Source: Thermoplasmatota archaeon (GTDB taxonomy: Archaea; Thermoplasmatota; Penumbrarchaeia; JANQNL01). Taken from it: a DNA stretch of 64,000 nucleotides. Position 1 is the stretch's first letter. Every line of letters starts with the position of its first letter. The position numbers and the translations under genes were made by a program. The stretch spans positions 9,024-73,023 of the forward strand of contig JANQNL010000009.1 in the NCBI GenBank assembly GCA_028279585.1, in the 5' to 3' direction. Below are positions 1-64,000 of the stretch, piece after piece. Under the pieces are notes generated by a model. It did not search any database, was not told where the DNA came from, and saw only the letters and a list, made by a program, of their open reading frames with translations.

Positions 1-154
1 GCTCGTGGGCGAACTCATGGACACCAATGCCCTCTTCGATGCGGTAACGCTCTCCGGGTGTCAGAAGCTGTGGGTACCTGCCAGACCTCTTGATCCAGGC
101 AAGATTTGGACAAACCAAAGCGTCCAGGAAGATATCTTTGTCTATCCTACGCAT
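1..154 (-). CDS. N-terminal part of a protein running off the window edge; DUF2779/PD-(D/E)XK-like N-terminus
   Basis: Hand translation MRRIDKDIFLDALVCPNLAWIKRSG...RIEEGIGVHEFAHE resembles the K..FL....CP...W / G..V.E.A pattern; TATA-like TTATATAC about 25 nt upstream (leaderless). Confidence 0.5.
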   Translation of the reverse strand, partial: MRRIDKDIFLDALVCPNLAWIKRSGRYPQLLTPGERYRIEEGIGVHEFAHE

Positions 155-193
155 CGCTGGGGAATACGAGTGTTGGTGTATATAATTACTTAG

Positions 194-289
194 AAGTCCG
201 CGGCGGTTTCCTACGTCAGGGACAATGTATCGAAAACCTTGCGATCCAGCCGCGTCAGACAGTCGATGGCGATCTCGTCGCGCGGACTT
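194..289 (-). ncRNA. Candidate structured RNA motif, copy 1 (homologous to 61632-61723)
   Basis: Shares GCGAC..ATCGAC-N7-CGCGGC-N9-AGGTTT..GAYACAT..GTCC..TGACGNAGGAAACC with the 61.6 kb copy; closed by a 9-bp inverted repeat AAGTCCGCG/CGCGGACTT. Confidence 0.5.
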
Positions 290-302
290 GCCAAGAATTG
301 CA

Positions 303-938
303 TCATTTCGTTCTCTTCTTTCCTGGCAAGTAGCCTTCAGCGTGCTGCAGATAACGCTCTATCTCATCATCCGAGATACCATAAGCTTCCTTCAGCCCTG
401 TCCGGATAGTGTTGAGATATCGCTCCCCCGGAGGGTTCAGGACTATCTCATCATCATTCCACTTCGCTGTGAACGTGAAGATCGGGAAGCCTTCGTCGTC
501 ACCGAGGTACATGACCCGACCATAGTTCCTGGCAAAGTGTGGTGGTTCCACCATATACTGCCCGTTGCGCATGGCCTTAGTGAGGTTTATCTCGAGGTGG
601 GGGTCTGATGGTTCGAACCCGGACTCCTGCCTGATGACCTGGATGAACTGTGTCGGATTGAGGAGGTACATCCTGCCCAAAGTGACGACCTTGGGGTTAG
701 TCTGGGCTTTAACGAACGCACATCCTTTGTTCTCCCAGTTTGGAAAGTTCTTTGAAAAATACAGCTTATGGGGGATGACCAGGTTCCTGTCGTTCAGAGG
801 AGGTGTCTTGTCAGTACATCCCTGGTGAGAATGGGTGGAGCCGCTAGGCCTTCCTCCGACTATGTAACACATGAACCTGTTGAGGCTCAGATTGGAGCCA
901 TAGCTAGCATACCACACAAGGTCCGGCACGATATCCAC
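303..938 (-). CDS. Gamma-glutamylcyclotransferase-like fold protein
   Basis: N-terminal WYASYGSNL motif and C-terminal P...YL..I..G helix typical of GGCT-like proteins. Confidence 0.7.
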   Translation of the reverse strand: MDIVPDLVWYASYGSNLSLNRFMCYIVGGRPSGSTHSHQGCTDKTPPLNDRNLVIPHKLYFSKNFPNWENKGCAFVKAQTNPKVVTLGRMYLLNPTQFIQVIRQESGFEPSDPHLEINLTKAMRNGQYMVEPPHFARNYGRVMYLGDDEGFPIFTFTAKWNDDEIVLNPPGERYLNTIRTGLKEAYGISDDEIERYLQHAEGYLPGKKRTK

Positions 939-994
939 TCTTTCAACAATGTGGGTAGTAAAGTAACCTTCGGTGAGATTTCCAGTGTGGAGGC

Positions 995-2584
995 CTATAT
1001 GAGCCCCATGACCATGGCAAATCCACCGATAATGGTCAACAGCATCAGGACCAGGATCACTCGGGCGAACCAGCGGTGGGTGGTGCCTATCTTCTGTGCC
1101 TTATCCCCAACCTTTGTGATCAGGATACCGAACACTGCTGTTGTTATCAGAAGAAGGACAACCAACGCTCCAAGGTAAGCGTGTGGAACCCTGAAGTGAC
1201 CCTGTCCCTGAAGCATTGCGAAAGCGTTGATGATGCCTAGAACGCCAGAGATCCCTCCGGCGACTATCAGGCCGTGATGGGCCTTCATCCACCAGTCATT
1301 CTTGCCTTTGAACCGAGCCATCACTAGGGCACCGACGAAACAGAGCAGAGCCAATATCATGAAGCCAGCATGGACCGGCCATAGGTTCGGGGCGGTGGTG
1401 TCCTCTGCCTCTCCAGAACCGAAGTTGATCTCACCTGTCCCTCTGGAAGTGTGGCCCTGGACAAAGTCGTCACCGCCGGAGATGGCCCATATGATCTTGA
1501 CCTTTCCGTCGGCCGGGATGTCCTTGTCGAATCCATCGGATGACACTAATTTTCGTTCGAACTCGATGGTGGTGATGGAGCCATCGGTGGTGCCGCCGAA
1601 GGCAAGGATGTCATCTGTGCCTCCTAAGGAGATGTCCGATGGATGGTCACCGAAGGGTTCTGTTCCGTAGGTGTCCTCGACCAGGACGTTCCCTTCAGAG
1701 TCCACAGAACCAATGATGATGTCCGCGCCCTTCATGGCTGTAGTGGGGTCGAACCCGATCGCAACCCAACCATCGGTCTGGCCCACCATCGCCATCTTGA
1801 TCATGGTGCCAGAGATAAGCCAGTGGTAGGTGACCTTACCGTCACCAAAGGACGCTGTGTGTTCGTACTCGAACTCGGAGATGACGCCGTCAAGGGTTTG
1901 CTTCGGGTTATCGGGTTCTGTTTTCGTGTTCGGAACATCGACGATGGTGAAGGTGTGATTGTAGTAAGCTGTCTTGTAGCCCGTCTTTGAGGCAGTTATT
2001 CTCAGGACCTCTGTGAAGTTCATGAAGATCGATGGAGCGTTGTAGGTGAACGAGTACATCCCATCGCTATCGTCCTCTGTGTCGAACCCGCTGCTCCAAT
2101 CCCCTATCGCTGTGACCTCAGCACCTTCTAAGGATGTGGAGTCGGATGAGAGGTGGACCTCGAACTCCTGGGACGTCTCCTCATCGATGCTCGTTATCTG
2201 GGGGAAAAGCATGATGTCTATTGTTGGAAGACCAGTGTCATCCGGGATGATGAGAGTCTCCGAGTCCGTTCCAGCGAGGTTGCAGGTGGCATCCACCTTG
2301 ATGGTATCCCCGGGTCCTGCCATTATCGTGTACTCGTAGGAGAATGCGCTAGTGGTAGGTTGGGATGTGTAGTCCTGCTCATGGACCAGGGCGTCGTTGA
2401 CGTAGACCTCCACCTTCTCGATGTAGTGGGTGGAAGTTGAGGCCACCGAGTGGGTGATGGTTACGTTGAGGATGTCCGTGTCCTGGTCGTAGGTGAGGGT
2501 TACAGAGGATGGGGAATGAGCCTGGGCTGTTGGTATGAGAAGTACAAGAAGCGATAACGCAGGGATGATGGCCCACTCCCTCAT
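995..2584 (-). CDS. Exported SOR/desulfoferrodoxin-like domain + Ig-like spacer + DOMON + cytochrome b561 membrane domain
   Basis: Signal peptide; HSP..THSV..HYIEKV..CNLAG; DOMON motif GWVAIGF..MKGADII..FERKL..IIWA..H; four TM helices with His (HAGFM, HHGL, HAYLG, HRW). Confidence 0.75.
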   Translation of the reverse strand: MREWAIIPALSLLVLLIPTAQAHSPSSVTLTYDQDTDILNVTITHSVASTSTHYIEKVEVYVNDALVHEQDYTSQPTTSAFSYEYTIMAGPGDTIKVDATCNLAGTDSETLIIPDDTGLPTIDIMLFPQITSIDEETSQEFEVHLSSDSTSLEGAEVTAIGDWSSGFDTEDDSDGMYSFTYNAPSIFMNFTEVLRITASKTGYKTAYYNHTFTIVDVPNTKTEPDNPKQTLDGVISEFEYEHTASFGDGKVTYHWLISGTMIKMAMVGQTDGWVAIGFDPTTAMKGADIIIGSVDSEGNVLVEDTYGTEPFGDHPSDISLGGTDDILAFGGTTDGSITTIEFERKLVSSDGFDKDIPADGKVKIIWAISGGDDFVQGHTSRGTGEINFGSGEAEDTTAPNLWPVHAGFMILALLCFVGALVMARFKGKNDWWMKAHHGLIVAGGISGVLGIINAFAMLQGQGHFRVPHAYLGALVVLLLITTAVFGILITKVGDKAQKIGTTHRWFARVILVLMLLTIIGGFAMVMGLI

Positions 2585-2652
2585 GCGTATGCATTGATGG
2601 GGTCGTTTATAAGATTGATGTTCTTAGTGTTCACGGCAAGCTTAGGATGAAA

Positions 2653-2961
2653 CTAATCCTCTTCTTCCTCTTCGATCTCACCGATGCATACGGAGTTTGG
2701 GTCCATCTTGCCAGTTGACTTGTTGATATCGAAACTGAAATCGTGACCTCCCCCGGAGGTGGGGGCCATGTCGACATAGATCTCTTCTGTGGTCTCGGTT
2801 ATGGTTATCCGTGAGTCCTTTGTGAGCTCTTCCAGTCCATAGCTCAGGTCACCATAGGCTCCAAGGTCACCACCTTCTTTGAGAGCCTTGTCAACTATCT
2901 GGATCAGTTCATCATCGGGTGTCTCTGGTCCTTCCTCGTGGATGATAACTACATTGTCCAT
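2653..2961 (-). CDS. Small acidic hypothetical protein
   Basis: 102-aa ORF with a leaderless-type TTTTAT about 22 nt upstream; no family recognised with confidence. Confidence 0.6.
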   Translation of the reverse strand: MDNVVIIHEEGPETPDDELIQIVDKALKEGGDLGAYGDLSYGLEELTKDSRITITETTEEIYVDMAPTSGGGHDFSFDINKSTGKMDPNSVCIGEIEEEEED

Positions 2962-2997
2962 GCTCGGTCATGGTCGTGTGAAGATAAAAGCTAGACC

Positions 2998-3705
2998 CTA
3001 CAGCATGAGTCCGGTCATCATTGTGAACGAGAAGAACAGCAGCAGTACTATCAGCAGTATCATTCCACCGGAGCCAATGGAACCAAGGACGATGCCTGCG
3101 ATGGCCTTGCCTCTTCCTCTCAAGCCGTAGGACACTCCACGCATGGCCTTGATGCCAGTGACGATGCCACCGATACCCATTGAACAACCGAAAAGCAGGA
3201 AGAAGAAATTGGTCCCGCAGCAGTAGGAGCACGTCTCGATATCGTTGGGTCCCATGTCCCCACCCAGTGCAGAAAACATTATCAAGATGATGAGCGAAGC
3301 GATGGAACCGACCACGGCCACAGCAGAACCCATGGACATGATGCCAAGGACCAGGGATGCTGGAGCGTAGGGTGTTTGTGGTCTTGGTCCTGGAGGCCAC
3401 TCAAGCTGGGGAGTTTGAGGAGGAGGTGTCTCTGGTTCATCTATGATGATGCCATCGTCTTCCTCGACGATCTCCTCGCTTAACTGTTCCGAGAACATCT
3501 CCTCTGATGGTGGAGTGTACTCCAGTGAAGGATCGTACCCAGGCACAGCTTGGGTCTCGGTCTCTTGAGGATCGGATGGTAACTCATCCTGTTCAACCGG
3601 AGCTTCTGTCTCAGGAAGGTCTTCAAGCTCTGGCATGCCCTCTACTTCATCGAGTTCGTCCTCAACGGCGGACAGCTCTTCTGTGCTGGGCTGTTCACCC
3701 TCCAT
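2998..3705 (-). CDS. DUF4190-like membrane protein with an acidic disordered N-terminus
   Basis: ASLVLGI...GIVTG..A....GRGKAIAGIVLG pattern. Confidence 0.65.
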   Translation of the reverse strand: MEGEQPSTEELSAVEDELDEVEGMPELEDLPETEAPVEQDELPSDPQETETQAVPGYDPSLEYTPPSEEMFSEQLSEEIVEEDDGIIIDEPETPPPQTPQLEWPPGPRPQTPYAPASLVLGIMSMGSAVAVVGSIASLIILIMFSALGGDMGPNDIETCSYCCGTNFFFLLFGCSMGIGGIVTGIKAMRGVSYGLRGRGKAIAGIVLGSIGSGGMILLIVLLLFFSFTMMTGLML

Positions 3706-3738
3706 GAGGATAGATAAGCAGTATTGGTATATGTAGAT

Positions 3739-4017
3739 TCATCTGTCGGGGATGAGCTTGAAGAAGCGTCCTTCCTCTTCAGATACCTTATGGAAGAATT
3801 CGCATTTGACGCAGTGGGCGAGGCTTTTGCATCTGATGCAGGAACCATCACTGTCAAAACCAGAGATGTACCAGCAGACGCGACCACCGTTGGTCCCACC
3901 GTTGATGCCGTTGAACTCTTTACTGTTAGGAGCTGGACAGGGGCCAAGCTCGTCCACCTTGTTGCCATCAGGTTCACGGCTGCATTTGTGAAACTCCCAG
4001 CAGTTCAATTTTGCCAT
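3739..4017 (-). CDS. Two-CW-domain Cys-rich small protein
   Basis: MAKLNCWEFHKC.RE..G..CPA...NGG..GGRVCW...C..CEFF; paralog of 4991-5308. Confidence 0.72.
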   Translation of the reverse strand: MAKLNCWEFHKCSREPDGNKVDELGPCPAPNSKEFNGINGGTNGGRVCWYISGFDSDGSCIRCKSLAHCVKCEFFHKVSEEEGRFFKLIPDR

Positions 4018-4087
4018 CGTCTCGTGGACATGATACTTGTTATTTAACCATTGTGAAAAGAAAAGTGAAGTGAGGGTGCTGTGACCC

Positions 4088-4945
4088 TCACTTGAACGGG
4101 ATCTGTATCTCCTTGAGGATGTCTGCTTCCTCCACATCCTTGGGGTCGTTGAGGTACAGTTCCCTGCAGGGACCGTTGACAGTGTATCCCTTCTCCTTCA
4201 TCCATTTGAACGCTACAGCGTAGGCTTCGCCTACCTGATTGTAGGGGCCTTTGTGGATGATGGATATCATCTTCATAGCTGGGAGGGTCTTGACCTCCAT
4301 ATCTTTGTCTACTTCGATCTGTCCTTTTATCGGTACACAGACCTCGATGTCCGCGTCGTCACAGCCAGCCTTGTCCTCGTTGTCGTGGTATATGGACATG
4401 GGCGGGCCAGTGAACTGCAGGTCCGGGTTGGAGAGTTGCTGTCTACCTACGGTTGAACAGACGGCCATGATGAGGTTACCTATGGTGGGATCGTAGCTTC
4501 CTATCTCTCTTTTGCTGACGACCCTGATGGCCGCCACTTCCTTGATCTCAGGGGTGTTCTCTTCCATGTTAACAACCTTCATGAAACTTCCATCTTCTAG
4601 TGATCCCCGTACTTCTTCCATGCGCTTGAGCTCTGCGTCGAGGTTCTGTATGTGTTGTTGAACTACATCGTCGAACTTTCCTTGGTCCTCGGTTTGGATA
4701 GCCTCCATCATCTGTTTCATTTCGCAGAGGCCGAAGCCGAGGTCACTGAGGTTTTTGAGCTTGATGGCCATCGGTATCTGTTCGTAGTGGTAGTACCTGT
4801 AGCCTGTTATCTCCTTGAACTCAGGCTTCAGAAGGTCCTTCTCATCGTATAGCCTTAGGGCTCGCTTGCTGAGCCTGGTTATCATGGAGAACCATCCGAT
4901 ATTGAGAAGACCATCACGTCTTGACATGGGGACCGAGATGTCCAT
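4088..4945 (-). CDS. MerR-family regulator with a GyrI-like effector domain
   Basis: IGWFSMITRLSKRALRLYDEKDLLKP..TGYRYY MerR HTH; C-terminal HKGPY..GPCRELYLNDP. Confidence 0.9.
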   Translation of the reverse strand: MDISVPMSRRDGLLNIGWFSMITRLSKRALRLYDEKDLLKPEFKEITGYRYYHYEQIPMAIKLKNLSDLGFGLCEMKQMMEAIQTEDQGKFDDVVQQHIQNLDAELKRMEEVRGSLEDGSFMKVVNMEENTPEIKEVAAIRVVSKREIGSYDPTIGNLIMAVCSTVGRQQLSNPDLQFTGPPMSIYHDNEDKAGCDDADIEVCVPIKGQIEVDKDMEVKTLPAMKMISIIHKGPYNQVGEAYAVAFKWMKEKGYTVNGPCRELYLNDPKDVEEADILKEIQIPFK

Positions 4946-4990
4946 GGAAGTAGATATATCTAAAGGGGCGAAGAGTGACGCGGGGGAGGG

Positions 4991-5308
4991 TTACTCAGAA
5001 TCACATTCCTTCTCGTCATCAGGTATAGAAATGAAAAACCGTCCCTCTTCTTCCGATACTTGGAGATAGAATGGACATTTTAGACAATTCAGGAATTTTT
5101 TAACGAACGTTCCCTGAACCTGACCACCACATAATGATCCAGCGATGTACCAACATATTCGCCCTCCACACTTTCCATCATTAATGCCATCATGGTCATC
5201 AGCTTTAGCAACTGGACAAATACCTAGTTCATCGGCATTCTCTCCTCCAAGTTCACGGCCACATTTCATGACCTCCCAACAGTTCTTCTTCTTTTTGTCG
5301 TTCTCCAT
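4991..5308 (-). CDS. Two-CW-domain Cys-rich small protein
   Basis: KKNCWEVMKCGRE..CPVA..GGRICWYIAGSLCGG..CLKCPFY..V.EEEG. Confidence 0.8.
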   Translation of the reverse strand: MENDKKKKNCWEVMKCGRELGGENADELGICPVAKADDHDGINDGKCGGRICWYIAGSLCGGQVQGTFVKKFLNCLKCPFYLQVSEEEGRFFISIPDDEKECDSE

Positions 5309-5424
5309 AGAAAAAGATGTAAACGGTAGCCTAAAAACCTTACTATTTGCTCTGTATGTTTACTTATCAATCATATCATAGCACGCTTGATCAATAAAGT
5401 CTCATTACGAATTAGAACGGGAGT

Positions 5425-6093
5425 TCATTCTACATGCACGGTGTGGTCGACATATGCCATCTCCATCTTCCTTGTGTGAACAGAAACTTCGGTTCGGTCT
5501 CCAGAGTTTAGAACGAAGTTTGGTTTCCCTGGTTTACCACTCATGGTGAAAATGATACTGTCCCCAGGTTTGGTCATGTAATTGGTCGAAGCACTGAAAT
5601 CGTTCCCGTTGATGGAGGACGCATCAAGGTGTATCTTGAGATCAGTTCCTGGGACCTCCATCCAAACGGTGTAATTACGCCAATCTATGTTAGCTCCGCC
5701 TTTATGCTCAATCTTGATGACCTCGTCTCCAAAATCGAACTCAGGATTACCGTCCCCATCAGTGTCACCCAATGTGGCTGACCCGGGAGCATCCGTGATA
5801 TGAAGTGAGATCTTGGGACCATCAATATCGAGGTTATCAGGAACCCTGGTGGTCCAAATGAACAGTATCAAAGAGGCTATGATCGGTAGAAGGACCAGAA
5901 GGCTTACGATGCATCCTAGAACACCTGTGCTCACACCTGCTAGAGCCATCCCTTTTCCCTCGATGGTCGCGTCCTTTTTGATATCACTGAGGCTGCTCAT
6001 ACCAAAGAGAACTGCCAGAACCCCACAGATAAATCCAATGAAAATGGTCCAGCAGGTCACCAATGATGTGATGCCCAGGACCAAAGATGGCAA
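5425..6093 (-). CDS. DUF4190 membrane domain fused to an archaeal pilin-like globular domain (start uncertain)
   Basis: SLVLGI..GVLAVLFG..GKGMALAG; C-terminal I.H.GG..IDW..PGD pattern of archaeal type IV pilin-like domains. Confidence 0.6.
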   Translation of the reverse strand: MPSLVLGITSLVTCWTIFIGFICGVLAVLFGMSSLSDIKKDATIEGKGMALAGVSTGVLGCIVSLLVLLPIIASLILFIWTTRVPDNLDIDGPKISLHITDAPGSATLGDTDGDGNPEFDFGDEVIKIEHKGGANIDWRNYTVWMEVPGTDLKIHLDASSINGNDFSASTNYMTKPGDSIIFTMSGKPGKPNFVLNSGDRTEVSVHTRKMEMAYVDHTVHVE

Positions 6094-6172
6094 GGAACGA
6101 GGATGCCTTGAGATGATATCACCCGAGAAGGCAAAGGGTGTATGTGTATATTGCTGTTTTCAAACAATGGGA

Positions 6173-6976
6173 TCACCGTACTATCACTGCTTCTTCCTTG
6201 TACGAGGCTAGACCGTTGTACTTGACGATAACGTCGATGAGAGCTCCTGTGTTAAGATTATAGTTGTCTCCACATCTGAAGGTGATGATATCACCTGTAC
6301 GGGTTACCGTGTTTTGCCATGTGCAATCAACACCATTTATCTTGTGCGGACCCAAGGACCGGAACCCTTCCCATCCCCAGGCCATGATCGCTACATCAAA
6401 ATCGCTCCAGTCGATCTCGTCACCGCCTATCTGGGTGATCGCTATGATCACATCATTAGCTATGAACTCAGACAAACCATCGCTGTCTGTGTCAGCTCCA
6501 GTTGCTGACTCTGCAGCATCCTTTATCCTTAGCTGCAGTCTCGGTGCTGTAACGACCTCGTTCTCTTCACCTGTTGGGATAAAAGAACCGACGGTGTCCA
6601 ATGGGTCCTTGATCGTCGGAGTGTACAAAAACGCGGTCGTTGCTCCAGCACCTATCAAGAAGAAAATGACGAGGATGCTCATCACGATGCCCAAAAGACC
6701 CGTGAACATCGCTGTGTAGCACCAACCGATCCCAGAGAATCCTCCGCCTGCGTAGTCGATCTCCTTTCTCGCGTTCTTGCTCTTTTTGATAGCAAGAATG
6801 CTCAACGGTATCGATACGAACACCAGGAAGCACAGTACTAGGCTTAGGATACCCATTACTGCAGCAGGGACAGCATCTGGATGTCTCTCCATCGACTCAA
6901 CCAAGAATATATTGGAGCCGGAAATATATAGGATTTCTGGTACAGCTTTCGGACTTTCGGCGACCCCTGCTGTCAT
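6173..6976 (-). CDS. DUF4190 membrane domain fused to an archaeal pilin-like domain (tandem paralog)
   Basis: RHPDAVPAAVMGILS.. TM region; DTDSDG and ITQIGGDEIDW..TGDII match the downstream paralog. Confidence 0.65.
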   Translation of the reverse strand: MTAGVAESPKAVPEILYISGSNIFLVESMERHPDAVPAAVMGILSLVLCFLVFVSIPLSILAIKKSKNARKEIDYAGGGFSGIGWCYTAMFTGLLGIVMSILVIFFLIGAGATTAFLYTPTIKDPLDTVGSFIPTGEENEVVTAPRLQLRIKDAAESATGADTDSDGLSEFIANDVIIAITQIGGDEIDWSDFDVAIMAWGWEGFRSLGPHKINGVDCTWQNTVTRTGDIITFRCGDNYNLNTGALIDVIVKYNGLASYKEEAVIVR

Positions 6977-7062
6977 CTTTTATATGCTCATATTCAATGC
7001 TTCAACCCAATGAGAGGTGTTACGAAGTGAGCTATTTATACAATGAAATTGAATCTAGCATC

Positions 7063-7254
7063 ATGGCATCCGAGGATCTTGAAAAGAAGATGGACCTTGT
7101 CCTTTCCAAGCTAGATCACATTGAAAGAATGCTTTCCATCGAAGAATCGATACCAGAAGAGGACGAGCTTGAAGCCATTCTTGACTATATTCGAAGAAAG
7201 AAGGCTGGCAAGTTAGAGTTCCACCGACTAGAGGATGTTATCGATGACATATGA
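7063..7254 (+). CDS. Putative antitoxin upstream of RelE
   Basis: 63-aa acidic ORF overlapping relE; leaderless TATTTATA promoter at about 7033. Confidence 0.65.
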   Translation: MASEDLEKKMDLVLSKLDHIERMLSIEESIPEEDELEAILDYIRRKKAGKLEFHRLEDVIDDI

Positions 7255-7495
7255 TGTTCTAGTTGAGAAGAAAGCCCTGAAACAACTTAAAAAGGCTCCC
7301 TTTGATCATAAAGAAAGGATCAAGGAAACATTGGCAGGGCTCTCTGAGTTCCCTGAAGATCTTGATGTCAAGAAACTGGTCTCTACAGGTAATAGATATA
7401 GAATACGAGTGGGTACATGGCGGATCATCGTTGAGATCAATGACACTACTATCAGAGTGATAGCTGTTTTACCGCGAAAGAAGGCATACAAATGA
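7244..7495 (+). CDS. relE: RelE/ParE-family toxin
   Basis: Y.V...KA.KQL..; DVKKL..RYRIRVGTWRIIVEI...PRKKAYK. Confidence 0.85.
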   Translation: MTYDVLVEKKALKQLKKAPFDHKERIKETLAGLSEFPEDLDVKKLVSTGNRYRIRVGTWRIIVEINDTTIRVIAVLPRKKAYK

Positions 7496-7686
7496 ATCCT
7501 GAATTAGAAAAAGAGGTCTTGAGAGAGTTGAGATCGATACGGAGAGAGGTTCGCCTTATTCGGGAGCATATGGATATCGACGATGAATTGCTAACACCAG
7601 AAGAAAAACGACTCGTCAGGGAAGGTCTCCGAGATCACGAGGATGGTCGATCGACACCTCTAAGTGATATCGATCATGATCAATAA
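7492..7686 (+). CDS. Second antitoxin-like small protein
   Basis: Overlaps the relE stop; LTPEEKRLVREGLRD.E.G...L pattern typical of archaeal antitoxin C-termini. Confidence 0.55.
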   Translation: MNPELEKEVLRELRSIRREVRLIREHMDIDDELLTPEEKRLVREGLRDHEDGRSTPLSDIDHDQ

Positions 7687-7690
7687 GGAC

Positions 7691-8002
7691 TCAATCCTTA
7701 TACTTCACAACGCTAGGCTTTCCGTCCTTTAGTCCTATGAACGTACCAGGCTCACTGAGGGTTATCTTCATCTTCCTTTTCCCCCAGCTCATCTTGTCCA
7801 CCGGAATGTCAAAATGCTTGATCCTGAAGATCTTTGATTCGACGTAACCCTTTGTTACAGTATCGTCCGCGTGGTCGAAGACAAGCTCGCACCAGCGTGG
7901 TTTGATGCCACCGCCTTCCATGAGGACAGTGACTGCGAGGACGTTCTCGACTGTGACGGGGATGGGGTCGATGGTCACCCCATAACGATCTACTCTAGAC
8001 AT
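7691..8002 (-). CDS. Hypothetical protein (103 aa)
   Basis: ORF from MSRVDRY; the upstream part of the track ORF looks non-coding. Confidence 0.55.
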   Translation of the reverse strand: MSRVDRYGVTIDPIPVTVENVLAVTVLMEGGGIKPRWCELVFDHADDTVTKGYVESKIFRIKHFDIPVDKMSWGKRKMKITLSEPGTFIGLKDGKPSVVKYKD

Positions 8003-8283
8003 ACGTTCGGGATGGCATAGGTTTGGGATATGGGTTTTGGTCACACCCTCGTATCGTACCCGTTCTTTTTGAGGTAGGAGTTCAACTCTTGAAGTTCTTT
8101 TCCGGGGTTCCATCCATCTTCTTGAGCAGGAACTTGCGAAGCTTCGGGTCCAACAATCTCTCCGGTGCATACATTGACAAGACTTTGGTGGCTACCACGT
8201 TCTCTGGTATCACTGTTATCTCGAAGTAATTGCCGGGAGACTTGTCAACGAAGATCCTTGTCTGGGAATCTTTCCTTATCTCG

Positions 8284-8781
8284 ATGTCGCTTGATGAGAA
8301 GAAACGCTGCCATTGCGGTGGTGAGTTGTCTGATCGTGGAGATAGTTACCAGTGCATGAGCTGTGGTGAGGAAACATCAAACACATCTGACTCAGGGGTC
8401 CTATCCCAGGATGAGATAGATGCCATCATGAACCCAGCTGCAGACGAGTATTATTCAAGTGGGAACGTGGACGCACCTAGAGCTGCCGTAGAAAAGATCC
8501 GAGCAGGCATCAAGGAGCCTGAAATGGACGTCAAACCCAGGATCGTCAAGATGATACCGTTCCACTGTAAAAAGGGTGCCAAGTACTGCGAGAAATGCGC
8601 GGCAGCTGCAGCTGACGGTCCGAAGTTCCATCTCATAGAGATTGGTGGTGATGGGGTGTCGGCTAGTCCGATGATAGATTGGGATGGTGTACAGGTCGAG
8701 TTCGTCGTCAGAAAGTTATTTGTTCGGGACGAGGACGCCTATGCGTATGCCAAGGAGCAGGGCTTGAAGATCATTGATTAG
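8284..8781 (+). CDS. Zn-ribbon protein containing an LSQDEIDA peptide
   Basis: CHC..CMSC ribbon, GVLSQDEIDAIM, second HC..CEKC cluster. Confidence 0.6.
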   Translation: MSLDEKKRCHCGGELSDRGDSYQCMSCGEETSNTSDSGVLSQDEIDAIMNPAADEYYSSGNVDAPRAAVEKIRAGIKEPEMDVKPRIVKMIPFHCKKGAKYCEKCAAAAADGPKFHLIEIGGDGVSASPMIDWDGVQVEFVVRKLFVRDEDAYAYAKEQGLKIID

Positions 8782-9149
8782 GAGAGCCATGCTTTGGCTT
8801 CATCGACCGAGGAATAGACCTTGGTCTTGACGCCACGATTGACGGTTACATTTTCCCAGAACTTCGCATCCTGAAGGTTCTCTTCAAGATCTATCACGGC
8901 GATGAAGAGCTTGGGAGGTGCTGTATCTGCAACTATCATACCTGACTCATAGTTGTCGAGGATCCCGAATCTCGTCTCAACCTTCGTGATGTCGATGATG
9001 ATCTTGTTCCTACCTGCCTCTTCGACCATTCTAAGGACGTTCTCAGTATACAATGCGAACTCTTCAAGATTCTCACAATGACCCTGGACGTTCACTTTAT
9101 AGATATCTCCGATTACTTCTGAGGAGTATTCCAACGGCACGCTGTTCAC
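8778..9149 (-). CDS. STAS/SpoIIAA-like small protein
   Basis: KIIID...KFWENVTVNRG...EAKAWL; tandem paralog of 9196-9570. Confidence 0.6.
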   Translation of the reverse strand: MNSVPLEYSSEVIGDIYKVNVQGHCENLEEFALYTENVLRMVEEAGRNKIIIDITKVETRFGILDNYESGMIVADTAPPKLFIAVIDLEENLQDAKFWENVTVNRGVKTKVYSSVDEAKAWLS

Positions 9150-9195
9150 CACTCCACTAGAAGAAACGGTACCCTGGAGTATAAAGATTTTGCAG

Positions 9196-9570
9196 TCACT
9201 GTAGCCATTGTTCGGCTTCTTCCTTCGTGAGGAACACTGCTGCACGTATTCCACGATTAACGGTTACGTTCTCCCAGAACTTGGCCTGCTCGAGACCTTC
9301 ATCGGTGGTGATAACGGCGACCTTGAGGTTCGTGGGTGATCTCTCGGAGACGAGGACCCCGGTCTCGTAGCTTTCTATCATGGAGAGCTGGTAATCTGCC
9401 TCACTCTCGTCCACGATGATCTTTCGAAGGCCTGTGGTCATCACGACTTCGTGCATGCGCATTGCGTAATCTTCGAAGTCCTTGACGTCAACGACGGAGC
9501 CTTTGGCCTTGATGTAGATGATGTCATCGGTCTGGGTCAGACTGAAGTCGATAGGTATGCGGATCACCAC
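9196..9570 (-). CDS. STAS/SpoIIAA-like small protein
   Basis: KIIVD..KVAV..KFWENVTVNRG..F..EEAEQWL. Confidence 0.65.
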   Translation of the reverse strand: MVIRIPIDFSLTQTDDIIYIKAKGSVVDVKDFEDYAMRMHEVVMTTGLRKIIVDESEADYQLSMIESYETGVLVSERSPTNLKVAVITTDEGLEQAKFWENVTVNRGIRAAVFLTKEEAEQWLQ

Positions 9571-9620
9571 TCCAGGGGGAGGATGGGGGTGTGGGGAGAT
9601 AAAGTTAACGGGGTTGATTC

Positions 9621-10454
9621 TTATGAAAAATCAAATATCGACTGTTGATCTGATGAGAGACCATCTCCGGATCTGATCTGTTTAGGAGGATAGTACAATC
9701 CAATGATCAACCACTGACCATATTGGCTTTCTGTGCCCATGTAGAAATATAGGTTATGGTTCTTCATCATGTTAGATAGGAACTTATGATACAGCTTCTC
9801 CCAAAGTTCGTCCACATCGGAATATTGTGAACCCCAGGAACGATAAGCTTCCAATAGCTCCCAGTCCTCACATGTCATGCTATGTTTCTTTCCTTCTTTG
9901 CATCCATTACATATGAATTTATATCTGAATATATGGGGGATCTCAGTAATAATAGGGATCTTCTGACCACTCAGGTTCAAGATATGATCTCCACCTTTTG
10001 TATATATCTTCAGATCATCATCATGGGAAAAGTCGATGATCTCCTTGGGTTTTATCAGTCCAAGGGAGGTCCTATCTCTATCAAATCTCTCAGATAGCTC
10101 TTCGATAGAAGAAGCTAGTAAAGGCATGACTATCCGGTTTCTACCGTTCCAATCCTTTGTACCTCTGGGTGATGTTGTAGAAAGTGATCTGTCAACTATC
10201 CGAATGGACTCTTCTTTGACCTTGTAAGACTCCTTCCGACCTAATTTCTCACTGGCTTTTTTGCACTCAACCTCGATCCAGTCATATTTTGAGATCTTAC
10301 CAGGTTCAGAAAATGATCGCATCGTCAATGGGTAGAGGCGGATCCATTCACCATCATCAGTGATGCCAGCTGTGCATACAGCGGTACCATGTTTCTTACT
10401 GCGCTCTGGATAAGCTTTGACTGTGATCAGAACTCGTTTCTTTTCCCATGTCAT
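9621..10454 (-). CDS. DUF488-associated protein (dual-OB-like N-terminus)
   Basis: ITVKAYP..SKK.G..VCTAGITDDGEWIRLYP; C..C..H...C.DWE; ATGA overlap with the upstream DUF488 gene. Confidence 0.72.
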   Translation of the reverse strand: MTWEKKRVLITVKAYPERSKKHGTAVCTAGITDDGEWIRLYPLTMRSFSEPGKISKYDWIEVECKKASEKLGRKESYKVKEESIRIVDRSLSTTSPRGTKDWNGRNRIVMPLLASSIEELSERFDRDRTSLGLIKPKEIIDFSHDDDLKIYTKGGDHILNLSGQKIPIITEIPHIFRYKFICNGCKEGKKHSMTCEDWELLEAYRSWGSQYSDVDELWEKLYHKFLSNMMKNHNLYFYMGTESQYGQWLIIGLYYPPKQIRSGDGLSSDQQSIFDFS

Positions 10455-11272
10455 ATATCCGTTACCTCGCAACCGTTCTCTCTCAACCAGTCTGCTATCT
10501 GGCCTCTATGACAATAAGAAACATCTCCCTCAAAGCACATCAGAGCGATCTTGTGCTCTCGGCCTTTATCTATGAGGTCCATCAAATGCGCTTTCTTGCT
10601 CCCAAGATCCTTTCTGTAGACCTTGAAAAGGGCTTGATAATCCTCGAACATCCTAAGGTCCTTTCGCTTTCCAGACTCTATACCAAGCTGTGGCACATGT
10701 ATGTACCTGATGTCGAGTTTTGATAGACTGTTGACAAGATGCTTCTTTGAAAAACCATACTTCATGCTGAACGGATTGCGTCTGACATCAACCAGTATCT
10801 GGACCTTGTTCTGAATAAGCTTCATCAGGAATGCGTCGAAGGATATACCTTCGTAACCGATGGTCGTGATACCAACCTCGTCCCTTGAATAATCCTGACA
10901 ACACTTGTACTTGGAGAATATCGTATACTCAGGATAGTTCGAGTAAACATGCTCTAGGAGGTGGTCCTGGTCCATGCCTTCGAACTTTTTAAGGGTTGTA
11001 TCGATAGTAGCTCGGACTGGTGCTTTCGGGGACATCAGCGATGTCTGCTTGATGCTTATCTTTTCATCATCGCTTGCGATGAATCCTTTAGCTTGTAGAG
11101 ATGAGAGATCTCTATACAGTTCGAACGAGAAGGGGCCATAGTTGTACGGAACGAAGTCATAGAATTTGGCCACCCTTGAAGCAAGGAACATCAGTTTTAC
11201 AAGTTCCATCTTGTTGACTGGTGATGTCCTCTCGATGAGGTAAAGCAAGGCCTTCTGGTTGTTCCGCATCAT
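10451..11272 (-). CDS. Panacea/SocA-like winged helix fused to DUF488
   Basis: KMELVKLMFL..YDFVPYNYGPFS.EL; C-terminal TIGYEG..LVDVRRNPFS.KYGFSK..ALMCFE....CHR. Confidence 0.82.
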   Translation of the reverse strand: MMRNNQKALLYLIERTSPVNKMELVKLMFLASRVAKFYDFVPYNYGPFSFELYRDLSSLQAKGFIASDDEKISIKQTSLMSPKAPVRATIDTTLKKFEGMDQDHLLEHVYSNYPEYTIFSKYKCCQDYSRDEVGITTIGYEGISFDAFLMKLIQNKVQILVDVRRNPFSMKYGFSKKHLVNSLSKLDIRYIHVPQLGIESGKRKDLRMFEDYQALFKVYRKDLGSKKAHLMDLIDKGREHKIALMCFEGDVSYCHRGQIADWLRENGCEVTDI

Positions 11273-11566
11273 TCTATTGGTCCCCGAGGTCGATGTCCGA
11301 TCGGGGGATTGGTCACAGGAGGTAAGAACTTTCTGATTGATGGGGTGTTTTGGTTCAGCGAGCATGGTTATCGATCTTCTCCGTGGAATGGATAGATCAA
11401 AAGGGATATAAGGTTGGACAGGTGGGGTGGGTGAAAGTGGAAATGGGGTCGGAGGACGCACTTGTGATCAGGAGAAGATATCTTTTCAAGCCCATCGTAG
11501 TTAGTAGCTATTTGTCCCCACAGGGACAGTTTCTCAGATAACATTTGCCGGTGGGAAGATTGATAA

Positions 11567-11628
11567 TGGACTGCACCCCGCGCAGTGGACACTTTGATTA
11601 GCTTTTTCGACAATGGAGGTGAAGCATG
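11567..11628 (+). mobile_element. IS3-family left-end remnant (IRL + RBS + ATG only)
   Basis: TGGACTGCACCCCG..AGTGGACACTTTGATTAGCTTTTTCGACAATGGAGGTGAAGCATG, near-identical to 19318-19379. Confidence 0.7.
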
Positions 11629-11897
11629 ACCATTGATCCGATTATGCAACACATTACAATCAGTCCATTGACTCTCTTCATTTCCTCACCCTCAGTTACT
11701 TCATTTCTACAACTCAAAGGCCCTCAACGAAACGACTGGCCCCCCACTTCCCCCACGAACCTGTTTGGAGACGCAAGCCCGGGTTCCACAGGGGACCATA
11801 GAGAGCGATTATCACCATCACTTATACCTTGATTTGAACAAAAATTGGATAATAAGAACTCATCACAAAGCTCCAACACCCAACCCATCCTGCCCGG

Positions 11898-12061
11898 TCA
11901 CGTCGGCCCCATCACATCTTCCGACCATACCATGGGGCCCAGGACCTGTAGCGTCTCAGATCGATCTCACCGTCTGCTATCCAACGATACACACCGTGAC
12001 TGTCGAGTATGATGACCTCAGGCATCTCCCAGCCTTCACAGTATCCCCAGACGTAGAACAT
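11898..12061 (-). pseudogene. Frameshifted copy of the small YVWGYCEGWE protein
   Basis: MFYVWGYCEGWEMPEV..DSHGVYRWIADGE, then QVLGPMVWSEDVMG in another frame; matches 39762-39941. Confidence 0.7.
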
Positions 12062-12159
12062 CAAGATAAGGAGAAGGTTGTGTGTTAAAAGGTTATTGGT
12101 TCGATTTGCACACGTATGTGAAATGTTATTTCCTTTGGAAATACCCCTGCCTTTAAAGA

Positions 12160-12396
12160 TTCCGGTAATTTCCATTAGAACAGTAAATGGTTTATATACA
12201 CGAGCACAAAAAATACCTGGGGACCATGATGGTGTGATGTTGGTAGCTTGGTCCCCGTCCTTTTTCCAACCTGATTAGTCAGGTTTCGTTAGCGATATAC
12301 GATACAGATCTGGTCATATCTCGCTACCGACCTTCCCCCCTGAACCCGCCTTCACTAACGAAAGCGAACTTAGCAGCTGCTACCAATCCTCACCTA
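12160..12396 (+). repeat. Dispersed repeat module copy A (palindrome-promoter-hairpin-tail)
   Basis: CCGGTAATTTCC, CAGTAAA, TTTATATA, GGGGACCA(12219)..TGGTCCCC(12256), T-tract, then CTTAGCAGCTGCTACCAATCCTCACCTA shared with copy B. Confidence 0.8.
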
Positions 12397-13965
12397 AGTA
12401 TGTCTATTCACACCTGGAACTATCGGTATAAAATCCCCAAACCCAGAGCTGAATGTCTCGACGATCTCTGGAGCCTTCATCTTCGCTATCTCTTTCTTAT
12501 AGTATTGATAGTCCGCTGTTGAATTAAGGACCAATAATCTCTCATTGAAATACTTCATATAACTTTCATCTCGTAACTTACTCGCTATCTCAAGTCCGAT
12601 CTCTAGGATCTGCCGGTCCTTCTTTTCATCTTCCATCCTAATTGCACAATTCGACAGGATCAAACAACATTTCGCGGTATATCGGACGGTCGCCTGACTT
12701 TTGTGGATAGAAGACATCGCTAGTTCCCAATGCTTTTCCGATTTCTTCGTAGCTTCTAGGTACATATAGATCTCAGAAATGAATCCGTTCGTTACACCAA
12801 CTTCAAGTTCATCATTGATCGAGTTATATGATCGGCATGTTTCAAGAAAGGCTGTCAGCGCTGCTTTATAATGCTTGCCTTGGCGTTGAATATCCCCGAT
12901 GTGATGATGGCAAAGAGCCCGATCGGTCTGGTCAATTCCATACACCTTTGATGTTTCCTTCAACAATTCGATAGCGATGAGGGGCTTTCCAATTCTTGTC
13001 AGGCTATATGCTCCTCTTATCGAGTAATCGACAACACTTCGCGGTTGCCCTCTCTGCCATTCAAGATTTTTTTGTAAAGAACGCTTGATATCATCTTTGG
13101 TCAATCTATATGGGTGTGATCCTTTTAGAAGATTCAATTGCTCCTGTTCAGATTTCTTACAGAACCATCGTATGATCGTTGCCATTAGGGTGAAATAGTA
13201 GAATTCTTCTGTTAACATCGTTCCCTCTCGAATAGACTTTGCAAGACCCATATGCTCCTCATCGATTGTTATGTCTAGATCTTCTATCGCTTGAACGATC
13301 TTTTTTGTGAATTTATGAAACTCAATAACACCTTCTATCTCTTCAGGATTTATCAATCGAATTCCAGTATGGATACTTATGGCATGTTCTACATGATCTT
13401 GTGGAAGTTTTACTGCCTTAGTTGCCTTCTCAAGTGAGATCAGATCGTCCAGAAGTTCTATTCCGCATGATTCAATTGGTGGTAATCCAGAGAAAACAGT
13501 AGCGTATGGGCTCTCCCGGTGATCATGGGTGGAAACATCATTTGATCCATGTGGGTCAATAAATAATTCTGGATAGTAATCTCTCATTATACGATCCTGT
13601 TGTCGTGATGTCAATCCATTATGACCGGTTTGTTGCAGATATTTACTCACCCGAGAAATATCTTTTCTCGATGCGGTCTTTGTCAGTAAAAGATCCACAA
13701 AAATCATCACAGCCAATGTTTCCTGATGGTTTCCAGTCCAAGACACCTTCTTGATCTCTTTTCGTATATATCTATTAAAACCAGGATCGATCATTATTCG
13801 GTTTTGTAATAACTCAGATCGTAAGTATCCTGATAATATTTTCTTTTGATCAGCCTCAGAGGACCGATTCAGCTGATGGATCGTATACACCTTACGGCGA
13901 ATTTCATAATAGAAAAATCGTTTGGAATATTTGTTGGATTCATAAAGGATATCGATGTCATTCAT
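12394..13965 (-). CDS. AT-rich hypothetical protein with C-terminal TPR-like repeats
   Basis: Helical repeats ALCHHHIGDI..G.YKAAL..F / GVTNGFISEIY; AT-rich codon usage. Confidence 0.7.
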   Translation of the reverse strand: MNDIDILYESNKYSKRFFYYEIRRKVYTIHQLNRSSEADQKKILSGYLRSELLQNRIMIDPGFNRYIRKEIKKVSWTGNHQETLAVMIFVDLLLTKTASRKDISRVSKYLQQTGHNGLTSRQQDRIMRDYYPELFIDPHGSNDVSTHDHRESPYATVFSGLPPIESCGIELLDDLISLEKATKAVKLPQDHVEHAISIHTGIRLINPEEIEGVIEFHKFTKKIVQAIEDLDITIDEEHMGLAKSIREGTMLTEEFYYFTLMATIIRWFCKKSEQEQLNLLKGSHPYRLTKDDIKRSLQKNLEWQRGQPRSVVDYSIRGAYSLTRIGKPLIAIELLKETSKVYGIDQTDRALCHHHIGDIQRQGKHYKAALTAFLETCRSYNSINDELEVGVTNGFISEIYMYLEATKKSEKHWELAMSSIHKSQATVRYTAKCCLILSNCAIRMEDEKKDRQILEIGLEIASKLRDESYMKYFNERLLVLNSTADYQYYKKEIAKMKAPEIVETFSSGFGDFIPIVPGVNRHT

Positions 13966-14024
13966 TCTTTCACCAAAAAGGAAAATGAGACCGAAGTAAG
14001 TACCTCGGTCTCAATATATAACAC

Positions 14025-14174
14025 TCACTTGCCTCGAGACCGATGGTAGGCGCTATTGTTCGGATTCATCTGATTGCTTCGATTATCCATAGACGCCTGG
14101 TGTTCTGAGCTCGTGGGGTTATGACTATCTGATCTTTGATCGTTTGACGACCGTTCTTTTTCTGCCATTTCCAT
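14025..14174 (-). CDS. 49-aa DNRSNQxNPNN-motif protein (not in the ORF track)
   Basis: MEMAEKERSSNDQRSDSHNPTSSEHQASMDNRSNQMNPNNSAYHRSRGK. Confidence 0.7.
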   Translation of the reverse strand: MEMAEKERSSNDQRSDSHNPTSSEHQASMDNRSNQMNPNNSAYHRSRGK

Positions 14175-14352
14175 ATCCTGCCTTGATAAGACAATACTAT
14201 GTAGCCGTATGAATATAAACCGAAATCGGACATAAATCGGGTTTTTATAACGATTTGAAGAAAACTAGTTTTTGTTCGATCTACAACACCCATGGACCCA
14301 ATGCAAGGCCCCGCTTAGTCGCTGTTAGTTACAGATACACGCTCTACCATTA

Positions 14353-14682
14353 TCAGATCAGATTATTGAGTGGTTTATACTTCTGCCTCAACTGAATCTC
14401 AAGCAACCAGGCATTCTTGTCAGAGTTTGTGTACAACGCCTTCACTTTCGCCGCGCCATAGTCCTTGTTGCGCCGCATAGCGTCCTCTATCTCATCAACC
14501 ATCCGTCCAGGACCAGTCTTTCCAATGTACTTCACCTGATGGTTGATGTCACCAAAGACGTACACACCAGATCGACATTCGAGGTTCTCGTAATTATCCA
14601 GGATTATCCATTGAGAACACTCCACGACTTTCGGATCACGGTTATCAGAATCGCGCCACTGCATACTATCACATGAATGCAT
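14353..14682 (-). CDS. Stand-alone GIY-YIG nuclease
   Basis: GVYVF...YIGKT...LE..L..KYKPLNN. Confidence 0.75.
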   Translation of the reverse strand: MHSCDSMQWRDSDNRDPKVVECSQWIILDNYENLECRSGVYVFGDINHQVKYIGKTGPGRMVDEIEDAMRRNKDYGAAKVKALYTNSDKNAWLLEIQLRQKYKPLNNLI

Positions 14683-14966
14683 GAACTATGTTGTTATTTA
14701 GCTTGATTTGAACAAAAATCGGATGATCCATCTTTGTTTCACTTTATAAGAACGGATATATTGGTGATGAGATTTGCATAATTTGTGGTTTGGATGATTA
14801 TCAAACTTTTGTTCAAATGAGATTTAATAGCCATTTCCCCCTGATTTTATCTGGTCATCAGCGGCGAAAACTTGGATCATGCATCGAGCGGAGCGGTGGT
14901 CTTGAGGTGGATCTTTCCTTCACGATGGGGTCCTGATTCTTGATGATCTACAGTGAGGGGTTTAGT

Positions 14967-15560
14967 ATGACGTATACACACAACGAGGACGTGGTCATTA
15001 ATGGTAGTTTGACCTTAGATCATGGTACGGACGTGAATGAGTTTTCTACGGATACAACACTTGATGGAGATTCAAACGATGCAGTTCCAACCGAGGCTGC
15101 AGTGAAGGATTATATCGACAAGGCTTGCATGATCGGCTCAGCAAATGCAGCCTGGGTACCATGTGCTTTCGAGGGAACCAATCCAGAAGGATCAATGAGA
15201 TCTGGAGAGCAGATGGAGAACGTTGATGGAACGAACCATTATCCTAGGTACATGTTATGTCTACCTACCAACAGAGGTGGCAAGAAGCTCTATGTCAGCG
15301 GAGTAAGGGTTCTTGTCCAGGATGCTGATAATGATGACTATCTGAGCATGACCAAGGTCATCGGGATTACATATTCAGGATCTCCAACAGCTATTCTGAA
15401 CAGTAGTACCGATGTAAAAAGTGCCCAGAGGCATGAGAAGACATTTACTGCTACTGATTGTTCGAGTTACGACATGGTTGCAGTCACGTTGTATTGCTCT
15501 GTCACAACGGCATATGAGCTTGGGATAAGAGGTGTAACGGTCAAAGCATACTATGCTTGA
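14967..15560 (+). CDS. Protein with a phage tail-fibre-like repeat at its N-terminus
   Basis: VNEFSTDTTLDGDSNDAVPTEAAVKDYID motif; GAGGGG RBS before ATG 14967. Confidence 0.6.
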   Translation: MTYTHNEDVVINGSLTLDHGTDVNEFSTDTTLDGDSNDAVPTEAAVKDYIDKACMIGSANAAWVPCAFEGTNPEGSMRSGEQMENVDGTNHYPRYMLCLPTNRGGKKLYVSGVRVLVQDADNDDYLSMTKVIGITYSGSPTAILNSSTDVKSAQRHEKTFTATDCSSYDMVAVTLYCSVTTAYELGIRGVTVKAYYA

Positions 15561-15616
15561 TTATCCGAAAATTGTACAAATGTAATTATATACACTATTG
15601 TTCAATAGATGTTACA

Positions 15617-17440
15617 ATGAATAGAGCGGTAAAGCTGATTGGAGGATCGGTGATACTTCTTGTGTTATCGTCCTTCATTTTTCTTCTTTCGCCACAAGTC
15701 GAGGTTTCCCTGGGTGAAACTTGTACGACTGAGATCATTGTTGCTAAATCAGGTGGGGATTTTTCAAAGATTCAAGAAGCGATTGATAACGCATCAAATG
15801 ATGCAGCCATTTCTATCATGCCCGGAACTTACATCGAGAACATTGTGATCGACAAGTCATTGTCGTTGGTTGGTACGGACAGAAATGCTGTTTTTATTCA
15901 AGGCTCAGATGATGGTCATACAGTAACGATCGACTCTGAAGACGTTCTCGTATCCAACATCAGTATCACAGGAAGCAGTGATTCCGAATTCGACTCTGCT
16001 GTATATAGCTCATATAATAGAACCTCGATTCAACATTGCAATCTTAGATCACATGCAAATGGAATAATATTCGATTCAGTTCATACAGGGATAATTCAGA
16101 ATAACACCGTTTCTATGAACAATTTCTTAGGTGTTATGATAAAGAACTCTCAGTCAATTGAAGTATATGATAACAGAGTCGAATCAACGACAATGGATTA
16201 TGGGATTGAGATAAGAAAATCACATAATCTCATATTATGCAGAAATGACCTTATCAATAATGGAAGAGCAGGCATATACATGCAATCCTGCAATGATGCG
16301 TATATTGAAAACAATACTATCGAAAGGAACAAGAATGGCGCAATAATCAACTATTGCATGACTACATCCTTCCTCAATAATACCTTGAATGATAACGTGA
16401 ACGATGGTTTCCAAATATCTTCCTCTGACAACAATCACATTTCTAACAATGTTATTTCTAACACAACATCAAGACATGGACTATATCTCACAGTCAACTC
16501 CAACCACAACATCATCGCAAACAACACCATCACTCACAATAAACAATACGGCATCCTGATCACCGACTCATCCACCAACAACACAGTCTACAACAACACC
16601 TTCTACGGCAACAATGAGGACCGGGTCGAAGCATCGGACGAGGTGGGTTCCAACAAATGGGACAACGGAGCCATCGGAAACCACTGGGCCGAATGGACCT
16701 CGCCGGATAACAACGGCGATGGCATTGTAGACGCTCCCTACCCCATCGACGGAGGCATGAACGCACGGGACAGGTTCCCTTTGACCGTACCTCCACAAGG
16801 TACCGATCCAGACATCCGACCAGACACCAACGCCACACTCCATACCACAGATAATGAGTATCCGTTTGATTCGAATCCCAGGCTCATGATTGTTGGAGCG
16901 ATTCCGATCTTCACCATCCTCTTTATTCTCATTGCAGTCATTGTTCACAAGAACGAGGTCCTTCTGGTCCTCTTTTACAAGATATTAACAGCATGTTATT
17001 CCCGGATACAAAGGGATGAGCTGCTCAATCACAAGACCAGAAGCCGCATCTATGGAGCCATATGTTCCCAACCAGCCATCACCTATAGTGACCTCAAGCA
17101 CACGTACGATCTTAGAAATGGAACACTCACACATCATATCGTGAAGCTGGAAAAGGAGAAACTGATCAAGTCTGTAAATCGTGGGAAGAAGGTACATTAC
17201 TTCGATGTGAGAATAAAATATCCGGACAAGTATGTCCATCTCACAAGCCAGCAAAGTATCATACATTCAACGGTCGTTAAGAAACCTGGGATAAGTCAGG
17301 CAGATATTGGCAGAGAAACGGGGATGTCTGCTCAGAAGGTCAACTACCATGTTAAAAGGCTGAAGAAGAAGGGAATGATAATTATTGAGATCGAAGGACG
17401 GCGAAGTGAGTGTTACGATTGTTCTAATCGGCGAAGATAA
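15617..17440 (+). CDS. Membrane-spanning regulator: NosD-like beta-helix + TM + tandem winged-helix
   Basis: Signal anchor, F.KIQEAID, PbH1 repeats, GNHW..DNNGDGIVDAPY..DRFPL, TM, then LNHKTRSRIY..PAITYSDL and PGISQADI..VNYHVKRL. Confidence 0.85.
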   Translation: MNRAVKLIGGSVILLVLSSFIFLLSPQVEVSLGETCTTEIIVAKSGGDFSKIQEAIDNASNDAAISIMPGTYIENIVIDKSLSLVGTDRNAVFIQGSDDGHTVTIDSEDVLVSNISITGSSDSEFDSAVYSSYNRTSIQHCNLRSHANGIIFDSVHTGIIQNNTVSMNNFLGVMIKNSQSIEVYDNRVESTTMDYGIEIRKSHNLILCRNDLINNGRAGIYMQSCNDAYIENNTIERNKNGAIINYCMTTSFLNNTLNDNVNDGFQISSSDNNHISNNVISNTTSRHGLYLTVNSNHNIIANNTITHNKQYGILITDSSTNNTVYNNTFYGNNEDRVEASDEVGSNKWDNGAIGNHWAEWTSPDNNGDGIVDAPYPIDGGMNARDRFPLTVPPQGTDPDIRPDTNATLHTTDNEYPFDSNPRLMIVGAIPIFTILFILIAVIVHKNEVLLVLFYKILTACYSRIQRDELLNHKTRSRIYGAICSQPAITYSDLKHTYDLRNGTLTHHIVKLEKEKLIKSVNRGKKVHYFDVRIKYPDKYVHLTSQQSIIHSTVVKKPGISQADIGRETGMSAQKVNYHVKRLKKKGMIIIEIEGRRSECYDCSNRRR

Positions 17441-17482
17441 CCATTTATAACAGCATCTCCAACGCGTTGGATGAAGCGATGA

Positions 17483-17665
17483 TCACTCAACTCTTTCTAG
17501 GGTCATTGTCTCCCCAACCTCGAACCCATCCTCGATCAACAACATCAGCGTGGGAAGGTCCAGCCCAACCACCTTGATCGGCCTCTTGCCCTCCCTCCAG
17601 TCCTCACCATCCTTTCCGGGATAGCCGTAATACTTCTTTCCATCAAAAACTGTCCATGTGCTCAT
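17483..17665 (-). CDS. 60-aa small protein divergent from repeat copy B
   Basis: GGTGAT RBS then MSTWTVFDGKKYYGYPGKDG...LERVE. Confidence 0.55.
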   Translation of the reverse strand: MSTWTVFDGKKYYGYPGKDGEDWREGKRPIKVVGLDLPTLMLLIEDGFEVGETMTLERVE

Positions 17666-17771
17666 AACATCACCGGGTGTGAGATTGTGTTCTTGGATTA
17701 AAGGATTCTTGTTTGATAAGAAACTCGTTGAGGAAACCAACTTCGGTTTCAATTCCAACTTTATCTCAAAG

Positions 17772-17977
17772 TTTCGGCAATTTCCGATTGAACAGTAAAG
17801 ACTATATTTGATTTGAACCAAAAACGTCGCGGGGACCATATTGGTGTGATGTTTGTAGCCTTGGTCCCCATCTTTTCTTTTCAAACCTGACTAATTGAGC
17901 ATTGCTAACGATCTATCCTCCAAAACGCCCTCCTCCTAACGATCTACACCTTAGCACCTGCTACCGATCCCCGCCTA
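17772..17977 (+). repeat. Dispersed repeat module copy B
   Basis: TTTCGGCAATTTCCGA, CAGTAAA, CTATATTT, GGGGACCA(17831)..TGGTCCCC(17869), T-tract, CTTAGCACCTGCTACCGATCCCCGCCTA. Confidence 0.8.
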
Positions 17978-17981
17978 GCCC

Positions 17982-19217
17982 TCACAACAAACAAGCGGGA
18001 ACGTTCACCACCTTCGTCCCTTCCACGTCCTCCACCTTCGCAACATCGTAGTCCACCAAATACGCCACCTCCGGCTGATACGCCCTGATGAACGACATCA
18101 ACGACCTTGTCCTTTTCCCACCGGCTTTCACCTCCACGGGAACTCCGTCCGAAACGAAGTCCACCTCCGCCTTCCCTTTGGTCCTCCAGTAATTGACCTT
18201 CTTCGAGCTCCTTGCAAGTTGTGTGAAGACATGGTTCTCGAGCATGAATCCCTTGTCACGTGAAAAGACCATATCCTCTGCGAGAACGTTCCTGAACCCA
18301 CCATCGATGAAACAGACCTTGGGTTGCTTCCGGAGCTCTGTGGATAGAGTGGTGAAATATGGCCTGACAAGTTTTATAGCGTGGATATATACCATGATGT
18401 CCATTGTCCGTTTTACCTTATTTATATCGATACCCAGATGGCTCGAGACATCATCATTGTTGATGAGATGACAACAATTGTGAGCCAGATACTTCATGAC
18501 ACGGAGTGCATCGTTACGATAGGCTTGTCCATATACCTTTAGGACATCCTTCTCAATAAGCAGTGTCACAAGTTGGGTAAGAAGGACCTCCTTCTTCTCG
18601 AGATCGTCCATGAGAACGATCCTGGGGTATCCACCATAGACCATGTACTCTATCAATAGATCATTTAGATCATCTATCAACAGTGGTCCATCGATAAGAT
18701 CTCCTTTTCCAACATCGATCCTATTCTTATGATAATATCGATCCCTCTTTGACATCTTGGCCACAAGGAACTCAGAGAATGAGAAAGGGAACATCTCAAA
18801 AAAGACCACTCTTCCGACCAAAGAACCTCCAATGTTCCTCACATCCAATCCACTGCTACCAGTGATGATGAACTTGACCTTCTCATAGTATCTGTCGAAC
18901 AAAACCTTCAATACAGGCCCCGCATTGGGTAGGTTCTGTACTTCATCCAAGATCAGAAGATGCTTTTTTTCATCATGAAGTAAAAGACTTTCCATAAACC
19001 CCATTGGATCCTCCATGAACCTCGAACGTACCATCTCATCATCCAAAGACAGGTATGTTGCAGAGCTTTCAGAGAGCTGGTCGTTGGATACCATCTCATC
19101 GATGAGGTGCTTGACCATGGTAGTCTTTCCACATTGACGTGGTCCGAGGATGCCGATTATCTCTTTCTCATCCATCCATTTCTGGACCTGGCCCTCTATC
19201 TCTCGAGGGACGTACAT
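17982..19217 (-). CDS. AAA_14 ATPase with a DUF4143 C-terminal domain
   Basis: GPRQCGKTT, LDEVQ, TGSS, YGGYP, ENHV..YWRT..EVDFV..PVEVK. Confidence 0.9.
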   Translation of the reverse strand: MYVPREIEGQVQKWMDEKEIIGILGPRQCGKTTMVKHLIDEMVSNDQLSESSATYLSLDDEMVRSRFMEDPMGFMESLLLHDEKKHLLILDEVQNLPNAGPVLKVLFDRYYEKVKFIITGSSGLDVRNIGGSLVGRVVFFEMFPFSFSEFLVAKMSKRDRYYHKNRIDVGKGDLIDGPLLIDDLNDLLIEYMVYGGYPRIVLMDDLEKKEVLLTQLVTLLIEKDVLKVYGQAYRNDALRVMKYLAHNCCHLINNDDVSSHLGIDINKVKRTMDIMVYIHAIKLVRPYFTTLSTELRKQPKVCFIDGGFRNVLAEDMVFSRDKGFMLENHVFTQLARSSKKVNYWRTKGKAEVDFVSDGVPVEVKAGGKRTRSLMSFIRAYQPEVAYLVDYDVAKVEDVEGTKVVNVPACLL

Positions 19218-19317
19218 GAATAGGATATGCCACTCTTCCTACATATAATGTGTGTTTAGTCTTACTAAAATCATTATTTATATTAGAAAAGTAGACATAT
19301 TATCTTCGGCATTCAAT

Positions 19318-19430
19318 TGGACTGCACCCCGGAGAGTGGACACTTTGATTAGCTTTTTCGACAATGGAGGTGAAGCATGCCAAAGCCCAGAACGACCTAC
19401 ACGCGCGAGTTCAAGCTTGCTATCCTTGAC
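19318..19430 (+). mobile_element. IS3-family left-end remnant with the start of orfA
   Basis: TG-starting IR TGGACTGCACCCCGGAGAGTGGACAC, GGAGGTG RBS, MPKPRTTYTREFKLAIL. Confidence 0.8.
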
Positions 19431-19601
19431 CATCGGATATATAGATCGAGTGTCGCCTCCATCTCCACCATCACCGCCATCTATTCCGTCATCAGTATCG
19501 TCACTATCATTGCCGAAATTGATGCATCCTGCCGCCATCAGAGATAGTACGATCAATGTCAGAGCAAGAATCTTGAAAAGCATGAATAACTGTCCCTTCA
19601 T
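19431..19601 (-). pseudogene. Lipoprotein gene truncated at the IS3 remnant
   Basis: Lipobox LMAAGC and GGDGGD linker, then the frame runs into IS sequence. Confidence 0.6.
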
Positions 19602-19621
19602 GTCATATCCACTCCTTCTTG

Positions 19622-20548
19622 TTACCCCGCAGCTGAGTGGAAGATATCCTTCCCGTGTACCTCCCCACTCTGAACATCGACATACACGTCATGATCATCA
19701 TAGGTCTTCTCTCCAAGCACCTCTCTGTATCTCATCCAATAGCAGACATGACCATCGTTGACCTTGATTCCCTTGAAACCAAGGTCCTCGGAAGTATTCA
19801 GCTCATCCTTCGAGATGTTGTTCGCTTCTTCGACAGAGATGTATGGCAAGACCTCATAGATATCCGAATAAATGAGTTCAAAGTTTGCTGAAATGAACTC
19901 CCCATTATCCGCGGCAGTACTGAACATGAAGGACTGATAGTGAACATCGAAAACTTCGTCCTGGTTTATCCTGAACTGAGGTTTGAACTCATGAAGATAG
20001 AAGTTCTCCCATGGTGGGGTCTGAGCAAGGATATGTTCTACACGATAATTAGGGGAACTTAGATCGAACTGCTGCTCATAGATCAGAGAAAGATCATCAA
20101 GGGTGGCCTGGTCCATGTTGTCCTCATCACTTCCCCGAACATTTCCAGTGACAACAGTTACCTCGGTCATATTACCGGTTCTGTTTCGTGTGAAGATCTT
20201 CCATCCATCACTGCAGTTCCATTGGTGATTTATGATGTCTCGATACAAAGACGAGGAATTCGAATATTCCAATATCGTCAACCCGAACTCCTCCGCAAGC
20301 CTATACGCAGCATCCGAATCGTTCATCTTGAACAACCAGTGCTTATCCAGGTTGTTATTGTAAGGACCTGAATGCGTTTCCACAACAGGGTAGGTACCCG
20401 GCTCATAGGTCGTTTCTCTGGGGATTTCATCGTCATCTTTGACCTCACCCTCACGTCCTACACAGCCTGCGAACAGGATCATGAGAACCAGAAGTAGAGT
20501 AGAAGATGCGATAACGGAAACAGTGTTCTTCCTTCTCAAGATGCTCAA
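19622..20548 (-). CDS. Lipoprotein with a PepSY-like C-terminus
   Basis: Lipobox FAGC; ISVEEA..I...VYVDVQSGEV. Confidence 0.7.
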   Translation of the reverse strand: MSILRRKNTVSVIASSTLLLVLMILFAGCVGREGEVKDDDEIPRETTYEPGTYPVVETHSGPYNNNLDKHWLFKMNDSDAAYRLAEEFGLTILEYSNSSSLYRDIINHQWNCSDGWKIFTRNRTGNMTEVTVVTGNVRGSDEDNMDQATLDDLSLIYEQQFDLSSPNYRVEHILAQTPPWENFYLHEFKPQFRINQDEVFDVHYQSFMFSTAADNGEFISANFELIYSDIYEVLPYISVEEANNISKDELNTSEDLGFKGIKVNDGHVCYWMRYREVLGEKTYDDHDVYVDVQSGEVHGKDIFHSAAG

Positions 20549-20605
20549 CCCAGTGAACTATCATTGCTCTGGGTTATTAATAAGTTTCTGGAACACATCC
20601 TCTAA

Positions 20606-22003
20606 TCAATCCAGCATATTGAAGTCCTCGAACACGGTCCGCCTGTACGGTATCCCCATCTTATGCATGTCCTTCGATATACCATACATCATCGTAGGCG
20701 GCCCGCAGAGAAACACAGTCCTGTCCCGTACATGATCCTCGTGCTCCAAGATATCCACCACATCCTTGGTGGACAGCCTGCCCTTGTCCTGTGACGACCA
20801 CAGAATGTAGTGGAACTTCCGATTGGCGGCAGCCTCCTTCAGAAGCTCCCGGTGATGGAACGCCTCGTCCTTGTTCTTGACCACCCATACCAACAGGATC
20901 TTCCTTCCCGTGGGATTGAGCGACTCGTGCTTGGCCATTGATAAGAAGGGGGTGATGCCAATGCCGCCCGCGATCCATACCATGTCCCGCTGGTGCTTGA
21001 GGTACTCGCTGCCGAACATGCCGTATGGTCCCATGACGATGGCGCTGTCACCCTTTTTGAGCTGCGGGACCTTGGTGGATGTGTAATCACCGCTCCTCTT
21101 GATGGAGAGGCGGACGAAGCCCTGGGCAGGGTCACTGGAGATAGAGAACGGGAACAGCTCCTTGTAACCCTCGAACCTCGGAAACCTTATGAAGACGTAC
21201 TGGCCGGGAAGGAAATCAAAACCCTTGGGCTTTTTGAAATGAACCTCTGTGATAGGACCGATGAGGTCGACCTTCTTGAGCCTGACCTTGTACCTCCTGG
21301 CCACGTACTTGAACAGAAGGAGCATGTACAACCAGGAGAAGACACCGGCTGCGAACAGGACAAGAAGCCACACCATCAGGATGGGATACTTGGCGATGTC
21401 GGAGCCTGCCCAGAAAGCATGAAGCCCTGCAGCGACCAGGACCACGCCCATGACCTTGTGACTGTTGTGCCACCAGTGGTATGGAATGTTCAAAGCCACT
21501 GTGAGGACAAGGAGCATCAGGAACAGATAGAGTGCAAGAACACCCAAGGTCACATCCAATGGACCGATGGGGAAGATGTAGGTCAGGATGAGCCTTGTAT
21601 CAGGATACTTGGAGATCCCCAGGAACAATGGGTGAAGGATCATGAAGAACAGTGAGCAGCGACCTAGGGCCTTGTGAGCCCTGTACATCCTGTCCAAGCC
21701 CAGAAAGAGGTTCTCGAACATCCTCCATTTCGTTGCAAGCACGAAGTTCAATGACAGGGCAGAGATGGCCATGAACGCGTTGAACTTGGCCACTGCGACG
21801 AACGGGTCCCGGGCAGACTCCGGGATGTGAAGGACCCAAACCACTACAGGTGAGATGAGGATAAGAAGGAACAGTATGGACCCTGGGCTTGCAAGCTGCA
21901 TCCGCTTCAACGAGTCCACGAACTCCATCGGAAGAAAGCCCAGGGGCCACCTCTTTCGGGGTGAGATCCTCATATCCGGGCCAGAACCTTTGGTGTCTGC
22001 CAT
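20606..22003 (-). CDS. Ferric reductase-like transmembrane protein with FAD/NAD-binding domains
   Basis: GLDRMYRAHK..HP, WHNSHK..H heme His pairs; PGQY, PFSISS, GPYG, AGGIGITPF, CGP..FEDF. Confidence 0.9.
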   Translation of the reverse strand: MADTKGSGPDMRISPRKRWPLGFLPMEFVDSLKRMQLASPGSILFLLILISPVVVWVLHIPESARDPFVAVAKFNAFMAISALSLNFVLATKWRMFENLFLGLDRMYRAHKALGRCSLFFMILHPLFLGISKYPDTRLILTYIFPIGPLDVTLGVLALYLFLMLLVLTVALNIPYHWWHNSHKVMGVVLVAAGLHAFWAGSDIAKYPILMVWLLVLFAAGVFSWLYMLLLFKYVARRYKVRLKKVDLIGPITEVHFKKPKGFDFLPGQYVFIRFPRFEGYKELFPFSISSDPAQGFVRLSIKRSGDYTSTKVPQLKKGDSAIVMGPYGMFGSEYLKHQRDMVWIAGGIGITPFLSMAKHESLNPTGRKILLVWVVKNKDEAFHHRELLKEAAANRKFHYILWSSQDKGRLSTKDVVDILEHEDHVRDRTVFLCGPPTMMYGISKDMHKMGIPYRRTVFEDFNMLD

Positions 22004-22124
22004 CAGCAGGGATACGGGAAATAGCTCAAAATAGTTTTTGAAAGGACAGGACAAACATCAGTTTCCCATCGTACAACAAAACACTTTTATCCCCCCACCA
22101 TCATAGTTCCTGATGGTATTGAGA

Positions 22125-22292
22125 ATGGCCGACCCCGACCTCATCCACCGCCTCGAGTCCGTCGAGCAAGAGCTCGAATCTATCAAGCGGGCTTTGAAGG
22201 GTAAGAACATCAAGCTAGCTTCCAGGCTCAAAGGTGTTCGTTTCGATGAGGAAGATTTCCACCAGGCATCTGATAGCATCTTCAACACATGA
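22125..22292 (+). CDS. Putative antitoxin (55 aa, not in the ORF track)
   Basis: MADPDLIHRLESVEQELESIKRALKG..LKGVRFDEEDF directly upstream of a PIN gene. Confidence 0.65.
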   Translation: MADPDLIHRLESVEQELESIKRALKGKNIKLASRLKGVRFDEEDFHQASDSIFNT

Positions 22293-22304
22293 TGAGGGGC
22301 TGTC

Positions 22305-22706
22305 GTGGCGGTCTACAAGACCTTTGTTTCTGATACACATAGTTGGTTATGGTTCCTTTCTGATGATCAAAGGCTTGGAAGGAACGCACAAAAGATATTT
22401 CGATCAGCCGAGAATGGAGAATGTTTGATCCTTCTACCAACAATCGTCGTCGCAGAAGCCATCTACATAGCTAGGAACAGAGGAGTGTTAGCTCATATGA
22501 AGGATATCATATGTGAATTAGGATCCTCTGTGAACTATACCATCAGACCGATCGATCATGAGTTATTGACTAGGCTATCTATGGATGACAGAAAGATGTC
22601 CCAGCATGATAAGATCATCACTATCACAAGCGAGATCGATTCAGCTCCGATAATCACAAAGGATTCTGTTATCCATGAAATGGCAATGACCAAGGTGGTT
22701 TGGTAG
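22305..22706 (+). CDS. vapC: VapC-type PIN-domain toxin
   Basis: DTHSWLWFL..RL...A; E..Y; HDKII..IITKD acidic PIN motifs. Confidence 0.85.
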   Translation: MAVYKTFVSDTHSWLWFLSDDQRLGRNAQKIFRSAENGECLILLPTIVVAEAIYIARNRGVLAHMKDIICELGSSVNYTIRPIDHELLTRLSMDDRKMSQHDKIITITSEIDSAPIITKDSVIHEMAMTKVVW

Positions 22707-22710
22707 GCTT

Positions 22711-22899
22711 TCACCCCTCCAAGAACCTAACCCCACCCTCAGGCTCCAACACCAGATACTGCACCGGTCCCATCACGGTCTGGTCCTTCTCCTGATAACC
22801 CTGCAACCCCATGGTCGAATCGAAGAAGAACTCCAGGAACCCAAGCGAATCATCCACAGAGTTCTTGTTGAACTTGAACCCGTAGTGAGCGAACCTGGG
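22711..22899 (-). pseudogene. 3' remnant of a proteasome-beta/Ntn-like gene
   Basis: ..SVDDSLGFLEFFFDSTMGLQGYQEKDQTVMGPVQYLVLEPEGGVRFLEG*; no 5' part; nucleotide match to 28925-28998. Confidence 0.6.
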
Positions 22900-22943
22900 C
22901 TACGTGATGTCAATTTTAAGTTCATTGTCACGACTGGGATCCT

Positions 22944-25900
22944 TCACTCCTCTTCATCAACCTCATCCACCTCAGGCTCATCCATGTCAGGTTCCTCCTC
23001 GTCTTCTGGATCTTCGAGCTCCTCCTCGTCAGGCTCCTCCTCAATATCGTCCACGTCCTCCTCCTCAAACTCCTCTTCATCCATTTCCTCGTCGGGGTCT
23101 TCTTCGACCTCGTCAGGGTTCTCGTCAGGCTCATCCTCGGGTTCCTCATCCACATCGTCCTCAGGACCTTTCGGTCCATCTGCCGGCTTTTTCATGATGA
23201 GCAAGACCACAGCCACGACCAGAAGAACAGCGAGTATGGCGATGATCACAATGAACACCATGTTCATGCCCTCGTTCGATGACGTATCCCCACCTTCACC
23301 ATCCTCTCCATCACCACCATCACCACCATCTCCACCAGATGTGGTATCGTCCTTGAGCGGACTTGTCCTGCCATTGTACTCCTCGAGGTTGGTCATGTTA
23401 TCGTTGTCATCGTCCTGGGATGCATCGGATGCGTTGTTGGGGTCCAGGCCATAGAACTCCTCCCACCAGTCAGGTATACCATCACCATCAGTATCCGTAT
23501 CGATGGTCGTGATGTTCTCCTCGGGTTCAGGTTCTGGTTCCGGGTCCACCACAACAGGTAGAGCGTTCACCTCGATGGAGAACTGTGCTGTGATCTCCTC
23601 TGTACCATCTGTTGCACCCACAGTGAGCTCATAGAGCCCAGCAGAGGTTCCCAGCCATTCTATCAGACCAGTGTTCGGATCGATGGATAGGTTCGCAACG
23701 GCCGGTGAACATGATATGGAATATGTGATACTGTCACCCACATCAATGTCCAAGGCATTGGCATAGAGCCGGACCTCATCGAACTCTGTGATGTTCTGGT
23801 CCATCGGAGCAATGGTCCAGTAAGGGGCATCGTTGGTATTCGTAACATCAATGGAGAACAGGACAGAATCCTTTGCGCCTGCAGAGTCGTGGACCTCAAT
23901 GGTCACCCATGCTGTACCAACATCACCATTTTCCGGGGTTCCTTCGAGAACGTCCCCTGTGACCGATAGCCAATCTGGACCGGAGAGCATGCTCCATGTA
24001 AGGTTATCCGGAACATCTACATCGCTTGCAGCCAGGTTCAACGTGTAAAGAGAATCCTCGGTAGCGTTCATCTCGGGAACGAACGTGATGACCGGTGCAT
24101 CGTTCACCGGTGTGATAGTAAGCGAGAACTTGGTCCATACAAGGCCATCCAGACCATCAGATAATGAAACATTCACCCAATATGATGTGCCTGATTCGTT
24201 GGCAGGTGCATGACCTGAAAGGATGTCCTCGTCCATGGAAAGCCAATCAGCGTTGGATGAAAGGTTCCATATCAACAGATCATCGGTCGGATCGATATCG
24301 TGTCCATCGTAGTCCACGAAGTAGAATGAATCCTCAGGTGTTGAGGTAACATCGATGGTGTCGATGACAGGATCATCGTTGACATTGACGACCTCGAGGG
24401 TAAATTCGGTCTTATCGGTGACAGTCGTATCATTGACCTCAATAGAGACCGAATAGACCCCGACATCAGCATTGGTTGGAGTACCCGAAAGGATCCCATT
24501 GGTGCTGTTCATACTAAGCCAGGATGCATCCGTGAACAGGGTCCATGTGAGCGTGTCTGGACCAGGGTCTACATCGATGGCATCGTAATCAACCAAATAC
24601 TGAACATCCTCAAGGACCGTCCCCTCATTCAAAGTGTTGATGATGGGAGCATCGTTTGTGTTCAATACCGTCAATGTGAAATTACGCGGTTCCGAAATAG
24701 TGAACGGGTCAACCGCCGTGACGTTCACCCAGTGGTCTCCCAGGTGCGATTGGTCTGGGGTACCGCTAAGGACTCCTGTCACGGGATCGATAGAGAGGAA
24801 CGGTGCGTTCGTGGACAGTACCCAGTAGAACGGATCGTTGTTCAGATCAATAGCTTCGTAATCAACTAGATACTCCACGTCCTCGTATGCCGTGACCACG
24901 TCCGCTGTAAGGATCTCCGGGGGTCTCAGGACGTCGTCGTGATCCTTTTTGACGTCGGCTGCGCTCAGTGAACCGTTTATTATCCTCACCTCGTCCACGG
25001 CACCCTGAAGATAAGAGAAGACTCCGCCGAAAAAGACATCGCCCGTGTTGTAGATGCTCACCGTGCCCACATCCAGCGTCCCTTCTTCGACACCATCGAT
25101 GTAAGCAGTCAGGTTGGTCCCGTTGTATGTCATAGCGTACTGGTGCCATTCATAGACCTTCGTCACTGAAACATTGAGGTATTCGGCCCCGACACCTACC
25201 TTGAGCTTGGATGCATCCTCGTTCAAGTGCATGGAATACGCAACTGTCAACACCCCCTTCTGGACTAGTCTTTGCCAAGGCCTTTGCAGCTTCCCCCATC
25301 CGTTAGGACCTCCCATGGACCAATCGAATTCAAAATCCCAACCAACATAAGTGGATTGCATTTGCAGCTGTGCGCTGGATTTGGGTGTTCCACCGCCGGG
25401 GCTTGTGGAGGTTTGACCGTTGTAGAAGTATGAACTTGTCACGCTTCCAGAGCCCGAAGCCATTCCAATCAATCCTCCTACATTGGTTGAACCCCATATT
25501 TGATAGCCATAGGAATAGCAATTGATGACATTTGAATCCGATCTCAATCCGACTAATCCTCCGACCCTGGAATCTCCTGATACCCAATTGTTGTAGCTAT
25601 AACAGTTCGAAACGGTCGACTGGTACAGTTCTCCGACCAAACCACCAGTATCCCACGAGGTTCCAGCGACCTCAGTCAAATAACCAGTGGCATAGGAGTT
25701 GTTGATGGTAGAGGTTCCGCTATATCCGATAAGACCGCCGCAATTACTAAGCCCGATCAGGTTTCCGGTGGCATAACAATGACTTATCTTGGCTAGGTAT
25801 ATTGATCCTACCAAGCCGCCTACGCTTCTCATACTGTCCACATTCCCCGTGGCATATGAGTTGACAATACTTCCGAAGTACATCTGCCCGACCATACCTC

Positions 25901-28820
25901 CCACATAGTCGTAACCATCCGTGGTCACATCGCCTGCGGCGTAGGAATTCAGAATGTTCATATACCGGGCGTATCCCAACATGCCACCGACCTTGCTCCA
26001 CCACATCATCATCATACCGCTCCCTCTTTCGGCGGTAACCGAACCTAAGGTATAACAATTCTCGATTCGACCATTCTCCGCCATTCCCACCAGGCCCCCG
26101 GCTCCGTATCCCTCATCTTCAGCGTAGAAGTTCACTGTGACATCTGTGTAACAGGAGTAGAACGCGGTGTAATCCGAAACTCCGACCATTCCGCCCAGAC
26201 CAAAAACGCCCCACCAATCGTCTCCGATACTGGTTACCTCCCCCGTTGCATAGCAGTTGAAAAATGTGGAATGAGCCGACCGTCCGGCAATAGTGCCAAT
26301 ATATTGGTCCTTTCCGGTGATGTCGACACCTTCCATCCCAAGGTTCACTATCCTTGCACCGGTGGCATAGGCGAACAAACCAATGTAATCCTCCGTTGGC
26401 CTGTTGATATAGAGCCTGCTAATGATATATCCCCGGCCGTCAAATGTGCCTGTGAATCCCTGCACACTGCTGCCTATAGGGTCGAATCCCTTGTTGTTAT
26501 TCCATAGATATGTTATACCGGCGCTGATGTTGTTGGTTAGGTAGTAGTACCCGTTAAGGGGATACTCACTACTGGATCCGATCATCTGAAGAGCAGTAAG
26601 GTTGGAAATGGGTATGGCATCCTCAGGCTGTGGTGGGAAATAGGGTTCGACGAATCCCGCCCTGGCCCAAACCTCCACGGTTATGTTCTGCTTCAATCCA
26701 AGGGAGGTGGAATGTGGGGCGCGGATGTAGTCGTCCACGCCGTCCAACCTGATCCCTTTTCGAAGTTTTCCATTGATCGAGTTCGTGTTCTGATCGATGT
26801 TATGGAGGGTTGCGTTGTTCCAGTATCCCGACAGGTCCAAACCAAGACCCGGATCTTTAGAATCGAAATCCCAATCACCTACCACCTCGGTCTCGTTCCC
26901 GATGATGATGATGGTAAACGGCCTTTTGGTTGTGGAGCCGTTCGTATCGGTTACCCGAATTTCAAAGGAATAAACGCCATTTTCAGTTGGTTTTCCAGTT
27001 ATGTTACCGGACTGAGTCAAGCTCAAACCCCTGGGGATCTGACCCGAGTCCAAGGACCATGTATATATTCCGGTTCCACCTAAAACGTTGAACCCGTGGT
27101 CGTAGGCCTGGGAAACCATACCAGTTGGGAAGGTTGTTTTCTCCATGAAGACGTGGCCCTTGAGATGCTCTTCCCAGGTATCGTTGTAGTAATCTCCGAT
27201 CTCGGTGGAGTTGAGTGTTGTGTTGTAGATCATTACCTCATCGATTCTTCCTTTGAAATATCGGTTAGCCAGGCCGTCGTCCCAACCGATGTAGAGGTGT
27301 CCTTGGTCATTGTTAATAGCACCGTAATTCGAGCTGTCGGTAGCGGCTTCAACCCCGTTTATGTAAAGCTTGAAGATGTTGTCTGTATTTCCGTAAACTC
27401 CTGCCACGTGGGTCCACTGGTTGAGGTCCACGGGGTCCGACCAGGGTGTTAACCTCCACGCGCCATCGTTAACATAGAATGAGAGTTTGTTATCCCCACC
27501 CCCCGGGGCAAGGATGAAAGCGTCCCTTTTTGAAACGATGCAGCCCCATTGCATATTGGCAGTCGGATATATCCAGGCGGATACCGTGATATTGTCCTGG
27601 TTGTCGAAGCCATCACCGTCCGGCACTACAACGTAATCATCTATCCCGTCGAAGCTCAAACCATTCCCGGTCAACCCATCTACCCAACAGGTCTTGGTGT
27701 CCATATTGATCAGTGATCCGTTCCTGCCTGTACCAGAAGTATCCTTTGTCCACGATCCGGAGCCGTCCTCCATGAGCAGTTCGAGTTGAAGTCCAGGATC
27801 GTTCTGCACATTCACATCTATCCATTGGGTCTTTGTATTTGAACTAGGATCGGTCACCTGGACCTCCACTGGAAAGGTACCGAATTGGGTTGGGGTTCCG
27901 GACAGATTACCATCGGTAGCCAGGGCGATACCCGATGGCAGGGTTCCTGATACCAAGGACCATGTATGCGAGCCGGTGCCTCCCCAGGCTTTGAGATGGG
28001 TCTCATAATAAGAGTTGACCACTGCCCTGGGAACCACCGATGTATTGATCAATACATTGTTGCTGATCGTGCTATTATAATAATCACCTATCTGAGTTGC
28101 ATTCAAGGTCGTGTTGTATATCCGCACCTCGTCAATGGCTCCCTTGAAGTATCTGGAGATGCCATCGTCCCTGCCTATGGTGAGCACCCCGCCGTCATCG
28201 GCTATAGCTCCATAATTGGCGGAGCTGGTGGCCACTTCTTTTCCATTGATATATAGTTTGAAGATGTTGTCGTTATTCCCGTAGACGCCAGTAATATGTG
28301 TCCACTGGTTCAATTCTATGGGGGTGGTGTATGTGAGGGGCCTCCATGTCCCATCGTAGATGTAGAAGGTGATCTTGTTGTCCAGGTTACCTGGATAGAG
28401 GATGAAAGCATCGCGCTTGGAGACAAGGGAACCGGTAGGCATATTCTTTGTAGGATTGACCCACACCGATACCGTCAAGCTGTCCTGCGGGCCGAAGTCC
28501 TGTGAATCCTCAACTTCGACATGGTCATTGATACCGTCGAATTCGAGCCCGGTGCCGACCACTCCTCCGTCCCAGCAATGATCGATATCGAAATCTATCA
28601 ATGTGCCGTTGTTGTTTCTTCCACTAGTATCGTTGGCATATATGCCACTGCCCTCACTGAATGACCAATTTGCTACTAAGTTCGATTGAGCTCCTCCCAT
28701 CTTTGATGGGAGATCGGGCATCGCGTTACCGTTCTTCTCAGGCACACCAATCGCTAGTGTACTGAATGATAGGAACGTTACTAACAAAAGAGAGATCACA
28801 CACAACCGCAGGCTAGCCAT
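22944..28820 (-). CDS. 1958-aa surface protein: 3x LamG, putative Ig, GLUG beta-helix, cadherin/Ig-like repeats, Ca-binding motif, TM, acidic tail
   Basis: FDG.NDYV / W.H..G.Y / FKG.IDEV.IY LamG motifs; VGGLVG GLUG repeats; N.NDAP repeats; DTDGDGIPDWWE; C-terminal TM. Confidence 0.88.
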   Translation of the reverse strand: MASLRLCVISLLLVTFLSFSTLAIGVPEKNGNAMPDLPSKMGGAQSNLVANWSFSEGSGIYANDTSGRNNNGTLIDFDIDHCWDGGVVGTGLEFDGINDHVEVEDSQDFGPQDSLTVSVWVNPTKNMPTGSLVSKRDAFILYPGNLDNKITFYIYDGTWRPLTYTTPIELNQWTHITGVYGNNDNIFKLYINGKEVATSSANYGAIADDGGVLTIGRDDGISRYFKGAIDEVRIYNTTLNATQIGDYYNSTISNNVLINTSVVPRAVVNSYYETHLKAWGGTGSHTWSLVSGTLPSGIALATDGNLSGTPTQFGTFPVEVQVTDPSSNTKTQWIDVNVQNDPGLQLELLMEDGSGSWTKDTSGTGRNGSLINMDTKTCWVDGLTGNGLSFDGIDDYVVVPDGDGFDNQDNITVSAWIYPTANMQWGCIVSKRDAFILAPGGGDNKLSFYVNDGAWRLTPWSDPVDLNQWTHVAGVYGNTDNIFKLYINGVEAATDSSNYGAINNDQGHLYIGWDDGLANRYFKGRIDEVMIYNTTLNSTEIGDYYNDTWEEHLKGHVFMEKTTFPTGMVSQAYDHGFNVLGGTGIYTWSLDSGQIPRGLSLTQSGNITGKPTENGVYSFEIRVTDTNGSTTKRPFTIIIIGNETEVVGDWDFDSKDPGLGLDLSGYWNNATLHNIDQNTNSINGKLRKGIRLDGVDDYIRAPHSTSLGLKQNITVEVWARAGFVEPYFPPQPEDAIPISNLTALQMIGSSSEYPLNGYYYLTNNISAGITYLWNNNKGFDPIGSSVQGFTGTFDGRGYIISRLYINRPTEDYIGLFAYATGARIVNLGMEGVDITGKDQYIGTIAGRSAHSTFFNCYATGEVTSIGDDWWGVFGLGGMVGVSDYTAFYSCYTDVTVNFYAEDEGYGAGGLVGMAENGRIENCYTLGSVTAERGSGMMMMWWSKVGGMLGYARYMNILNSYAAGDVTTDGYDYVGGMVGQMYFGSIVNSYATGNVDSMRSVGGLVGSIYLAKISHCYATGNLIGLSNCGGLIGYSGTSTINNSYATGYLTEVAGTSWDTGGLVGELYQSTVSNCYSYNNWVSGDSRVGGLVGLRSDSNVINCYSYGYQIWGSTNVGGLIGMASGSGSVTSSYFYNGQTSTSPGGGTPKSSAQLQMQSTYVGWDFEFDWSMGGPNGWGKLQRPWQRLVQKGVLTVAYSMHLNEDASKLKVGVGAEYLNVSVTKVYEWHQYAMTYNGTNLTAYIDGVEEGTLDVGTVSIYNTGDVFFGGVFSYLQGAVDEVRIINGSLSAADVKKDHDDVLRPPEILTADVVTAYEDVEYLVDYEAIDLNNDPFYWVLSTNAPFLSIDPVTGVLSGTPDQSHLGDHWVNVTAVDPFTISEPRNFTLTVLNTNDAPIINTLNEGTVLEDVQYLVDYDAIDVDPGPDTLTWTLFTDASWLSMNSTNGILSGTPTNADVGVYSVSIEVNDTTVTDKTEFTLEVVNVNDDPVIDTIDVTSTPEDSFYFVDYDGHDIDPTDDLLIWNLSSNADWLSMDEDILSGHAPANESGTSYWVNVSLSDGLDGLVWTKFSLTITPVNDAPVITFVPEMNATEDSLYTLNLAASDVDVPDNLTWSMLSGPDWLSVTGDVLEGTPENGDVGTAWVTIEVHDSAGAKDSVLFSIDVTNTNDAPYWTIAPMDQNITEFDEVRLYANALDIDVGDSITYSISCSPAVANLSIDPNTGLIEWLGTSAGLYELTVGATDGTEEITAQFSIEVNALPVVVDPEPEPEPEENITTIDTDTDGDGIPDWWEEFYGLDPNNASDASQDDDNDNMTNLEEYNGRTSPLKDDTTSGGDGGDGGDGEDGEGGDTSSNEGMNMVFIVIIAILAVLLVVAVVLLIMKKPADGPKGPEDDVDEEPEDEPDENPDEVEEDPDEEMDEEEFEEEDVDDIEEEPDEEELEDPEDEEEPDMDEPEVDEVDEEE

Positions 28821-28881
28821 GCTATCACGAACTCAGCATGGTGTCAGGTTCTATTTATTACTTTAACAGAATTGGAATATA

Positions 28882-28895
28882 GTAACAATTGTTAA
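28882..28895. promoter_or_regulatory. Palindromic operator-like site GTAACAATTGTTAA
   Basis: 13/14 match to the two perfect palindromes upstream of thi4; about 60 bp upstream of the LamG gene. Confidence 0.5.
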
Positions 28896-28926
28896 TTCTC
28901 ATAAGATCCAGAAGATCCTTGACGTT

Positions 28927-29088
28927 TCACCCCTCCAACCACCTAGCCTCACCCACCTCCAGCACCAGATACTGCACCGGCCCGATGACCGCCTGCTCGA
29001 CGGTCTTGCCGTCCTTTACCAGGGTGAGGCAGCTATCTGAAGCGACGATGATGTGTGAGTCCGTGCCGAGGAGGAGACAGAGGATCAT
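28927..29088 (-). pseudogene. Internally deleted proteasome-beta/Ntn-like gene (N-terminus fused to C-terminus)
   Basis: MILCLLLGTDSHIIVASDSCLT...EQAVIGPVQYLVLEVGEARWLEG*; leaderless TTTTATA promoter retained. Confidence 0.6.
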
Positions 29089-29241
29089 GTGGGTAGGGTG
29101 GATGTGAGCAGTTATAAAATTTGATGGACCCAGTTTCCACTCGAACCACAACCGACCTCTATAGCAAGCCCATCTCGATCTAACGTGCCACACTCCCAAA
29201 GAAATATAACCTAGCAACCCAATGTAATCTAATGTGATACA

Positions 29242-29541
29242 ATGACCTTGGTCCAAGTCTCCATGAGGATAGACTCCACATTGCTTGAAAAGCTTGATGA
29301 GATCGCAGAGCATGATTACAAGCGAAGGTCTGATGTCATCAGAGATGCTCTTTCAGAATATGTGAAGCATCAGGTTGAGATGGATAATATCCGGAAGATG
29401 CTTGTGACCCAATTTCTCGAGGGTAAGATCACTTTTGATGAGATAGCTCACATATTGGGACTTGAGACCGCAAGGGACCTGGAGATGGCACGCTCAAAGC
29501 TGAAGGAGAGCATCGAGAGTGCCAAAAGAGATTCGAAATGA
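29242..29541 (+). CDS. Ribbon-helix-helix (CopG-like) antitoxin
   Basis: VQVSMRIDSTLLEKLDEIA....RSDVIRDAL; G.ITFDEIAHILG. Confidence 0.82.
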   Translation: MTLVQVSMRIDSTLLEKLDEIAEHDYKRRSDVIRDALSEYVKHQVEMDNIRKMLVTQFLEGKITFDEIAHILGLETARDLEMARSKLKESIESAKRDSK

Positions 29542-30076
29542 AAAAGGAACAACTGTTGTTGTCGGAGATACATCAGCCCTAGTATAACTTGAGTTCGGTG
29601 AGGTCCTAAAGCCATCGTTCGAAATGATCCGATATCTCATTCCAGAAGAGGTCAGATCGGAACTTCAGGCAATGGCGGCCTTTTTTGATGCGCATGGCTC
29701 TGTGGCTAGCTCCATCCTTGACCTGATAGATGGTGAGAGACTTTGTTCAATGTCTATGCACCGTTCGGATGAGCTGGATGATATTCTGGCGAACTATCGT
29801 TCGTTAGATAGAGGTGAGGTTGCAGGGATGTTATTAGCACGTGAGCAAGAAGTGAGCATCCTACTTTCTGATGATGTAAAAGCAATGAGAAACCTAAGAT
29901 CCCTTGCAGGTGATATAGAGGTTCATTTATCAACATATATCATTGCACGTTCGGTCCTTTCCGGGACCATTTCGAAACAAGAAGCGATGGTATCATTGGA
30001 TCGGATCGCACGCCATAGAACTTGGATCGATGCTCCGATCTTTGAAATGGCCAAGACATATATCAAAGACCTATAG
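29519..30076 (+). pseudogene. PIN-domain protein interrupted by an in-frame TAA at 29585-29587
   Basis: GTG start, VVVGDTSALV*LEFG.. in frame with IPEEVRSEL..LDRGE..LLSDD. Confidence 0.75.
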
Positions 30077-30152
30077 AGATAAATGGCCGCCTGGTTCCAA
30101 AAGACCTTTTACCTGCTCCACCGTTCTTCCTACTCATCCCGGGGATATCGTC

Positions 30153-32363
30153 ATGGAGCAGGAAGGTAACGGATCATTAGAGGAACTTGCTCGTCAGGAT
30201 AAGGAAGCTCGGACCAAGGAGATGCTGAACCGTAAAGCACGGGACCTCGAATCGTTATCTAAAGCTGGTCGACCTGATAAGGCTCTGGAAGAACTGTACA
30301 AACTCCTTCAAACATATCCTGACAATGAGGACCTTCTCAAGCTGAAGAAATGGTTCGATGATGGAGGGCCTTTTCTGCCATATGCTACTCGCGAGATGGT
30401 GGAAAAGGAGAAGCTTGAGGAACGGCTGAAAAAGATCAAAGCAGAGCGTGGATCGTACAAAGAGTTCTTTGAGCAGAGACCTCCCCTCGAGAAAGCCAAG
30501 CGTTACTTCCGCATGACAATGTTCAACCAAGCCCTCCAATATATCGATGAGGTCCTGAAGAATGACCCATCGAACAAGGAAGTCCTGGCCATCAAGGACC
30601 GATGTATACACAATGTCAAGCTGTTTCCTCACGATCCATTCTCTCCAGAAAATGATGACGAGCTCACACAGCTTCTGGACAAGGCAACGACACTCCAGAA
30701 GAAAGGACACTACGAGAATGCCATCTATTACTACGAGGAGTATGTCATCGCTGGTGGAAATCCTGAGCTTGCCGACAACGAGATATACAACTGCATCAAG
30801 AAGAACGACTCACGGAAGTTCGAGGCAGAGATCCGTGCAGGACATATCCTCGTGGACCCACCCCCAGGCGGATATCCCGAACCTTCCATCCAGTATGAAA
30901 AGATCAGTACAGGTACGGGATTGATAGATGGGTTCTTTGGGGGTGGATTGGACCTTAGGCGCAATATCCTTGTCAGGGGTCCAGATCTATCTGGAAGGAG
31001 ATTGATGATCTATCGGTTCATGGCCAAAGGATTGAAGCAACATCTGCACGCCTTCTTCTATCTTCTGAGTTCGGACTACAGAGAAGTCAAACAAGATATG
31101 AGGATGGTCCTTCCCGAGTTCGACCAGTTCATCAAGGAAGGGCTCGTGCATTTTGTTCAGGTCTCTGAGGACCAAGAGGCAACCAGAGAGGGAACAGATG
31201 AGGCCGTTCATATCGTTGAGAAAGAGGGGTACATGGAGGGTATAATAAGGGCACATAGTGACCTGTTCAAACAACGAATGGACTCCACCAGGGTAAGACA
31301 AGCATTCCTTTCCGTAGACGTACTGGAGGGGTATGAAGAGATCTCAAGACTCTTCAAGTTCATGCAGAACTTCACATCTCGCTCCAGGAGGAGAGGGGCT
31401 CAGACAATGTATGAGATACGTACAGAACTTGATGAAGAGGATGAAAGGATCAAACCAACCCTCGATGCACTATCACATCTTGTGGATCATACGCTTACCT
31501 TCGAGATCGAGGACAATTCGACATTCATAAAGGTCGGACCAAAACCAGAGAAGCTCCAGGGTCGATACAGAAAAGAGTTCAACCTCGGTGGGCTTGCACT
31601 TCATGGCCTAGAAGAAGAGAAGCAGGAACCAGTAGAACTGAAATTGATCAAGCAAGACCCAGAACCTCAGATCATTGATGAGAGTGCAAGGGTAGAGGTG
31701 GAACTTTCCAATCATCCCGAGACATGGGCGTTCGAGTTCAGGGAGAAGAACAGGGACCATCACTTCAAGGGTATCGTGAAAGAGATAGATCACACTGATA
31801 ATGGTGACGGCAAAGAACGTCCTGCAAGGTTGATATGCAGCAATGAGAAGTATCCAAAATACACAATGGAAGTTCTCTGCAAATGGCCAGACCAATTCCC
31901 CTTCCCGTTCAAGATCGGAGACACCATAGAATACTTCTCGAAAAGACCCGGGGTCTTTGAATGTGCAGAATATGGAGAGACCGAAATCGTCACTGATGGA
32001 TCTGGCACGACCATATTCGTTCGTTCTCCTGGTTCCAGAATGGAGCTTATTCCTGGTTGGAGGATGAGGTTCGGCAAGCATTATGGTCAGTACGATCCAA
32101 CATCAGGAACGAAGTCTGTCGAGGTGATCCTGCGACATATGGACAACGAGATCAGCCTGAAGGATGAGTGGGGGACCTTGGATGCTCCCGATGGAACATG
32201 GCTGGTCTTTTCCCAAGTAAGAGATGTTTACGAACCACAGGAGGGTATCGATTGGCCAGAGGGGGAGAAAAGACCGTTCGGTGTGAAAGGTTGGCCATAT
32301 GGCTGGAGCAAACTGGAGCTTGTGAACCTGTCTGCTCATGCACGTAAGCGGATCGAGCCGTGA
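30153..32363 (+). CDS. TPR repeats + degenerate KaiC/RAD55-like ATPase + unknown C-terminal domain
   Basis: TPR-like helices; ISTGTGLIDGFFGGG..ILVRGPDLSGRR (Walker A lysine lost)..LSHLVD. Confidence 0.72.
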   Translation: MEQEGNGSLEELARQDKEARTKEMLNRKARDLESLSKAGRPDKALEELYKLLQTYPDNEDLLKLKKWFDDGGPFLPYATREMVEKEKLEERLKKIKAERGSYKEFFEQRPPLEKAKRYFRMTMFNQALQYIDEVLKNDPSNKEVLAIKDRCIHNVKLFPHDPFSPENDDELTQLLDKATTLQKKGHYENAIYYYEEYVIAGGNPELADNEIYNCIKKNDSRKFEAEIRAGHILVDPPPGGYPEPSIQYEKISTGTGLIDGFFGGGLDLRRNILVRGPDLSGRRLMIYRFMAKGLKQHLHAFFYLLSSDYREVKQDMRMVLPEFDQFIKEGLVHFVQVSEDQEATREGTDEAVHIVEKEGYMEGIIRAHSDLFKQRMDSTRVRQAFLSVDVLEGYEEISRLFKFMQNFTSRSRRRGAQTMYEIRTELDEEDERIKPTLDALSHLVDHTLTFEIEDNSTFIKVGPKPEKLQGRYRKEFNLGGLALHGLEEEKQEPVELKLIKQDPEPQIIDESARVEVELSNHPETWAFEFREKNRDHHFKGIVKEIDHTDNGDGKERPARLICSNEKYPKYTMEVLCKWPDQFPFPFKIGDTIEYFSKRPGVFECAEYGETEIVTDGSGTTIFVRSPGSRMELIPGWRMRFGKHYGQYDPTSGTKSVEVILRHMDNEISLKDEWGTLDAPDGTWLVFSQVRDVYEPQEGIDWPEGEKRPFGVKGWPYGWSKLELVNLSAHARKRIEP

Positions 32364-32372
32364 AAGGTAGCC

Positions 32373-35300
32373 TCAGTCCCACTTCTTCGGCTCTTCCCCA
32401 GGCGGTAACTGCTTCTGGTCCGGTTTCGGTGCCTGTGCTCCGGCATCCGGTGCCGCTGTCGTCGCAGCAACCTGTGGCGTATCATCAGGTGGAGGGAAGT
32501 TCGACTTATCATCCGGTGGAGGGAACTCGCTCTCATCCTCCGGTGGCGGATAGTGGTCATCCATGTTCGGTTTCTCATCCGCTGGGGACACATGCTCTGC
32601 CATGTTGTCCTTGAACTCGGAGTCCGAGACTATCTCTGCCTCGATGTACTCCACTTCCTTCTTCTGCTCCGGCTCGGCCTGTGCAGGCTCTGCAGGTTTC
32701 TCCTCGACCTTTGGCGCAGGCTGGGCAGCAGCTGAGGCCTGCTTCTTTGCACGACGGCTTGCAGCCATCCTGCTGACCGTGACCGAGATGACCACCACGA
32801 GCATGATTATGACGATTATGATTATGAACAAGATGAACATTATCAGGATGACTATGATGTAGAAGATGTCCGGAAGACCATCATCGCTTGTGTTGGTGTT
32901 CCACCTGTCGTAGTCGTTCTTCTCATCCTCGTAATCGTCCAGGTCGTCCTGTGTGGCATCAGAGCCGTTGAGTGGGTCAAGGCCGTTCTTGAGCTCCCAC
33001 CAGTCGGGAAGTCCATCGCTATCGGTGTCTGTCTCGTCACCGCCCTGGACCTTCCAGTCGTCGTCGATACCATCGCCGCCGTCCGTACCATCGGTCCCAT
33101 CTCCTCCATCGCCACCGTCTCCTCCGTCGCCACCGTCACCGCCATCTCCTCCATCGCCACCATCCCCACCGTCGCCACCATCACCGCCATCGGTACCGTC
33201 TGTGCCGTCCCCTCCATCACCGCCATCGCCACCGTCATCAGGAGCTCCGGGCACGTATGGGACAGTGATGAACTGGATACAGACATCAGAGGTGTTCATT
33301 CCATCAGTGACAACAAGGGTCACGATGTACGTCTTGTTGATGCTCAATGGGACGTAGGAGTGATCTATGGTCGCTCCTTCTCCAGAGTTCCCATCACCGA
33401 AGTTCCACTGATAAGTAAGGGTCGTAGAGTCAGGGTCGTCCGCAGCATTTGCGTTGAATGTGATGTTATTACTATTGTCCGGGTCCACGATGTAGGTGAA
33501 GTTGTTGTTGGTCGGGGGTGTGTTCACCAGGATCAGGGTCAGAGTGAACGTGTTCGAACTAACATCGTTCTCACCATCGTCTGCTGTGAAGTACACATCC
33601 GTAAGCGACGAATCCCCATCTGTGGGTGACCACGAAGCAACGTTCGTCACAGCATCGATGTCGATCTCTGGGTTGTTGCAGGTGAACGTCAAGCCGCCTT
33701 CCTCGTCCCAGAAGTGGTCGTCCAGGTCGATGCTCCATATCTGGCCCTTGACGACGTCCGCGTCAGAGATGGTCAGGTTGAAGACCGGCAGGTCGTTGAC
33801 ACTGACGTACGTAAGATCGATGGCAGGTGCTGAAACGTTCATGGAGCTGTTGTCCGCATCGATGGCTGCGAACACCACATCCTCCAATGAGTCAGCATCG
33901 TTGGCTGGTGTCCAAGATGCAGAACCATTGGCGTGGATGGTGATCTCCGGTTCACTGCACCAGAACGTAAGACCAGCTGCGTCCTCCTCGTCGTCGAAGC
34001 ACTCGGTAAGGAAGACCCGCCATGTGGTCTCCTCGTACACATCTGTGTCGTTCAATCCACCAAGGTATTCAGGCATGTCGTTGACAGGGATGAACGTCAG
34101 GGTTATCCCCAAAGAATCCACGGTCAATGCGCCGTTGTCTGCATCCGTGGCTGTGAAGACCACGTTAGAAAGCGTAGCATCACCTTCTACAGGCGACCAC
34201 TCCGCTGTCCCGTTCGGATGTACCGTGATCTCAGAATGACTACATGAGAACGTCAATCCAGCATCGTCCTCGAAGTCATAGAACACCTCGTGGAGGTCCA
34301 CCAACCATGTGGTGTCCTCTTCCACGGAGGTATCGTTCATCGGACCGACATAGTATGGCTCGAAGTTCCGGGCGTCCAGATAGACGAGCAGCTTGTAATA
34401 GGTCCAGAGAAGGTTGTTCGAGGTATCGTAGACCTCGACATAGAAGTTATACAATCCAGCAGTATCTGTGGAGTAGTACCAGCTGTGATAGTCGTACTCA
34501 TAGCCATGGACCGTATAGTTATCGTAGGCAATGCCCACCAGGCCCCCACCATTGGCATAGACCTCGATCACCACTTTCACATCGTAGTGATGCGAGGTCG
34601 AGTCGATGTCATAGAATATCTCGGCAGTGTCAGGATCGGACCCTCTGCCATCCAAGTTGAAGGTATCGACACCCACATCCCAGATGAGAGTCTCGTTGAC
34701 CTCGAGATAGATGGGGTCGTAATACAAAGCCTCCTCGATGTTCCCGAACGCGTCCTCAACAAAGAGCCGGAACGTGAACCATCCAGAGCTCAGAGCAGAG
34801 ACGGTGATGGAGCGCTGGTCTGCAGCTGCACCGGACACAGTGTAATTGTCATAGAAGGTCGTGATGTAGACACCTGTGTCGTTGTACACATCCAATGAAA
34901 CACTGACGGACTCGGAGCTGTTGCCTGAATCCACATCGTAGTACATATTGAAGGTCTCGAAGAACCCATCGAAGTCGTCATCACTGATCGTACCATAGGT
35001 GGAAGCCCTGTAGAACTCCTCGTTCTCACCACCGTTGTCGGTCTCCATCCAGCAGTTGTAGATTATTTCAAAGTCCCGAACATATCCGCTGGCATCTATC
35101 AAGTATACGACGTAGATGAAGTTGTCACGACCACCGCTTAGTGTGAACACGATGTTGCGCTCGTCAACACTGGTCCCAGTGGTGAGCCATGAGTCGGACT
35201 GAGAGCCTCTCTCTGTGAACGTGTAGTCGTAAACGTAGACCCACAGATAGACTGTCTCTGAAGACAGCGTTGTGTCCACATCGTAGTAGGTTGTTATCCT

Positions 35301-36728
35301 GTCGTTGAATCCATCTGCGTCACTGTCGTCCATGACACAGTAAGCATCCTTCAGGTATGACGTGGCTGTGATGAAGTTGAGGTCCATGGTAGAGCCTGAA
35401 GCGGAGAAGCTCGTCATCGATATGGCTGTACCCGAGCCACTGTTGTCGTCATTGTTAGGTGTCGATGAACTTGTGAAGCCTGTTCGAAGGAACCATGGAT
35501 CACCATCATCGCCTCGGTTCTGACTATCGTCTAGGTCCGTCCTCCCATCAGCTTCCTCAAGGTCCACACGCTTGTGGCTTTCATCGTCATTGACGTTGTT
35601 GGCAGCTATTGACCCGACGTTGTCGTCGATATGCCATATCAATATCCCTTCACCAGGCAGGTTAGAATCATAACCGGTCTGCTGCCTGTTCTCTATCAGG
35701 AAATATTCGTTCGTGTTCAGAACGACCTTCAATGCCACTGCGTTCGTCTCTACCTGCTGCAAGGTCCTGTCAATGGACTGACCGGATACGACCGTTGGTG
35801 TGATCCAGCCAAGCTGGACCTTGGACCAGGCACAGAGGTGAGCGGGTGTGTTGCCACCGCCCAGCCATCCTCCGGAGCCCATGAGCCCCCATTCGCCGAT
35901 ACCCTCGGACGAACCATCAGTATCATACAGGTCTGGAAGACCGAGGTCGTGGCCGAACTCGTGGGCAAAGACACCCATGACGGTCTTTTCCGACTGCATC
36001 ATGTATCCCACGGTGTCGGTATCTGTTGCGCGGGTTGTGAACCGGACACCATCAACTGAAGCATCTGTGAACCCTGTGTAACCCTGGCCGTGCATGATCC
36101 ACCTGTGGGACCAGATGTCGTTACCGACACCGGAGCTTGCCTGATCATTGCCGGCCGCTATGATACAGATGTGGACCTCGTCGGTCTGCAGGACGTTGTC
36201 ACCATCCGTATCGTAGGTTGAGAAGTCAATGTCCTTGTCTGCAAGGAGTATAGCTTCACGAGCAAGGGCGTTGATGTAACCGTTCTTGTCATCTATCCCG
36301 GTGGTGCTGTCTGCACCGTAGAAGGTATGGCTTTTAGAGCTTCGATACCAACCGGACCCAGCCACTGTTCCTGTCACGGTCAGCTGGTTGTAGGAGACCT
36401 CGGAATAGTAGTTCCTCATGCTTCCTGCCATTGTGCCGAAGAGCAGGTTGTTGAAGTATGCCTTGGTCTTGACACCAGGCAGGTCGTCGAAGTCCACCAT
36501 GATGGCGATGATGGTCTCAGTACCGGTTATCCTTCCCTGCCTTGATGCAGGAACGCTTTTGGAGATGGGGAAGACATCGACAGTGTCGATGACCTCCATA
36601 TCTGTCCCATCTGTGATCTCTGGCATCACAGCAAGCTGTGCTGTACCAGTGGATGTCATCACTATCAGTGAGACCAGAAGAAGAAGGGTCGTGATAGCAA
36701 GACAAGTGAGCTTTCTCGAATTAAGCAT
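32373..36728 (-). CDS. Membrane-anchored M6 (immune inhibitor A-like) metalloprotease with Ig-like/PKD domains
   Basis: SMRNYYSEVS, IWSHRW, HEFGHDLGLPDLYD, LMGSGGW, EYFLIENRQ, GILIWHID; YQWNFGDG PKD; DTDSDGLPDWWE; TM. Confidence 0.92.
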   Translation of the reverse strand: MLNSRKLTCLAITTLLLLVSLIVMTSTGTAQLAVMPEITDGTDMEVIDTVDVFPISKSVPASRQGRITGTETIIAIMVDFDDLPGVKTKAYFNNLLFGTMAGSMRNYYSEVSYNQLTVTGTVAGSGWYRSSKSHTFYGADSTTGIDDKNGYINALAREAILLADKDIDFSTYDTDGDNVLQTDEVHICIIAAGNDQASSGVGNDIWSHRWIMHGQGYTGFTDASVDGVRFTTRATDTDTVGYMMQSEKTVMGVFAHEFGHDLGLPDLYDTDGSSEGIGEWGLMGSGGWLGGGNTPAHLCAWSKVQLGWITPTVVSGQSIDRTLQQVETNAVALKVVLNTNEYFLIENRQQTGYDSNLPGEGILIWHIDDNVGSIAANNVNDDESHKRVDLEEADGRTDLDDSQNRGDDGDPWFLRTGFTSSSTPNNDDNSGSGTAISMTSFSASGSTMDLNFITATSYLKDAYCVMDDSDADGFNDRITTYYDVDTTLSSETVYLWVYVYDYTFTERGSQSDSWLTTGTSVDERNIVFTLSGGRDNFIYVVYLIDASGYVRDFEIIYNCWMETDNGGENEEFYRASTYGTISDDDFDGFFETFNMYYDVDSGNSSESVSVSLDVYNDTGVYITTFYDNYTVSGAAADQRSITVSALSSGWFTFRLFVEDAFGNIEEALYYDPIYLEVNETLIWDVGVDTFNLDGRGSDPDTAEIFYDIDSTSHHYDVKVVIEVYANGGGLVGIAYDNYTVHGYEYDYHSWYYSTDTAGLYNFYVEVYDTSNNLLWTYYKLLVYLDARNFEPYYVGPMNDTSVEEDTTWLVDLHEVFYDFEDDAGLTFSCSHSEITVHPNGTAEWSPVEGDATLSNVVFTATDADNGALTVDSLGITLTFIPVNDMPEYLGGLNDTDVYEETTWRVFLTECFDDEEDAAGLTFWCSEPEITIHANGSASWTPANDADSLEDVVFAAIDADNSSMNVSAPAIDLTYVSVNDLPVFNLTISDADVVKGQIWSIDLDDHFWDEEGGLTFTCNNPEIDIDAVTNVASWSPTDGDSSLTDVYFTADDGENDVSSNTFTLTLILVNTPPTNNNFTYIVDPDNSNNITFNANAADDPDSTTLTYQWNFGDGNSGEGATIDHSYVPLSINKTYIVTLVVTDGMNTSDVCIQFITVPYVPGAPDDGGDGGDGGDGTDGTDGGDGGDGGDGGDGGDGGDGGDGGDGGDGGDGTDGTDGGDGIDDDWKVQGGDETDTDSDGLPDWWELKNGLDPLNGSDATQDDLDDYEDEKNDYDRWNTNTSDDGLPDIFYIIVILIMFILFIIIIVIIMLVVVISVTVSRMAASRRAKKQASAAAQPAPKVEEKPAEPAQAEPEQKKEVEYIEAEIVSDSEFKDNMAEHVSPADEKPNMDDHYPPPEDESEFPPPDDKSNFPPPDDTPQVAATTAAPDAGAQAPKPDQKQLPPGEEPKKWD
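33068..33240 (-). repeat. Coding (GGD)n / GTD low-complexity stalk
   Basis: Long Gly-Gly-Asp run with varied codons in the M6 protease. Confidence 0.8.
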
Positions 36729-36852
36729 AGCAAACCCTCGCAGACCAAGCTTAGCTTAGTATTTTATGAGTGAGATTGAAATTCATACATAAAGCAATGC
36801 CATTATTGTGTGCTTGATATGTCAAAATCGGGGGTAGATCAATCCCATTGGT

Positions 36853-37440
36853 CTACTCGAACCTGTCATTGAGAATTCTCATCCTATCTTCTGTGATATC
36901 CTCTGCCAACAGACCGAAAACGAGTTGGTCGAACTCCTTCCCTTTCTTACTGTGGAACTTTCGTCTGGTTCCTTCGTAGTTGAATCCACACTTCTCCATC
37001 ATCTTGCGGGAGTTGGGGTTGTTGGATTGACAGTCACCATTGAGCCTTCGTGCATCCAGAACAGAGAAAGCATAGAAGATGAGGAACTCACACGCCGTGG
37101 TCCCGTAGCCTTTCCTCCAGTGCCCATCATCTGTCTGGACACCGACGATGTAAGAACCAGGATGAAATGGGAGTGGCTCCAATGCGCACTCACCGATGTA
37201 GTTCCCATCCTTGGCCCGGATGGTGAACGAGGGGACCTTCGGCAGCTCATCTTTCTCGATCGCATCTGCAATACCCTTGACCACGCGATCGAAGTATCCA
37301 TGGGTCTGTTCTGGAGTGTTGGGGCCAAAGAACATCGTCTTCGTAACAGACTCTTTGGCAAGCATCAGAACAAGGTCATCCATATCACTTTCGACCTGAT
37401 AATTGAACACCAGCTCATCACTTTCCCATCTGATCCTCAT
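36853..37440 (-). CDS. RimJ/RimL-type GNAT N-acetyltransferase
   Basis: HWRKGYGT, NPNSRKMMEKCGF.YEG.RR; likely start MRIRW. Confidence 0.85.
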   Translation of the reverse strand: MRIRWESDELVFNYQVESDMDDLVLMLAKESVTKTMFFGPNTPEQTHGYFDRVVKGIADAIEKDELPKVPSFTIRAKDGNYIGECALEPLPFHPGSYIVGVQTDDGHWRKGYGTTACEFLIFYAFSVLDARRLNGDCQSNNPNSRKMMEKCGFNYEGTRRKFHSKKGKEFDQLVFGLLAEDITEDRMRILNDRFE

Positions 37441-37444
37441 ACCA

Positions 37445-38410
37445 TCACACTCCCGGTGTCTCAGCAACAGCAGCAAAGAAACCCGGTGTCGGCAGATAGT
37501 ACCACCTATCCCCGAATCGCTCCTTCTTGTAGCTCTCGATAAGACACGAGGTGTACATATATAGCACCATCTTCGTCCCCATCTCCTCCCTCCAGCTCTT
37601 CCACCCGCCCTTCTTCCGAAAAGCCGTGACACTGCTGGTGCCCTTGTGCACACCCCCAGCGCTGTCAAGTGTGCCTACCGTGAACTTGCCCTCCTCCTTG
37701 CACGTGACATCCACGCTTGGAAGCGACGTTACCTCTGGTGCTCTCTCATCCCTGTAGTAGAATACAGACATGCCTACGTTGTGTCCATACGGCATGTTGT
37801 TGTCGAACTCCACCTCGTAGCCTACCTTCTTCTGGTCCTCGAAGATCCTGAAACCATTGACCGTGAAGTAGGAACGGAGTTCGTCCATGTACTTGACGAT
37901 ATCAAGCTGGATATCAGAAAGCTTCGCCCGTGCTTCTGGAACCCCCAGAAGATGCAGGGTCTGCAGAAGCTCATCATCCCTGGTCAAAAGACTTGGCATG
38001 AACCAGTCGGTGTCCACCATCAGGTCCACCATGCGTGGGTCTGTCCAGATCCTCTCATACTCCGGCTGGACCGGACGCATGCGCAGCCTGTCCCTCAAAG
38101 ATATCAGGAGGGCTTTGTCAACAGAGAAGGAGCGCTCGTTCCATGGGGTGTGTGGTTCTTCCAATGCCTCGCCAAAGACACCGTCGTTGTCAGCGCACCA
38201 CGCAGATACCGCAAGCCATTCGTCAAGGTCGTCCATGTGATAGAACCACAGGCGCAGCTCCTGCTTGGCCGCGAGATACTCCTTGTAGGTGTCCGAGGGC
38301 CAGAAGTCGAAGTCCGAATCGGTCCAGCCTGGGTCGTCCTTGGCTACAGCCTCGAGCTTGCGGAGTGCTTCCACACGGGTCGAAAGTTCCTTCCCGACAT
38401 CCCTAGGCAT
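37445..38410 (-). CDS. Hypothetical protein
   Basis: Long ORF with host-like codon usage, ending 4 bp before the GNAT start. Confidence 0.7.
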   Translation of the reverse strand: MPRDVGKELSTRVEALRKLEAVAKDDPGWTDSDFDFWPSDTYKEYLAAKQELRLWFYHMDDLDEWLAVSAWCADNDGVFGEALEEPHTPWNERSFSVDKALLISLRDRLRMRPVQPEYERIWTDPRMVDLMVDTDWFMPSLLTRDDELLQTLHLLGVPEARAKLSDIQLDIVKYMDELRSYFTVNGFRIFEDQKKVGYEVEFDNNMPYGHNVGMSVFYYRDERAPEVTSLPSVDVTCKEEGKFTVGTLDSAGGVHKGTSSVTAFRKKGGWKSWREEMGTKMVLYMYTSCLIESYKKERFGDRWYYLPTPGFFAAVAETPGV

Positions 38411-38497
38411 ATAGAGCAGGAGGTAGTGTTTGCATAAAATACTTGCCTGGAAATTGTAACCATGGGAATTATAAACCACCCCATCTATCAGCATACA

Positions 38498-39034
38498 ATG
38501 AAGCGGGCCATCCCATTCCTGATACTCTTGGTGTTCCTTGCAGGATGTACGACCACGACTACAGAGACCGTGGAGTACGAACCAGGGATCATCGAAGTCA
38601 CTTTCTTCGAAGGTACCAGAGTGTCCCAGGCCCAGACCTTACTGCTCAACCACAGCCTTACCTTGCCTGATGATGTCCTCAACACCATCTCTGCAGTTGC
38701 TGTGATGGTGGACCAGGACATGGTGGCAGAGATCGAGGCCGTTATCATCAACTACACCAGGGTCATCGATGCCTACAGCTGTAACTGCTCCGAGGCAAAG
38801 ATCACTGTGAGCTTCACAGGGCTTGTGTCGCAGCTGTTCGTCGATGAGATGGTCTCGCAGTTCGTCAACGCCAGTGTTCTTGAGAACGGTGAGTATCTGG
38901 AGAAGACCACTGTTTCTGGACCGCTACAGATAACGGTCGAGGTCGGAACTGAACAGGCCATCATCGATACTTTGACCGCGGATCCACTCGTATCAGCTAC
39001 TATCAGGATAGAAAAGGTCTCTCCTGAAGAGTAG
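38498..39034 (+). CDS. Lipoprotein
   Basis: MKRAIPFLILLVFLAGC lipobox; leaderless TTATAAA promoter. Confidence 0.75.
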   Translation: MKRAIPFLILLVFLAGCTTTTTETVEYEPGIIEVTFFEGTRVSQAQTLLLNHSLTLPDDVLNTISAVAVMVDQDMVAEIEAVIINYTRVIDAYSCNCSEAKITVSFTGLVSQLFVDEMVSQFVNASVLENGEYLEKTTVSGPLQITVEVGTEQAIIDTLTADPLVSATIRIEKVSPEE

Positions 39035-39089
39035 TCCAATCATTATCCTTTTTAACCGACACTACAATTCCCCTAACCGAGGGTTTATC

Positions 39090-39758
39090 GTGGGTAAGGC
39101 CAAGAAGAAAGCGGATTCTGATACTGAGGAGCTCGAAAAAGCAGTGGACACCATTGCCGACGAGATTAAGAAAGAGATCCGAAAAGAAAAAAAGAAGTCC
39201 AAAACCTCGGAGCCTGAAGACGAGTTCGCAAAGATGCGAAAGGAGTTCGAGGACTCCATGCGGAACCGGGAGTATCCTCCGGACTTCGACAAGGAGGCCT
39301 TCATCAAAAAGGAGATGAAGAAGTACGACCGCGATATGTCTTGGGCTCGTGAAGAGAACGAAGCTGAAGCTGAAGAAATGAAGAGCAAAAAGAAGAAGAA
39401 GTCCGGTCCCAGAGCCATCGACCCAGACTCCATCGGCGCATCTAGTCCTCCCCCGCGGACCTACAAGAAAAAGAGCTCTGTAGATGGGGCAAAACTTGGT
39501 GTCTCTTTATTCACCGTTCTGTTCCTGACAATAATCTCGCTGGTCATGTCCGCTTTGTGGCTTGCCTTCCTTTACTGGTGCTGGCTTGGTCTTGAAGCAA
39601 GATGGGACATCTTCCTGTTCCACCTACCACTTCCCAAGTTCTGCTGCCAAACGTGCGTCATACTATCAGCGATCTGTACCGTACTAGGATTTTTCGGAAC
39701 GCTTGCTTCGAGGATAAAGAAGGCATACAGTGCGTCCACTGGGGAAGATATGGACTGA
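39090..39758 (+). CDS. Membrane protein with a charged N-terminus
   Basis: Lys/Glu-rich N-terminus and two hydrophobic segments. Confidence 0.7.
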   Translation: MGKAKKKADSDTEELEKAVDTIADEIKKEIRKEKKKSKTSEPEDEFAKMRKEFEDSMRNREYPPDFDKEAFIKKEMKKYDRDMSWAREENEAEAEEMKSKKKKKSGPRAIDPDSIGASSPPPRTYKKKSSVDGAKLGVSLFTVLFLTIISLVMSALWLAFLYWCWLGLEARWDIFLFHLPLPKFCCQTCVILSAICTVLGFFGTLASRIKKAYSASTGEDMD

Positions 39759-39761
39759 ACA

Positions 39762-39941
39762 TCAGCTCCACAACCTGACCTCTCCCCCCATCACTTCCCC
39801 CGGCCACTGGACAGGCCCCAGTACCTTCACCTTACCCTGAGCAAGCTCCCCATCAGCGATCCTGTGGAACACTCCGTCTGGGTCTTGCATGAGAACCTCC
39901 GGCCCCTCCCAACCCTCACAGTATCCCCAAACGTATAACAT
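39762..39941 (-). CDS. 59-aa YVWGYCEGWE protein divergent from repeat copy C (not in the ORF track)
   Basis: MLYVWGYCEGWEGPEVLMQDPDGVFHRIADGELAQGKVKVLGPVQWPGEVMGGEVRLWS; TTTATAA about 24 nt upstream; homolog at 12 kb. Confidence 0.72.
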   Translation of the reverse strand: MLYVWGYCEGWEGPEVLMQDPDGVFHRIADGELAQGKVKVLGPVQWPGEVMGGEVRLWS

Positions 39942-40039
39942 CGATGTACCTTACGTTCTCGAGTGTTATAAACTTGAGTAGGATTTCCATTTCCACGAGT
40001 GCGAATTGTAATTTGGTTGATAAATTAACAAGCGTGCAG

Positions 40040-40152
40040 TTTCGGCAATTTCCGTTTGTACAGTAAAGGTTTTAATAGCTCTGATGAACAAAGGCTCGTG
40101 GGGATCACCATGGTGTGATGTGTAGCCTTTGGTCCCCACACTCATGCTTTTC
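40040..40152 (+). repeat. Dispersed repeat module copy C
   Basis: TTTCGGCAATTTCCG, CAGTAAA, TTTTAATA, GTGGGGATCA(40098)..TGGTCCCCAC(40139), then GCTTTT. Confidence 0.8.
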
Positions 40153-40223
40153 TCGATTTCCGTTCGAACCAATATCTGCTTATTAGCAGTATATTTGCGA
40201 GTCATTGCATGTCCTTCAGATCC

Positions 40224-40270
40224 AAAGATGTTACAAAACAGTACAAATACTTACAAAACGTAACATCTTT
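40224..40270. promoter_or_regulatory. Operator-like 11-bp inverted repeat with internal TACAAA direct repeats
   Basis: AAAGATGTTAC...GTAACATCTTT immediately upstream of the antitoxin RBS. Confidence 0.6.
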
Positions 40271-40286
40271 AAGAACAGGTGATCGA

Positions 40287-40511
40287 ATGGTCCAAGCCGT
40301 CATCACGCTCACAGAGCACGAGGATAGGGTAGTCAACGCCGTCAAGGGAAAGTATGGTCTGAAGAACAAGTCCCAGGCCATAGAACACATCATCCTTGCT
40401 TATGAGACCGAGCTTCTGGATGCAAAGCTTCGACCGGAGTTCATTGATAAGATGCAGCAGAGGCAAAAGGAACCTGTCGTCACAGTCAAGGACATGCGTG
40501 AGCATTTCTGA
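40287..40511 (+). CDS. DUF2683-like antitoxin (no toxin downstream)
   Basis: GGTGAT RBS; MVQAVITLTEHEDRVVNAVKGKYGLKNKSQAI..LRPEFI. Confidence 0.75.
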   Translation: MVQAVITLTEHEDRVVNAVKGKYGLKNKSQAIEHIILAYETELLDAKLRPEFIDKMQQRQKEPVVTVKDMREHF

Positions 40512-40513
40512 TT

Positions 40514-43500
40514 TCAGTATTCTTCCTGCACAAGCCTCTGAACGAAGTCTGCTAACACGTTCACCTTGGCCGTGTCACCATCCCATGATGACAGCATGTC
40601 CTTGTGGATGAACTCAATATCGTTGATCATGGAGCCTATTGGCTTTTCCAACCCCCTCAGGTCCTGCTCGGGGCTGAACACTATGACATTGATGTACTTG
40701 CCTGGAAGAAGGAGCATGTTGAGGTCTCCAAAGCCAAGGTTCTTGAGGTTTGCTGAATCCTTGTTGAACGAATCTTTGACGAACTGCTGCAGGACCTGTA
40801 TCATGGACGCAAGGATGTCCTCGTCAACAGCGGAGGTCTCGTTCCAGGAGTAGTGGGCCATCATTATCCCGCTTTTGGAGACGATGAAGATCTCATCTAT
40901 CTCTGGCAGGGATGAGTTGGAGAAGTCTGCCTCGTAGACCTGGGCTGGGGGCAAGGCCAGCATCGGTGGTTTGTCATCACCGTCAGGCTTGCCGACAGGG
41001 TCCTCGTTGGGTCCGCCCCATGCCTCGAGCTCGGGAGCTTCCTCTTCCATGGCTATGAACTCCATGGGCTTTGCTGGAGCGATCTCCTGTCTGCCTTTCT
41101 CCACGGCCTTCTCTGTAAAGATGTCGGACTCCTCGATGTCTGCGACTATGGCGTCAGAGCTCTCTTCCATCGGAGGAAGCTCGGGTGGGAGTTCTTCCTC
41201 TTCCTCCGCTCCAGTCTCCTCTGTGGGTTCCTTCTTCCTGCGAAGAACAATGAACAGGACAACAACGATAGCTGCTATCACCAACACCAAGGCCACTATC
41301 CCAACGATCACGAACAGCCCAGTCATGTCGGTGGACCCACCATCCCTCCCATCTGTTGTGTTCCCATCAGTGGTTCCACCACCGCCATCAGTACCTCCAC
41401 CAGTTGCTCTGACCTCAACAACAACAGAGGCGGACTCAGCTCCTGCAACCGCTGTGACCGTGTAGTTGTTTGCAAATGCTGGGACCTCGAACGTGGCTGT
41501 CCAACCACCGTCCGAACCGATGTTCGCAAACCCTGTGGCCGAGCCCATGGAGACAGTGACCTGTGTTCCCTCGTCGAATCCTGTGGACATCCCCGTGACC
41601 GTGATGTTGGAACCGACCAAAAAGACAGTGGCCTCCAGTGGAGTTATGATCGTGATGGTCTTTGGAACTACCACCGGAGCAAGCTCTGTGGTGAACTCTA
41701 GGACCACGGCCTCATCCATGAGCTTTCCTTCCGTGCTCGAAAGGGTTGCCGGGAACGTCACCTTGTAGGTGGTGTTGTAATCCAGGTCCACAAGTGGGTC
41801 CATGTTCAGGACAGTGGCCGAGGACCATTCGAGCTCGACGTCCACGGTCGGGAAGATAGTGATACCGATGATGGAATCCTCCATTTCGACATTGAACATG
41901 GCCGATATGTTGGTGCCGATCTCCACGTCGGTCGTTCCATTGGCTGGGATGAGGTCTGTGATCATTGGGACCACACGCACATGCATTGTCGTGTTCCGCG
42001 CCCAGATGGACCATGGAGACGGATTCAGGGCCTCGTCCAAAGCGACGACCACGAAGTGATAGGTCGTATCCGGGGACAACCCATCGACATCGTAGCTGGT
42101 CCCGTTGCATTCGTCCTGCAAGTAGTAAGGACCATCCCCTCCGGAGCTGCCGGTATCGTTGACATAGACCTGGTAGCGAACTATGTCTGGGTCCAGGGGA
42201 GCGTCCCAGGTTAAAGCAACAGAGTACTCGGACTTGGTCACCGCTGTGAGGTTCGTAGGCTCCTGAGGTGCAACCAGGTCAAGGAATGTGAAGTTCAGGA
42301 CAGGCGACCATGCGCTGAGCAGATGCACATCGTCCATGGCACAGATGCGGAACTTTAGGGCGGTATCATGGACGAACCATGATTCCTGGATGAAGTTCCA
42401 GGTCCCTGTATCGTTGTAGTAGTTGTACCAGGTTATCCCATCCTGCAGATGCATCTCGAGGATGTAGTTGATGGTGTCATCGTAATTGGCGGACCATGAG
42501 ACGTTCACCCCACCACCTGCTACAACGGCGGTGAGGTTCTCAGGAACCATTGGGGGGATGATGTCACGTAAATAATGCCCGACCATTGGGGAAAGGGCGG
42601 ACTTGTGACCTGCAAGGTCTATGGTCTGAATGCGGTACCAGTGCCAGGTCTCATCGGCAAGATCGACATCGTGGGTCCAGTTGGTCGTGTCGTTGTACAT
42701 TATCTCCCAGGTTCCGGTCTGGTTCGTATACAAGGTGTAGTTGACTATGTCACTGAGCTTCTCCCAAGAGATGTTCAATGACAGGTCCAGACCCATCCTT
42801 TCGATCTTCAGGTCTCCAGGAACTATAGGTGCGAAGATATCACCCGTGATGAACACCTCCCTGTGAGATGTGCTCATGTTCACGTCCCTGACCTCCTCCC
42901 ATGTGGCATCGCCTGTGAACTTCACCTTCACGGTCGTCACATTCTCGGTCGGAGTGTTCGAGTGGTAGTAGTACCGGTCCATGATGGTCAGGGTATCTGT
43001 CACCCCCTGAACAGCTGTCACATTGTCGATTCCACCGTATCCTGGGGTTGCATACTCGACATTGCCAGAGTCCAATACCTGAACTTCCGCGCCCTGGAGG
43101 GGGGTTACGCCATCATCCATGAACGTTCTGATGTCCAGGTAGTTCATGATGTGGACCACACCACCATTGGCATCGATGTTTCGGATGTCCCAGAATGTTG
43201 TATTCAGGAGCATGACAAAGCCATAGTCCTGGACATTAATGTCATAGCTTGCGCTCGATGATACGATAGAATCGACAACGATGATATCGGTCCCGCTTAA
43301 TACGTACCCGTAGGCATTGGGCCCAGAGGTACTGATGTTCACGTCGATGAAGACATTCCTCTCGGAGTCGTCTATGCTGTATACACCAAAACCATTGGAA
43401 CCAGCTGTCGTGATATCAAGGCCTATGAAGGTGTTACTGCTAGAGTCATCGAAGAGCCTGACAGCGAAAGATGAGGTCCCCAGTGTAGAAACGGTTGAGT

Positions 43501-45676
43501 TGTAGAAATTATTCCTACTGCTCTGGGTGTTCAAACGTATACCGATCGCATCGTTTCCTCTGACATCGACATCGTTGTTGGTGAACCTGCAATCTGTGAC
43601 GTACTGTGCCTGATTTATCCCGTGAGAGGACTGTCCATAGGTCTGCACTATATTCTTGTTGATCTTGCTGTGAGAGACGGTGTTCAAGTAAATGGCCTCT
43701 GAGCTGACATCATAGGTGGTAATGTCGTTGTATTCCACTGTCGTTAAGATCTGGTTACCATACACCTGTATCCCATACGCGTTGGAACCACTGGTCGAGA
43801 TGGTACAATTATCAACGGTAGCTGTATGACTACCACCCACCAAGATCCCATGAGCATAATCTCCCTGGGTGGTGATAGTATTGTTGTGTATGACAAGATC
43901 TCGACCAGCATCGACATTGATACCCTGATTACCGTAAGGAGATGTCATGATCCAGTTATCTGAGATGGTGGTGTTGTCTCCAACAATGATGCATACGGAC
44001 ACACCGTTGATGCTGTAACCTTTCATGTCGTTCTCTAAGATCGTGGTCCTGTTCGCACCGTTCTCCGTCAGAATGATCCTACTTGCGGTACCACGCGATG
44101 TCAGTTCATTGCCTTTGACAAGATTTCTTGTACTGCTATGGGAGATATAGACTAGGTGAGTGCTATCGGCCCAGGTAGTTATGTTATTACCAGTGATATT
44201 GTTATCATCAGAGCCAAGATATAAGCGCACACCATATGAGAAATCCCCTCGTGTGGTGATGTTGTTGAAAGTTACATTGTTATCATCAACTGAGTCCAGA
44301 TAAACTGCCAGCGAGTTATCGTCCCTTGTTGTGATATTATTGTGATGGATGTCCATCTGATCTGAGCTCGATTCAATATGAACACCCCTGGCCACAGTAC
44401 CATGGGTTAGGATCCTGTTGTTACCAATGTCACCGATGTTGCATGACGATACTCTTATCCCTCCTCCAAGATAACCCCACGCTCGTATCCGGTTGTACTT
44501 TATCATCATCCGATCTGAAAACATCGTCCTAATACCATCACAATAGCCGTATCTGATGTCGATATCGTTGTCAAAGATCAAAGCATCATCAGAGGATTCC
44601 AACCATACACCATCACAAAGGTCATCTGTTGTGTTGATATAATTGCCGATGATCTCTATCCGATCACATGTGTTCGAGTCAATACCCTTTGCAGAATCAT
44701 ACACCCTGATAGTATTATCTATAACGCGACAGTCGTTGGATTGGTACATGTACACTCCTTCAGAACTTGTAAGGTCTGTGCGTACCGTATTATAGGACAC
44801 ATTGGACCTACTGCAGAAGTGCATATAGATACCAGGAGAGGTTGTCCATTTGGTGTGTACACGATTGAAGACCACATGTGAATCCTTGGTCGAGCTAAGG
44901 ATATAGATGCCAAGGGACATGTAATCGTCTGTGACCACATCATTATCATAGATCTCATGGGAGTGGCCGTTCTCGAAATAGATGCCTCTTGACTGCCATC
45001 CAGTCGTATTGATGATGCTTGAAGAAACATTATGGAAACTTCCCCCGTTGGCATACATACCATGAGAATCGAAGCCATAGGTCCTTATCCTATTATCGTT
45101 AGAGAACGACAAGGCATTAGCATTGAAATGTGTCCCATTGGCATCATCACCGAAGGTAGTGATGTTGTTCCCGATCACCCAATGCCAGGCACCGCCGTTC
45201 AACCGCAGTCCGATCCCCCAGTCATCGTATGTGGTGATATTGCATCCAGCTACAAGGCAGTTCAGAACAAGACCTCCACCCACCTGGACCCCATAGCAAT
45301 GGTCTCCACGGGCCGTGATATTGAATCCCGTCAGATTGATCCAATCCGCAGTGAGATTGAAGGCCGCGGCCCAATCGGTCATGGCCGATGTTCCCCAGTA
45401 GGTATGGTTCACCCTGCAGTTGGTCGTTGAGTTCCCCCGAACGGTGAGCGTCTTCCAGATCGTCACGTTCTCGTTGTACGATCCGTTCCGAACCACCACT
45501 GTATCCCCAGGAGCAGCCGCGTCCACGGCATCCTGGATGGAAGAATATGTCGAGCCTGCTCCCACGTACAGTATCGACCCAGCCACCGGTGCATCACCTG
45601 CCTCAGTGCTCAGCACTGGAACCATTGCGGTCAGCAGGAGAAGGACGCTTGCGATGACTAGCCTCTTCGATATCAT
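40514..45676 (-). CDS. 1720-aa receptor-like surface protein: beta-helix + FN3 + Ig-like + TM + cytoplasmic longin-like domain
   Basis: YSSIQDAVDAA, PbH1 repeats, P.NL..W..Y FN3 repeats, P.NGTTDV Ig, TM, IDEIFIVSKSGIMMAHY..DEDILASM..FVKDSF. Confidence 0.85.
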   Translation of the reverse strand: MISKRLVIASVLLLLTAMVPVLSTEAGDAPVAGSILYVGAGSTYSSIQDAVDAAAPGDTVVVRNGSYNENVTIWKTLTVRGNSTTNCRVNHTYWGTSAMTDWAAAFNLTADWINLTGFNITARGDHCYGVQVGGGLVLNCLVAGCNITTYDDWGIGLRLNGGAWHWVIGNNITTFGDDANGTHFNANALSFSNDNRIRTYGFDSHGMYANGGSFHNVSSSIINTTGWQSRGIYFENGHSHEIYDNDVVTDDYMSLGIYILSSTKDSHVVFNRVHTKWTTSPGIYMHFCSRSNVSYNTVRTDLTSSEGVYMYQSNDCRVIDNTIRVYDSAKGIDSNTCDRIEIIGNYINTTDDLCDGVWLESSDDALIFDNDIDIRYGYCDGIRTMFSDRMMIKYNRIRAWGYLGGGIRVSSCNIGDIGNNRILTHGTVARGVHIESSSDQMDIHHNNITTRDDNSLAVYLDSVDDNNVTFNNITTRGDFSYGVRLYLGSDDNNITGNNITTWADSTHLVYISHSSTRNLVKGNELTSRGTASRIILTENGANRTTILENDMKGYSINGVSVCIIVGDNTTISDNWIMTSPYGNQGINVDAGRDLVIHNNTITTQGDYAHGILVGGSHTATVDNCTISTSGSNAYGIQVYGNQILTTVEYNDITTYDVSSEAIYLNTVSHSKINKNIVQTYGQSSHGINQAQYVTDCRFTNNDVDVRGNDAIGIRLNTQSSRNNFYNSTVSTLGTSSFAVRLFDDSSSNTFIGLDITTAGSNGFGVYSIDDSERNVFIDVNISTSGPNAYGYVLSGTDIIVVDSIVSSSASYDINVQDYGFVMLLNTTFWDIRNIDANGGVVHIMNYLDIRTFMDDGVTPLQGAEVQVLDSGNVEYATPGYGGIDNVTAVQGVTDTLTIMDRYYYHSNTPTENVTTVKVKFTGDATWEEVRDVNMSTSHREVFITGDIFAPIVPGDLKIERMGLDLSLNISWEKLSDIVNYTLYTNQTGTWEIMYNDTTNWTHDVDLADETWHWYRIQTIDLAGHKSALSPMVGHYLRDIIPPMVPENLTAVVAGGGVNVSWSANYDDTINYILEMHLQDGITWYNYYNDTGTWNFIQESWFVHDTALKFRICAMDDVHLLSAWSPVLNFTFLDLVAPQEPTNLTAVTKSEYSVALTWDAPLDPDIVRYQVYVNDTGSSGGDGPYYLQDECNGTSYDVDGLSPDTTYHFVVVALDEALNPSPWSIWARNTTMHVRVVPMITDLIPANGTTDVEIGTNISAMFNVEMEDSIIGITIFPTVDVELEWSSATVLNMDPLVDLDYNTTYKVTFPATLSSTEGKLMDEAVVLEFTTELAPVVVPKTITIITPLEATVFLVGSNITVTGMSTGFDEGTQVTVSMGSATGFANIGSDGGWTATFEVPAFANNYTVTAVAGAESASVVVEVRATGGGTDGGGGTTDGNTTDGRDGGSTDMTGLFVIVGIVALVLVIAAIVVVLFIVLRRKKEPTEETGAEEEEELPPELPPMEESSDAIVADIEESDIFTEKAVEKGRQEIAPAKPMEFIAMEEEAPELEAWGGPNEDPVGKPDGDDKPPMLALPPAQVYEADFSNSSLPEIDEIFIVSKSGIMMAHYSWNETSAVDEDILASMIQVLQQFVKDSFNKDSANLKNLGFGDLNMLLLPGKYINVIVFSPEQDLRGLEKPIGSMINDIEFIHKDMLSSWDGDTAKVNVLADFVQRLVQEEY

Positions 45677-45774
45677 GGGAACACCTTGGCTAACAAGGAC
45701 TTTCGAACAATCTCTGTGGGGGTAGAAATACCTTGCTCACAGGTTCGAGCACATATATCAAATTAGAGATTCGC

Positions 45775-48700
45775 TCAGTATTCTTCCTGTACAAGCCTTT
45801 GTACATATGTTGCTAGGACCGAGACCTCTTCCACATCGCCGTCCCACTGGGAGAGCATATCCTTTTCTATGAACTCCATGTCGTTTATCATGGAAGAGAG
45901 GGGCTTCTCCAGGGACTTGAGCTCATCGTCCGGGCTGAACACGATGACGTTGATGTACTTTCCTGGCATGATGAGCATGTTGAGGTCCCCGAACCCAAGG
46001 TTCTTGAGGTTGGCCTTGTCCTTGTTGAACGAGTCTTTGACGAACTGCTGGAGGACCTGGATCATTGATGCCAGGATGTCCTCGTCCACAGCGGAGGTCT
46101 CGTTCCAGGAGTAGTGGGCCATCATTATTCCGCTTTTTGAGACGATGAAGATCTCGTCGATCTCTGGAAGGTCGGTCTGTGAGAAGTCGGCCTCGTAGAT
46201 CTGGGCTGGGGGCAGGGCCAGCATCATCGGCTTTCCTACTTCCCCATCCGTGACCTGCTCTGGTGGGTCTTCCTCCAACTCTCCAGCAGGCCCATCCCAC
46301 TTCTCGAACTCTGGTTCGTCCACAACCGCTACGAACTCCATGGGCTTGGAACCCTCGACCTCTTTACGACCGTCGGCCTTGGTCTTCTCTGCGAAGATGT
46401 CGGACTCCTCGATGTCTGCGACAATGGCCTCGGAGCCCGGTTCCATTGGAGGGAGGTCGTTCTGGACCTCCTCTTCCTCCTCTGGTGATCTCTTCTTTCT
46501 GACTATGATGAAGGCCAGAACAGCAGCGATGACCATGAACAGGACGATGGCGATTATGATTATCAGCATCACCATTGTGGTTGAATCCATGGTCCCACCA
46601 TCACCATCTCCGCCGTCCCCACCATCGCCGCCGTCTCCTCCCCCACCGGAAATCTGGACCTCGACGGTCACTGAGTCTGATACTGAACCTGCAGTAGCAG
46701 AGAGCGTGTAGTTGTTCGCAGTATCGGGAACAACAATGGAAGCTGTCCATCCTCCATCGTTACCGATCGTCCCGTAGGCAGTGTTCGCGCCCAAGGTAAT
46801 AATTACCTGGACCCCTTGGTCGAAACCTGCAGAGGTCCCGACCACAGTGATCTCAGTGCCGCTGTTGAAGATAGATGCATCCGTAGGTGTCAGAATTGAG
46901 ATCGCTTCAGGTACTACCACATCAGGAGCATCCTCAGTGGTGAAGATGAGGACATAGGTCTGACCCATGGTTTTGCCGTTGAGGGCCGTCACGGTTCCGG
47001 GGATGGTTATCGTGTATGTTGTGTTGTATGCTAGATCTGCTGTGAAGTCCATCTCCAGGACAGTGTTCAAGGTCCAGCTGAAGTCTACATCGACCACAGG
47101 GAATACGGTCAGTCCGACGATGGTCATGTTCACAGGGATGCTGAACAGAACGGAAACGTTGGAATCAATTGGGACATCAGTTGTACCATTGGCTGGGACC
47201 GTGCTCAAGATCCTTGGTGTCTCAAGTAGCTGCAATGTGGTGTTGAAGGCCTCGTTGGACCAGGCGGAGATGAGGCCAGCTTCATCGTATGTTGTGACAA
47301 CGAAGTAGTAGGTCGTGTCCGGGCTCATGTCGGTGAGTTCGTAGTGAGTGTAGTTGGTCTGGTCCTGGACATGATACGGCCCACCAGGTCCAGTAGTTCC
47401 TGTGTCGTTGACGTAGACGTTGAAGCCCTCGATGTCCTGGTCCGACGGGGCTTCCCATTGGAGATAGATGGAGTGCTCTGTGTTCGTGCTGGCTGTTAGG
47501 TTGAGGGGAGAGCCGGGGATGATAGTGTCCACGAAGGTCAGGTTGGCCACGGGGGACCAATCACTGTGAAGGCCCACATCATCCCAGGCTCGGACCCTGA
47601 ACTGGAGAAAGGCATCATGGACGAATCCCGGGTCGAATATCTGGAGCCATGTGTCGGTCTGGTTCACGAGATGGGTGAAGACTGAACCACCTGGAGCGAT
47701 CCACTGCAGTTCGTAAGCTACTGTATCGTCGGTGTTGGGGGACCATGATATGTTCACCTCTTCACCTACGCCTGATGCTATCAGGTTCTGCGGGACCATT
47801 GGTGGGTAGATGTCTGCAAGGTAGTATGCTACGGAAGGAGAAGGACCTGAAAGATGCAGGGCCTGGTCCCTGGCCTCCACCGAATAGTAATACCACGTTT
47901 CATCGGGAAGGTCGGTGTGGTGGGTCCAGTTGGTCTTCTGGTACACCAGTGTATCCCAGTAACCAGAAATATTGGTGTAAAGGTAGTAATCCACGTCATC
48001 GATCACGTGGTCCCAGGAGATGTTCAATGCGTTCGGCCCGATCCTCCGAACGGTCAGGTTCTCCGGCATCAAAGGCTTGAAGATATCCCCCACTGTGAAA
48101 TACTCGGTATGAGTGGTGGCCATGCTCACGTTCCTTGTCTCGTTCCATTCTGCCTCTGAAGAGTACTTGACAGAGACCGTGGTGATGTTCTCCGTAGCGG
48201 TATTGGATTGGAAGTACCACCGATCTGAAATGAAAAACTCACCAACATATCCTATTGCTGGTGTAACTGGATCGGTCCCACCGTAACCAGGTGTCTGATA
48301 GACCACCTTGTCATCGTCCAGGACCTCTACCTCCACACCGGCCAGGGGAGTTGCGTTGTCCAGCACCACTATGTCAAGGAAGTTGTAGACCTCGACATAA
48401 CCTCCACCATTGAGAGTTATCTCAAGATTGAAGAAGGTAGAGTTCACCATTCCAATGAGGCCGTCGTTCTCGCAGACAAGGTCGTAGTCTGTCTGGGATG
48501 AGAGGGTCGAATCAACGAACCACACGGTGCTATTGTCGGTGTAGGAGGCGTGGGCACCGGAATTCTGGAGAAGGATGTCAGAACCGTAGATGATGTTCTC
48601 GTAACAGTTCTGCTGCGAGTATATACCGCAGCTATAGATGTTGTCCGTGTCGATGTCGAGATCATAGAAGACATTGTCCTCAGCTCCATTGTAGAGCTGG

Positions 48701-50919
48701 ATACCATGACCTCCTTCGCCTTTGGTGTTGATTGTGACGTCCCTGAACACGTTGTCATCGGAGCCGTCGAAGCATCTTATCCCGAAGCCATCGTTACCGG
48801 TGGTGGAGATAGAGACGTTGCGGATAACGTTGTTCCTGGATGCACCGGTAATGTAGATGCCTGCACCGAAATTTCCACTGGTCTCGATGCCTGAATCACG
48901 GATGGTGTTGTACAAGGAGCCAGAGATGTATATCCCATATCCATGCCAATCAGAACCAGTGGCGTTGTTGTGAGCTAGGACATTATCACGGCAATAGCTC
49001 AACAGGTAGAAACCGTAACTGTTCGATCCGTCGACATAGACCGTATTGTTGTCAATCATGCATGCGGGTGTTGTGGTCAGCTGGATGGCGGGTGCCTGGC
49101 TGGCACTTGTTGTGACAAGGTTGTAGGCGACCCTTGTTCCTGCTGAGGAGTATAATAGAACTCCTTCGCACAGTTGACCTGTGGTCCAGATATCATTTGC
49201 ATAGATGTAACAATCCGTTGCTTCTATCCCCCAGATGCCTGCGCCATCGTATCCGTGGTTATCAACTGTATTTCCAATGATAGTGGAGTTACTGCTGAAC
49301 CTGGACCAGATACCGACCGAGGCGTCCTCCCACACCTCCACAGTGTTCCATATGACATCGTTGAACTTGGAGTTCATGTAAACGAGGATGCCCGTGCTGG
49401 ACTCCTCATAACATGTGACGTTGTTGCCTGTGATGTTGTTGTAATTTGCTTCCCAGTATACCTCGATGCCGTCGCATCCCATCTCCATGGTGGTGATGTT
49501 GTTCCAGGTGATGTTGCCATTGTCCGTCTCGTTGAAGTATACGCCATCAGCACAGTGCCTGGTCGTCATGATATCATTATGGTGGACATCCACCTGTGTG
49601 GTATCCACGTGGATGTTGACACCGAATGCATAGTCCTGAGAAGTCTTGATGTTGTTGTGGGCGATCTCGACTATGTTGCACTCATCAGAATAGATCCCGT
49701 CTCCCTGGAAGCCATTGCACCAGATGTCATTGTATCTTATCCTGGTCCTATCGGAATCAAGGAGCTTGACGCCATAGGATGCCCAGTTGTGAGCGATGAA
49801 AGCGTTGTTGTATGCGAGGGTATCTTCGCACTCATCTATCTGGAAAGCATCGGACTGCTGGGCTGATACGTTGACCTGGTTGCCTACTATGATCGGGCGT
49901 ATGTTCCTGAACATGCGGATACCGTCTGCTCCGGGAGCAGATGTATTGACCCTGTTGGCTCTTATCAGACTATCATCGGTATCGAACATGAAAATCCCAT
50001 CGCCGTTGCTGCCCTCTGTCCAGATGATGTTATATGTGAGATTGATACCAGTACAATCCTCGATGACTACCCCATCTGTGTTTCCACCTATTGCTGTTAC
50101 ACGGTTGAACATCATCTCAGACCCTTGAACGACATCTTGAAGGAAGATGCCGTGGGCCATGGTCTGGGTGGTGGTAACGTCGTTGTCATAGATGTCTACG
50201 ACATCTCCGGTGTCCATGTAGATACCTCGACCATAGGGCTGTCTGGTCAGGATATAGTTGTGAGATACGTTGAACCAGCCTCCGCGGTAGGCATGGAACC
50301 CATAGGAGTGCCGCCCATCGGTGGTGATGTTGTTGTACTTCCACCAACCACCTGTAGATTGGTGGGAATATATGCCATATGACCTATCACCGTAGACATA
50401 GATGTCATTGTACTGAGTCCAGGCAAGACCTGAATTGTACACGTTGATGGCTCCAGCATCACCATCTAGCGAATTGAACTTGTTGTAGGTGATCCAGGCG
50501 TTATCGGTATTGGTATCATGGTAGACCCCATAGGTGTAATTTCCACCAGATGTGATGTTGAACCCAGAGATGTTCACACGGTTGGCCGTGATATTGAACA
50601 CTGCTGCAAAGTCTGTGAAGTAGTTCGTCCCCCAGTGGGTGTGGTTGACCCTGCAGTCCTCACTGCTGTTACCCCTTAACACCAGGTCGGACTTGTAGAT
50701 CGTGACGTTCTCGAAGTAGGACCCTTCCCTGACGATGATCGTATCGCCGGGGGATGCGGCATCCACAGCATCCTGGATGGAGGTGTAGGTGGAACCTGAG
50801 TTCGCAACGTACAGAATGGCCCCTGCAGTGGGTGCATCACCTGCCTCAGTGCTTAACACTGGCATCATTGCTAACAACAACAGCAGTACAGAACAGATGA
50901 CCATCCTTTTCGATATCAT
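45775..50919 (-). CDS. Tandem paralog of 40514-45676
   Basis: Same architecture, signal peptide MISKR.., near-identical cytoplasmic domain. Confidence 0.85.
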   Translation of the reverse strand: MISKRMVICSVLLLLLAMMPVLSTEAGDAPTAGAILYVANSGSTYTSIQDAVDAASPGDTIIVREGSYFENVTIYKSDLVLRGNSSEDCRVNHTHWGTNYFTDFAAVFNITANRVNISGFNITSGGNYTYGVYHDTNTDNAWITYNKFNSLDGDAGAINVYNSGLAWTQYNDIYVYGDRSYGIYSHQSTGGWWKYNNITTDGRHSYGFHAYRGGWFNVSHNYILTRQPYGRGIYMDTGDVVDIYDNDVTTTQTMAHGIFLQDVVQGSEMMFNRVTAIGGNTDGVVIEDCTGINLTYNIIWTEGSNGDGIFMFDTDDSLIRANRVNTSAPGADGIRMFRNIRPIIVGNQVNVSAQQSDAFQIDECEDTLAYNNAFIAHNWASYGVKLLDSDRTRIRYNDIWCNGFQGDGIYSDECNIVEIAHNNIKTSQDYAFGVNIHVDTTQVDVHHNDIMTTRHCADGVYFNETDNGNITWNNITTMEMGCDGIEVYWEANYNNITGNNVTCYEESSTGILVYMNSKFNDVIWNTVEVWEDASVGIWSRFSSNSTIIGNTVDNHGYDGAGIWGIEATDCYIYANDIWTTGQLCEGVLLYSSAGTRVAYNLVTTSASQAPAIQLTTTPACMIDNNTVYVDGSNSYGFYLLSYCRDNVLAHNNATGSDWHGYGIYISGSLYNTIRDSGIETSGNFGAGIYITGASRNNVIRNVSISTTGNDGFGIRCFDGSDDNVFRDVTINTKGEGGHGIQLYNGAEDNVFYDLDIDTDNIYSCGIYSQQNCYENIIYGSDILLQNSGAHASYTDNSTVWFVDSTLSSQTDYDLVCENDGLIGMVNSTFFNLEITLNGGGYVEVYNFLDIVVLDNATPLAGVEVEVLDDDKVVYQTPGYGGTDPVTPAIGYVGEFFISDRWYFQSNTATENITTVSVKYSSEAEWNETRNVSMATTHTEYFTVGDIFKPLMPENLTVRRIGPNALNISWDHVIDDVDYYLYTNISGYWDTLVYQKTNWTHHTDLPDETWYYYSVEARDQALHLSGPSPSVAYYLADIYPPMVPQNLIASGVGEEVNISWSPNTDDTVAYELQWIAPGGSVFTHLVNQTDTWLQIFDPGFVHDAFLQFRVRAWDDVGLHSDWSPVANLTFVDTIIPGSPLNLTASTNTEHSIYLQWEAPSDQDIEGFNVYVNDTGTTGPGGPYHVQDQTNYTHYELTDMSPDTTYYFVVTTYDEAGLISAWSNEAFNTTLQLLETPRILSTVPANGTTDVPIDSNVSVLFSIPVNMTIVGLTVFPVVDVDFSWTLNTVLEMDFTADLAYNTTYTITIPGTVTALNGKTMGQTYVLIFTTEDAPDVVVPEAISILTPTDASIFNSGTEITVVGTSAGFDQGVQVIITLGANTAYGTIGNDGGWTASIVVPDTANNYTLSATAGSVSDSVTVEVQISGGGGDGGDGGDGGDGDGGTMDSTTMVMLIIIIAIVLFMVIAAVLAFIIVRKKRSPEEEEEVQNDLPPMEPGSEAIVADIEESDIFAEKTKADGRKEVEGSKPMEFVAVVDEPEFEKWDGPAGELEEDPPEQVTDGEVGKPMMLALPPAQIYEADFSQTDLPEIDEIFIVSKSGIMMAHYSWNETSAVDEDILASMIQVLQQFVKDSFNKDKANLKNLGFGDLNMLIMPGKYINVIVFSPDDELKSLEKPLSSMINDMEFIEKDMLSQWDGDVEEVSVLATYVQRLVQEEY

Positions 50920-51085
50920 GATAACACCCTGGCAGGTCCACGACCAGATACGATTCCCCAAGGTGTTACTAATATGTTACTCATAGTTCAGGCAAAATCT
51001 ACCATACAGCCCAACTTTGGCACATCGTTTATTCTTGATCCAAAGTTAGGCGTACCCTGAAATTGACGAGCCATCATACTTAGGG

Positions 51086-51895
51086 GTGTCAATTTCAGGA
51101 TATGGGCGAAAACCATTTCTACCCACCCCCCAATCTTATTTCGTGACCCGGGACCACGCTAGAGTGAGCAAGGGATTCCTGTTCATGCTCATCGGTCTTT
51201 TCATCTCATTGATAGCCGGGGTTATCCTGTTCTTGTTGGCCATAGCGAGCATAGCCTTTGCTGTGGCATTGGTCCCCCTCCATTGGTTCGCCTACATCCT
51301 CTTGGCCATCTGGGGGTACTTCTCGTTCGTATTCGTCGGATATATCGGAGTAAGAGTGGGCCATATGTTCAATCTCATGGGTCTTATCTACATCTACACA
51401 GCTGCTAAAGGGCGTGGATACAGGGCCACCACTGGCCTTGCTCTTGCGGCTATGCTTCTGAATCCCATGCTTATGGTCATCTTCATACTGCTATGTGCTG
51501 TGGTTTTCATCAAGGACGATCCTCTGAACCACTATCCCACCCACATCTTGTTCGGGTTCGCAGGGTCGATGCTCATGGTGACACAGTGTGCGATGCTGTT
51601 GCCACTGTTCAGGAGGTGGACCGCGGTCCTTGCGATCATCGTCTACGTCATCGCCCTTCCCATCATCCTTCTGGACATCGGCCATGCCATCCTGGCCATC
51701 GCCTTCAATCCCTTCTATCCGATGACCTTGTACCTATCTTTCCCAGTGATGGTGTTCCTCAACTATGGCATCATCATCATGTCGATGTTCTGCTATGCCA
51801 TAGGCTACCTTGGTGTTAGGAGACAGGCCAAGAAGTATGAGGACGAGAAGTGGGCTAGGGACGTTAAGCGGCTTCGCGATATCCGCTCAAGGTAG
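51086..51895 (+). CDS. Polytopic membrane protein
   Basis: About six hydrophobic segments. Confidence 0.7.
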   Translation: MSISGYGRKPFLPTPQSYFVTRDHARVSKGFLFMLIGLFISLIAGVILFLLAIASIAFAVALVPLHWFAYILLAIWGYFSFVFVGYIGVRVGHMFNLMGLIYIYTAAKGRGYRATTGLALAAMLLNPMLMVIFILLCAVVFIKDDPLNHYPTHILFGFAGSMLMVTQCAMLLPLFRRWTAVLAIIVYVIALPIILLDIGHAILAIAFNPFYPMTLYLSFPVMVFLNYGIIIMSMFCYAIGYLGVRRQAKKYEDEKWARDVKRLRDIRSR

Positions 51896-52963
51896 TTCCG
51901 AGCCGAACTCGACCTTTCCACCGACTATCATGAACGTTACCCTGATATTGGAGATGTTCTCTTTGAGCCATGGGTCGTCCTTGCACCAATCCCTGAACTG
52001 GTCGTTGGTGACAATGAGCGCGTCCTCATCCTTGGCGTAGTTTATGACAAAGTGGTCAGCATCCCTTTTGGCCGGGGCCTCGTGGAAGTACTTCCTGCGC
52101 TTGAGCTTTTTATAGACGTCCATGTCCGCGACCCTGTGGTAGAGTGCTGCGTCCACGATGATCTGGATGTTCTTGTAGCCACGCTTTTTTAGAGCGTCGG
52201 TCACAAGGATGATGTTGTTGGCGTAGGGCTTGTCCCCATCCCTGCCAGACCCACCTGCCCAGGCGACGTTCGCACCGTCGATGACTATGAGCCTGTTGAT
52301 ACCAGCTGCAGCCTTCATGAACGACTTGCTCTTGGCATCGTAGGCTGCTATCTTCACAAGCTTTCCATTGGACTTGATGAAGTTGACCATGGCATTGATG
52401 TCCTTGAGCCCGATCTTGTACCACTGAGGGATCTTCTTGGTCGAGGTGAAGGCCTTCATCTCTGAACGAAGGGTGGACCACATGTCCTTATCCTTCTTCT
52501 GGCTGCCAGCCGGCATCCTCTTTAGCAGTAGATGGACATGGGCCTTGTCGTGGGTGTTGTACTTGTGGCCTTCCATAAGGGACTCGATCATCCTGTAGGT
52601 GTCCAGTGCCTTGTAGGTCGCCAGGCCCAGCTCCTCGGCCTCCTGGTAGTCTGCAAACTTCACAAAGCCTGCTTCCAGGGCGATCCTGTAGACCTTGCCA
52701 TCGGAAAAACCGGCATCCTTTCCCTTGGTGAACTCCACGAGGTCCTTGAAGTAGTTCGAGCGCAGGGTAAGCAAGACCCCCTCGTGGGGGAAGATGAAGT
52801 CCATGACCTGCCCGCCCTTGACGTTCCTGTAGACCACCCTTGGCTCGTACAGGTCCAGTAGCTCTATAAACTGCTCGAGGGAGGCGATCTTGAGGGCTGG
52901 TCCTTGGCTGTAACCGGCCGTGTCGATGTATGTGAGGTCAGAGATTCTCATCAAGCGACCCAT
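51887..52963 (-). CDS. Zc3h12a/Regnase-type NYN ribonuclease domain protein
   Basis: IVIDGANVA..IIVDAALYH..DADHFVI.YA....IVTNDQFRD. Confidence 0.85.
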   Translation of the reverse strand: MGRLMRISDLTYIDTAGYSQGPALKIASLEQFIELLDLYEPRVVYRNVKGGQVMDFIFPHEGVLLTLRSNYFKDLVEFTKGKDAGFSDGKVYRIALEAGFVKFADYQEAEELGLATYKALDTYRMIESLMEGHKYNTHDKAHVHLLLKRMPAGSQKKDKDMWSTLRSEMKAFTSTKKIPQWYKIGLKDINAMVNFIKSNGKLVKIAAYDAKSKSFMKAAAGINRLIVIDGANVAWAGGSGRDGDKPYANNIILVTDALKKRGYKNIQIIVDAALYHRVADMDVYKKLKRRKYFHEAPAKRDADHFVINYAKDEDALIVTNDQFRDWCKDDPWLKENISNIRVTFMIVGGKVEFGSELP

Positions 52964-53029
52964 TTGGACATTTGCTATATATAATTGACCATGCCAGGAG
53001 CTTTTATGGTTCGTTGCCTATCTCGGACC

Positions 53030-53524
53030 ATGGCCCGACCGGAGTAGATAAAGATACCGTACGAGGACTCTGACTACTCGGTGTTCAACTGTGTTGGCAA
53101 GACCTCTAACAACGAGCAGTTCCTTACCTTTGTCACAGGCGCATATCCCATAAACCCCGAGACGGGTGAGCCGACGTTCCCTGACCCATCGGACCCTGAA
53201 TGGCAGGTGAAGAAAAGGTGGTATGGCGTGGTCCACGTCTTTGACATGGAGGGAAATCATCTCAAGTACCTGGCCATGTCTGGGGGAACCCAGGCTGATG
53301 GCAAGAATGAGTCCTGCCAAAGGGCCTTTGCCATGACCAACGACGCGGTCCTGAGCCTTGGCGAGCTCGAGTTCTGTGACATCTATGTCAAGGAGTTCTC
53401 TGTGGAGAAGGAGGGTTACCTCTTCGCCTTGGTATACAACAAGACCGAGGACGGAGAACATGTCATACTCTGGCCTAACGATATCATGTTCCACCCGCCC
53501 TGGGATGGAGAATACTCCACGTGA
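53030..53524 (+). CDS. Conserved hypothetical protein with an in-frame TAG at codon 6
   Basis: MARPE*IKIPYEDSDY in frame with KRWYGVVHVFD..FHPPWDGEYST; TTTTAT about 25 nt before ATG 53030. Confidence 0.6.
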
Positions 53525-54046
53525 TCATTCCCATTCCAAGTGCCACACGCACTTGTCATCCCCATGGGCCTGACACTTGGTCTTCTTTACAACACCTTTA
53601 GTGTTGGTCATCTCAAGGATCCCTTTTGCTGCCCCGGTCCATCCCTTGCAGGTGGTATGATCGACCATGCAGTTGGTCATGTATATCTTGGCCTCATCAT
53701 CACCAATGTCCACCTCCACCTCGCCAAAATTGTATGCTTGGTTGTAGTTAGTGGGGACCTTGTTGATGACGGTCTTGACGTCGATCATGCGAACGATATA
53801 GGAGAGCAGACCCAGGTCCTTGATGGTCCCATTGCCGACCCGTTCCAGGTAATCCTCCCCTTTATGCTCCTCTACCCAGGTCATTATCTTGGTGTCCATC
53901 TCGATGGGGTACCAATTCCCCTCCTTCAGGTCCTTTGGGTCTATGCCAGTGTACTCTGCACAATCATTGACACCGACGATACCCCAGGTCTTTTTGATGT
54001 ACTTGAAGTAGCTTTTGAGCACATCTCCTCGGACCTTTCTTTCCAT
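53525..54046 (-). CDS. V4R-domain protein
   Basis: WYP..; C.GW.G...G.LE..KCQAHGDDKC.W..EW. Confidence 0.75.
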   Translation of the reverse strand: MERKVRGDVLKSYFKYIKKTWGIVGVNDCAEYTGIDPKDLKEGNWYPIEMDTKIMTWVEEHKGEDYLERVGNGTIKDLGLLSYIVRMIDVKTVINKVPTNYNQAYNFGEVEVDIGDDEAKIYMTNCMVDHTTCKGWTGAAKGILEMTNTKGVVKKTKCQAHGDDKCVWHLEWE

Positions 54047-54202
54047 GAAAACTGCACCACTGGGTAGATTATATAAATATTGTATCTTTGACTGTAGAGT
54101 TGCGGCGTATGATGAGGACCGATCCCATACAGAGAGATCATGATGAACCCATAGCACGCTGATCTTGAGAGTTAAGTTTAATAATCATGCTTGAATACGG
54201 AG

Positions 54203-54274
54203 TTAACAATTGTTAATTTTCTACATCATAGCCCCCATAGTTTGGGGCAAGCAGAGATAATTAACAATTGTTAA
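54203..54274. promoter_or_regulatory. Two perfect 14-bp palindromes TTAACAATTGTTAA
   Basis: At 54203-54216 and 54261-54274, the second just before the GGTGAT RBS of thi4. Confidence 0.75.
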
Positions 54275-54286
54275 CATGGTGATCAA

Positions 54287-55120
54287 ATGACAGATCATGA
54301 TATCGGGTTTTCTAAAGCATCCGAAAAGGATGTGACCAAAGCGATAGTCGAACACTACCTCCACGAACTAGTGGAAAACATAGAATCAGACGTAGTCATA
54401 ATAGGTGGGGGACCAAGTGGTCTCATGTGTGGGCGTGACCTTTCATTGAGTGGGAAAAAGGTTGTGATACTCGAGGCGAACAATTATCTCGGTGGGGGCT
54501 TCTGGTTGGGTGGATATTTGATGAACCCAATTACCTTCAGAGCTCCTTCCAATGAAGTGTTGTCCGAACTCGGGATACCATATACTCAGAAACAAGAAGG
54601 TCTATTTATCGCAAATGGACCGCATGCATGTTCGAAGCTCATCTCTGCAGCATGTGATGCTGGTGTTAGCATCATGAACATGACCAAATTCGATGATATT
54701 GTGATAAAGGATAACAAGGTCACAGGTGTTGTAATGAACTGGACACCTGTCGGAGCGTTACCTCGTGCAATAACATGCGTCGATCCCATAGCGATCGAGA
54801 CGAAGGTCGTGATCGACGCTACTGGCCATGATGCGGTGGTCCTTCAAGCTCTACAAAGGCGGGGGCTATTAGAACCAAAGGGATTCGGAGCTATGAACGT
54901 TGAAAGCTCAGAAGATGAGGTCGTCGACCACACTTCAGAGGTATTTCCAGGGCTCATCGTCACAGGAATGGCAGTATCGACCATGTATGGGCTCCCGCGT
55001 ATGGGGCCAACATTCGGTGGTATGCTATTGTCAGGAAGGAAGGCTGCTAATGTAGCTGCTTCGATACTAGATCAAAAGGTCGAAGCCATGAACAGTAGTG
55101 CTGTAGAACAAACTGCTTGA
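54287..55120 (+). CDS. thi4: Thi4-family thiazole synthase (Cys-type)
   Basis: DVVIIGGGPSGL, LGGGFWLGG, TCVDP, DATGHDA, GLPRMGPTFGGMLLSGRKAA. Confidence 0.95.
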   Translation: MTDHDIGFSKASEKDVTKAIVEHYLHELVENIESDVVIIGGGPSGLMCGRDLSLSGKKVVILEANNYLGGGFWLGGYLMNPITFRAPSNEVLSELGIPYTQKQEGLFIANGPHACSKLISAACDAGVSIMNMTKFDDIVIKDNKVTGVVMNWTPVGALPRAITCVDPIAIETKVVIDATGHDAVVLQALQRRGLLEPKGFGAMNVESSEDEVVDHTSEVFPGLIVTGMAVSTMYGLPRMGPTFGGMLLSGRKAANVAASILDQKVEAMNSSAVEQTA

Positions 55121-55136
55121 AGGAGGCAAATAGACC

Positions 55137-56174
55137 TTGATGGGTATGGAAGACCTTAGCCTCAACAAAAAGGCGATAGTCCTGATATCGGGTGGATTGG
55201 ATTCTGCATTAGCTGCAAGGCTTGTCAAGGATCAGGGGATCGATCTGATTGCGGTAACATTCACTTCGATCTTCTGTACTTGCACATCAAAGAAGAGAAG
55301 AATGAATGGTTGCGCCTCTGAGGCTAGCAGGCTTGCACAAGAGTTGGATATTCCTTTAAGGTCAATACCTAAGGGGCCCGAATATATCGAAATAATAAAA
55401 GAACCGAAGTTTGCCGTGGGTCGGGGAGTAAATCCTTGTATGGATTGCCGGATCTACATGTTCGAAAAGACAAAGAACATCATGCGAACGGAGAATGCAA
55501 GTTTCATTGTAACTGGAGAGGTCCTTGGCCAAAGACCGATGAGCCAAATGAAACATAGGATCGAGACCATCGAGCAAGAGACAGGATTGAAAGGTCGCAT
55601 TCTGCGCCCTCTAAGCGCCAAGGTCATGGAACCGACATTACCAGAGGTATATGGTATCGTCGACAGAAACAAGTTTCTCGATATCCAAGGAAGGTCCAGG
55701 AAGAAGCAACTAGAACTTGCAAAGGACCTTCGATTGAATGAGCATACTTGCGGTGGTGGTGGATGCCTTCTCACTGACCCAAACTTTGCAAAGAAGGTCC
55801 AAGACTTGTTCAACCATAATGATGAGGTGAATATGCAAGACCTTTCACTTCTTAAGATCGGAAGACATTTTAGACTTGGACCAAAGTCTAAAGTAATAAT
55901 CGGTAGGAACGAACAGGAGAATGCCCAGCTGGAAAGATCAGCACGGGGAAGGACAGTTGTGGAGGTCAGAAATGACCCGGGACCGATTGGTCTGATCTGT
56001 GGCGATCCAGTAAATGATGAGCTCTTCATAGCGGCTAAGTTGGTCATGAGATATAGCGACAATTTTGAAGATGTAGGAACCATTGAGACGAGGTCCCACA
56101 CCAAGGGCACTTCAGATTTTGTGGAGATAACCATGGACATTGAACCATCTACCATCGAAGGGATGAGAATATGA
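55137..56174 (+). CDS. ThiI/MnmA-like PP-loop sulfurtransferase with a DUF814-type C-terminus
   Basis: SGGLDS, NPCMDCRIYM, TGEVLGQRPMSQ, GGCLLTD, GRHFRL..IGRN..EN. Confidence 0.85.
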   Translation: MMGMEDLSLNKKAIVLISGGLDSALAARLVKDQGIDLIAVTFTSIFCTCTSKKRRMNGCASEASRLAQELDIPLRSIPKGPEYIEIIKEPKFAVGRGVNPCMDCRIYMFEKTKNIMRTENASFIVTGEVLGQRPMSQMKHRIETIEQETGLKGRILRPLSAKVMEPTLPEVYGIVDRNKFLDIQGRSRKKQLELAKDLRLNEHTCGGGGCLLTDPNFAKKVQDLFNHNDEVNMQDLSLLKIGRHFRLGPKSKVIIGRNEQENAQLERSARGRTVVEVRNDPGPIGLICGDPVNDELFIAAKLVMRYSDNFEDVGTIETRSHTKGTSDFVEITMDIEPSTIEGMRI

Positions 56175-56974
56175 CCACTATCGAAAGAGATCTATTGTAT
56201 GCAAAGCAGAACCATCTTATAGCGATGTTAGAGACAATGGAAAGGGTAGTAGTCGCCTTCTCTGCAGGAGTGGATTCCACATACCTGTTGTCAGTAGCAA
56301 AAGAAGCCTGTGGGGACAGCATGATAGGAGTTGTTGGGGTCTCCCCTAGTCTAAAACAAGATGACATCAGGCAGGCTAAGGACACCGCTGCTGAGATGGA
56401 TGTCGATTGCCTTTTCATAGAAACAAAGGAGTTCTCGATCGATGAATACCTCATCAATGATGAAATGCGTTGTTATCATTGTAAAAAGGAACTATTCACA
56501 CGGTGTATGGAGGTTGCATCATCCAAGGGAATGAACTTTGTAATAGACGGTACGAATGCAGATGACCTAGATGATGACCGACCTGGTCTGATCGCGGCCA
56601 AAGAGATCGGAGTTCGGAGTCCTCTGCTAGAGGTCGGCCTCTCAAAAAAGGAGATACGCAGTCTCAGTAAGGCTCGCTTATTACCAACATGGAACAAACC
56701 TGCAGCAGCTTGTCTATCATCACGAGTTCCACATGGAACTGAGATCTTACCAGAGATCCTGAAAAAAGTCGAGGCGTCTGAGAAGGTCCTCACTACAAAT
56801 GGATTCACTCAGGTACGCGTCAGATACCATAACAAGATAGCTCGCATAGTCCTAGATGAGGAAGAATGGGCTCGTATGAAAGATCCAGATATCAGGCATA
56901 CCATCTATGAAAAGCTAAGAGACATCGGTTTCATTCATGTCACTGTGGACATTTTACCATATGGATCATCTTGA
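56171..56974 (+). CDS. larE: LarE-family ATP-dependent sulfur transferase
   Basis: AFSAGVDS, RCYHCK, DGTN.DD..D.RPG, ACLSSRVPHG, QVRVRYH. Confidence 0.9.
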   Translation: MTTIERDLLYAKQNHLIAMLETMERVVVAFSAGVDSTYLLSVAKEACGDSMIGVVGVSPSLKQDDIRQAKDTAAEMDVDCLFIETKEFSIDEYLINDEMRCYHCKKELFTRCMEVASSKGMNFVIDGTNADDLDDDRPGLIAAKEIGVRSPLLEVGLSKKEIRSLSKARLLPTWNKPAAACLSSRVPHGTEILPEILKKVEASEKVLTTNGFTQVRVRYHNKIARIVLDEEEWARMKDPDIRHTIYEKLRDIGFIHVTVDILPYGSS

Positions 56975-56984
56975 AGTAAGATGT

Positions 56985-57160
56985 TATGGCATTTCTACAC
57001 GCAACTCGACCATCACAGATGCACCTGATCTTTTTGATCCTACCCTTCATCTTGGTCATCTCGAGGAGACCTCGAAGCGCACCCCTCCTCCCTATGCAGG
57101 TCCTTTCGTCGATCACATGATCGTACATCCAGACAAGAGCCTTCTCATCCAGGAATATTG
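56985..57160 (-). pseudogene. 3' remnant of a V4R paralog
   Basis: EKALVWMYDHVIDERTCIGRRGALRGLLEMTKMKGRIKKIRC..DG..C aligns with the C-terminus of 53525-54046. Confidence 0.7.
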
Positions 57161-57215
57161 AACATATGCATGGGTGAGTTATACTTTTGATGTGGAATTG
57201 TTGACCAACAAGCCA

Positions 57216-57791
57216 TCAGATGCCGAACTTCTTTCGCATCTCGTTGATGCGCTTGATGAACTGGAAGTAGAACTGATCGTTCATCTCAAAGTCTGGCATC
57301 TGGTACTGCTGGTTCTGCCACATGTCTAGCTGGATGAGGTCCATGCATAGCTCCCTGGACTGCTCCGGGGTCAGGTCCTCCATCCTCATGTCGGAGATGA
57401 GCTTCTTGCATGCCACGATACCGGGGGGATCGATGACCACGCCGGTCTGGTCCTTCATGCGCTTGATCGTCTTGAGGACTATGGACTTCCTGACGTCCGG
57501 GTCCTCGAAGCGCTCGAAGATCTCCACCATCACCGCGTAGATGTCCCTGGCTGCGTCCAGGGTGAGCTGTTCCCGGTCGGCCCCTTCCTCGAACTTGCAG
57601 CGTCTGTGGGCTTCCACCATCACCCTGTTCGCCCGCTCGATGTACATCATGGCCTCGGTGGAAGGCAGGCCTGACTCGATGGCGATCATGCACAGCATCC
57701 AGTGTGCGCCTGCAAGGGGTGTGTCCTCGTACTCCTCGCGGACCTTTACGACGCGGTCCACGTAGAACTTCATTCCGCCATGGTGGGGCAT
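57216..57791 (-). CDS. Hypothetical helical protein
   Basis: ORF from MPHHGG with strong host-like codon bias. Confidence 0.7.
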   Translation of the reverse strand: MPHHGGMKFYVDRVVKVREEYEDTPLAGAHWMLCMIAIESGLPSTEAMMYIERANRVMVEAHRRCKFEEGADREQLTLDAARDIYAVMVEIFERFEDPDVRKSIVLKTIKRMKDQTGVVIDPPGIVACKKLISDMRMEDLTPEQSRELCMDLIQLDMWQNQQYQMPDFEMNDQFYFQFIKRINEMRKKFGI

Positions 57792-57835
57792 AGCTATCTC
57801 TAAGCAGTGTAATGGATTTCCCCAATATACGCTTT

Positions 57836-58414
57836 TCATGCATGAAGGGAATCGATATCGATGCCATTTGCCTTCAATCGGTGTTCGATATCGGTCTGCA
57901 TCATTTGTCTAAGCCCTGATCTTACGAGTTCATCAGGCGATGTGTATTGACCACTTTCTACTTTTGAAGCGATGAAACCATTGACCTCTTTAGAGACACG
58001 TACAAGAAGATATCCATCCTTGTCTATCCCCCCTTGATCGTTGATAGAGTGTTCTGTGGACTCGATGAGAGCGTCAGCATAGCTTCTTCCGCCTCCGTTC
58101 TCATCGCCGATGGCATACAAAAGAAGTGTGAGAGACTGGAGCCGTTTCGATGAGAGCACTGGTTCATAGGAAGGGTGTTGCTTATCCCTTTGGTCCTTTT
58201 TTAGGATACCCAGATCTACGAGGTCATTGAGAGCCTTTGAGACACTGGGTTGGGTTGCCTCGGTCAACTGCATAAGCTCCTTTGTATGGTAGGTAGTGTA
58301 TGGGTCTGATACTATCTCATACAGCACTCTGACCATGACAGAATTCCCGAAAAGTCCACCGAATGGGACGTCAATAGCTCCTTCGAGCTCTGGAGGGAGT
58401 TGTTCTGTTCGCAT
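57836..58414 (-). CDS. Winged-helix protein fused to a ParD-like RHH domain
   Basis: LFGNSV.VRVL..ELMQLT..TQPSVSKAL..L..LG; C-terminal FIASKVESGQYTSPDELVRSGLR. Confidence 0.7.
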   Translation of the reverse strand: MRTEQLPPELEGAIDVPFGGLFGNSVMVRVLYEIVSDPYTTYHTKELMQLTEATQPSVSKALNDLVDLGILKKDQRDKQHPSYEPVLSSKRLQSLTLLLYAIGDENGGGRSYADALIESTEHSINDQGGIDKDGYLLVRVSKEVNGFIASKVESGQYTSPDELVRSGLRQMMQTDIEHRLKANGIDIDSLHA

Positions 58415-58435
58415 ATATCTTAATGCGTCAGCCCT

Positions 58436-58759
58436 TTATTTATTATTTTCTGTAACAGAAAATTTATTTTGGTTCCTTTGTGGTTGGCCATGGTGGGGGA
58501 CCTCTTTTTCATAGAACCGGAGCCATTGATCAGCCCACACCTTATCTTTTAGCCAGACCACTTTCTTCCCCCCTCTGGACAAAGCAATTAGTATGAGGTC
58601 ATCTGCGTATGTCTTGGTAAAGGACCGACCATCAATGAGCTCATTGCTCCACTTTCTGTCGAACTTGGTAAGATCGACGACGCTTCCACGCTTTTTGAGC
58701 CAGGCTAAGATATCGATGTGGTCTGCAGGATCTGGCTCTTGGCAATCCTCTCTATCCAT
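58436..58759 (-). CDS. Hypothetical protein
   Basis: ORF from MDREDC with a TTATAT box about 22 nt upstream. Confidence 0.5.
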   Translation of the reverse strand: MDREDCQEPDPADHIDILAWLKKRGSVVDLTKFDRKWSNELIDGRSFTKTYADDLILIALSRGGKKVVWLKDKVWADQWLRFYEKEVPHHGQPQRNQNKFSVTENNK

Positions 58760-58925
58760 CGATCGCACGATGTAATACGGCAATATAAGATCGAACAGGA
58801 GGGGTAGGTGAAAGTGGTCGGTCCAAACCTCCCATCCTTTCTCTACATCACCTGTGCTTTTACATTCGTTAGAGGGCTTATAAACAACGTGTGGTAACCA
58901 CCAATTTACCAAAGTTTGTCAAAAA

Positions 58926-59170
58926 GCGAGCGAGCAGGCCGGACTTGGAAGTTGGATTTCCAAAGCTGGTATTCACAACTTCCAAGTGCGCAGTATCGCA
59001 GCCTGAAAGGATCGATGCTGCTGCAGGGGGAGTGGCGGATCCAGCCAAATTGAGGGCTGGGCACTCAAAGTGGCGGAGTTTTCATCACGAAAAGATGAAA
59101 ACGGCCAGCGGAGCGAGCACTGGGAGGGGCCGGAAGGTGGGTGGGTTCAGCGCCATTCCAAGCCACCCGC
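58926..59170 (+). ncRNA. Multi-hairpin structured element (candidate ncRNA)
   Basis: Consecutive stems ACTTGGAAGTTG/CAACTTCCAAGT, GCAGTATCG/CGATGCTGC, CCAGCC/GGCTGG, GTTTTCATC/GATGAAAAC, GGGTGG/CCACCC; TTATAAA at 58878. Confidence 0.5.
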
Positions 59171-59255
59171 ACGCGTATATAATACTACTAAAACGTACTA
59201 TATGTAAAAAATACCACCAAAACTTTATTTATTATACCAATCAGTAGTAGTCATA

Positions 59256-59840
59256 ATGCGAAAGAACCTCCTAGACCCCAAGACCACTGGTATCCTTCTA
59301 CTCTTACTAGCGATGGCATTCATCGCCATACCGCTTGCCAGTGCAGCTCCTGCGGCCGAGGAGGACGAGGACTTCGCTTTAGAAACGGTAGCACCCCTTG
59401 CGATAGTCCCAGCCTTCACCCACATGAACGAGACCCCAGTGCTGAACCAGCACACCAGGGCAGACATCATGCAGGTGATCGTCTCGAACCCTGGAATAAC
59501 GGCAACCAGGGTCCAGAAGGAGCTGGGACTTCACAACGGCGTTACGCAGTATCACCTCCGAGTACTGGAAAAGGAGGGCCTCATCCGCTCTAGGAAGGCT
59601 GGCAAGTTCAGAAGGTATTTCTCCCTTCTCGTACAAGCCACCACATTAAGCGAGGGTGAAGAGGCCATCGTCAACTGTGTCCGTGAGCATCCAGGTATAA
59701 CGCAAGCTGAGATCGGGCGTGAAATTGGAATGTCCAGGCAGCTTGTGAACTACTACGTCCTCAAGCTGATGGAAAAAGGTGAGATGGCTATCTGCAGATC
59801 ACCTGGCAACAGTGGTTGCTTCCCAGCACGTGAGACCTAA
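59256..59840 (+). CDS. Tandem winged-helix regulator with an N-terminal signal-like segment
   Basis: LNQHTRADIM..NPGI..QYHLRVLE and HPGITQAEI..VNYYV; paralog of the C-terminus of 15617-17440. Confidence 0.8.
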   Translation: MRKNLLDPKTTGILLLLLAMAFIAIPLASAAPAAEEDEDFALETVAPLAIVPAFTHMNETPVLNQHTRADIMQVIVSNPGITATRVQKELGLHNGVTQYHLRVLEKEGLIRSRKAGKFRRYFSLLVQATTLSEGEEAIVNCVREHPGITQAEIGREIGMSRQLVNYYVLKLMEKGEMAICRSPGNSGCFPARET

Positions 59841-60655
59841 TAGTCCATATATCTGTCCTCAACGTCCTCGAAGGCCATTACCATGTAGACCGTGAGGTCT
59901 GGACCAAGGACGATGTACTGGTTATATCGATCCGAATGTCCCCAACGCCAATCACGCTGGGCCTCATGCCATCTGACCTCCATGTCGATCAGGTAACATT
60001 TAGAGTATGAATGGGAGAAAGGTCCAGTTCCGTTGAGGCCAACTGCACTATCGTAGAGCTTGGACCCATTGTCGGTCTTGACCCAGATCTTTCCCTCCCA
60101 GGCCCAGGTGTCGCGGAAGAAGGACCGGTCCATAGGATGGAAGCTGAAATCAACATTGAGGTTCTCATCATACCAGTAGTCGTCATTACCAGTGATGGTG
60201 ATGTTGAACAGGTCCACCCAGGTGACCATGGCTGTATAATCATACTCATACTGGCCTTCGACCCTCTTGTTCTTCAGATGGTCGATCCTGTCCTCGTAGT
60301 ACTGCAACACTGCAGTGTCGATGATGTTGGGGGACTCCTCCACCTTGGGGTTCCCAACAGAACCAGTCTCGTACCGAGTGGTCTGAAGCAGAGCTTCTAG
60401 GTCCAGGGTCAGGGCATGGTCGGCCACCTGCTGCTCGGTCGCATTGTCCTGGACATCATGTCGGTCTGCATCGTACTGGTGCCATTGCTGGTCACCCCAA
60501 TACACACCAACACCCACGATGGCCGCACCTAGCAGAATGAACACGACAAAGATTATCCCGAACGTAAGAAGCAGTGGGAAGAGCAGCCCTGCCTCTTTCT
60601 TCTTCTTTCCCTTCTTTTCAGGAACGGCATACGGGTCCTCTTCCATATGCGACAT
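59837..60655 (-). CDS. Single-TM exported protein
   Basis: Basic N-terminus, TM helix, extracellular domain. Confidence 0.7.
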   Translation of the reverse strand: MSHMEEDPYAVPEKKGKKKKEAGLLFPLLLTFGIIFVVFILLGAAIVGVGVYWGDQQWHQYDADRHDVQDNATEQQVADHALTLDLEALLQTTRYETGSVGNPKVEESPNIIDTAVLQYYEDRIDHLKNKRVEGQYEYDYTAMVTWVDLFNITITGNDDYWYDENLNVDFSFHPMDRSFFRDTWAWEGKIWVKTDNGSKLYDSAVGLNGTGPFSHSYSKCYLIDMEVRWHEAQRDWRWGHSDRYNQYIVLGPDLTVYMVMAFEDVEDRYMDY

Positions 60656-60738
60656 TAGGTGTTATTCGTCCTAAAACCTTTGTGACAGTCCCCAACTCTA
60701 AAATATGGAAAGTGTAATCGGGACCACGAGGGAGAAAT

Positions 60739-61062
60739 GTGGCCGCCACCAAAGAGGACCTGGAAAAGTTCCTGCCGTCGTTGGTCGAAGCTATAACCAA
60801 CAACGACATCGATTTCCTCGAGCGTTTCAATCCATATTTTGAAGGAGAGAGACTGCGGCTTCACATCCGTTTTGCTGGGGAGGTCTTCCGCATGGCTAGG
60901 AAGCATAAGGTCGAACCATCCATCCAGCAGAAGGATGACGTCTTCCATGTCTCCTACGACCTGCCAGGTGAGGGGAGGTTCTCGTTCCTGGTCAGGTACG
61001 ATGCGGGTCAGTTCGTATACCACGAGGACCCGAACATGTTCCCGGAAGAGCTCAAGACCTAA
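60739..61062 (+). CDS. Hypothetical protein
   Basis: GGGAG RBS, GTG start, host-like codons. Confidence 0.6.
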   Translation: MAATKEDLEKFLPSLVEAITNNDIDFLERFNPYFEGERLRLHIRFAGEVFRMARKHKVEPSIQQKDDVFHVSYDLPGEGRFSFLVRYDAGQFVYHEDPNMFPEELKT

Positions 61063-61190
61063 TTCCTAAATAGGTATACTTCCTGTATAATTCTAATTCA
61101 TCCCTATTTTGTATGCTCATTCCATCTATCAAAATGAGGAAGCTCAAGAAATCGACAGGCTTATATCATCTCTAATCAGTCGATTTCTTG

Positions 61191-61592
61191 ATGAAGGTCC
61201 TTGTAGCGACCAGCGAGACACAGGGCCAGCGTGGGTCTGACCTGTTCTTTGCCGAGGAGGGCGAGCTCGTTACCTTCGTACCCGAGTGTGAGCATGAGCT
61301 CCACGACATAGACGACAGCTGTGGCTGTATGCGTACAATGATCGGACTAGACACCACTGGACTGACCACGACCATGAAAGTCCTGGACTTAGACATGACC
61401 AGGGATGTTCTTGAGGATAAGCTCAGACATCGCTACGAGGTCTCTGGATGGGCTGCGTTCATGACCACCGAGGCCCTGGACGAGCAGCTCGAAGAAGACA
61501 TGCGAGCCCTGACCGAGATCGCGAAGCAGTTCTCTCCTGGAGCGGTGATAGAGAAGCGGGGGGATGAGTTCGAGGTGCGGGAGTTACACTGA
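61191..61592 (+). CDS. Conserved hypothetical Cys-containing protein
   Basis: MKVLVATSETQG.R..D....EGELV....C......CGC.R...GL.....TTT..V. Confidence 0.75.
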   Translation: MKVLVATSETQGQRGSDLFFAEEGELVTFVPECEHELHDIDDSCGCMRTMIGLDTTGLTTTMKVLDLDMTRDVLEDKLRHRYEVSGWAAFMTTEALDEQLEEDMRALTEIAKQFSPGAVIEKRGDEFEVRELH

Positions 61593-61631
61593 TGAAGAAA
61601 GGAGAACAACTGTATCCAAAACTTTCTTCAT

Positions 61632-61723
61632 CACGCAAGCGACCATTATTTAGATCGACGATCGGTCGCGGCAGCGTCTCGAGGTTTCTGACACATGTCC
61701 AATTGACGGAGGAAACCTGCGAG
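61632..61723 (+). ncRNA. Candidate structured RNA motif, copy 2
   Basis: Homologous to the reverse complement of 194-289; GCGACC/GGTCGC and AGGTTTC/GAAACCT stems. Confidence 0.5.
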
Positions 61724-61744
61724 TAGTAATTGATGACTTAGGGT

Positions 61745-61868
61745 AGAACGCCCCTCCAAAACCAAAGGCCTTGAAAGAACGGGTCGATTCTTTCGATTAC
61801 AAATACTAACTAAGGCGAAAGAATCGATTCTTTGTGGAAAACGGCCTTTGGCTTTTACAGGGCGTTCT
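61745..61868. repeat. 124-bp imperfect inverted repeat between convergent genes
   Basis: AGAACGCCC..CCAAAGGCC..TCGATTCTTTCG / CGAAAGAATCGA..GGCCTTTGG..GGGCGTTCT. Confidence 0.75.
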
Positions 61869-62571
61869 CCTCATCACACCACGGACAAAATGCCACTTTC
61901 ATATCGTCCATGTAAACGAATCGTCTCTTGCACGCTGCACACTCACAAGTCACTGCATGGGTCTCCATGTCCATCTCCTCCTTCGTTGTGAACTGTGGTT
62001 TGCCGCATCCGGAACAATCGAAGTCTACACGCTCCCCCGTGAGCTCCACCGTGTTCTCTGTACTGCAATAGAAACAATATACGACCTTTGTATCTCCAGA
62101 GGGCTCTTCGGCTGCAGGTTCATCATCCACTGCGAGCTCTTCCTTCTTCTCCCCGTCCTCTTCTGGCTTCACATGCTCGAGGCTGTCATCCTCTACCTCG
62201 TCATCGAAGTCGTAGGTTTCGTCCTTGAACACCGGTTCGTCCGGTTCCAGCAACTCCCCTCGGGGTTCTGAGTCGTTGATCCAGGTAGGAATAAGGTCTT
62301 CGTCACCTTCGAACAGCTCATCCGATATCTCGATAAGCTCATGACCCCACTCGGCCTTTATCTCCTTGGACACTTCCTTACGCTCTTCAGGCTTGATGTC
62401 CAGGTTGTTTCCGAGCGTGTGCAGGATCTGCGCCTCATCCTTGGAAAGCTTGCCATCCTCATAGGCATCCTTGACAGCGTCACGGAAGATCTTGAGGTTC
62501 TTCTCTTTAGAAGCAGACTTGGTGGGCTTGTCCTTGATGAGGGCTCCTAATCCCTTACCTTTCTTTGGCAC
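61855..62571 (-). CDS. Protein with a TerB-like N-terminal motif, acidic linker and double Zn-ribbon
   Basis: AYEDGKLSKDEAQIL..L..L.I..EE; four CxxC motifs at the C-terminus. Confidence 0.7.
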   Translation of the reverse strand: MPKKGKGLGALIKDKPTKSASKEKNLKIFRDAVKDAYEDGKLSKDEAQILHTLGNNLDIKPEERKEVSKEIKAEWGHELIEISDELFEGDEDLIPTWINDSEPRGELLEPDEPVFKDETYDFDDEVEDDSLEHVKPEEDGEKKEELAVDDEPAAEEPSGDTKVVYCFYCSTENTVELTGERVDFDCSGCGKPQFTTKEEMDMETHAVTCECAACKRRFVYMDDMKVAFCPWCDEENAL

Positions 62572-62629
62572 GTAACTCCCCCGATTTTTGCCTTAACGAC
62601 GACCGCTATATAACACTTTGGGCACTCTG

Positions 62630-64000
62630 TTACGCGGCTTTTGCTGAACGCTTCTTTCCCTTGCCCTTGATACGGCCCTTACTCTTGGTTTTTGTACCTT
62701 TTACCACCTTTTCCTCGACCATATCGTCATCTTCCTCACGGTCGTCCTCCCAGACCCCCTCCAGGTGGATGAGGTAGAGCCTCTCAAGGACCCTATCAAC
62801 GTCATACTGGGCCTTCTCCCACTTCTTGCCACGCCTCTTCTTGTTTAACTCTCCCCGGATGACGCCCACAATAGAGATCTTGATGGTGCTTAGACACACC
62901 TTGGAGGCGTTGGGTAGGTCCGGGTAGTCCAGGAACCAGGCCCGTAGGCCTTCCTCATCCTTGTCATGCTCCACTTTCACAACTTCAACTGTGGAGACCA
63001 CCTCGTCCTCAGTGATAGCATCCAGGACGTCCTGTTCCTTCTCCCGCACCCGTTCCTCGAAGGCCTTTAGCTCCTTCTCATCCTTGATCTTCTTGTTGAG
63101 CTTGATCCGTTTGCGGACCATGAAGAAGACCACGATGAAGGCCACCGTCACCACAGTGATGATGGCCAGGATAAGTATAACAAGCCAGCACATCCCCACA
63201 GCCTCCCTCTCCCTGTCTGGCCTTTCGAAGATGTTATCCTCGGGCTCTGGGGGATCGTCGGCCTTGTAGACGTCCGTGTCGTTTCCAGTGGCGTTGTCGA
63301 AGTCCAGGGTTATCATGACCTCGCGCCAGGTCCCGTCCTTGTTGGGGTTCGGGGTCTCGTGGGTTATCTGGTAGAGGTTCTGGAGCTGCTGGGCGATGAG
63401 TTCGTATAGCTCTCCCAGGTCGTCCGGGTCTGGAGCCTTGTAGTAGAAGCCTCCAGTGGTGTCCGAGATCATCTTCAGCTCCTCGTCGTTGACCCCACCT
63501 CCAAGACCGATGTTGTAAACGGGTATCTGGAGGTCGTGGGCACGGTCCAGGGCGTCGTCGAGGGAATGGCTGTCAGAGTTTGACTGGCCGTCCGATAGCA
63601 AGATCACTGCGCGGACGCCTTCCTTGCCAGCCAGGGCGTCCAGGCTGTAGTAGAGACCATCGTACATCGCCGTGGAGCTACCGTCGGAGATACCGTCGAT
63701 GGCACGCTTGAGCTGGAGCTTGTTGGACGAGAAGTCTGAGACCACCTTGACGTTGCTTTCGAACGTGAGCACAGCTACAGAATCGTTGACCTGCATGTGA
63801 TTGACGAACAGCTTCGCTGCGTATTTGGCATCGGACAGAGGCTCGCCCATCATGGAGCTGGACGAGTCGATACAGAGGACCACGGTGATAGGGACCTGGT
63901 TCTCCCCTGCAGGGACGAAGTCTGTGATGTTCGCGTCAACACCTTCCTCGGTGACATTGAACAGATCCTCGGTGAGGTCATAGACCGGTCGTCCATCCTG
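62630..64000 (-). CDS. Membrane-anchored vWA-domain protein (5' end beyond the window)
   Basis: MIDAS DSSSSM, STAMYDG, LLSDG, TGG..Y; TM near the C-terminus; frame open to the window edge. Confidence 0.88.
   Translation of the reverse strand, partial: QDGRPVYDLTEDLFNVTEEGVDANITDFVPAGENQVPITVVLCIDSSSSMMGEPLSDAKYAAKLFVNHMQVNDSVAVLTFESNVKVVSDFSSNKLQLKRAIDGISDGSSTAMYDGLYYSLDALAGKEGVRAVILLSDGQSNSDSHSLDDALDRAHDLQIPVYNIGLGGGVNDEELKMISDTTGGFYYKAPDPDDLGELYELIAQQLQNLYQITHETPNPNKDGTWREVMITLDFDNATGNDTDVYKADDPPEPEDNIFERPDREREAVGMCWLVILILAIITVVTVAFIVVFFMVRKRIKLNKKIKDEKELKAFEERVREKEQDVLDAITEDEVVSTVEVVKVEHDKDEEGLRAWFLDYPDLPNASKVCLSTIKISIVGVIRGELNKKRRGKKWEKAQYDVDRVLERLYLIHLEGVWEDDREEDDDMVEEKVVKGTKTKSKGRIKGKGKKRSAKAA

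Follow-up and report, generated by a model that had tools for sequence, protein, structure and literature searches.

A conserved promoter and hairpin module in three copies, probably a new small RNA, in a defence island of an uncultivated archaeon

A promoter and hairpin module present in three copies was identified in a 64,000-nucleotide stretch of DNA (the window) from one 85%-complete metagenome-assembled genome of an uncultivated archaeon. The element is real and unclassified, and it is most likely a new small RNA, found to date in one genome only. On balance, the sequence favours three paralogous small non-coding RNA genes with a product of ~45-55 nt, which would be driven by the promoter and terminated at a T-run. 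The RNA produced would have its 5' end at G1-G4 and its 3' end at the T-run. If transcribed, the module, which is located in a defence island, represents a family of small RNAs that is as yet unclassified and comes from an archaeal lineage with little sampling.

The copies were detected by scanning the window with a pattern made of the 5' stem, the loop core and GTAGC. The scan revealed exactly three matches, all on the plus strand, at 12219 (copy A), 17831 (copy B) and 40100 (copy C), and dinucleotide-shuffled versions of the window gave matches in 0 of 100 shuffles. The copies lie 5.6 and 22 kb apart, inside one 28-kb stretch. In all three the upstream promoter element, BRE/TATA, spacer, 8-bp stem, invariant loop core and T-run follow in the same order, and CAGTAAA and GGGG are separated by a spacer of 31, 31 and 32 nt in copies A, B and C. 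The result is in accordance with the first-pass annotation, which had described three plus-strand copies of the same order and spacing. It had also given a stem of 8-10 bp; the stem GGGGAYCA/TGGTCCCC has 8 bp in all copies and reaches 10 bp in copy C alone. The loop is 22-23 nt long with TGGTGTGATGT and GTAGC unchanged across the copies, and the inner helix of 3 bp is GGU/GCC in copies B and C and GGU/GCU in copy A.

In copy A, the upstream promoter element and BRE-like sequence occupy 12160-12187 (element 12160-12181, genome-wide motif included; BRE-like ACAGTAAA 12180-12187), followed by the TATA box TTTATATA at 12191-12198, the centre of which is ~25-28 nt ahead of the GGGG run. The hairpin (12219-12256; 8-bp stem, inner GGU/GCU helix and invariant loop core) scored 70.3 bits with the covariance model, and the T5 run at 12261-12265 is a candidate terminator. 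Copy B showed the upstream element with ACAGTAAA at 17772-17799, the TATA-like CTATATTT at 17802-17809, a hairpin of 39 nt at 17831-17869 (inner helix GGU/GCC; 67.5 bits) and a T4CT4 run at 17873-17881. In copy C the upstream element with ACAGTAAA was found at 40040-40067, the TATA box TTTTAATA at 40070-40077, a hairpin of 38 nt whose outer stem includes a G-U pair at 40100-40137 (63.4 bits) and a T4 run at 40148-40151. The expected T-tract after the hairpin is thus present in each copy, that of copy C being 10 nt past the stem. All these features are on the plus strand.

The conservation between the copies is block-wise. Identity was 8/8 for ACAGTAAA, 7-8/8 for the stems, 11/11 for the loop core and 5/5 for GTAGC; it was weak for the spacer (12-15/31), the internal loop (0-1/3) and the 40 nt downstream (7-14/40), so that spacer and flanks are near random. 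This distribution points to selection on the hairpin and BRE rather than to a recent duplication tract. The A-C and B-C homology ends at the 3' end of the hairpin. Only two substitutions were found at paired positions, both from G-C to G-U, in the outer stem of copy C and in the inner helix of copy A. These pairs form in plus-strand RNA only, as the minus-strand equivalent is A-C; the C-to-T change of copy C noted earlier as keeping its pairing as U-G on the plus strand is therefore joined by a second one in copy A. With n=2, such G-U-compatible changes are statistically weak support for RNA pairing, and compensatory double changes are uncountable with three copies in one genome and no homologue elsewhere. 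The folding energy was unremarkable compared to shuffled sequences (z of -1.2, -2.2 and -0.7), which counts against a structured RNA. Indels of 1-2 nt within the loop put every reading frame out of register between copies, showing that the hairpin is not a peptide gene; a peptide read from the loop AUG was rejected, as the frames differ among the copies. Mimicry of a tRNA D-loop was also rejected, being true of copy A alone.

The promoter was then compared with the rest of the genome using the pattern TTTCC[GA]WTNGWA[CA] with an A/T-rich TATA box 4-13 nt further on. The strict motif matched 32 times in the genome, compared with 2 times for the reversed-pattern control, a TATA box stood at the required distance in 21 of the 32, and all three hairpin copies matched. 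The right half of the near-palindrome, taken at first for a private element of the module, turned out to be part of this genome-wide promoter-upstream motif, which is also found at ~20 other promoters, mostly of antitoxin-type genes. The motif mostly precedes small toxin-antitoxin-type genes (antitoxin-first TA operons) and virus tail genes, and elsewhere in the genome the family heads HicB, MazE, DUF2683 and DUF5678-type antitoxin genes. The tRNA promoters of the same genome consist of RAAAG and TATA, resembling the ACAGTAAAGG and TTTTAATA of the module, and no such BRE was found on the opposite side of the module TATA box. At the first G of the GGGG run a pyrimidine at -1 and G at +1 are present in 3/3 copies. 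Three family members head genes that are probably leaderless, their ATG being 16-17 nt past the 43-nt motif window, and the GGGG of the module begins 13-14 nt past that same motif window by hand count. Placing +1 in the GGGG run, as first proposed, remains the best reading of the sequence.

According to the mechanism proposed here, a canonical archaeal promoter (upstream element, BRE-like sequence and TATA) would direct the start inside the GGGG run. The transcript would immediately form a hairpin made up of an 8-bp stem, an internal loop and an inner helix of 3 bp, with the invariant GUGAUGU..GUA displayed in its apical loop, and the U-run after the hairpin would end most transcripts. The loop may be what a partner, either protein or RNA, recognises. 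At 10 further sites the genome matches the reverse complement of the 11-nt loop core, with none of them marked out as a target, and no target or partner emerged from the analysis. Of the factor-controlled RNA of about 45 nt with a displayed loop that the first-pass annotation had put forward, the hairpin RNA stands as the best reading, but the private operator is unsupported. The module shares its promoter type with the toxin-antitoxin operons and virus-tail genes of the organism, and the hairpin RNA may be switched on jointly with this TA/mobilome promoter set. That a common regulator switches on TA modules, tail genes and hairpin RNA together is a testable idea, and the promoter family (~20 members that have an upstream element in common) offers a ready regulon for study, which may be the more useful result.

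Homologues and known families were searched extensively. The covariance model built from the three copies gave 63-70 bits for these and at most 25.5 bits for anything else in the genome itself and 100 relatives, so the further copies anticipated earlier did not appear there; the 12 best matches in the relatives were inspected and none had the loop core or promoter. Pattern search of the 100 relatives gave no match without mismatch outside genome G000, and the sole one-mismatch match (G022) was without a model match. The 5' half pattern gave 15 matches in 185,579 species genomes, all bacterial and none (0/15) with the remaining hairpin, and 53 matches in JGI metagenomes, of which 0/53 were real hairpins. 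The hairpin gave 0 matches in IMG/VR, where a scan with the promoter pattern gave 19 matches, all unrelated. Against the 4,227 families of Rfam 15 no match in the window reached the gathering threshold, in agreement with the early statement that no described family is recognised. With E up to 10, there were 0 Rfam matches around copy A and two chance-level matches around copy C, rox2 with 17.5 bits (threshold 55) and Spd-sr37 with 13.9 (threshold 45). No described element of this kind appears in the accessible portions of the literature on DUF4143, DUF2683, archaeal TA, small RNA and defense islands, and Thermoplasmatota non-coding RNA.

The module was further compared with known systems. It resembles stand-alone archaeal small RNA genes, which have their own BRE/TATA and an oligo-T terminator, in having a canonical promoter, a start predicted to coincide with the first base of the hairpin, the T-run, the intergenic location and the small size; it differs in lacking an Rfam sequence or structure match, in forming three dispersed paralogues in one genome and in being known from sequence alone. 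Among the sequencing runs, a single DNA run (X1, which may be the source) matched 11800-18200 and no RNA run did. The size, the loop GUGAUGU with 6/7 of the C box and the L7Ae encoded in the genome recall box C/D and H/ACA guide RNAs. In box C/D sRNA, the C box RUGAUGA and D box CUGA form a kink-turn beside the terminal stem, whereas the module has no CUGA, and its 3' strand before the stem is CU, CU or UU and not GA; the hairpin thus has no kink-turn and does not belong to this class. H/ACA sRNA has a lower stem with ACA immediately on its 3' side, a pocket, and an upper stem that contains a K-turn or K-loop. The 3' flank of the hairpin is instead GUC (A), AUC (B) and ACA (C), and the 22-23 nt inside the stem leave no room for a pseudouridylation pocket. 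A tRNA or tRNA-like minihelix was not indicated, as ARAGORN found 0 tRNAs in the window, and a filter for tRNAs beginning GGGG or ending GGTCCCC or GATCCCC passed none of 42 records (parsing unchecked). Solitary CRISPR-repeat-like RNAs (RNA anti-CRISPRs, CreA) share a promoter with a single palindromic unit of 38-39 nt in a defence or mobile context, but no CRISPR array, Cas1 or array of similar repeats was found in the assembly, although arrays often drop out of metagenome bins.

Toxin-antitoxin systems offered another comparison. In type I TA, antisense transcription overlaps the gene of a small membrane (hydrophobic) peptide; here the micro-ORFs are divergent and non-overlapping, C being acidic and predicted all-beta and B unrelated. 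The antitoxin RNA of type III TA consists of tandem direct repeats, and the gene of the toxin, an endoribonuclease, comes next in that operon. Like ToxI and similar RNAs, the module would give a structured RNA of small size within a defence setting, with a conserved single-stranded part that would bind protein, and its promoter family also heads protein antitoxin genes in this genome. However, it occurs as single units, no same-strand endoribonuclease toxin adjoins, and the downstream genes differ per copy and are convergent or unrelated, which does not fit a type III antitoxin. That the hairpin RNA is an RNA counterpart of a protein antitoxin, with a loop that binds and neutralises or senses a defence protein or toxin encoded in the island, is decidedly unlikely; if true, archaea would have a new kind of RNA antitoxin or decoy, one that is non-repetitive.

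The genes to the right of the copies were examined. Copy A is followed by a convergent minus-strand gene at 12394-13965, copy B by a convergent minus-strand gene with AAA_14 and DUF4143 at 17982-19217 and copy C by a plus-strand DUF2683 gene at 40287-40511. The AAA-DUF4143 and DUF2683 neighbours named earlier were confirmed, while the TPR match of the copy A neighbour was sub-threshold only. The promoter motif recurs on the plus strand at 40156-40169, outside the hairpin unit, where it is probably the own promoter of the DUF2683 gene, and hence DUF2683 need not be cargo of copy C.

Four rival explanations were weighed against a small RNA. The invariant loop would also fit a DNA-binding site, and the 8-bp inverted repeat might be a protein-binding site on the start of a TA-type promoter, serving as operator, roadblock or recombination site with the RNA incidental. 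The arm spacing is fixed at 22-23 bp though the GTAGC block slides within, the homology breaks at the site edge, the setting is a low-GC defence island with IS relics, and the site spans +1 to +38, a stretch commonly targeted by archaeal repressors. Yet both substitutions lower DNA symmetry and preserve plus-strand RNA pairing, no integrase or transposase adjoins any copy and no candidate binding protein is common to the three loci; such a DNA-level element is considered fairly unlikely. The T-runs are short, with that of copy C away from the stem, which speaks against a small RNA and suits a hairpin that stabilises the 5' end of longer transcripts, cis-antisense to the 3' ends of the TPR-like and AAA_14-DUF4143 genes (A, B) and a DUF2683 leader (C). 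The convergent defence-type genes are 135 (A) and 112 nt (B) away, and on contig C195 a comparable motif promoter, with a different GGGG hairpin behind it, enters the 3' end of an ATPase ORF. The tails of copy A (12266-12396, +) and copy B (17882-17981, +, with the 11-nt direct repeat CTAACGATCTA at 17905 and 17936) are part-homologous, the final 28 nt of the former being 86% identical, but they are otherwise poorly conserved and without conserved fold; pairing of loop with tail was rejected, having 8-9 bp in copy A and only ~5 bp in copy B by reading of the sequence. Moreover, no convergent gene faces copy C, DUF2683 carries a promoter motif itself, two other DUF4143 genes in the genome are without the module, and a stabilising hairpin does not need an invariant loop. 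Long transcripts are accordingly rated unlikely.

A two-way terminator or insulator between genes, standing beside the promoter by chance, would also be compatible with the A-runs ahead of the stem and the T-runs behind it in copies A (A6/T5) and B (A5/T4CT4), and this too counts against a small RNA. Copy B has an extended complementarity of 13 nt, and on the minus strand the hairpin is downstream of the convergent genes. Copy C, though, has just T3 on the minus strand and no adjoining convergent gene, archaeal termination depends on T-runs rather than hairpins, and neither the invariant 16-nt loop sequence nor the conserved promoter at fixed distance is required, making a terminator very improbable. 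The end of a mobile unit (MITE or PATE, IS end or integron-like cassette junction), raised in the first-pass annotation, would explain the mosaic homology, common to A and C on the left side and to A and B on the right. The defence island holds IS3 relics (11567-11628 and 19318-19379), but these are a separate element unrelated to the module. No terminal inverted repeats or target duplications mark the edges of the shared core, and searches of 185,579 species genomes, of metagenomes and of IMG/VR returned no copy. IS200/IS605 PATE/REP elements, which are likewise dispersed, intergenic, conserved imperfect palindromes, have a cognate Y1 transposase or RAYT and many copies; the module has three copies within one 28-kb stretch, always joined to a promoter at fixed distance, and PF01797 and PF07282 gave 0 matches in the 85%-complete assembly, which has no Y1 transposase and no TnpB. 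A mobile end is thus unsupported and very improbable.

A divergent micro-ORF starts ~98-106 nt left of the upstream element in 3/3 copies. All three are on the minus strand: A (49 aa, 11912-12061), a relative of C frameshifted past ~residue 35; B (60 aa, 17483-17665), an unrelated orphan with the Shine-Dalgarno GGTGAT; and C (59 aa, 39762-39941), an acidic, predicted all-beta small protein with one outside homologue (P0006). The homology of A and C was confirmed at ~51-53% identity, but with A frameshifted and B unrelated the claimed pairing of module and micro-ORF is loose. Neither IMG/VR nor 400 genomes from the phylum contained micro-ORF relatives (the best match in the latter, E 4e-4, had 3 in-frame stops), the ESM Atlas gave no usable match, and Foldseek against PDB gave nothing below E 0.7. 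The peptide search suggested earlier had a mixed outcome: word-based searches returned only the queries themselves, whereas a full HMMER scan revealed one 65-aa relative on a 986-nt contig, along with five long repeat proteins whose scores were summed from repeated weak matches.

The occurrence of the hairpin was analysed in the window and in the host genome. The pattern of 5' stem, loop core and GTAGC gave three matches in the window (12219, 17831 and 40100), all on the + strand, while none of 100 dinucleotide shuffles of the window contained it. This confirms that copies A, B and C (hairpins at 12219-12256, 17831-17869 and 40100-40137) form a real module, as the first-pass annotation had claimed. 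The covariance model proposed there was built from the three hairpins and scored copies A, B and C at 70.3, 67.5 and 63.4 bits; neither this model nor regex or nhmmer found a further hairpin copy in the 3.8-Mb assembly (218 contigs, 85% complete), in which the window is positions 9024-73023 of contig C86. Pairwise identities were computed after splitting the copies into blocks. The upstream element (12-15 of 15), the BRE-like ACAGTAAA (8/8), the 5' stem (7-8 of 8), the loop core TGGTGTGATGT (11/11), GTAGC (5/5) and the 3' stem (8/8) were kept, while identity reached only 12-15 of 31 in the spacer holding the TATA box, 0-1 of 3 in the internal loop and 7-14 of 40 in the 40 nt downstream of the hairpin. 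The conserved blocks were thus retained while the intervening duplicate sequence drifted to near-random, which indicates selection on the blocks. The element is real, selected and unclassified, and is confined to one metagenome bin.

The direction of the promoter was assigned by comparison with the tRNA genes of the host genome, whose 41 upstream regions carry an RAAAG-form BRE beside the TATA box, e.g. CTGAAAGG with TTTATTA. The ACAGTAAAGG and TTTTAATA of the module have the same BRE and TATA form and no comparable BRE lies on the other side of its TATA box, therefore the promoter points rightwards. The archaeal TATA centre usually lies at about -26; on this assumption, +1 is predicted within the GGGG run, whose first G, taken as +1, follows a pyrimidine in all three copies. 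The spacing in three further promoters of this family agrees with the predicted start: their genes are probably leaderless, with the ATG 16-17 nt past the 43-nt motif window, and the GGGG of the module starts 13-14 nt past the same window (hand count).

The near-palindrome, first noted as a feature of the module, belongs to a wider promoter family, which is the chief correction to the first-pass annotation. The promoter part was found without the hairpin at two places by nhmmer and BLAST against the host genome, namely C59:547 (all 23 bases as in copy C) and the extreme start of contig C158 (50 nt at 78% identity), and a profile from five promoters retrieved many more genomic matches. The genome contains the strict motif TTTCC[GA]WTNGWA[CA] 32 times and its reversed form twice. 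At 21 of the 32 sites an A/T-rich octamer lies 4-13 nt beyond the motif; the later promoter profile was built from these 21 sites, so that its matches to them hold by construction. About 20 promoters of the host genome show the upstream element TTTCCGWTNGAAC beside BRE/TATA, among them those on contigs C174, C5, C193, C131, C71, C199, C158 and C59 and that of the DUF2683 gene inside the window, which has its own motif copy at 40156-40169.

The first downstream ORFs outside the window were scanned with Pfam for 18 of 20 promoters, omitting a 70-aa antisense ORF (C195) and an ORF running off contig C80. HicB-like antitoxins were found twice, and MazE antitoxin, DUF2683, DUF5678, DUF4258, Phage_base_V (on C199) and GNAT once each. 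DUF424, FBPase and a beta-helix protein, also one each, stand behind the weakest motif matches (E 0.24-0.32), and seven ORFs gave no family above threshold. DUF5678, DUF4258 and DUF2683 are taken by us to be toxin-antitoxin (TA) related. Some 20 promoters thus have the upstream element in common, and most of them belong to small TA-type genes or to the two virus-tail genes. Three members of this set are the hairpin genes, the hairpin alone being unique to them. The set resembles a regulon, or else a shared mobilome promoter, and this promoter family is the most reusable result of the analysis.

Comparison with known kinds is in accordance with the initial view that the module is not a described family, as no Rfam family matches it. 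The hairpin element lacks what defines box C/D and H/ACA RNAs, TA RNAs of types I and III, and tRNA-like elements, and the literature searches listed no comparable element. The best-supported reading, favoured by a modest balance of probability, is a family of three predicted small hairpin RNA genes, which would be fired from the TA-type promoter of the organism.

The predicted hairpin has an 8-bp outer stem and a 22-23-nt interior. Joint reading of the copies revealed an inner helix of 3 bp (GGU/GCU in A, GGU/GCC in the other two copies) closing a 10-12-nt apical loop, GUGAUGU(N0-2)GUA. A conserved peptide encoded by the loop was excluded, since loop indels of one and two bases shift the frames that start at AUG, which no longer correspond between the copies. 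Only two paired positions carry a substitution, one in the outer stem (copy C) and one in the inner helix (copy A); each is C-to-U opposite G, giving G-U in a + strand RNA and A-C on the opposite strand, a thin indication of a + strand RNA. Double compensatory changes are absent among the three copies and the folding energies were unexceptional against shuffles (z -1.2, -2.2 and -0.7). That the element serves as a DNA site is considered unlikely.

A cis-antisense or leader function is given a slightly smaller probability; the right-hand genes of copies A and B are convergent, and the module is absent from beside the two other DUF4143 genes of the genome. T-runs lie 3' of the hairpin on the + strand (T5 in A, T4CT4 in B and, ten bases later, T4 in C). 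The reading of the element as a terminator is regarded as improbable. Homology among the copies is a mosaic: A and C share the micro-ORF side as far as the hairpin 3' end, A and B have the tail in common, where one block of 28 nt is 86% identical, and B and C share the core only, with no common fold among the tails. Y1 transposase, TnpB, Cas1 and a CRISPR array were all absent from the assembly of this 85% complete bin, which leaves the PATE/REP and solitary-repeat readings without partners as far as the incomplete bin extends; the end of a mobile element is the least probable reading.

The divergent - strand micro-ORFs had been paired with the module. Those of copies A and C are indeed related, with invariant residues including YVW, GWE, PEV and IADG. 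Micro-ORF A is frameshifted past about residue 35, its ancestral C-terminus being seen in another frame, and micro-ORF B is an unrelated orphan, so the RNA and micro-ORF do not form a conserved unit. Among 1.84 billion representatives the A/C type has only one outside relative (65 aa, on a 986-nt contig). For micro-ORF C, AlphaFold predicts a beta protein of four strands (pLDDT 76), and comparison with the PDB gave no significant neighbour.

Related promoter loci were also observed elsewhere in the genome. Contig C158 (1-5300) begins inside the promoter motif, which precedes a baseplate-wedge gene (Pfam Baseplate_J; phrog_6, E 7.5e-24) and its cluster; this may be a provirus, tailocin or contractile-injection remnant. 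The closest relative of the module's promoter, without hairpin, lies on C59 (534-720 and 1041-1598), where a putative leaderless ORF of 30 aa comes after the promoter. Next are a second TATA with a TGATCTGAACAAAAATTG core resembling the spacer of copy B and, about 450 nt downstream, the gene of a regulator with a double winged helix (HVO_0163-type). A weaker relative on C195 (about 23574-23465, - strand) has a different GGGG hairpin at the expected start (10-bp stem, 24-nt loop) running into the 3' end of a convergent ORF (576 aa, ATPase-like), an arrangement that parallels copies A and B.

The surroundings of copies A and B are low in GC (38-46% compared to 52% for the genome) and form a defence island at 7000-20000. 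The genes of this island include that of a ParE toxin (7235-7495), with an 85-aa ORF before it, the PDC-M19A/B pair (9621-11461; PDC-M19A with DUF488) and the AAA_14-DUF4143 ATPase gene PDC-S01 (17982-19217), and a weak PIN match lies just beyond it (22305-22706). Two truncated IS3-family left-end relics are present in the window, at 11567-11628 and 19318-19379 (also given to 19430). This left end is a repeat of 62 nt (95% identity) with a Shine-Dalgarno sequence and ATG at its end, and full copies break the assembly at the ends of contigs C81, C37 and C38. The stretch 14940-17440 encodes an odd fusion of a NosD-type beta-helix with two winged-helix DNA-binding domains (627 aa) and, overlapping its start, a protein of 206 aa. 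Residues 22-69 of the latter match the C-terminus of phrog_9851, a family of phage tail fibres (E 2e-9). On the - strand at 13986-14013, between the TPR-like gene and a 75-aa ORF (14066-14293), lies a perfect 12-bp hairpin with TTTTCCTTTT after it, which looks terminator-like. Shortly before the start codon of DUF2683, an 11-bp perfect inverted repeat (40224-40270) encloses 25 nt in which the direct repeat TTACAAAAC (9 nt) occurs twice; this may be a structured leader.
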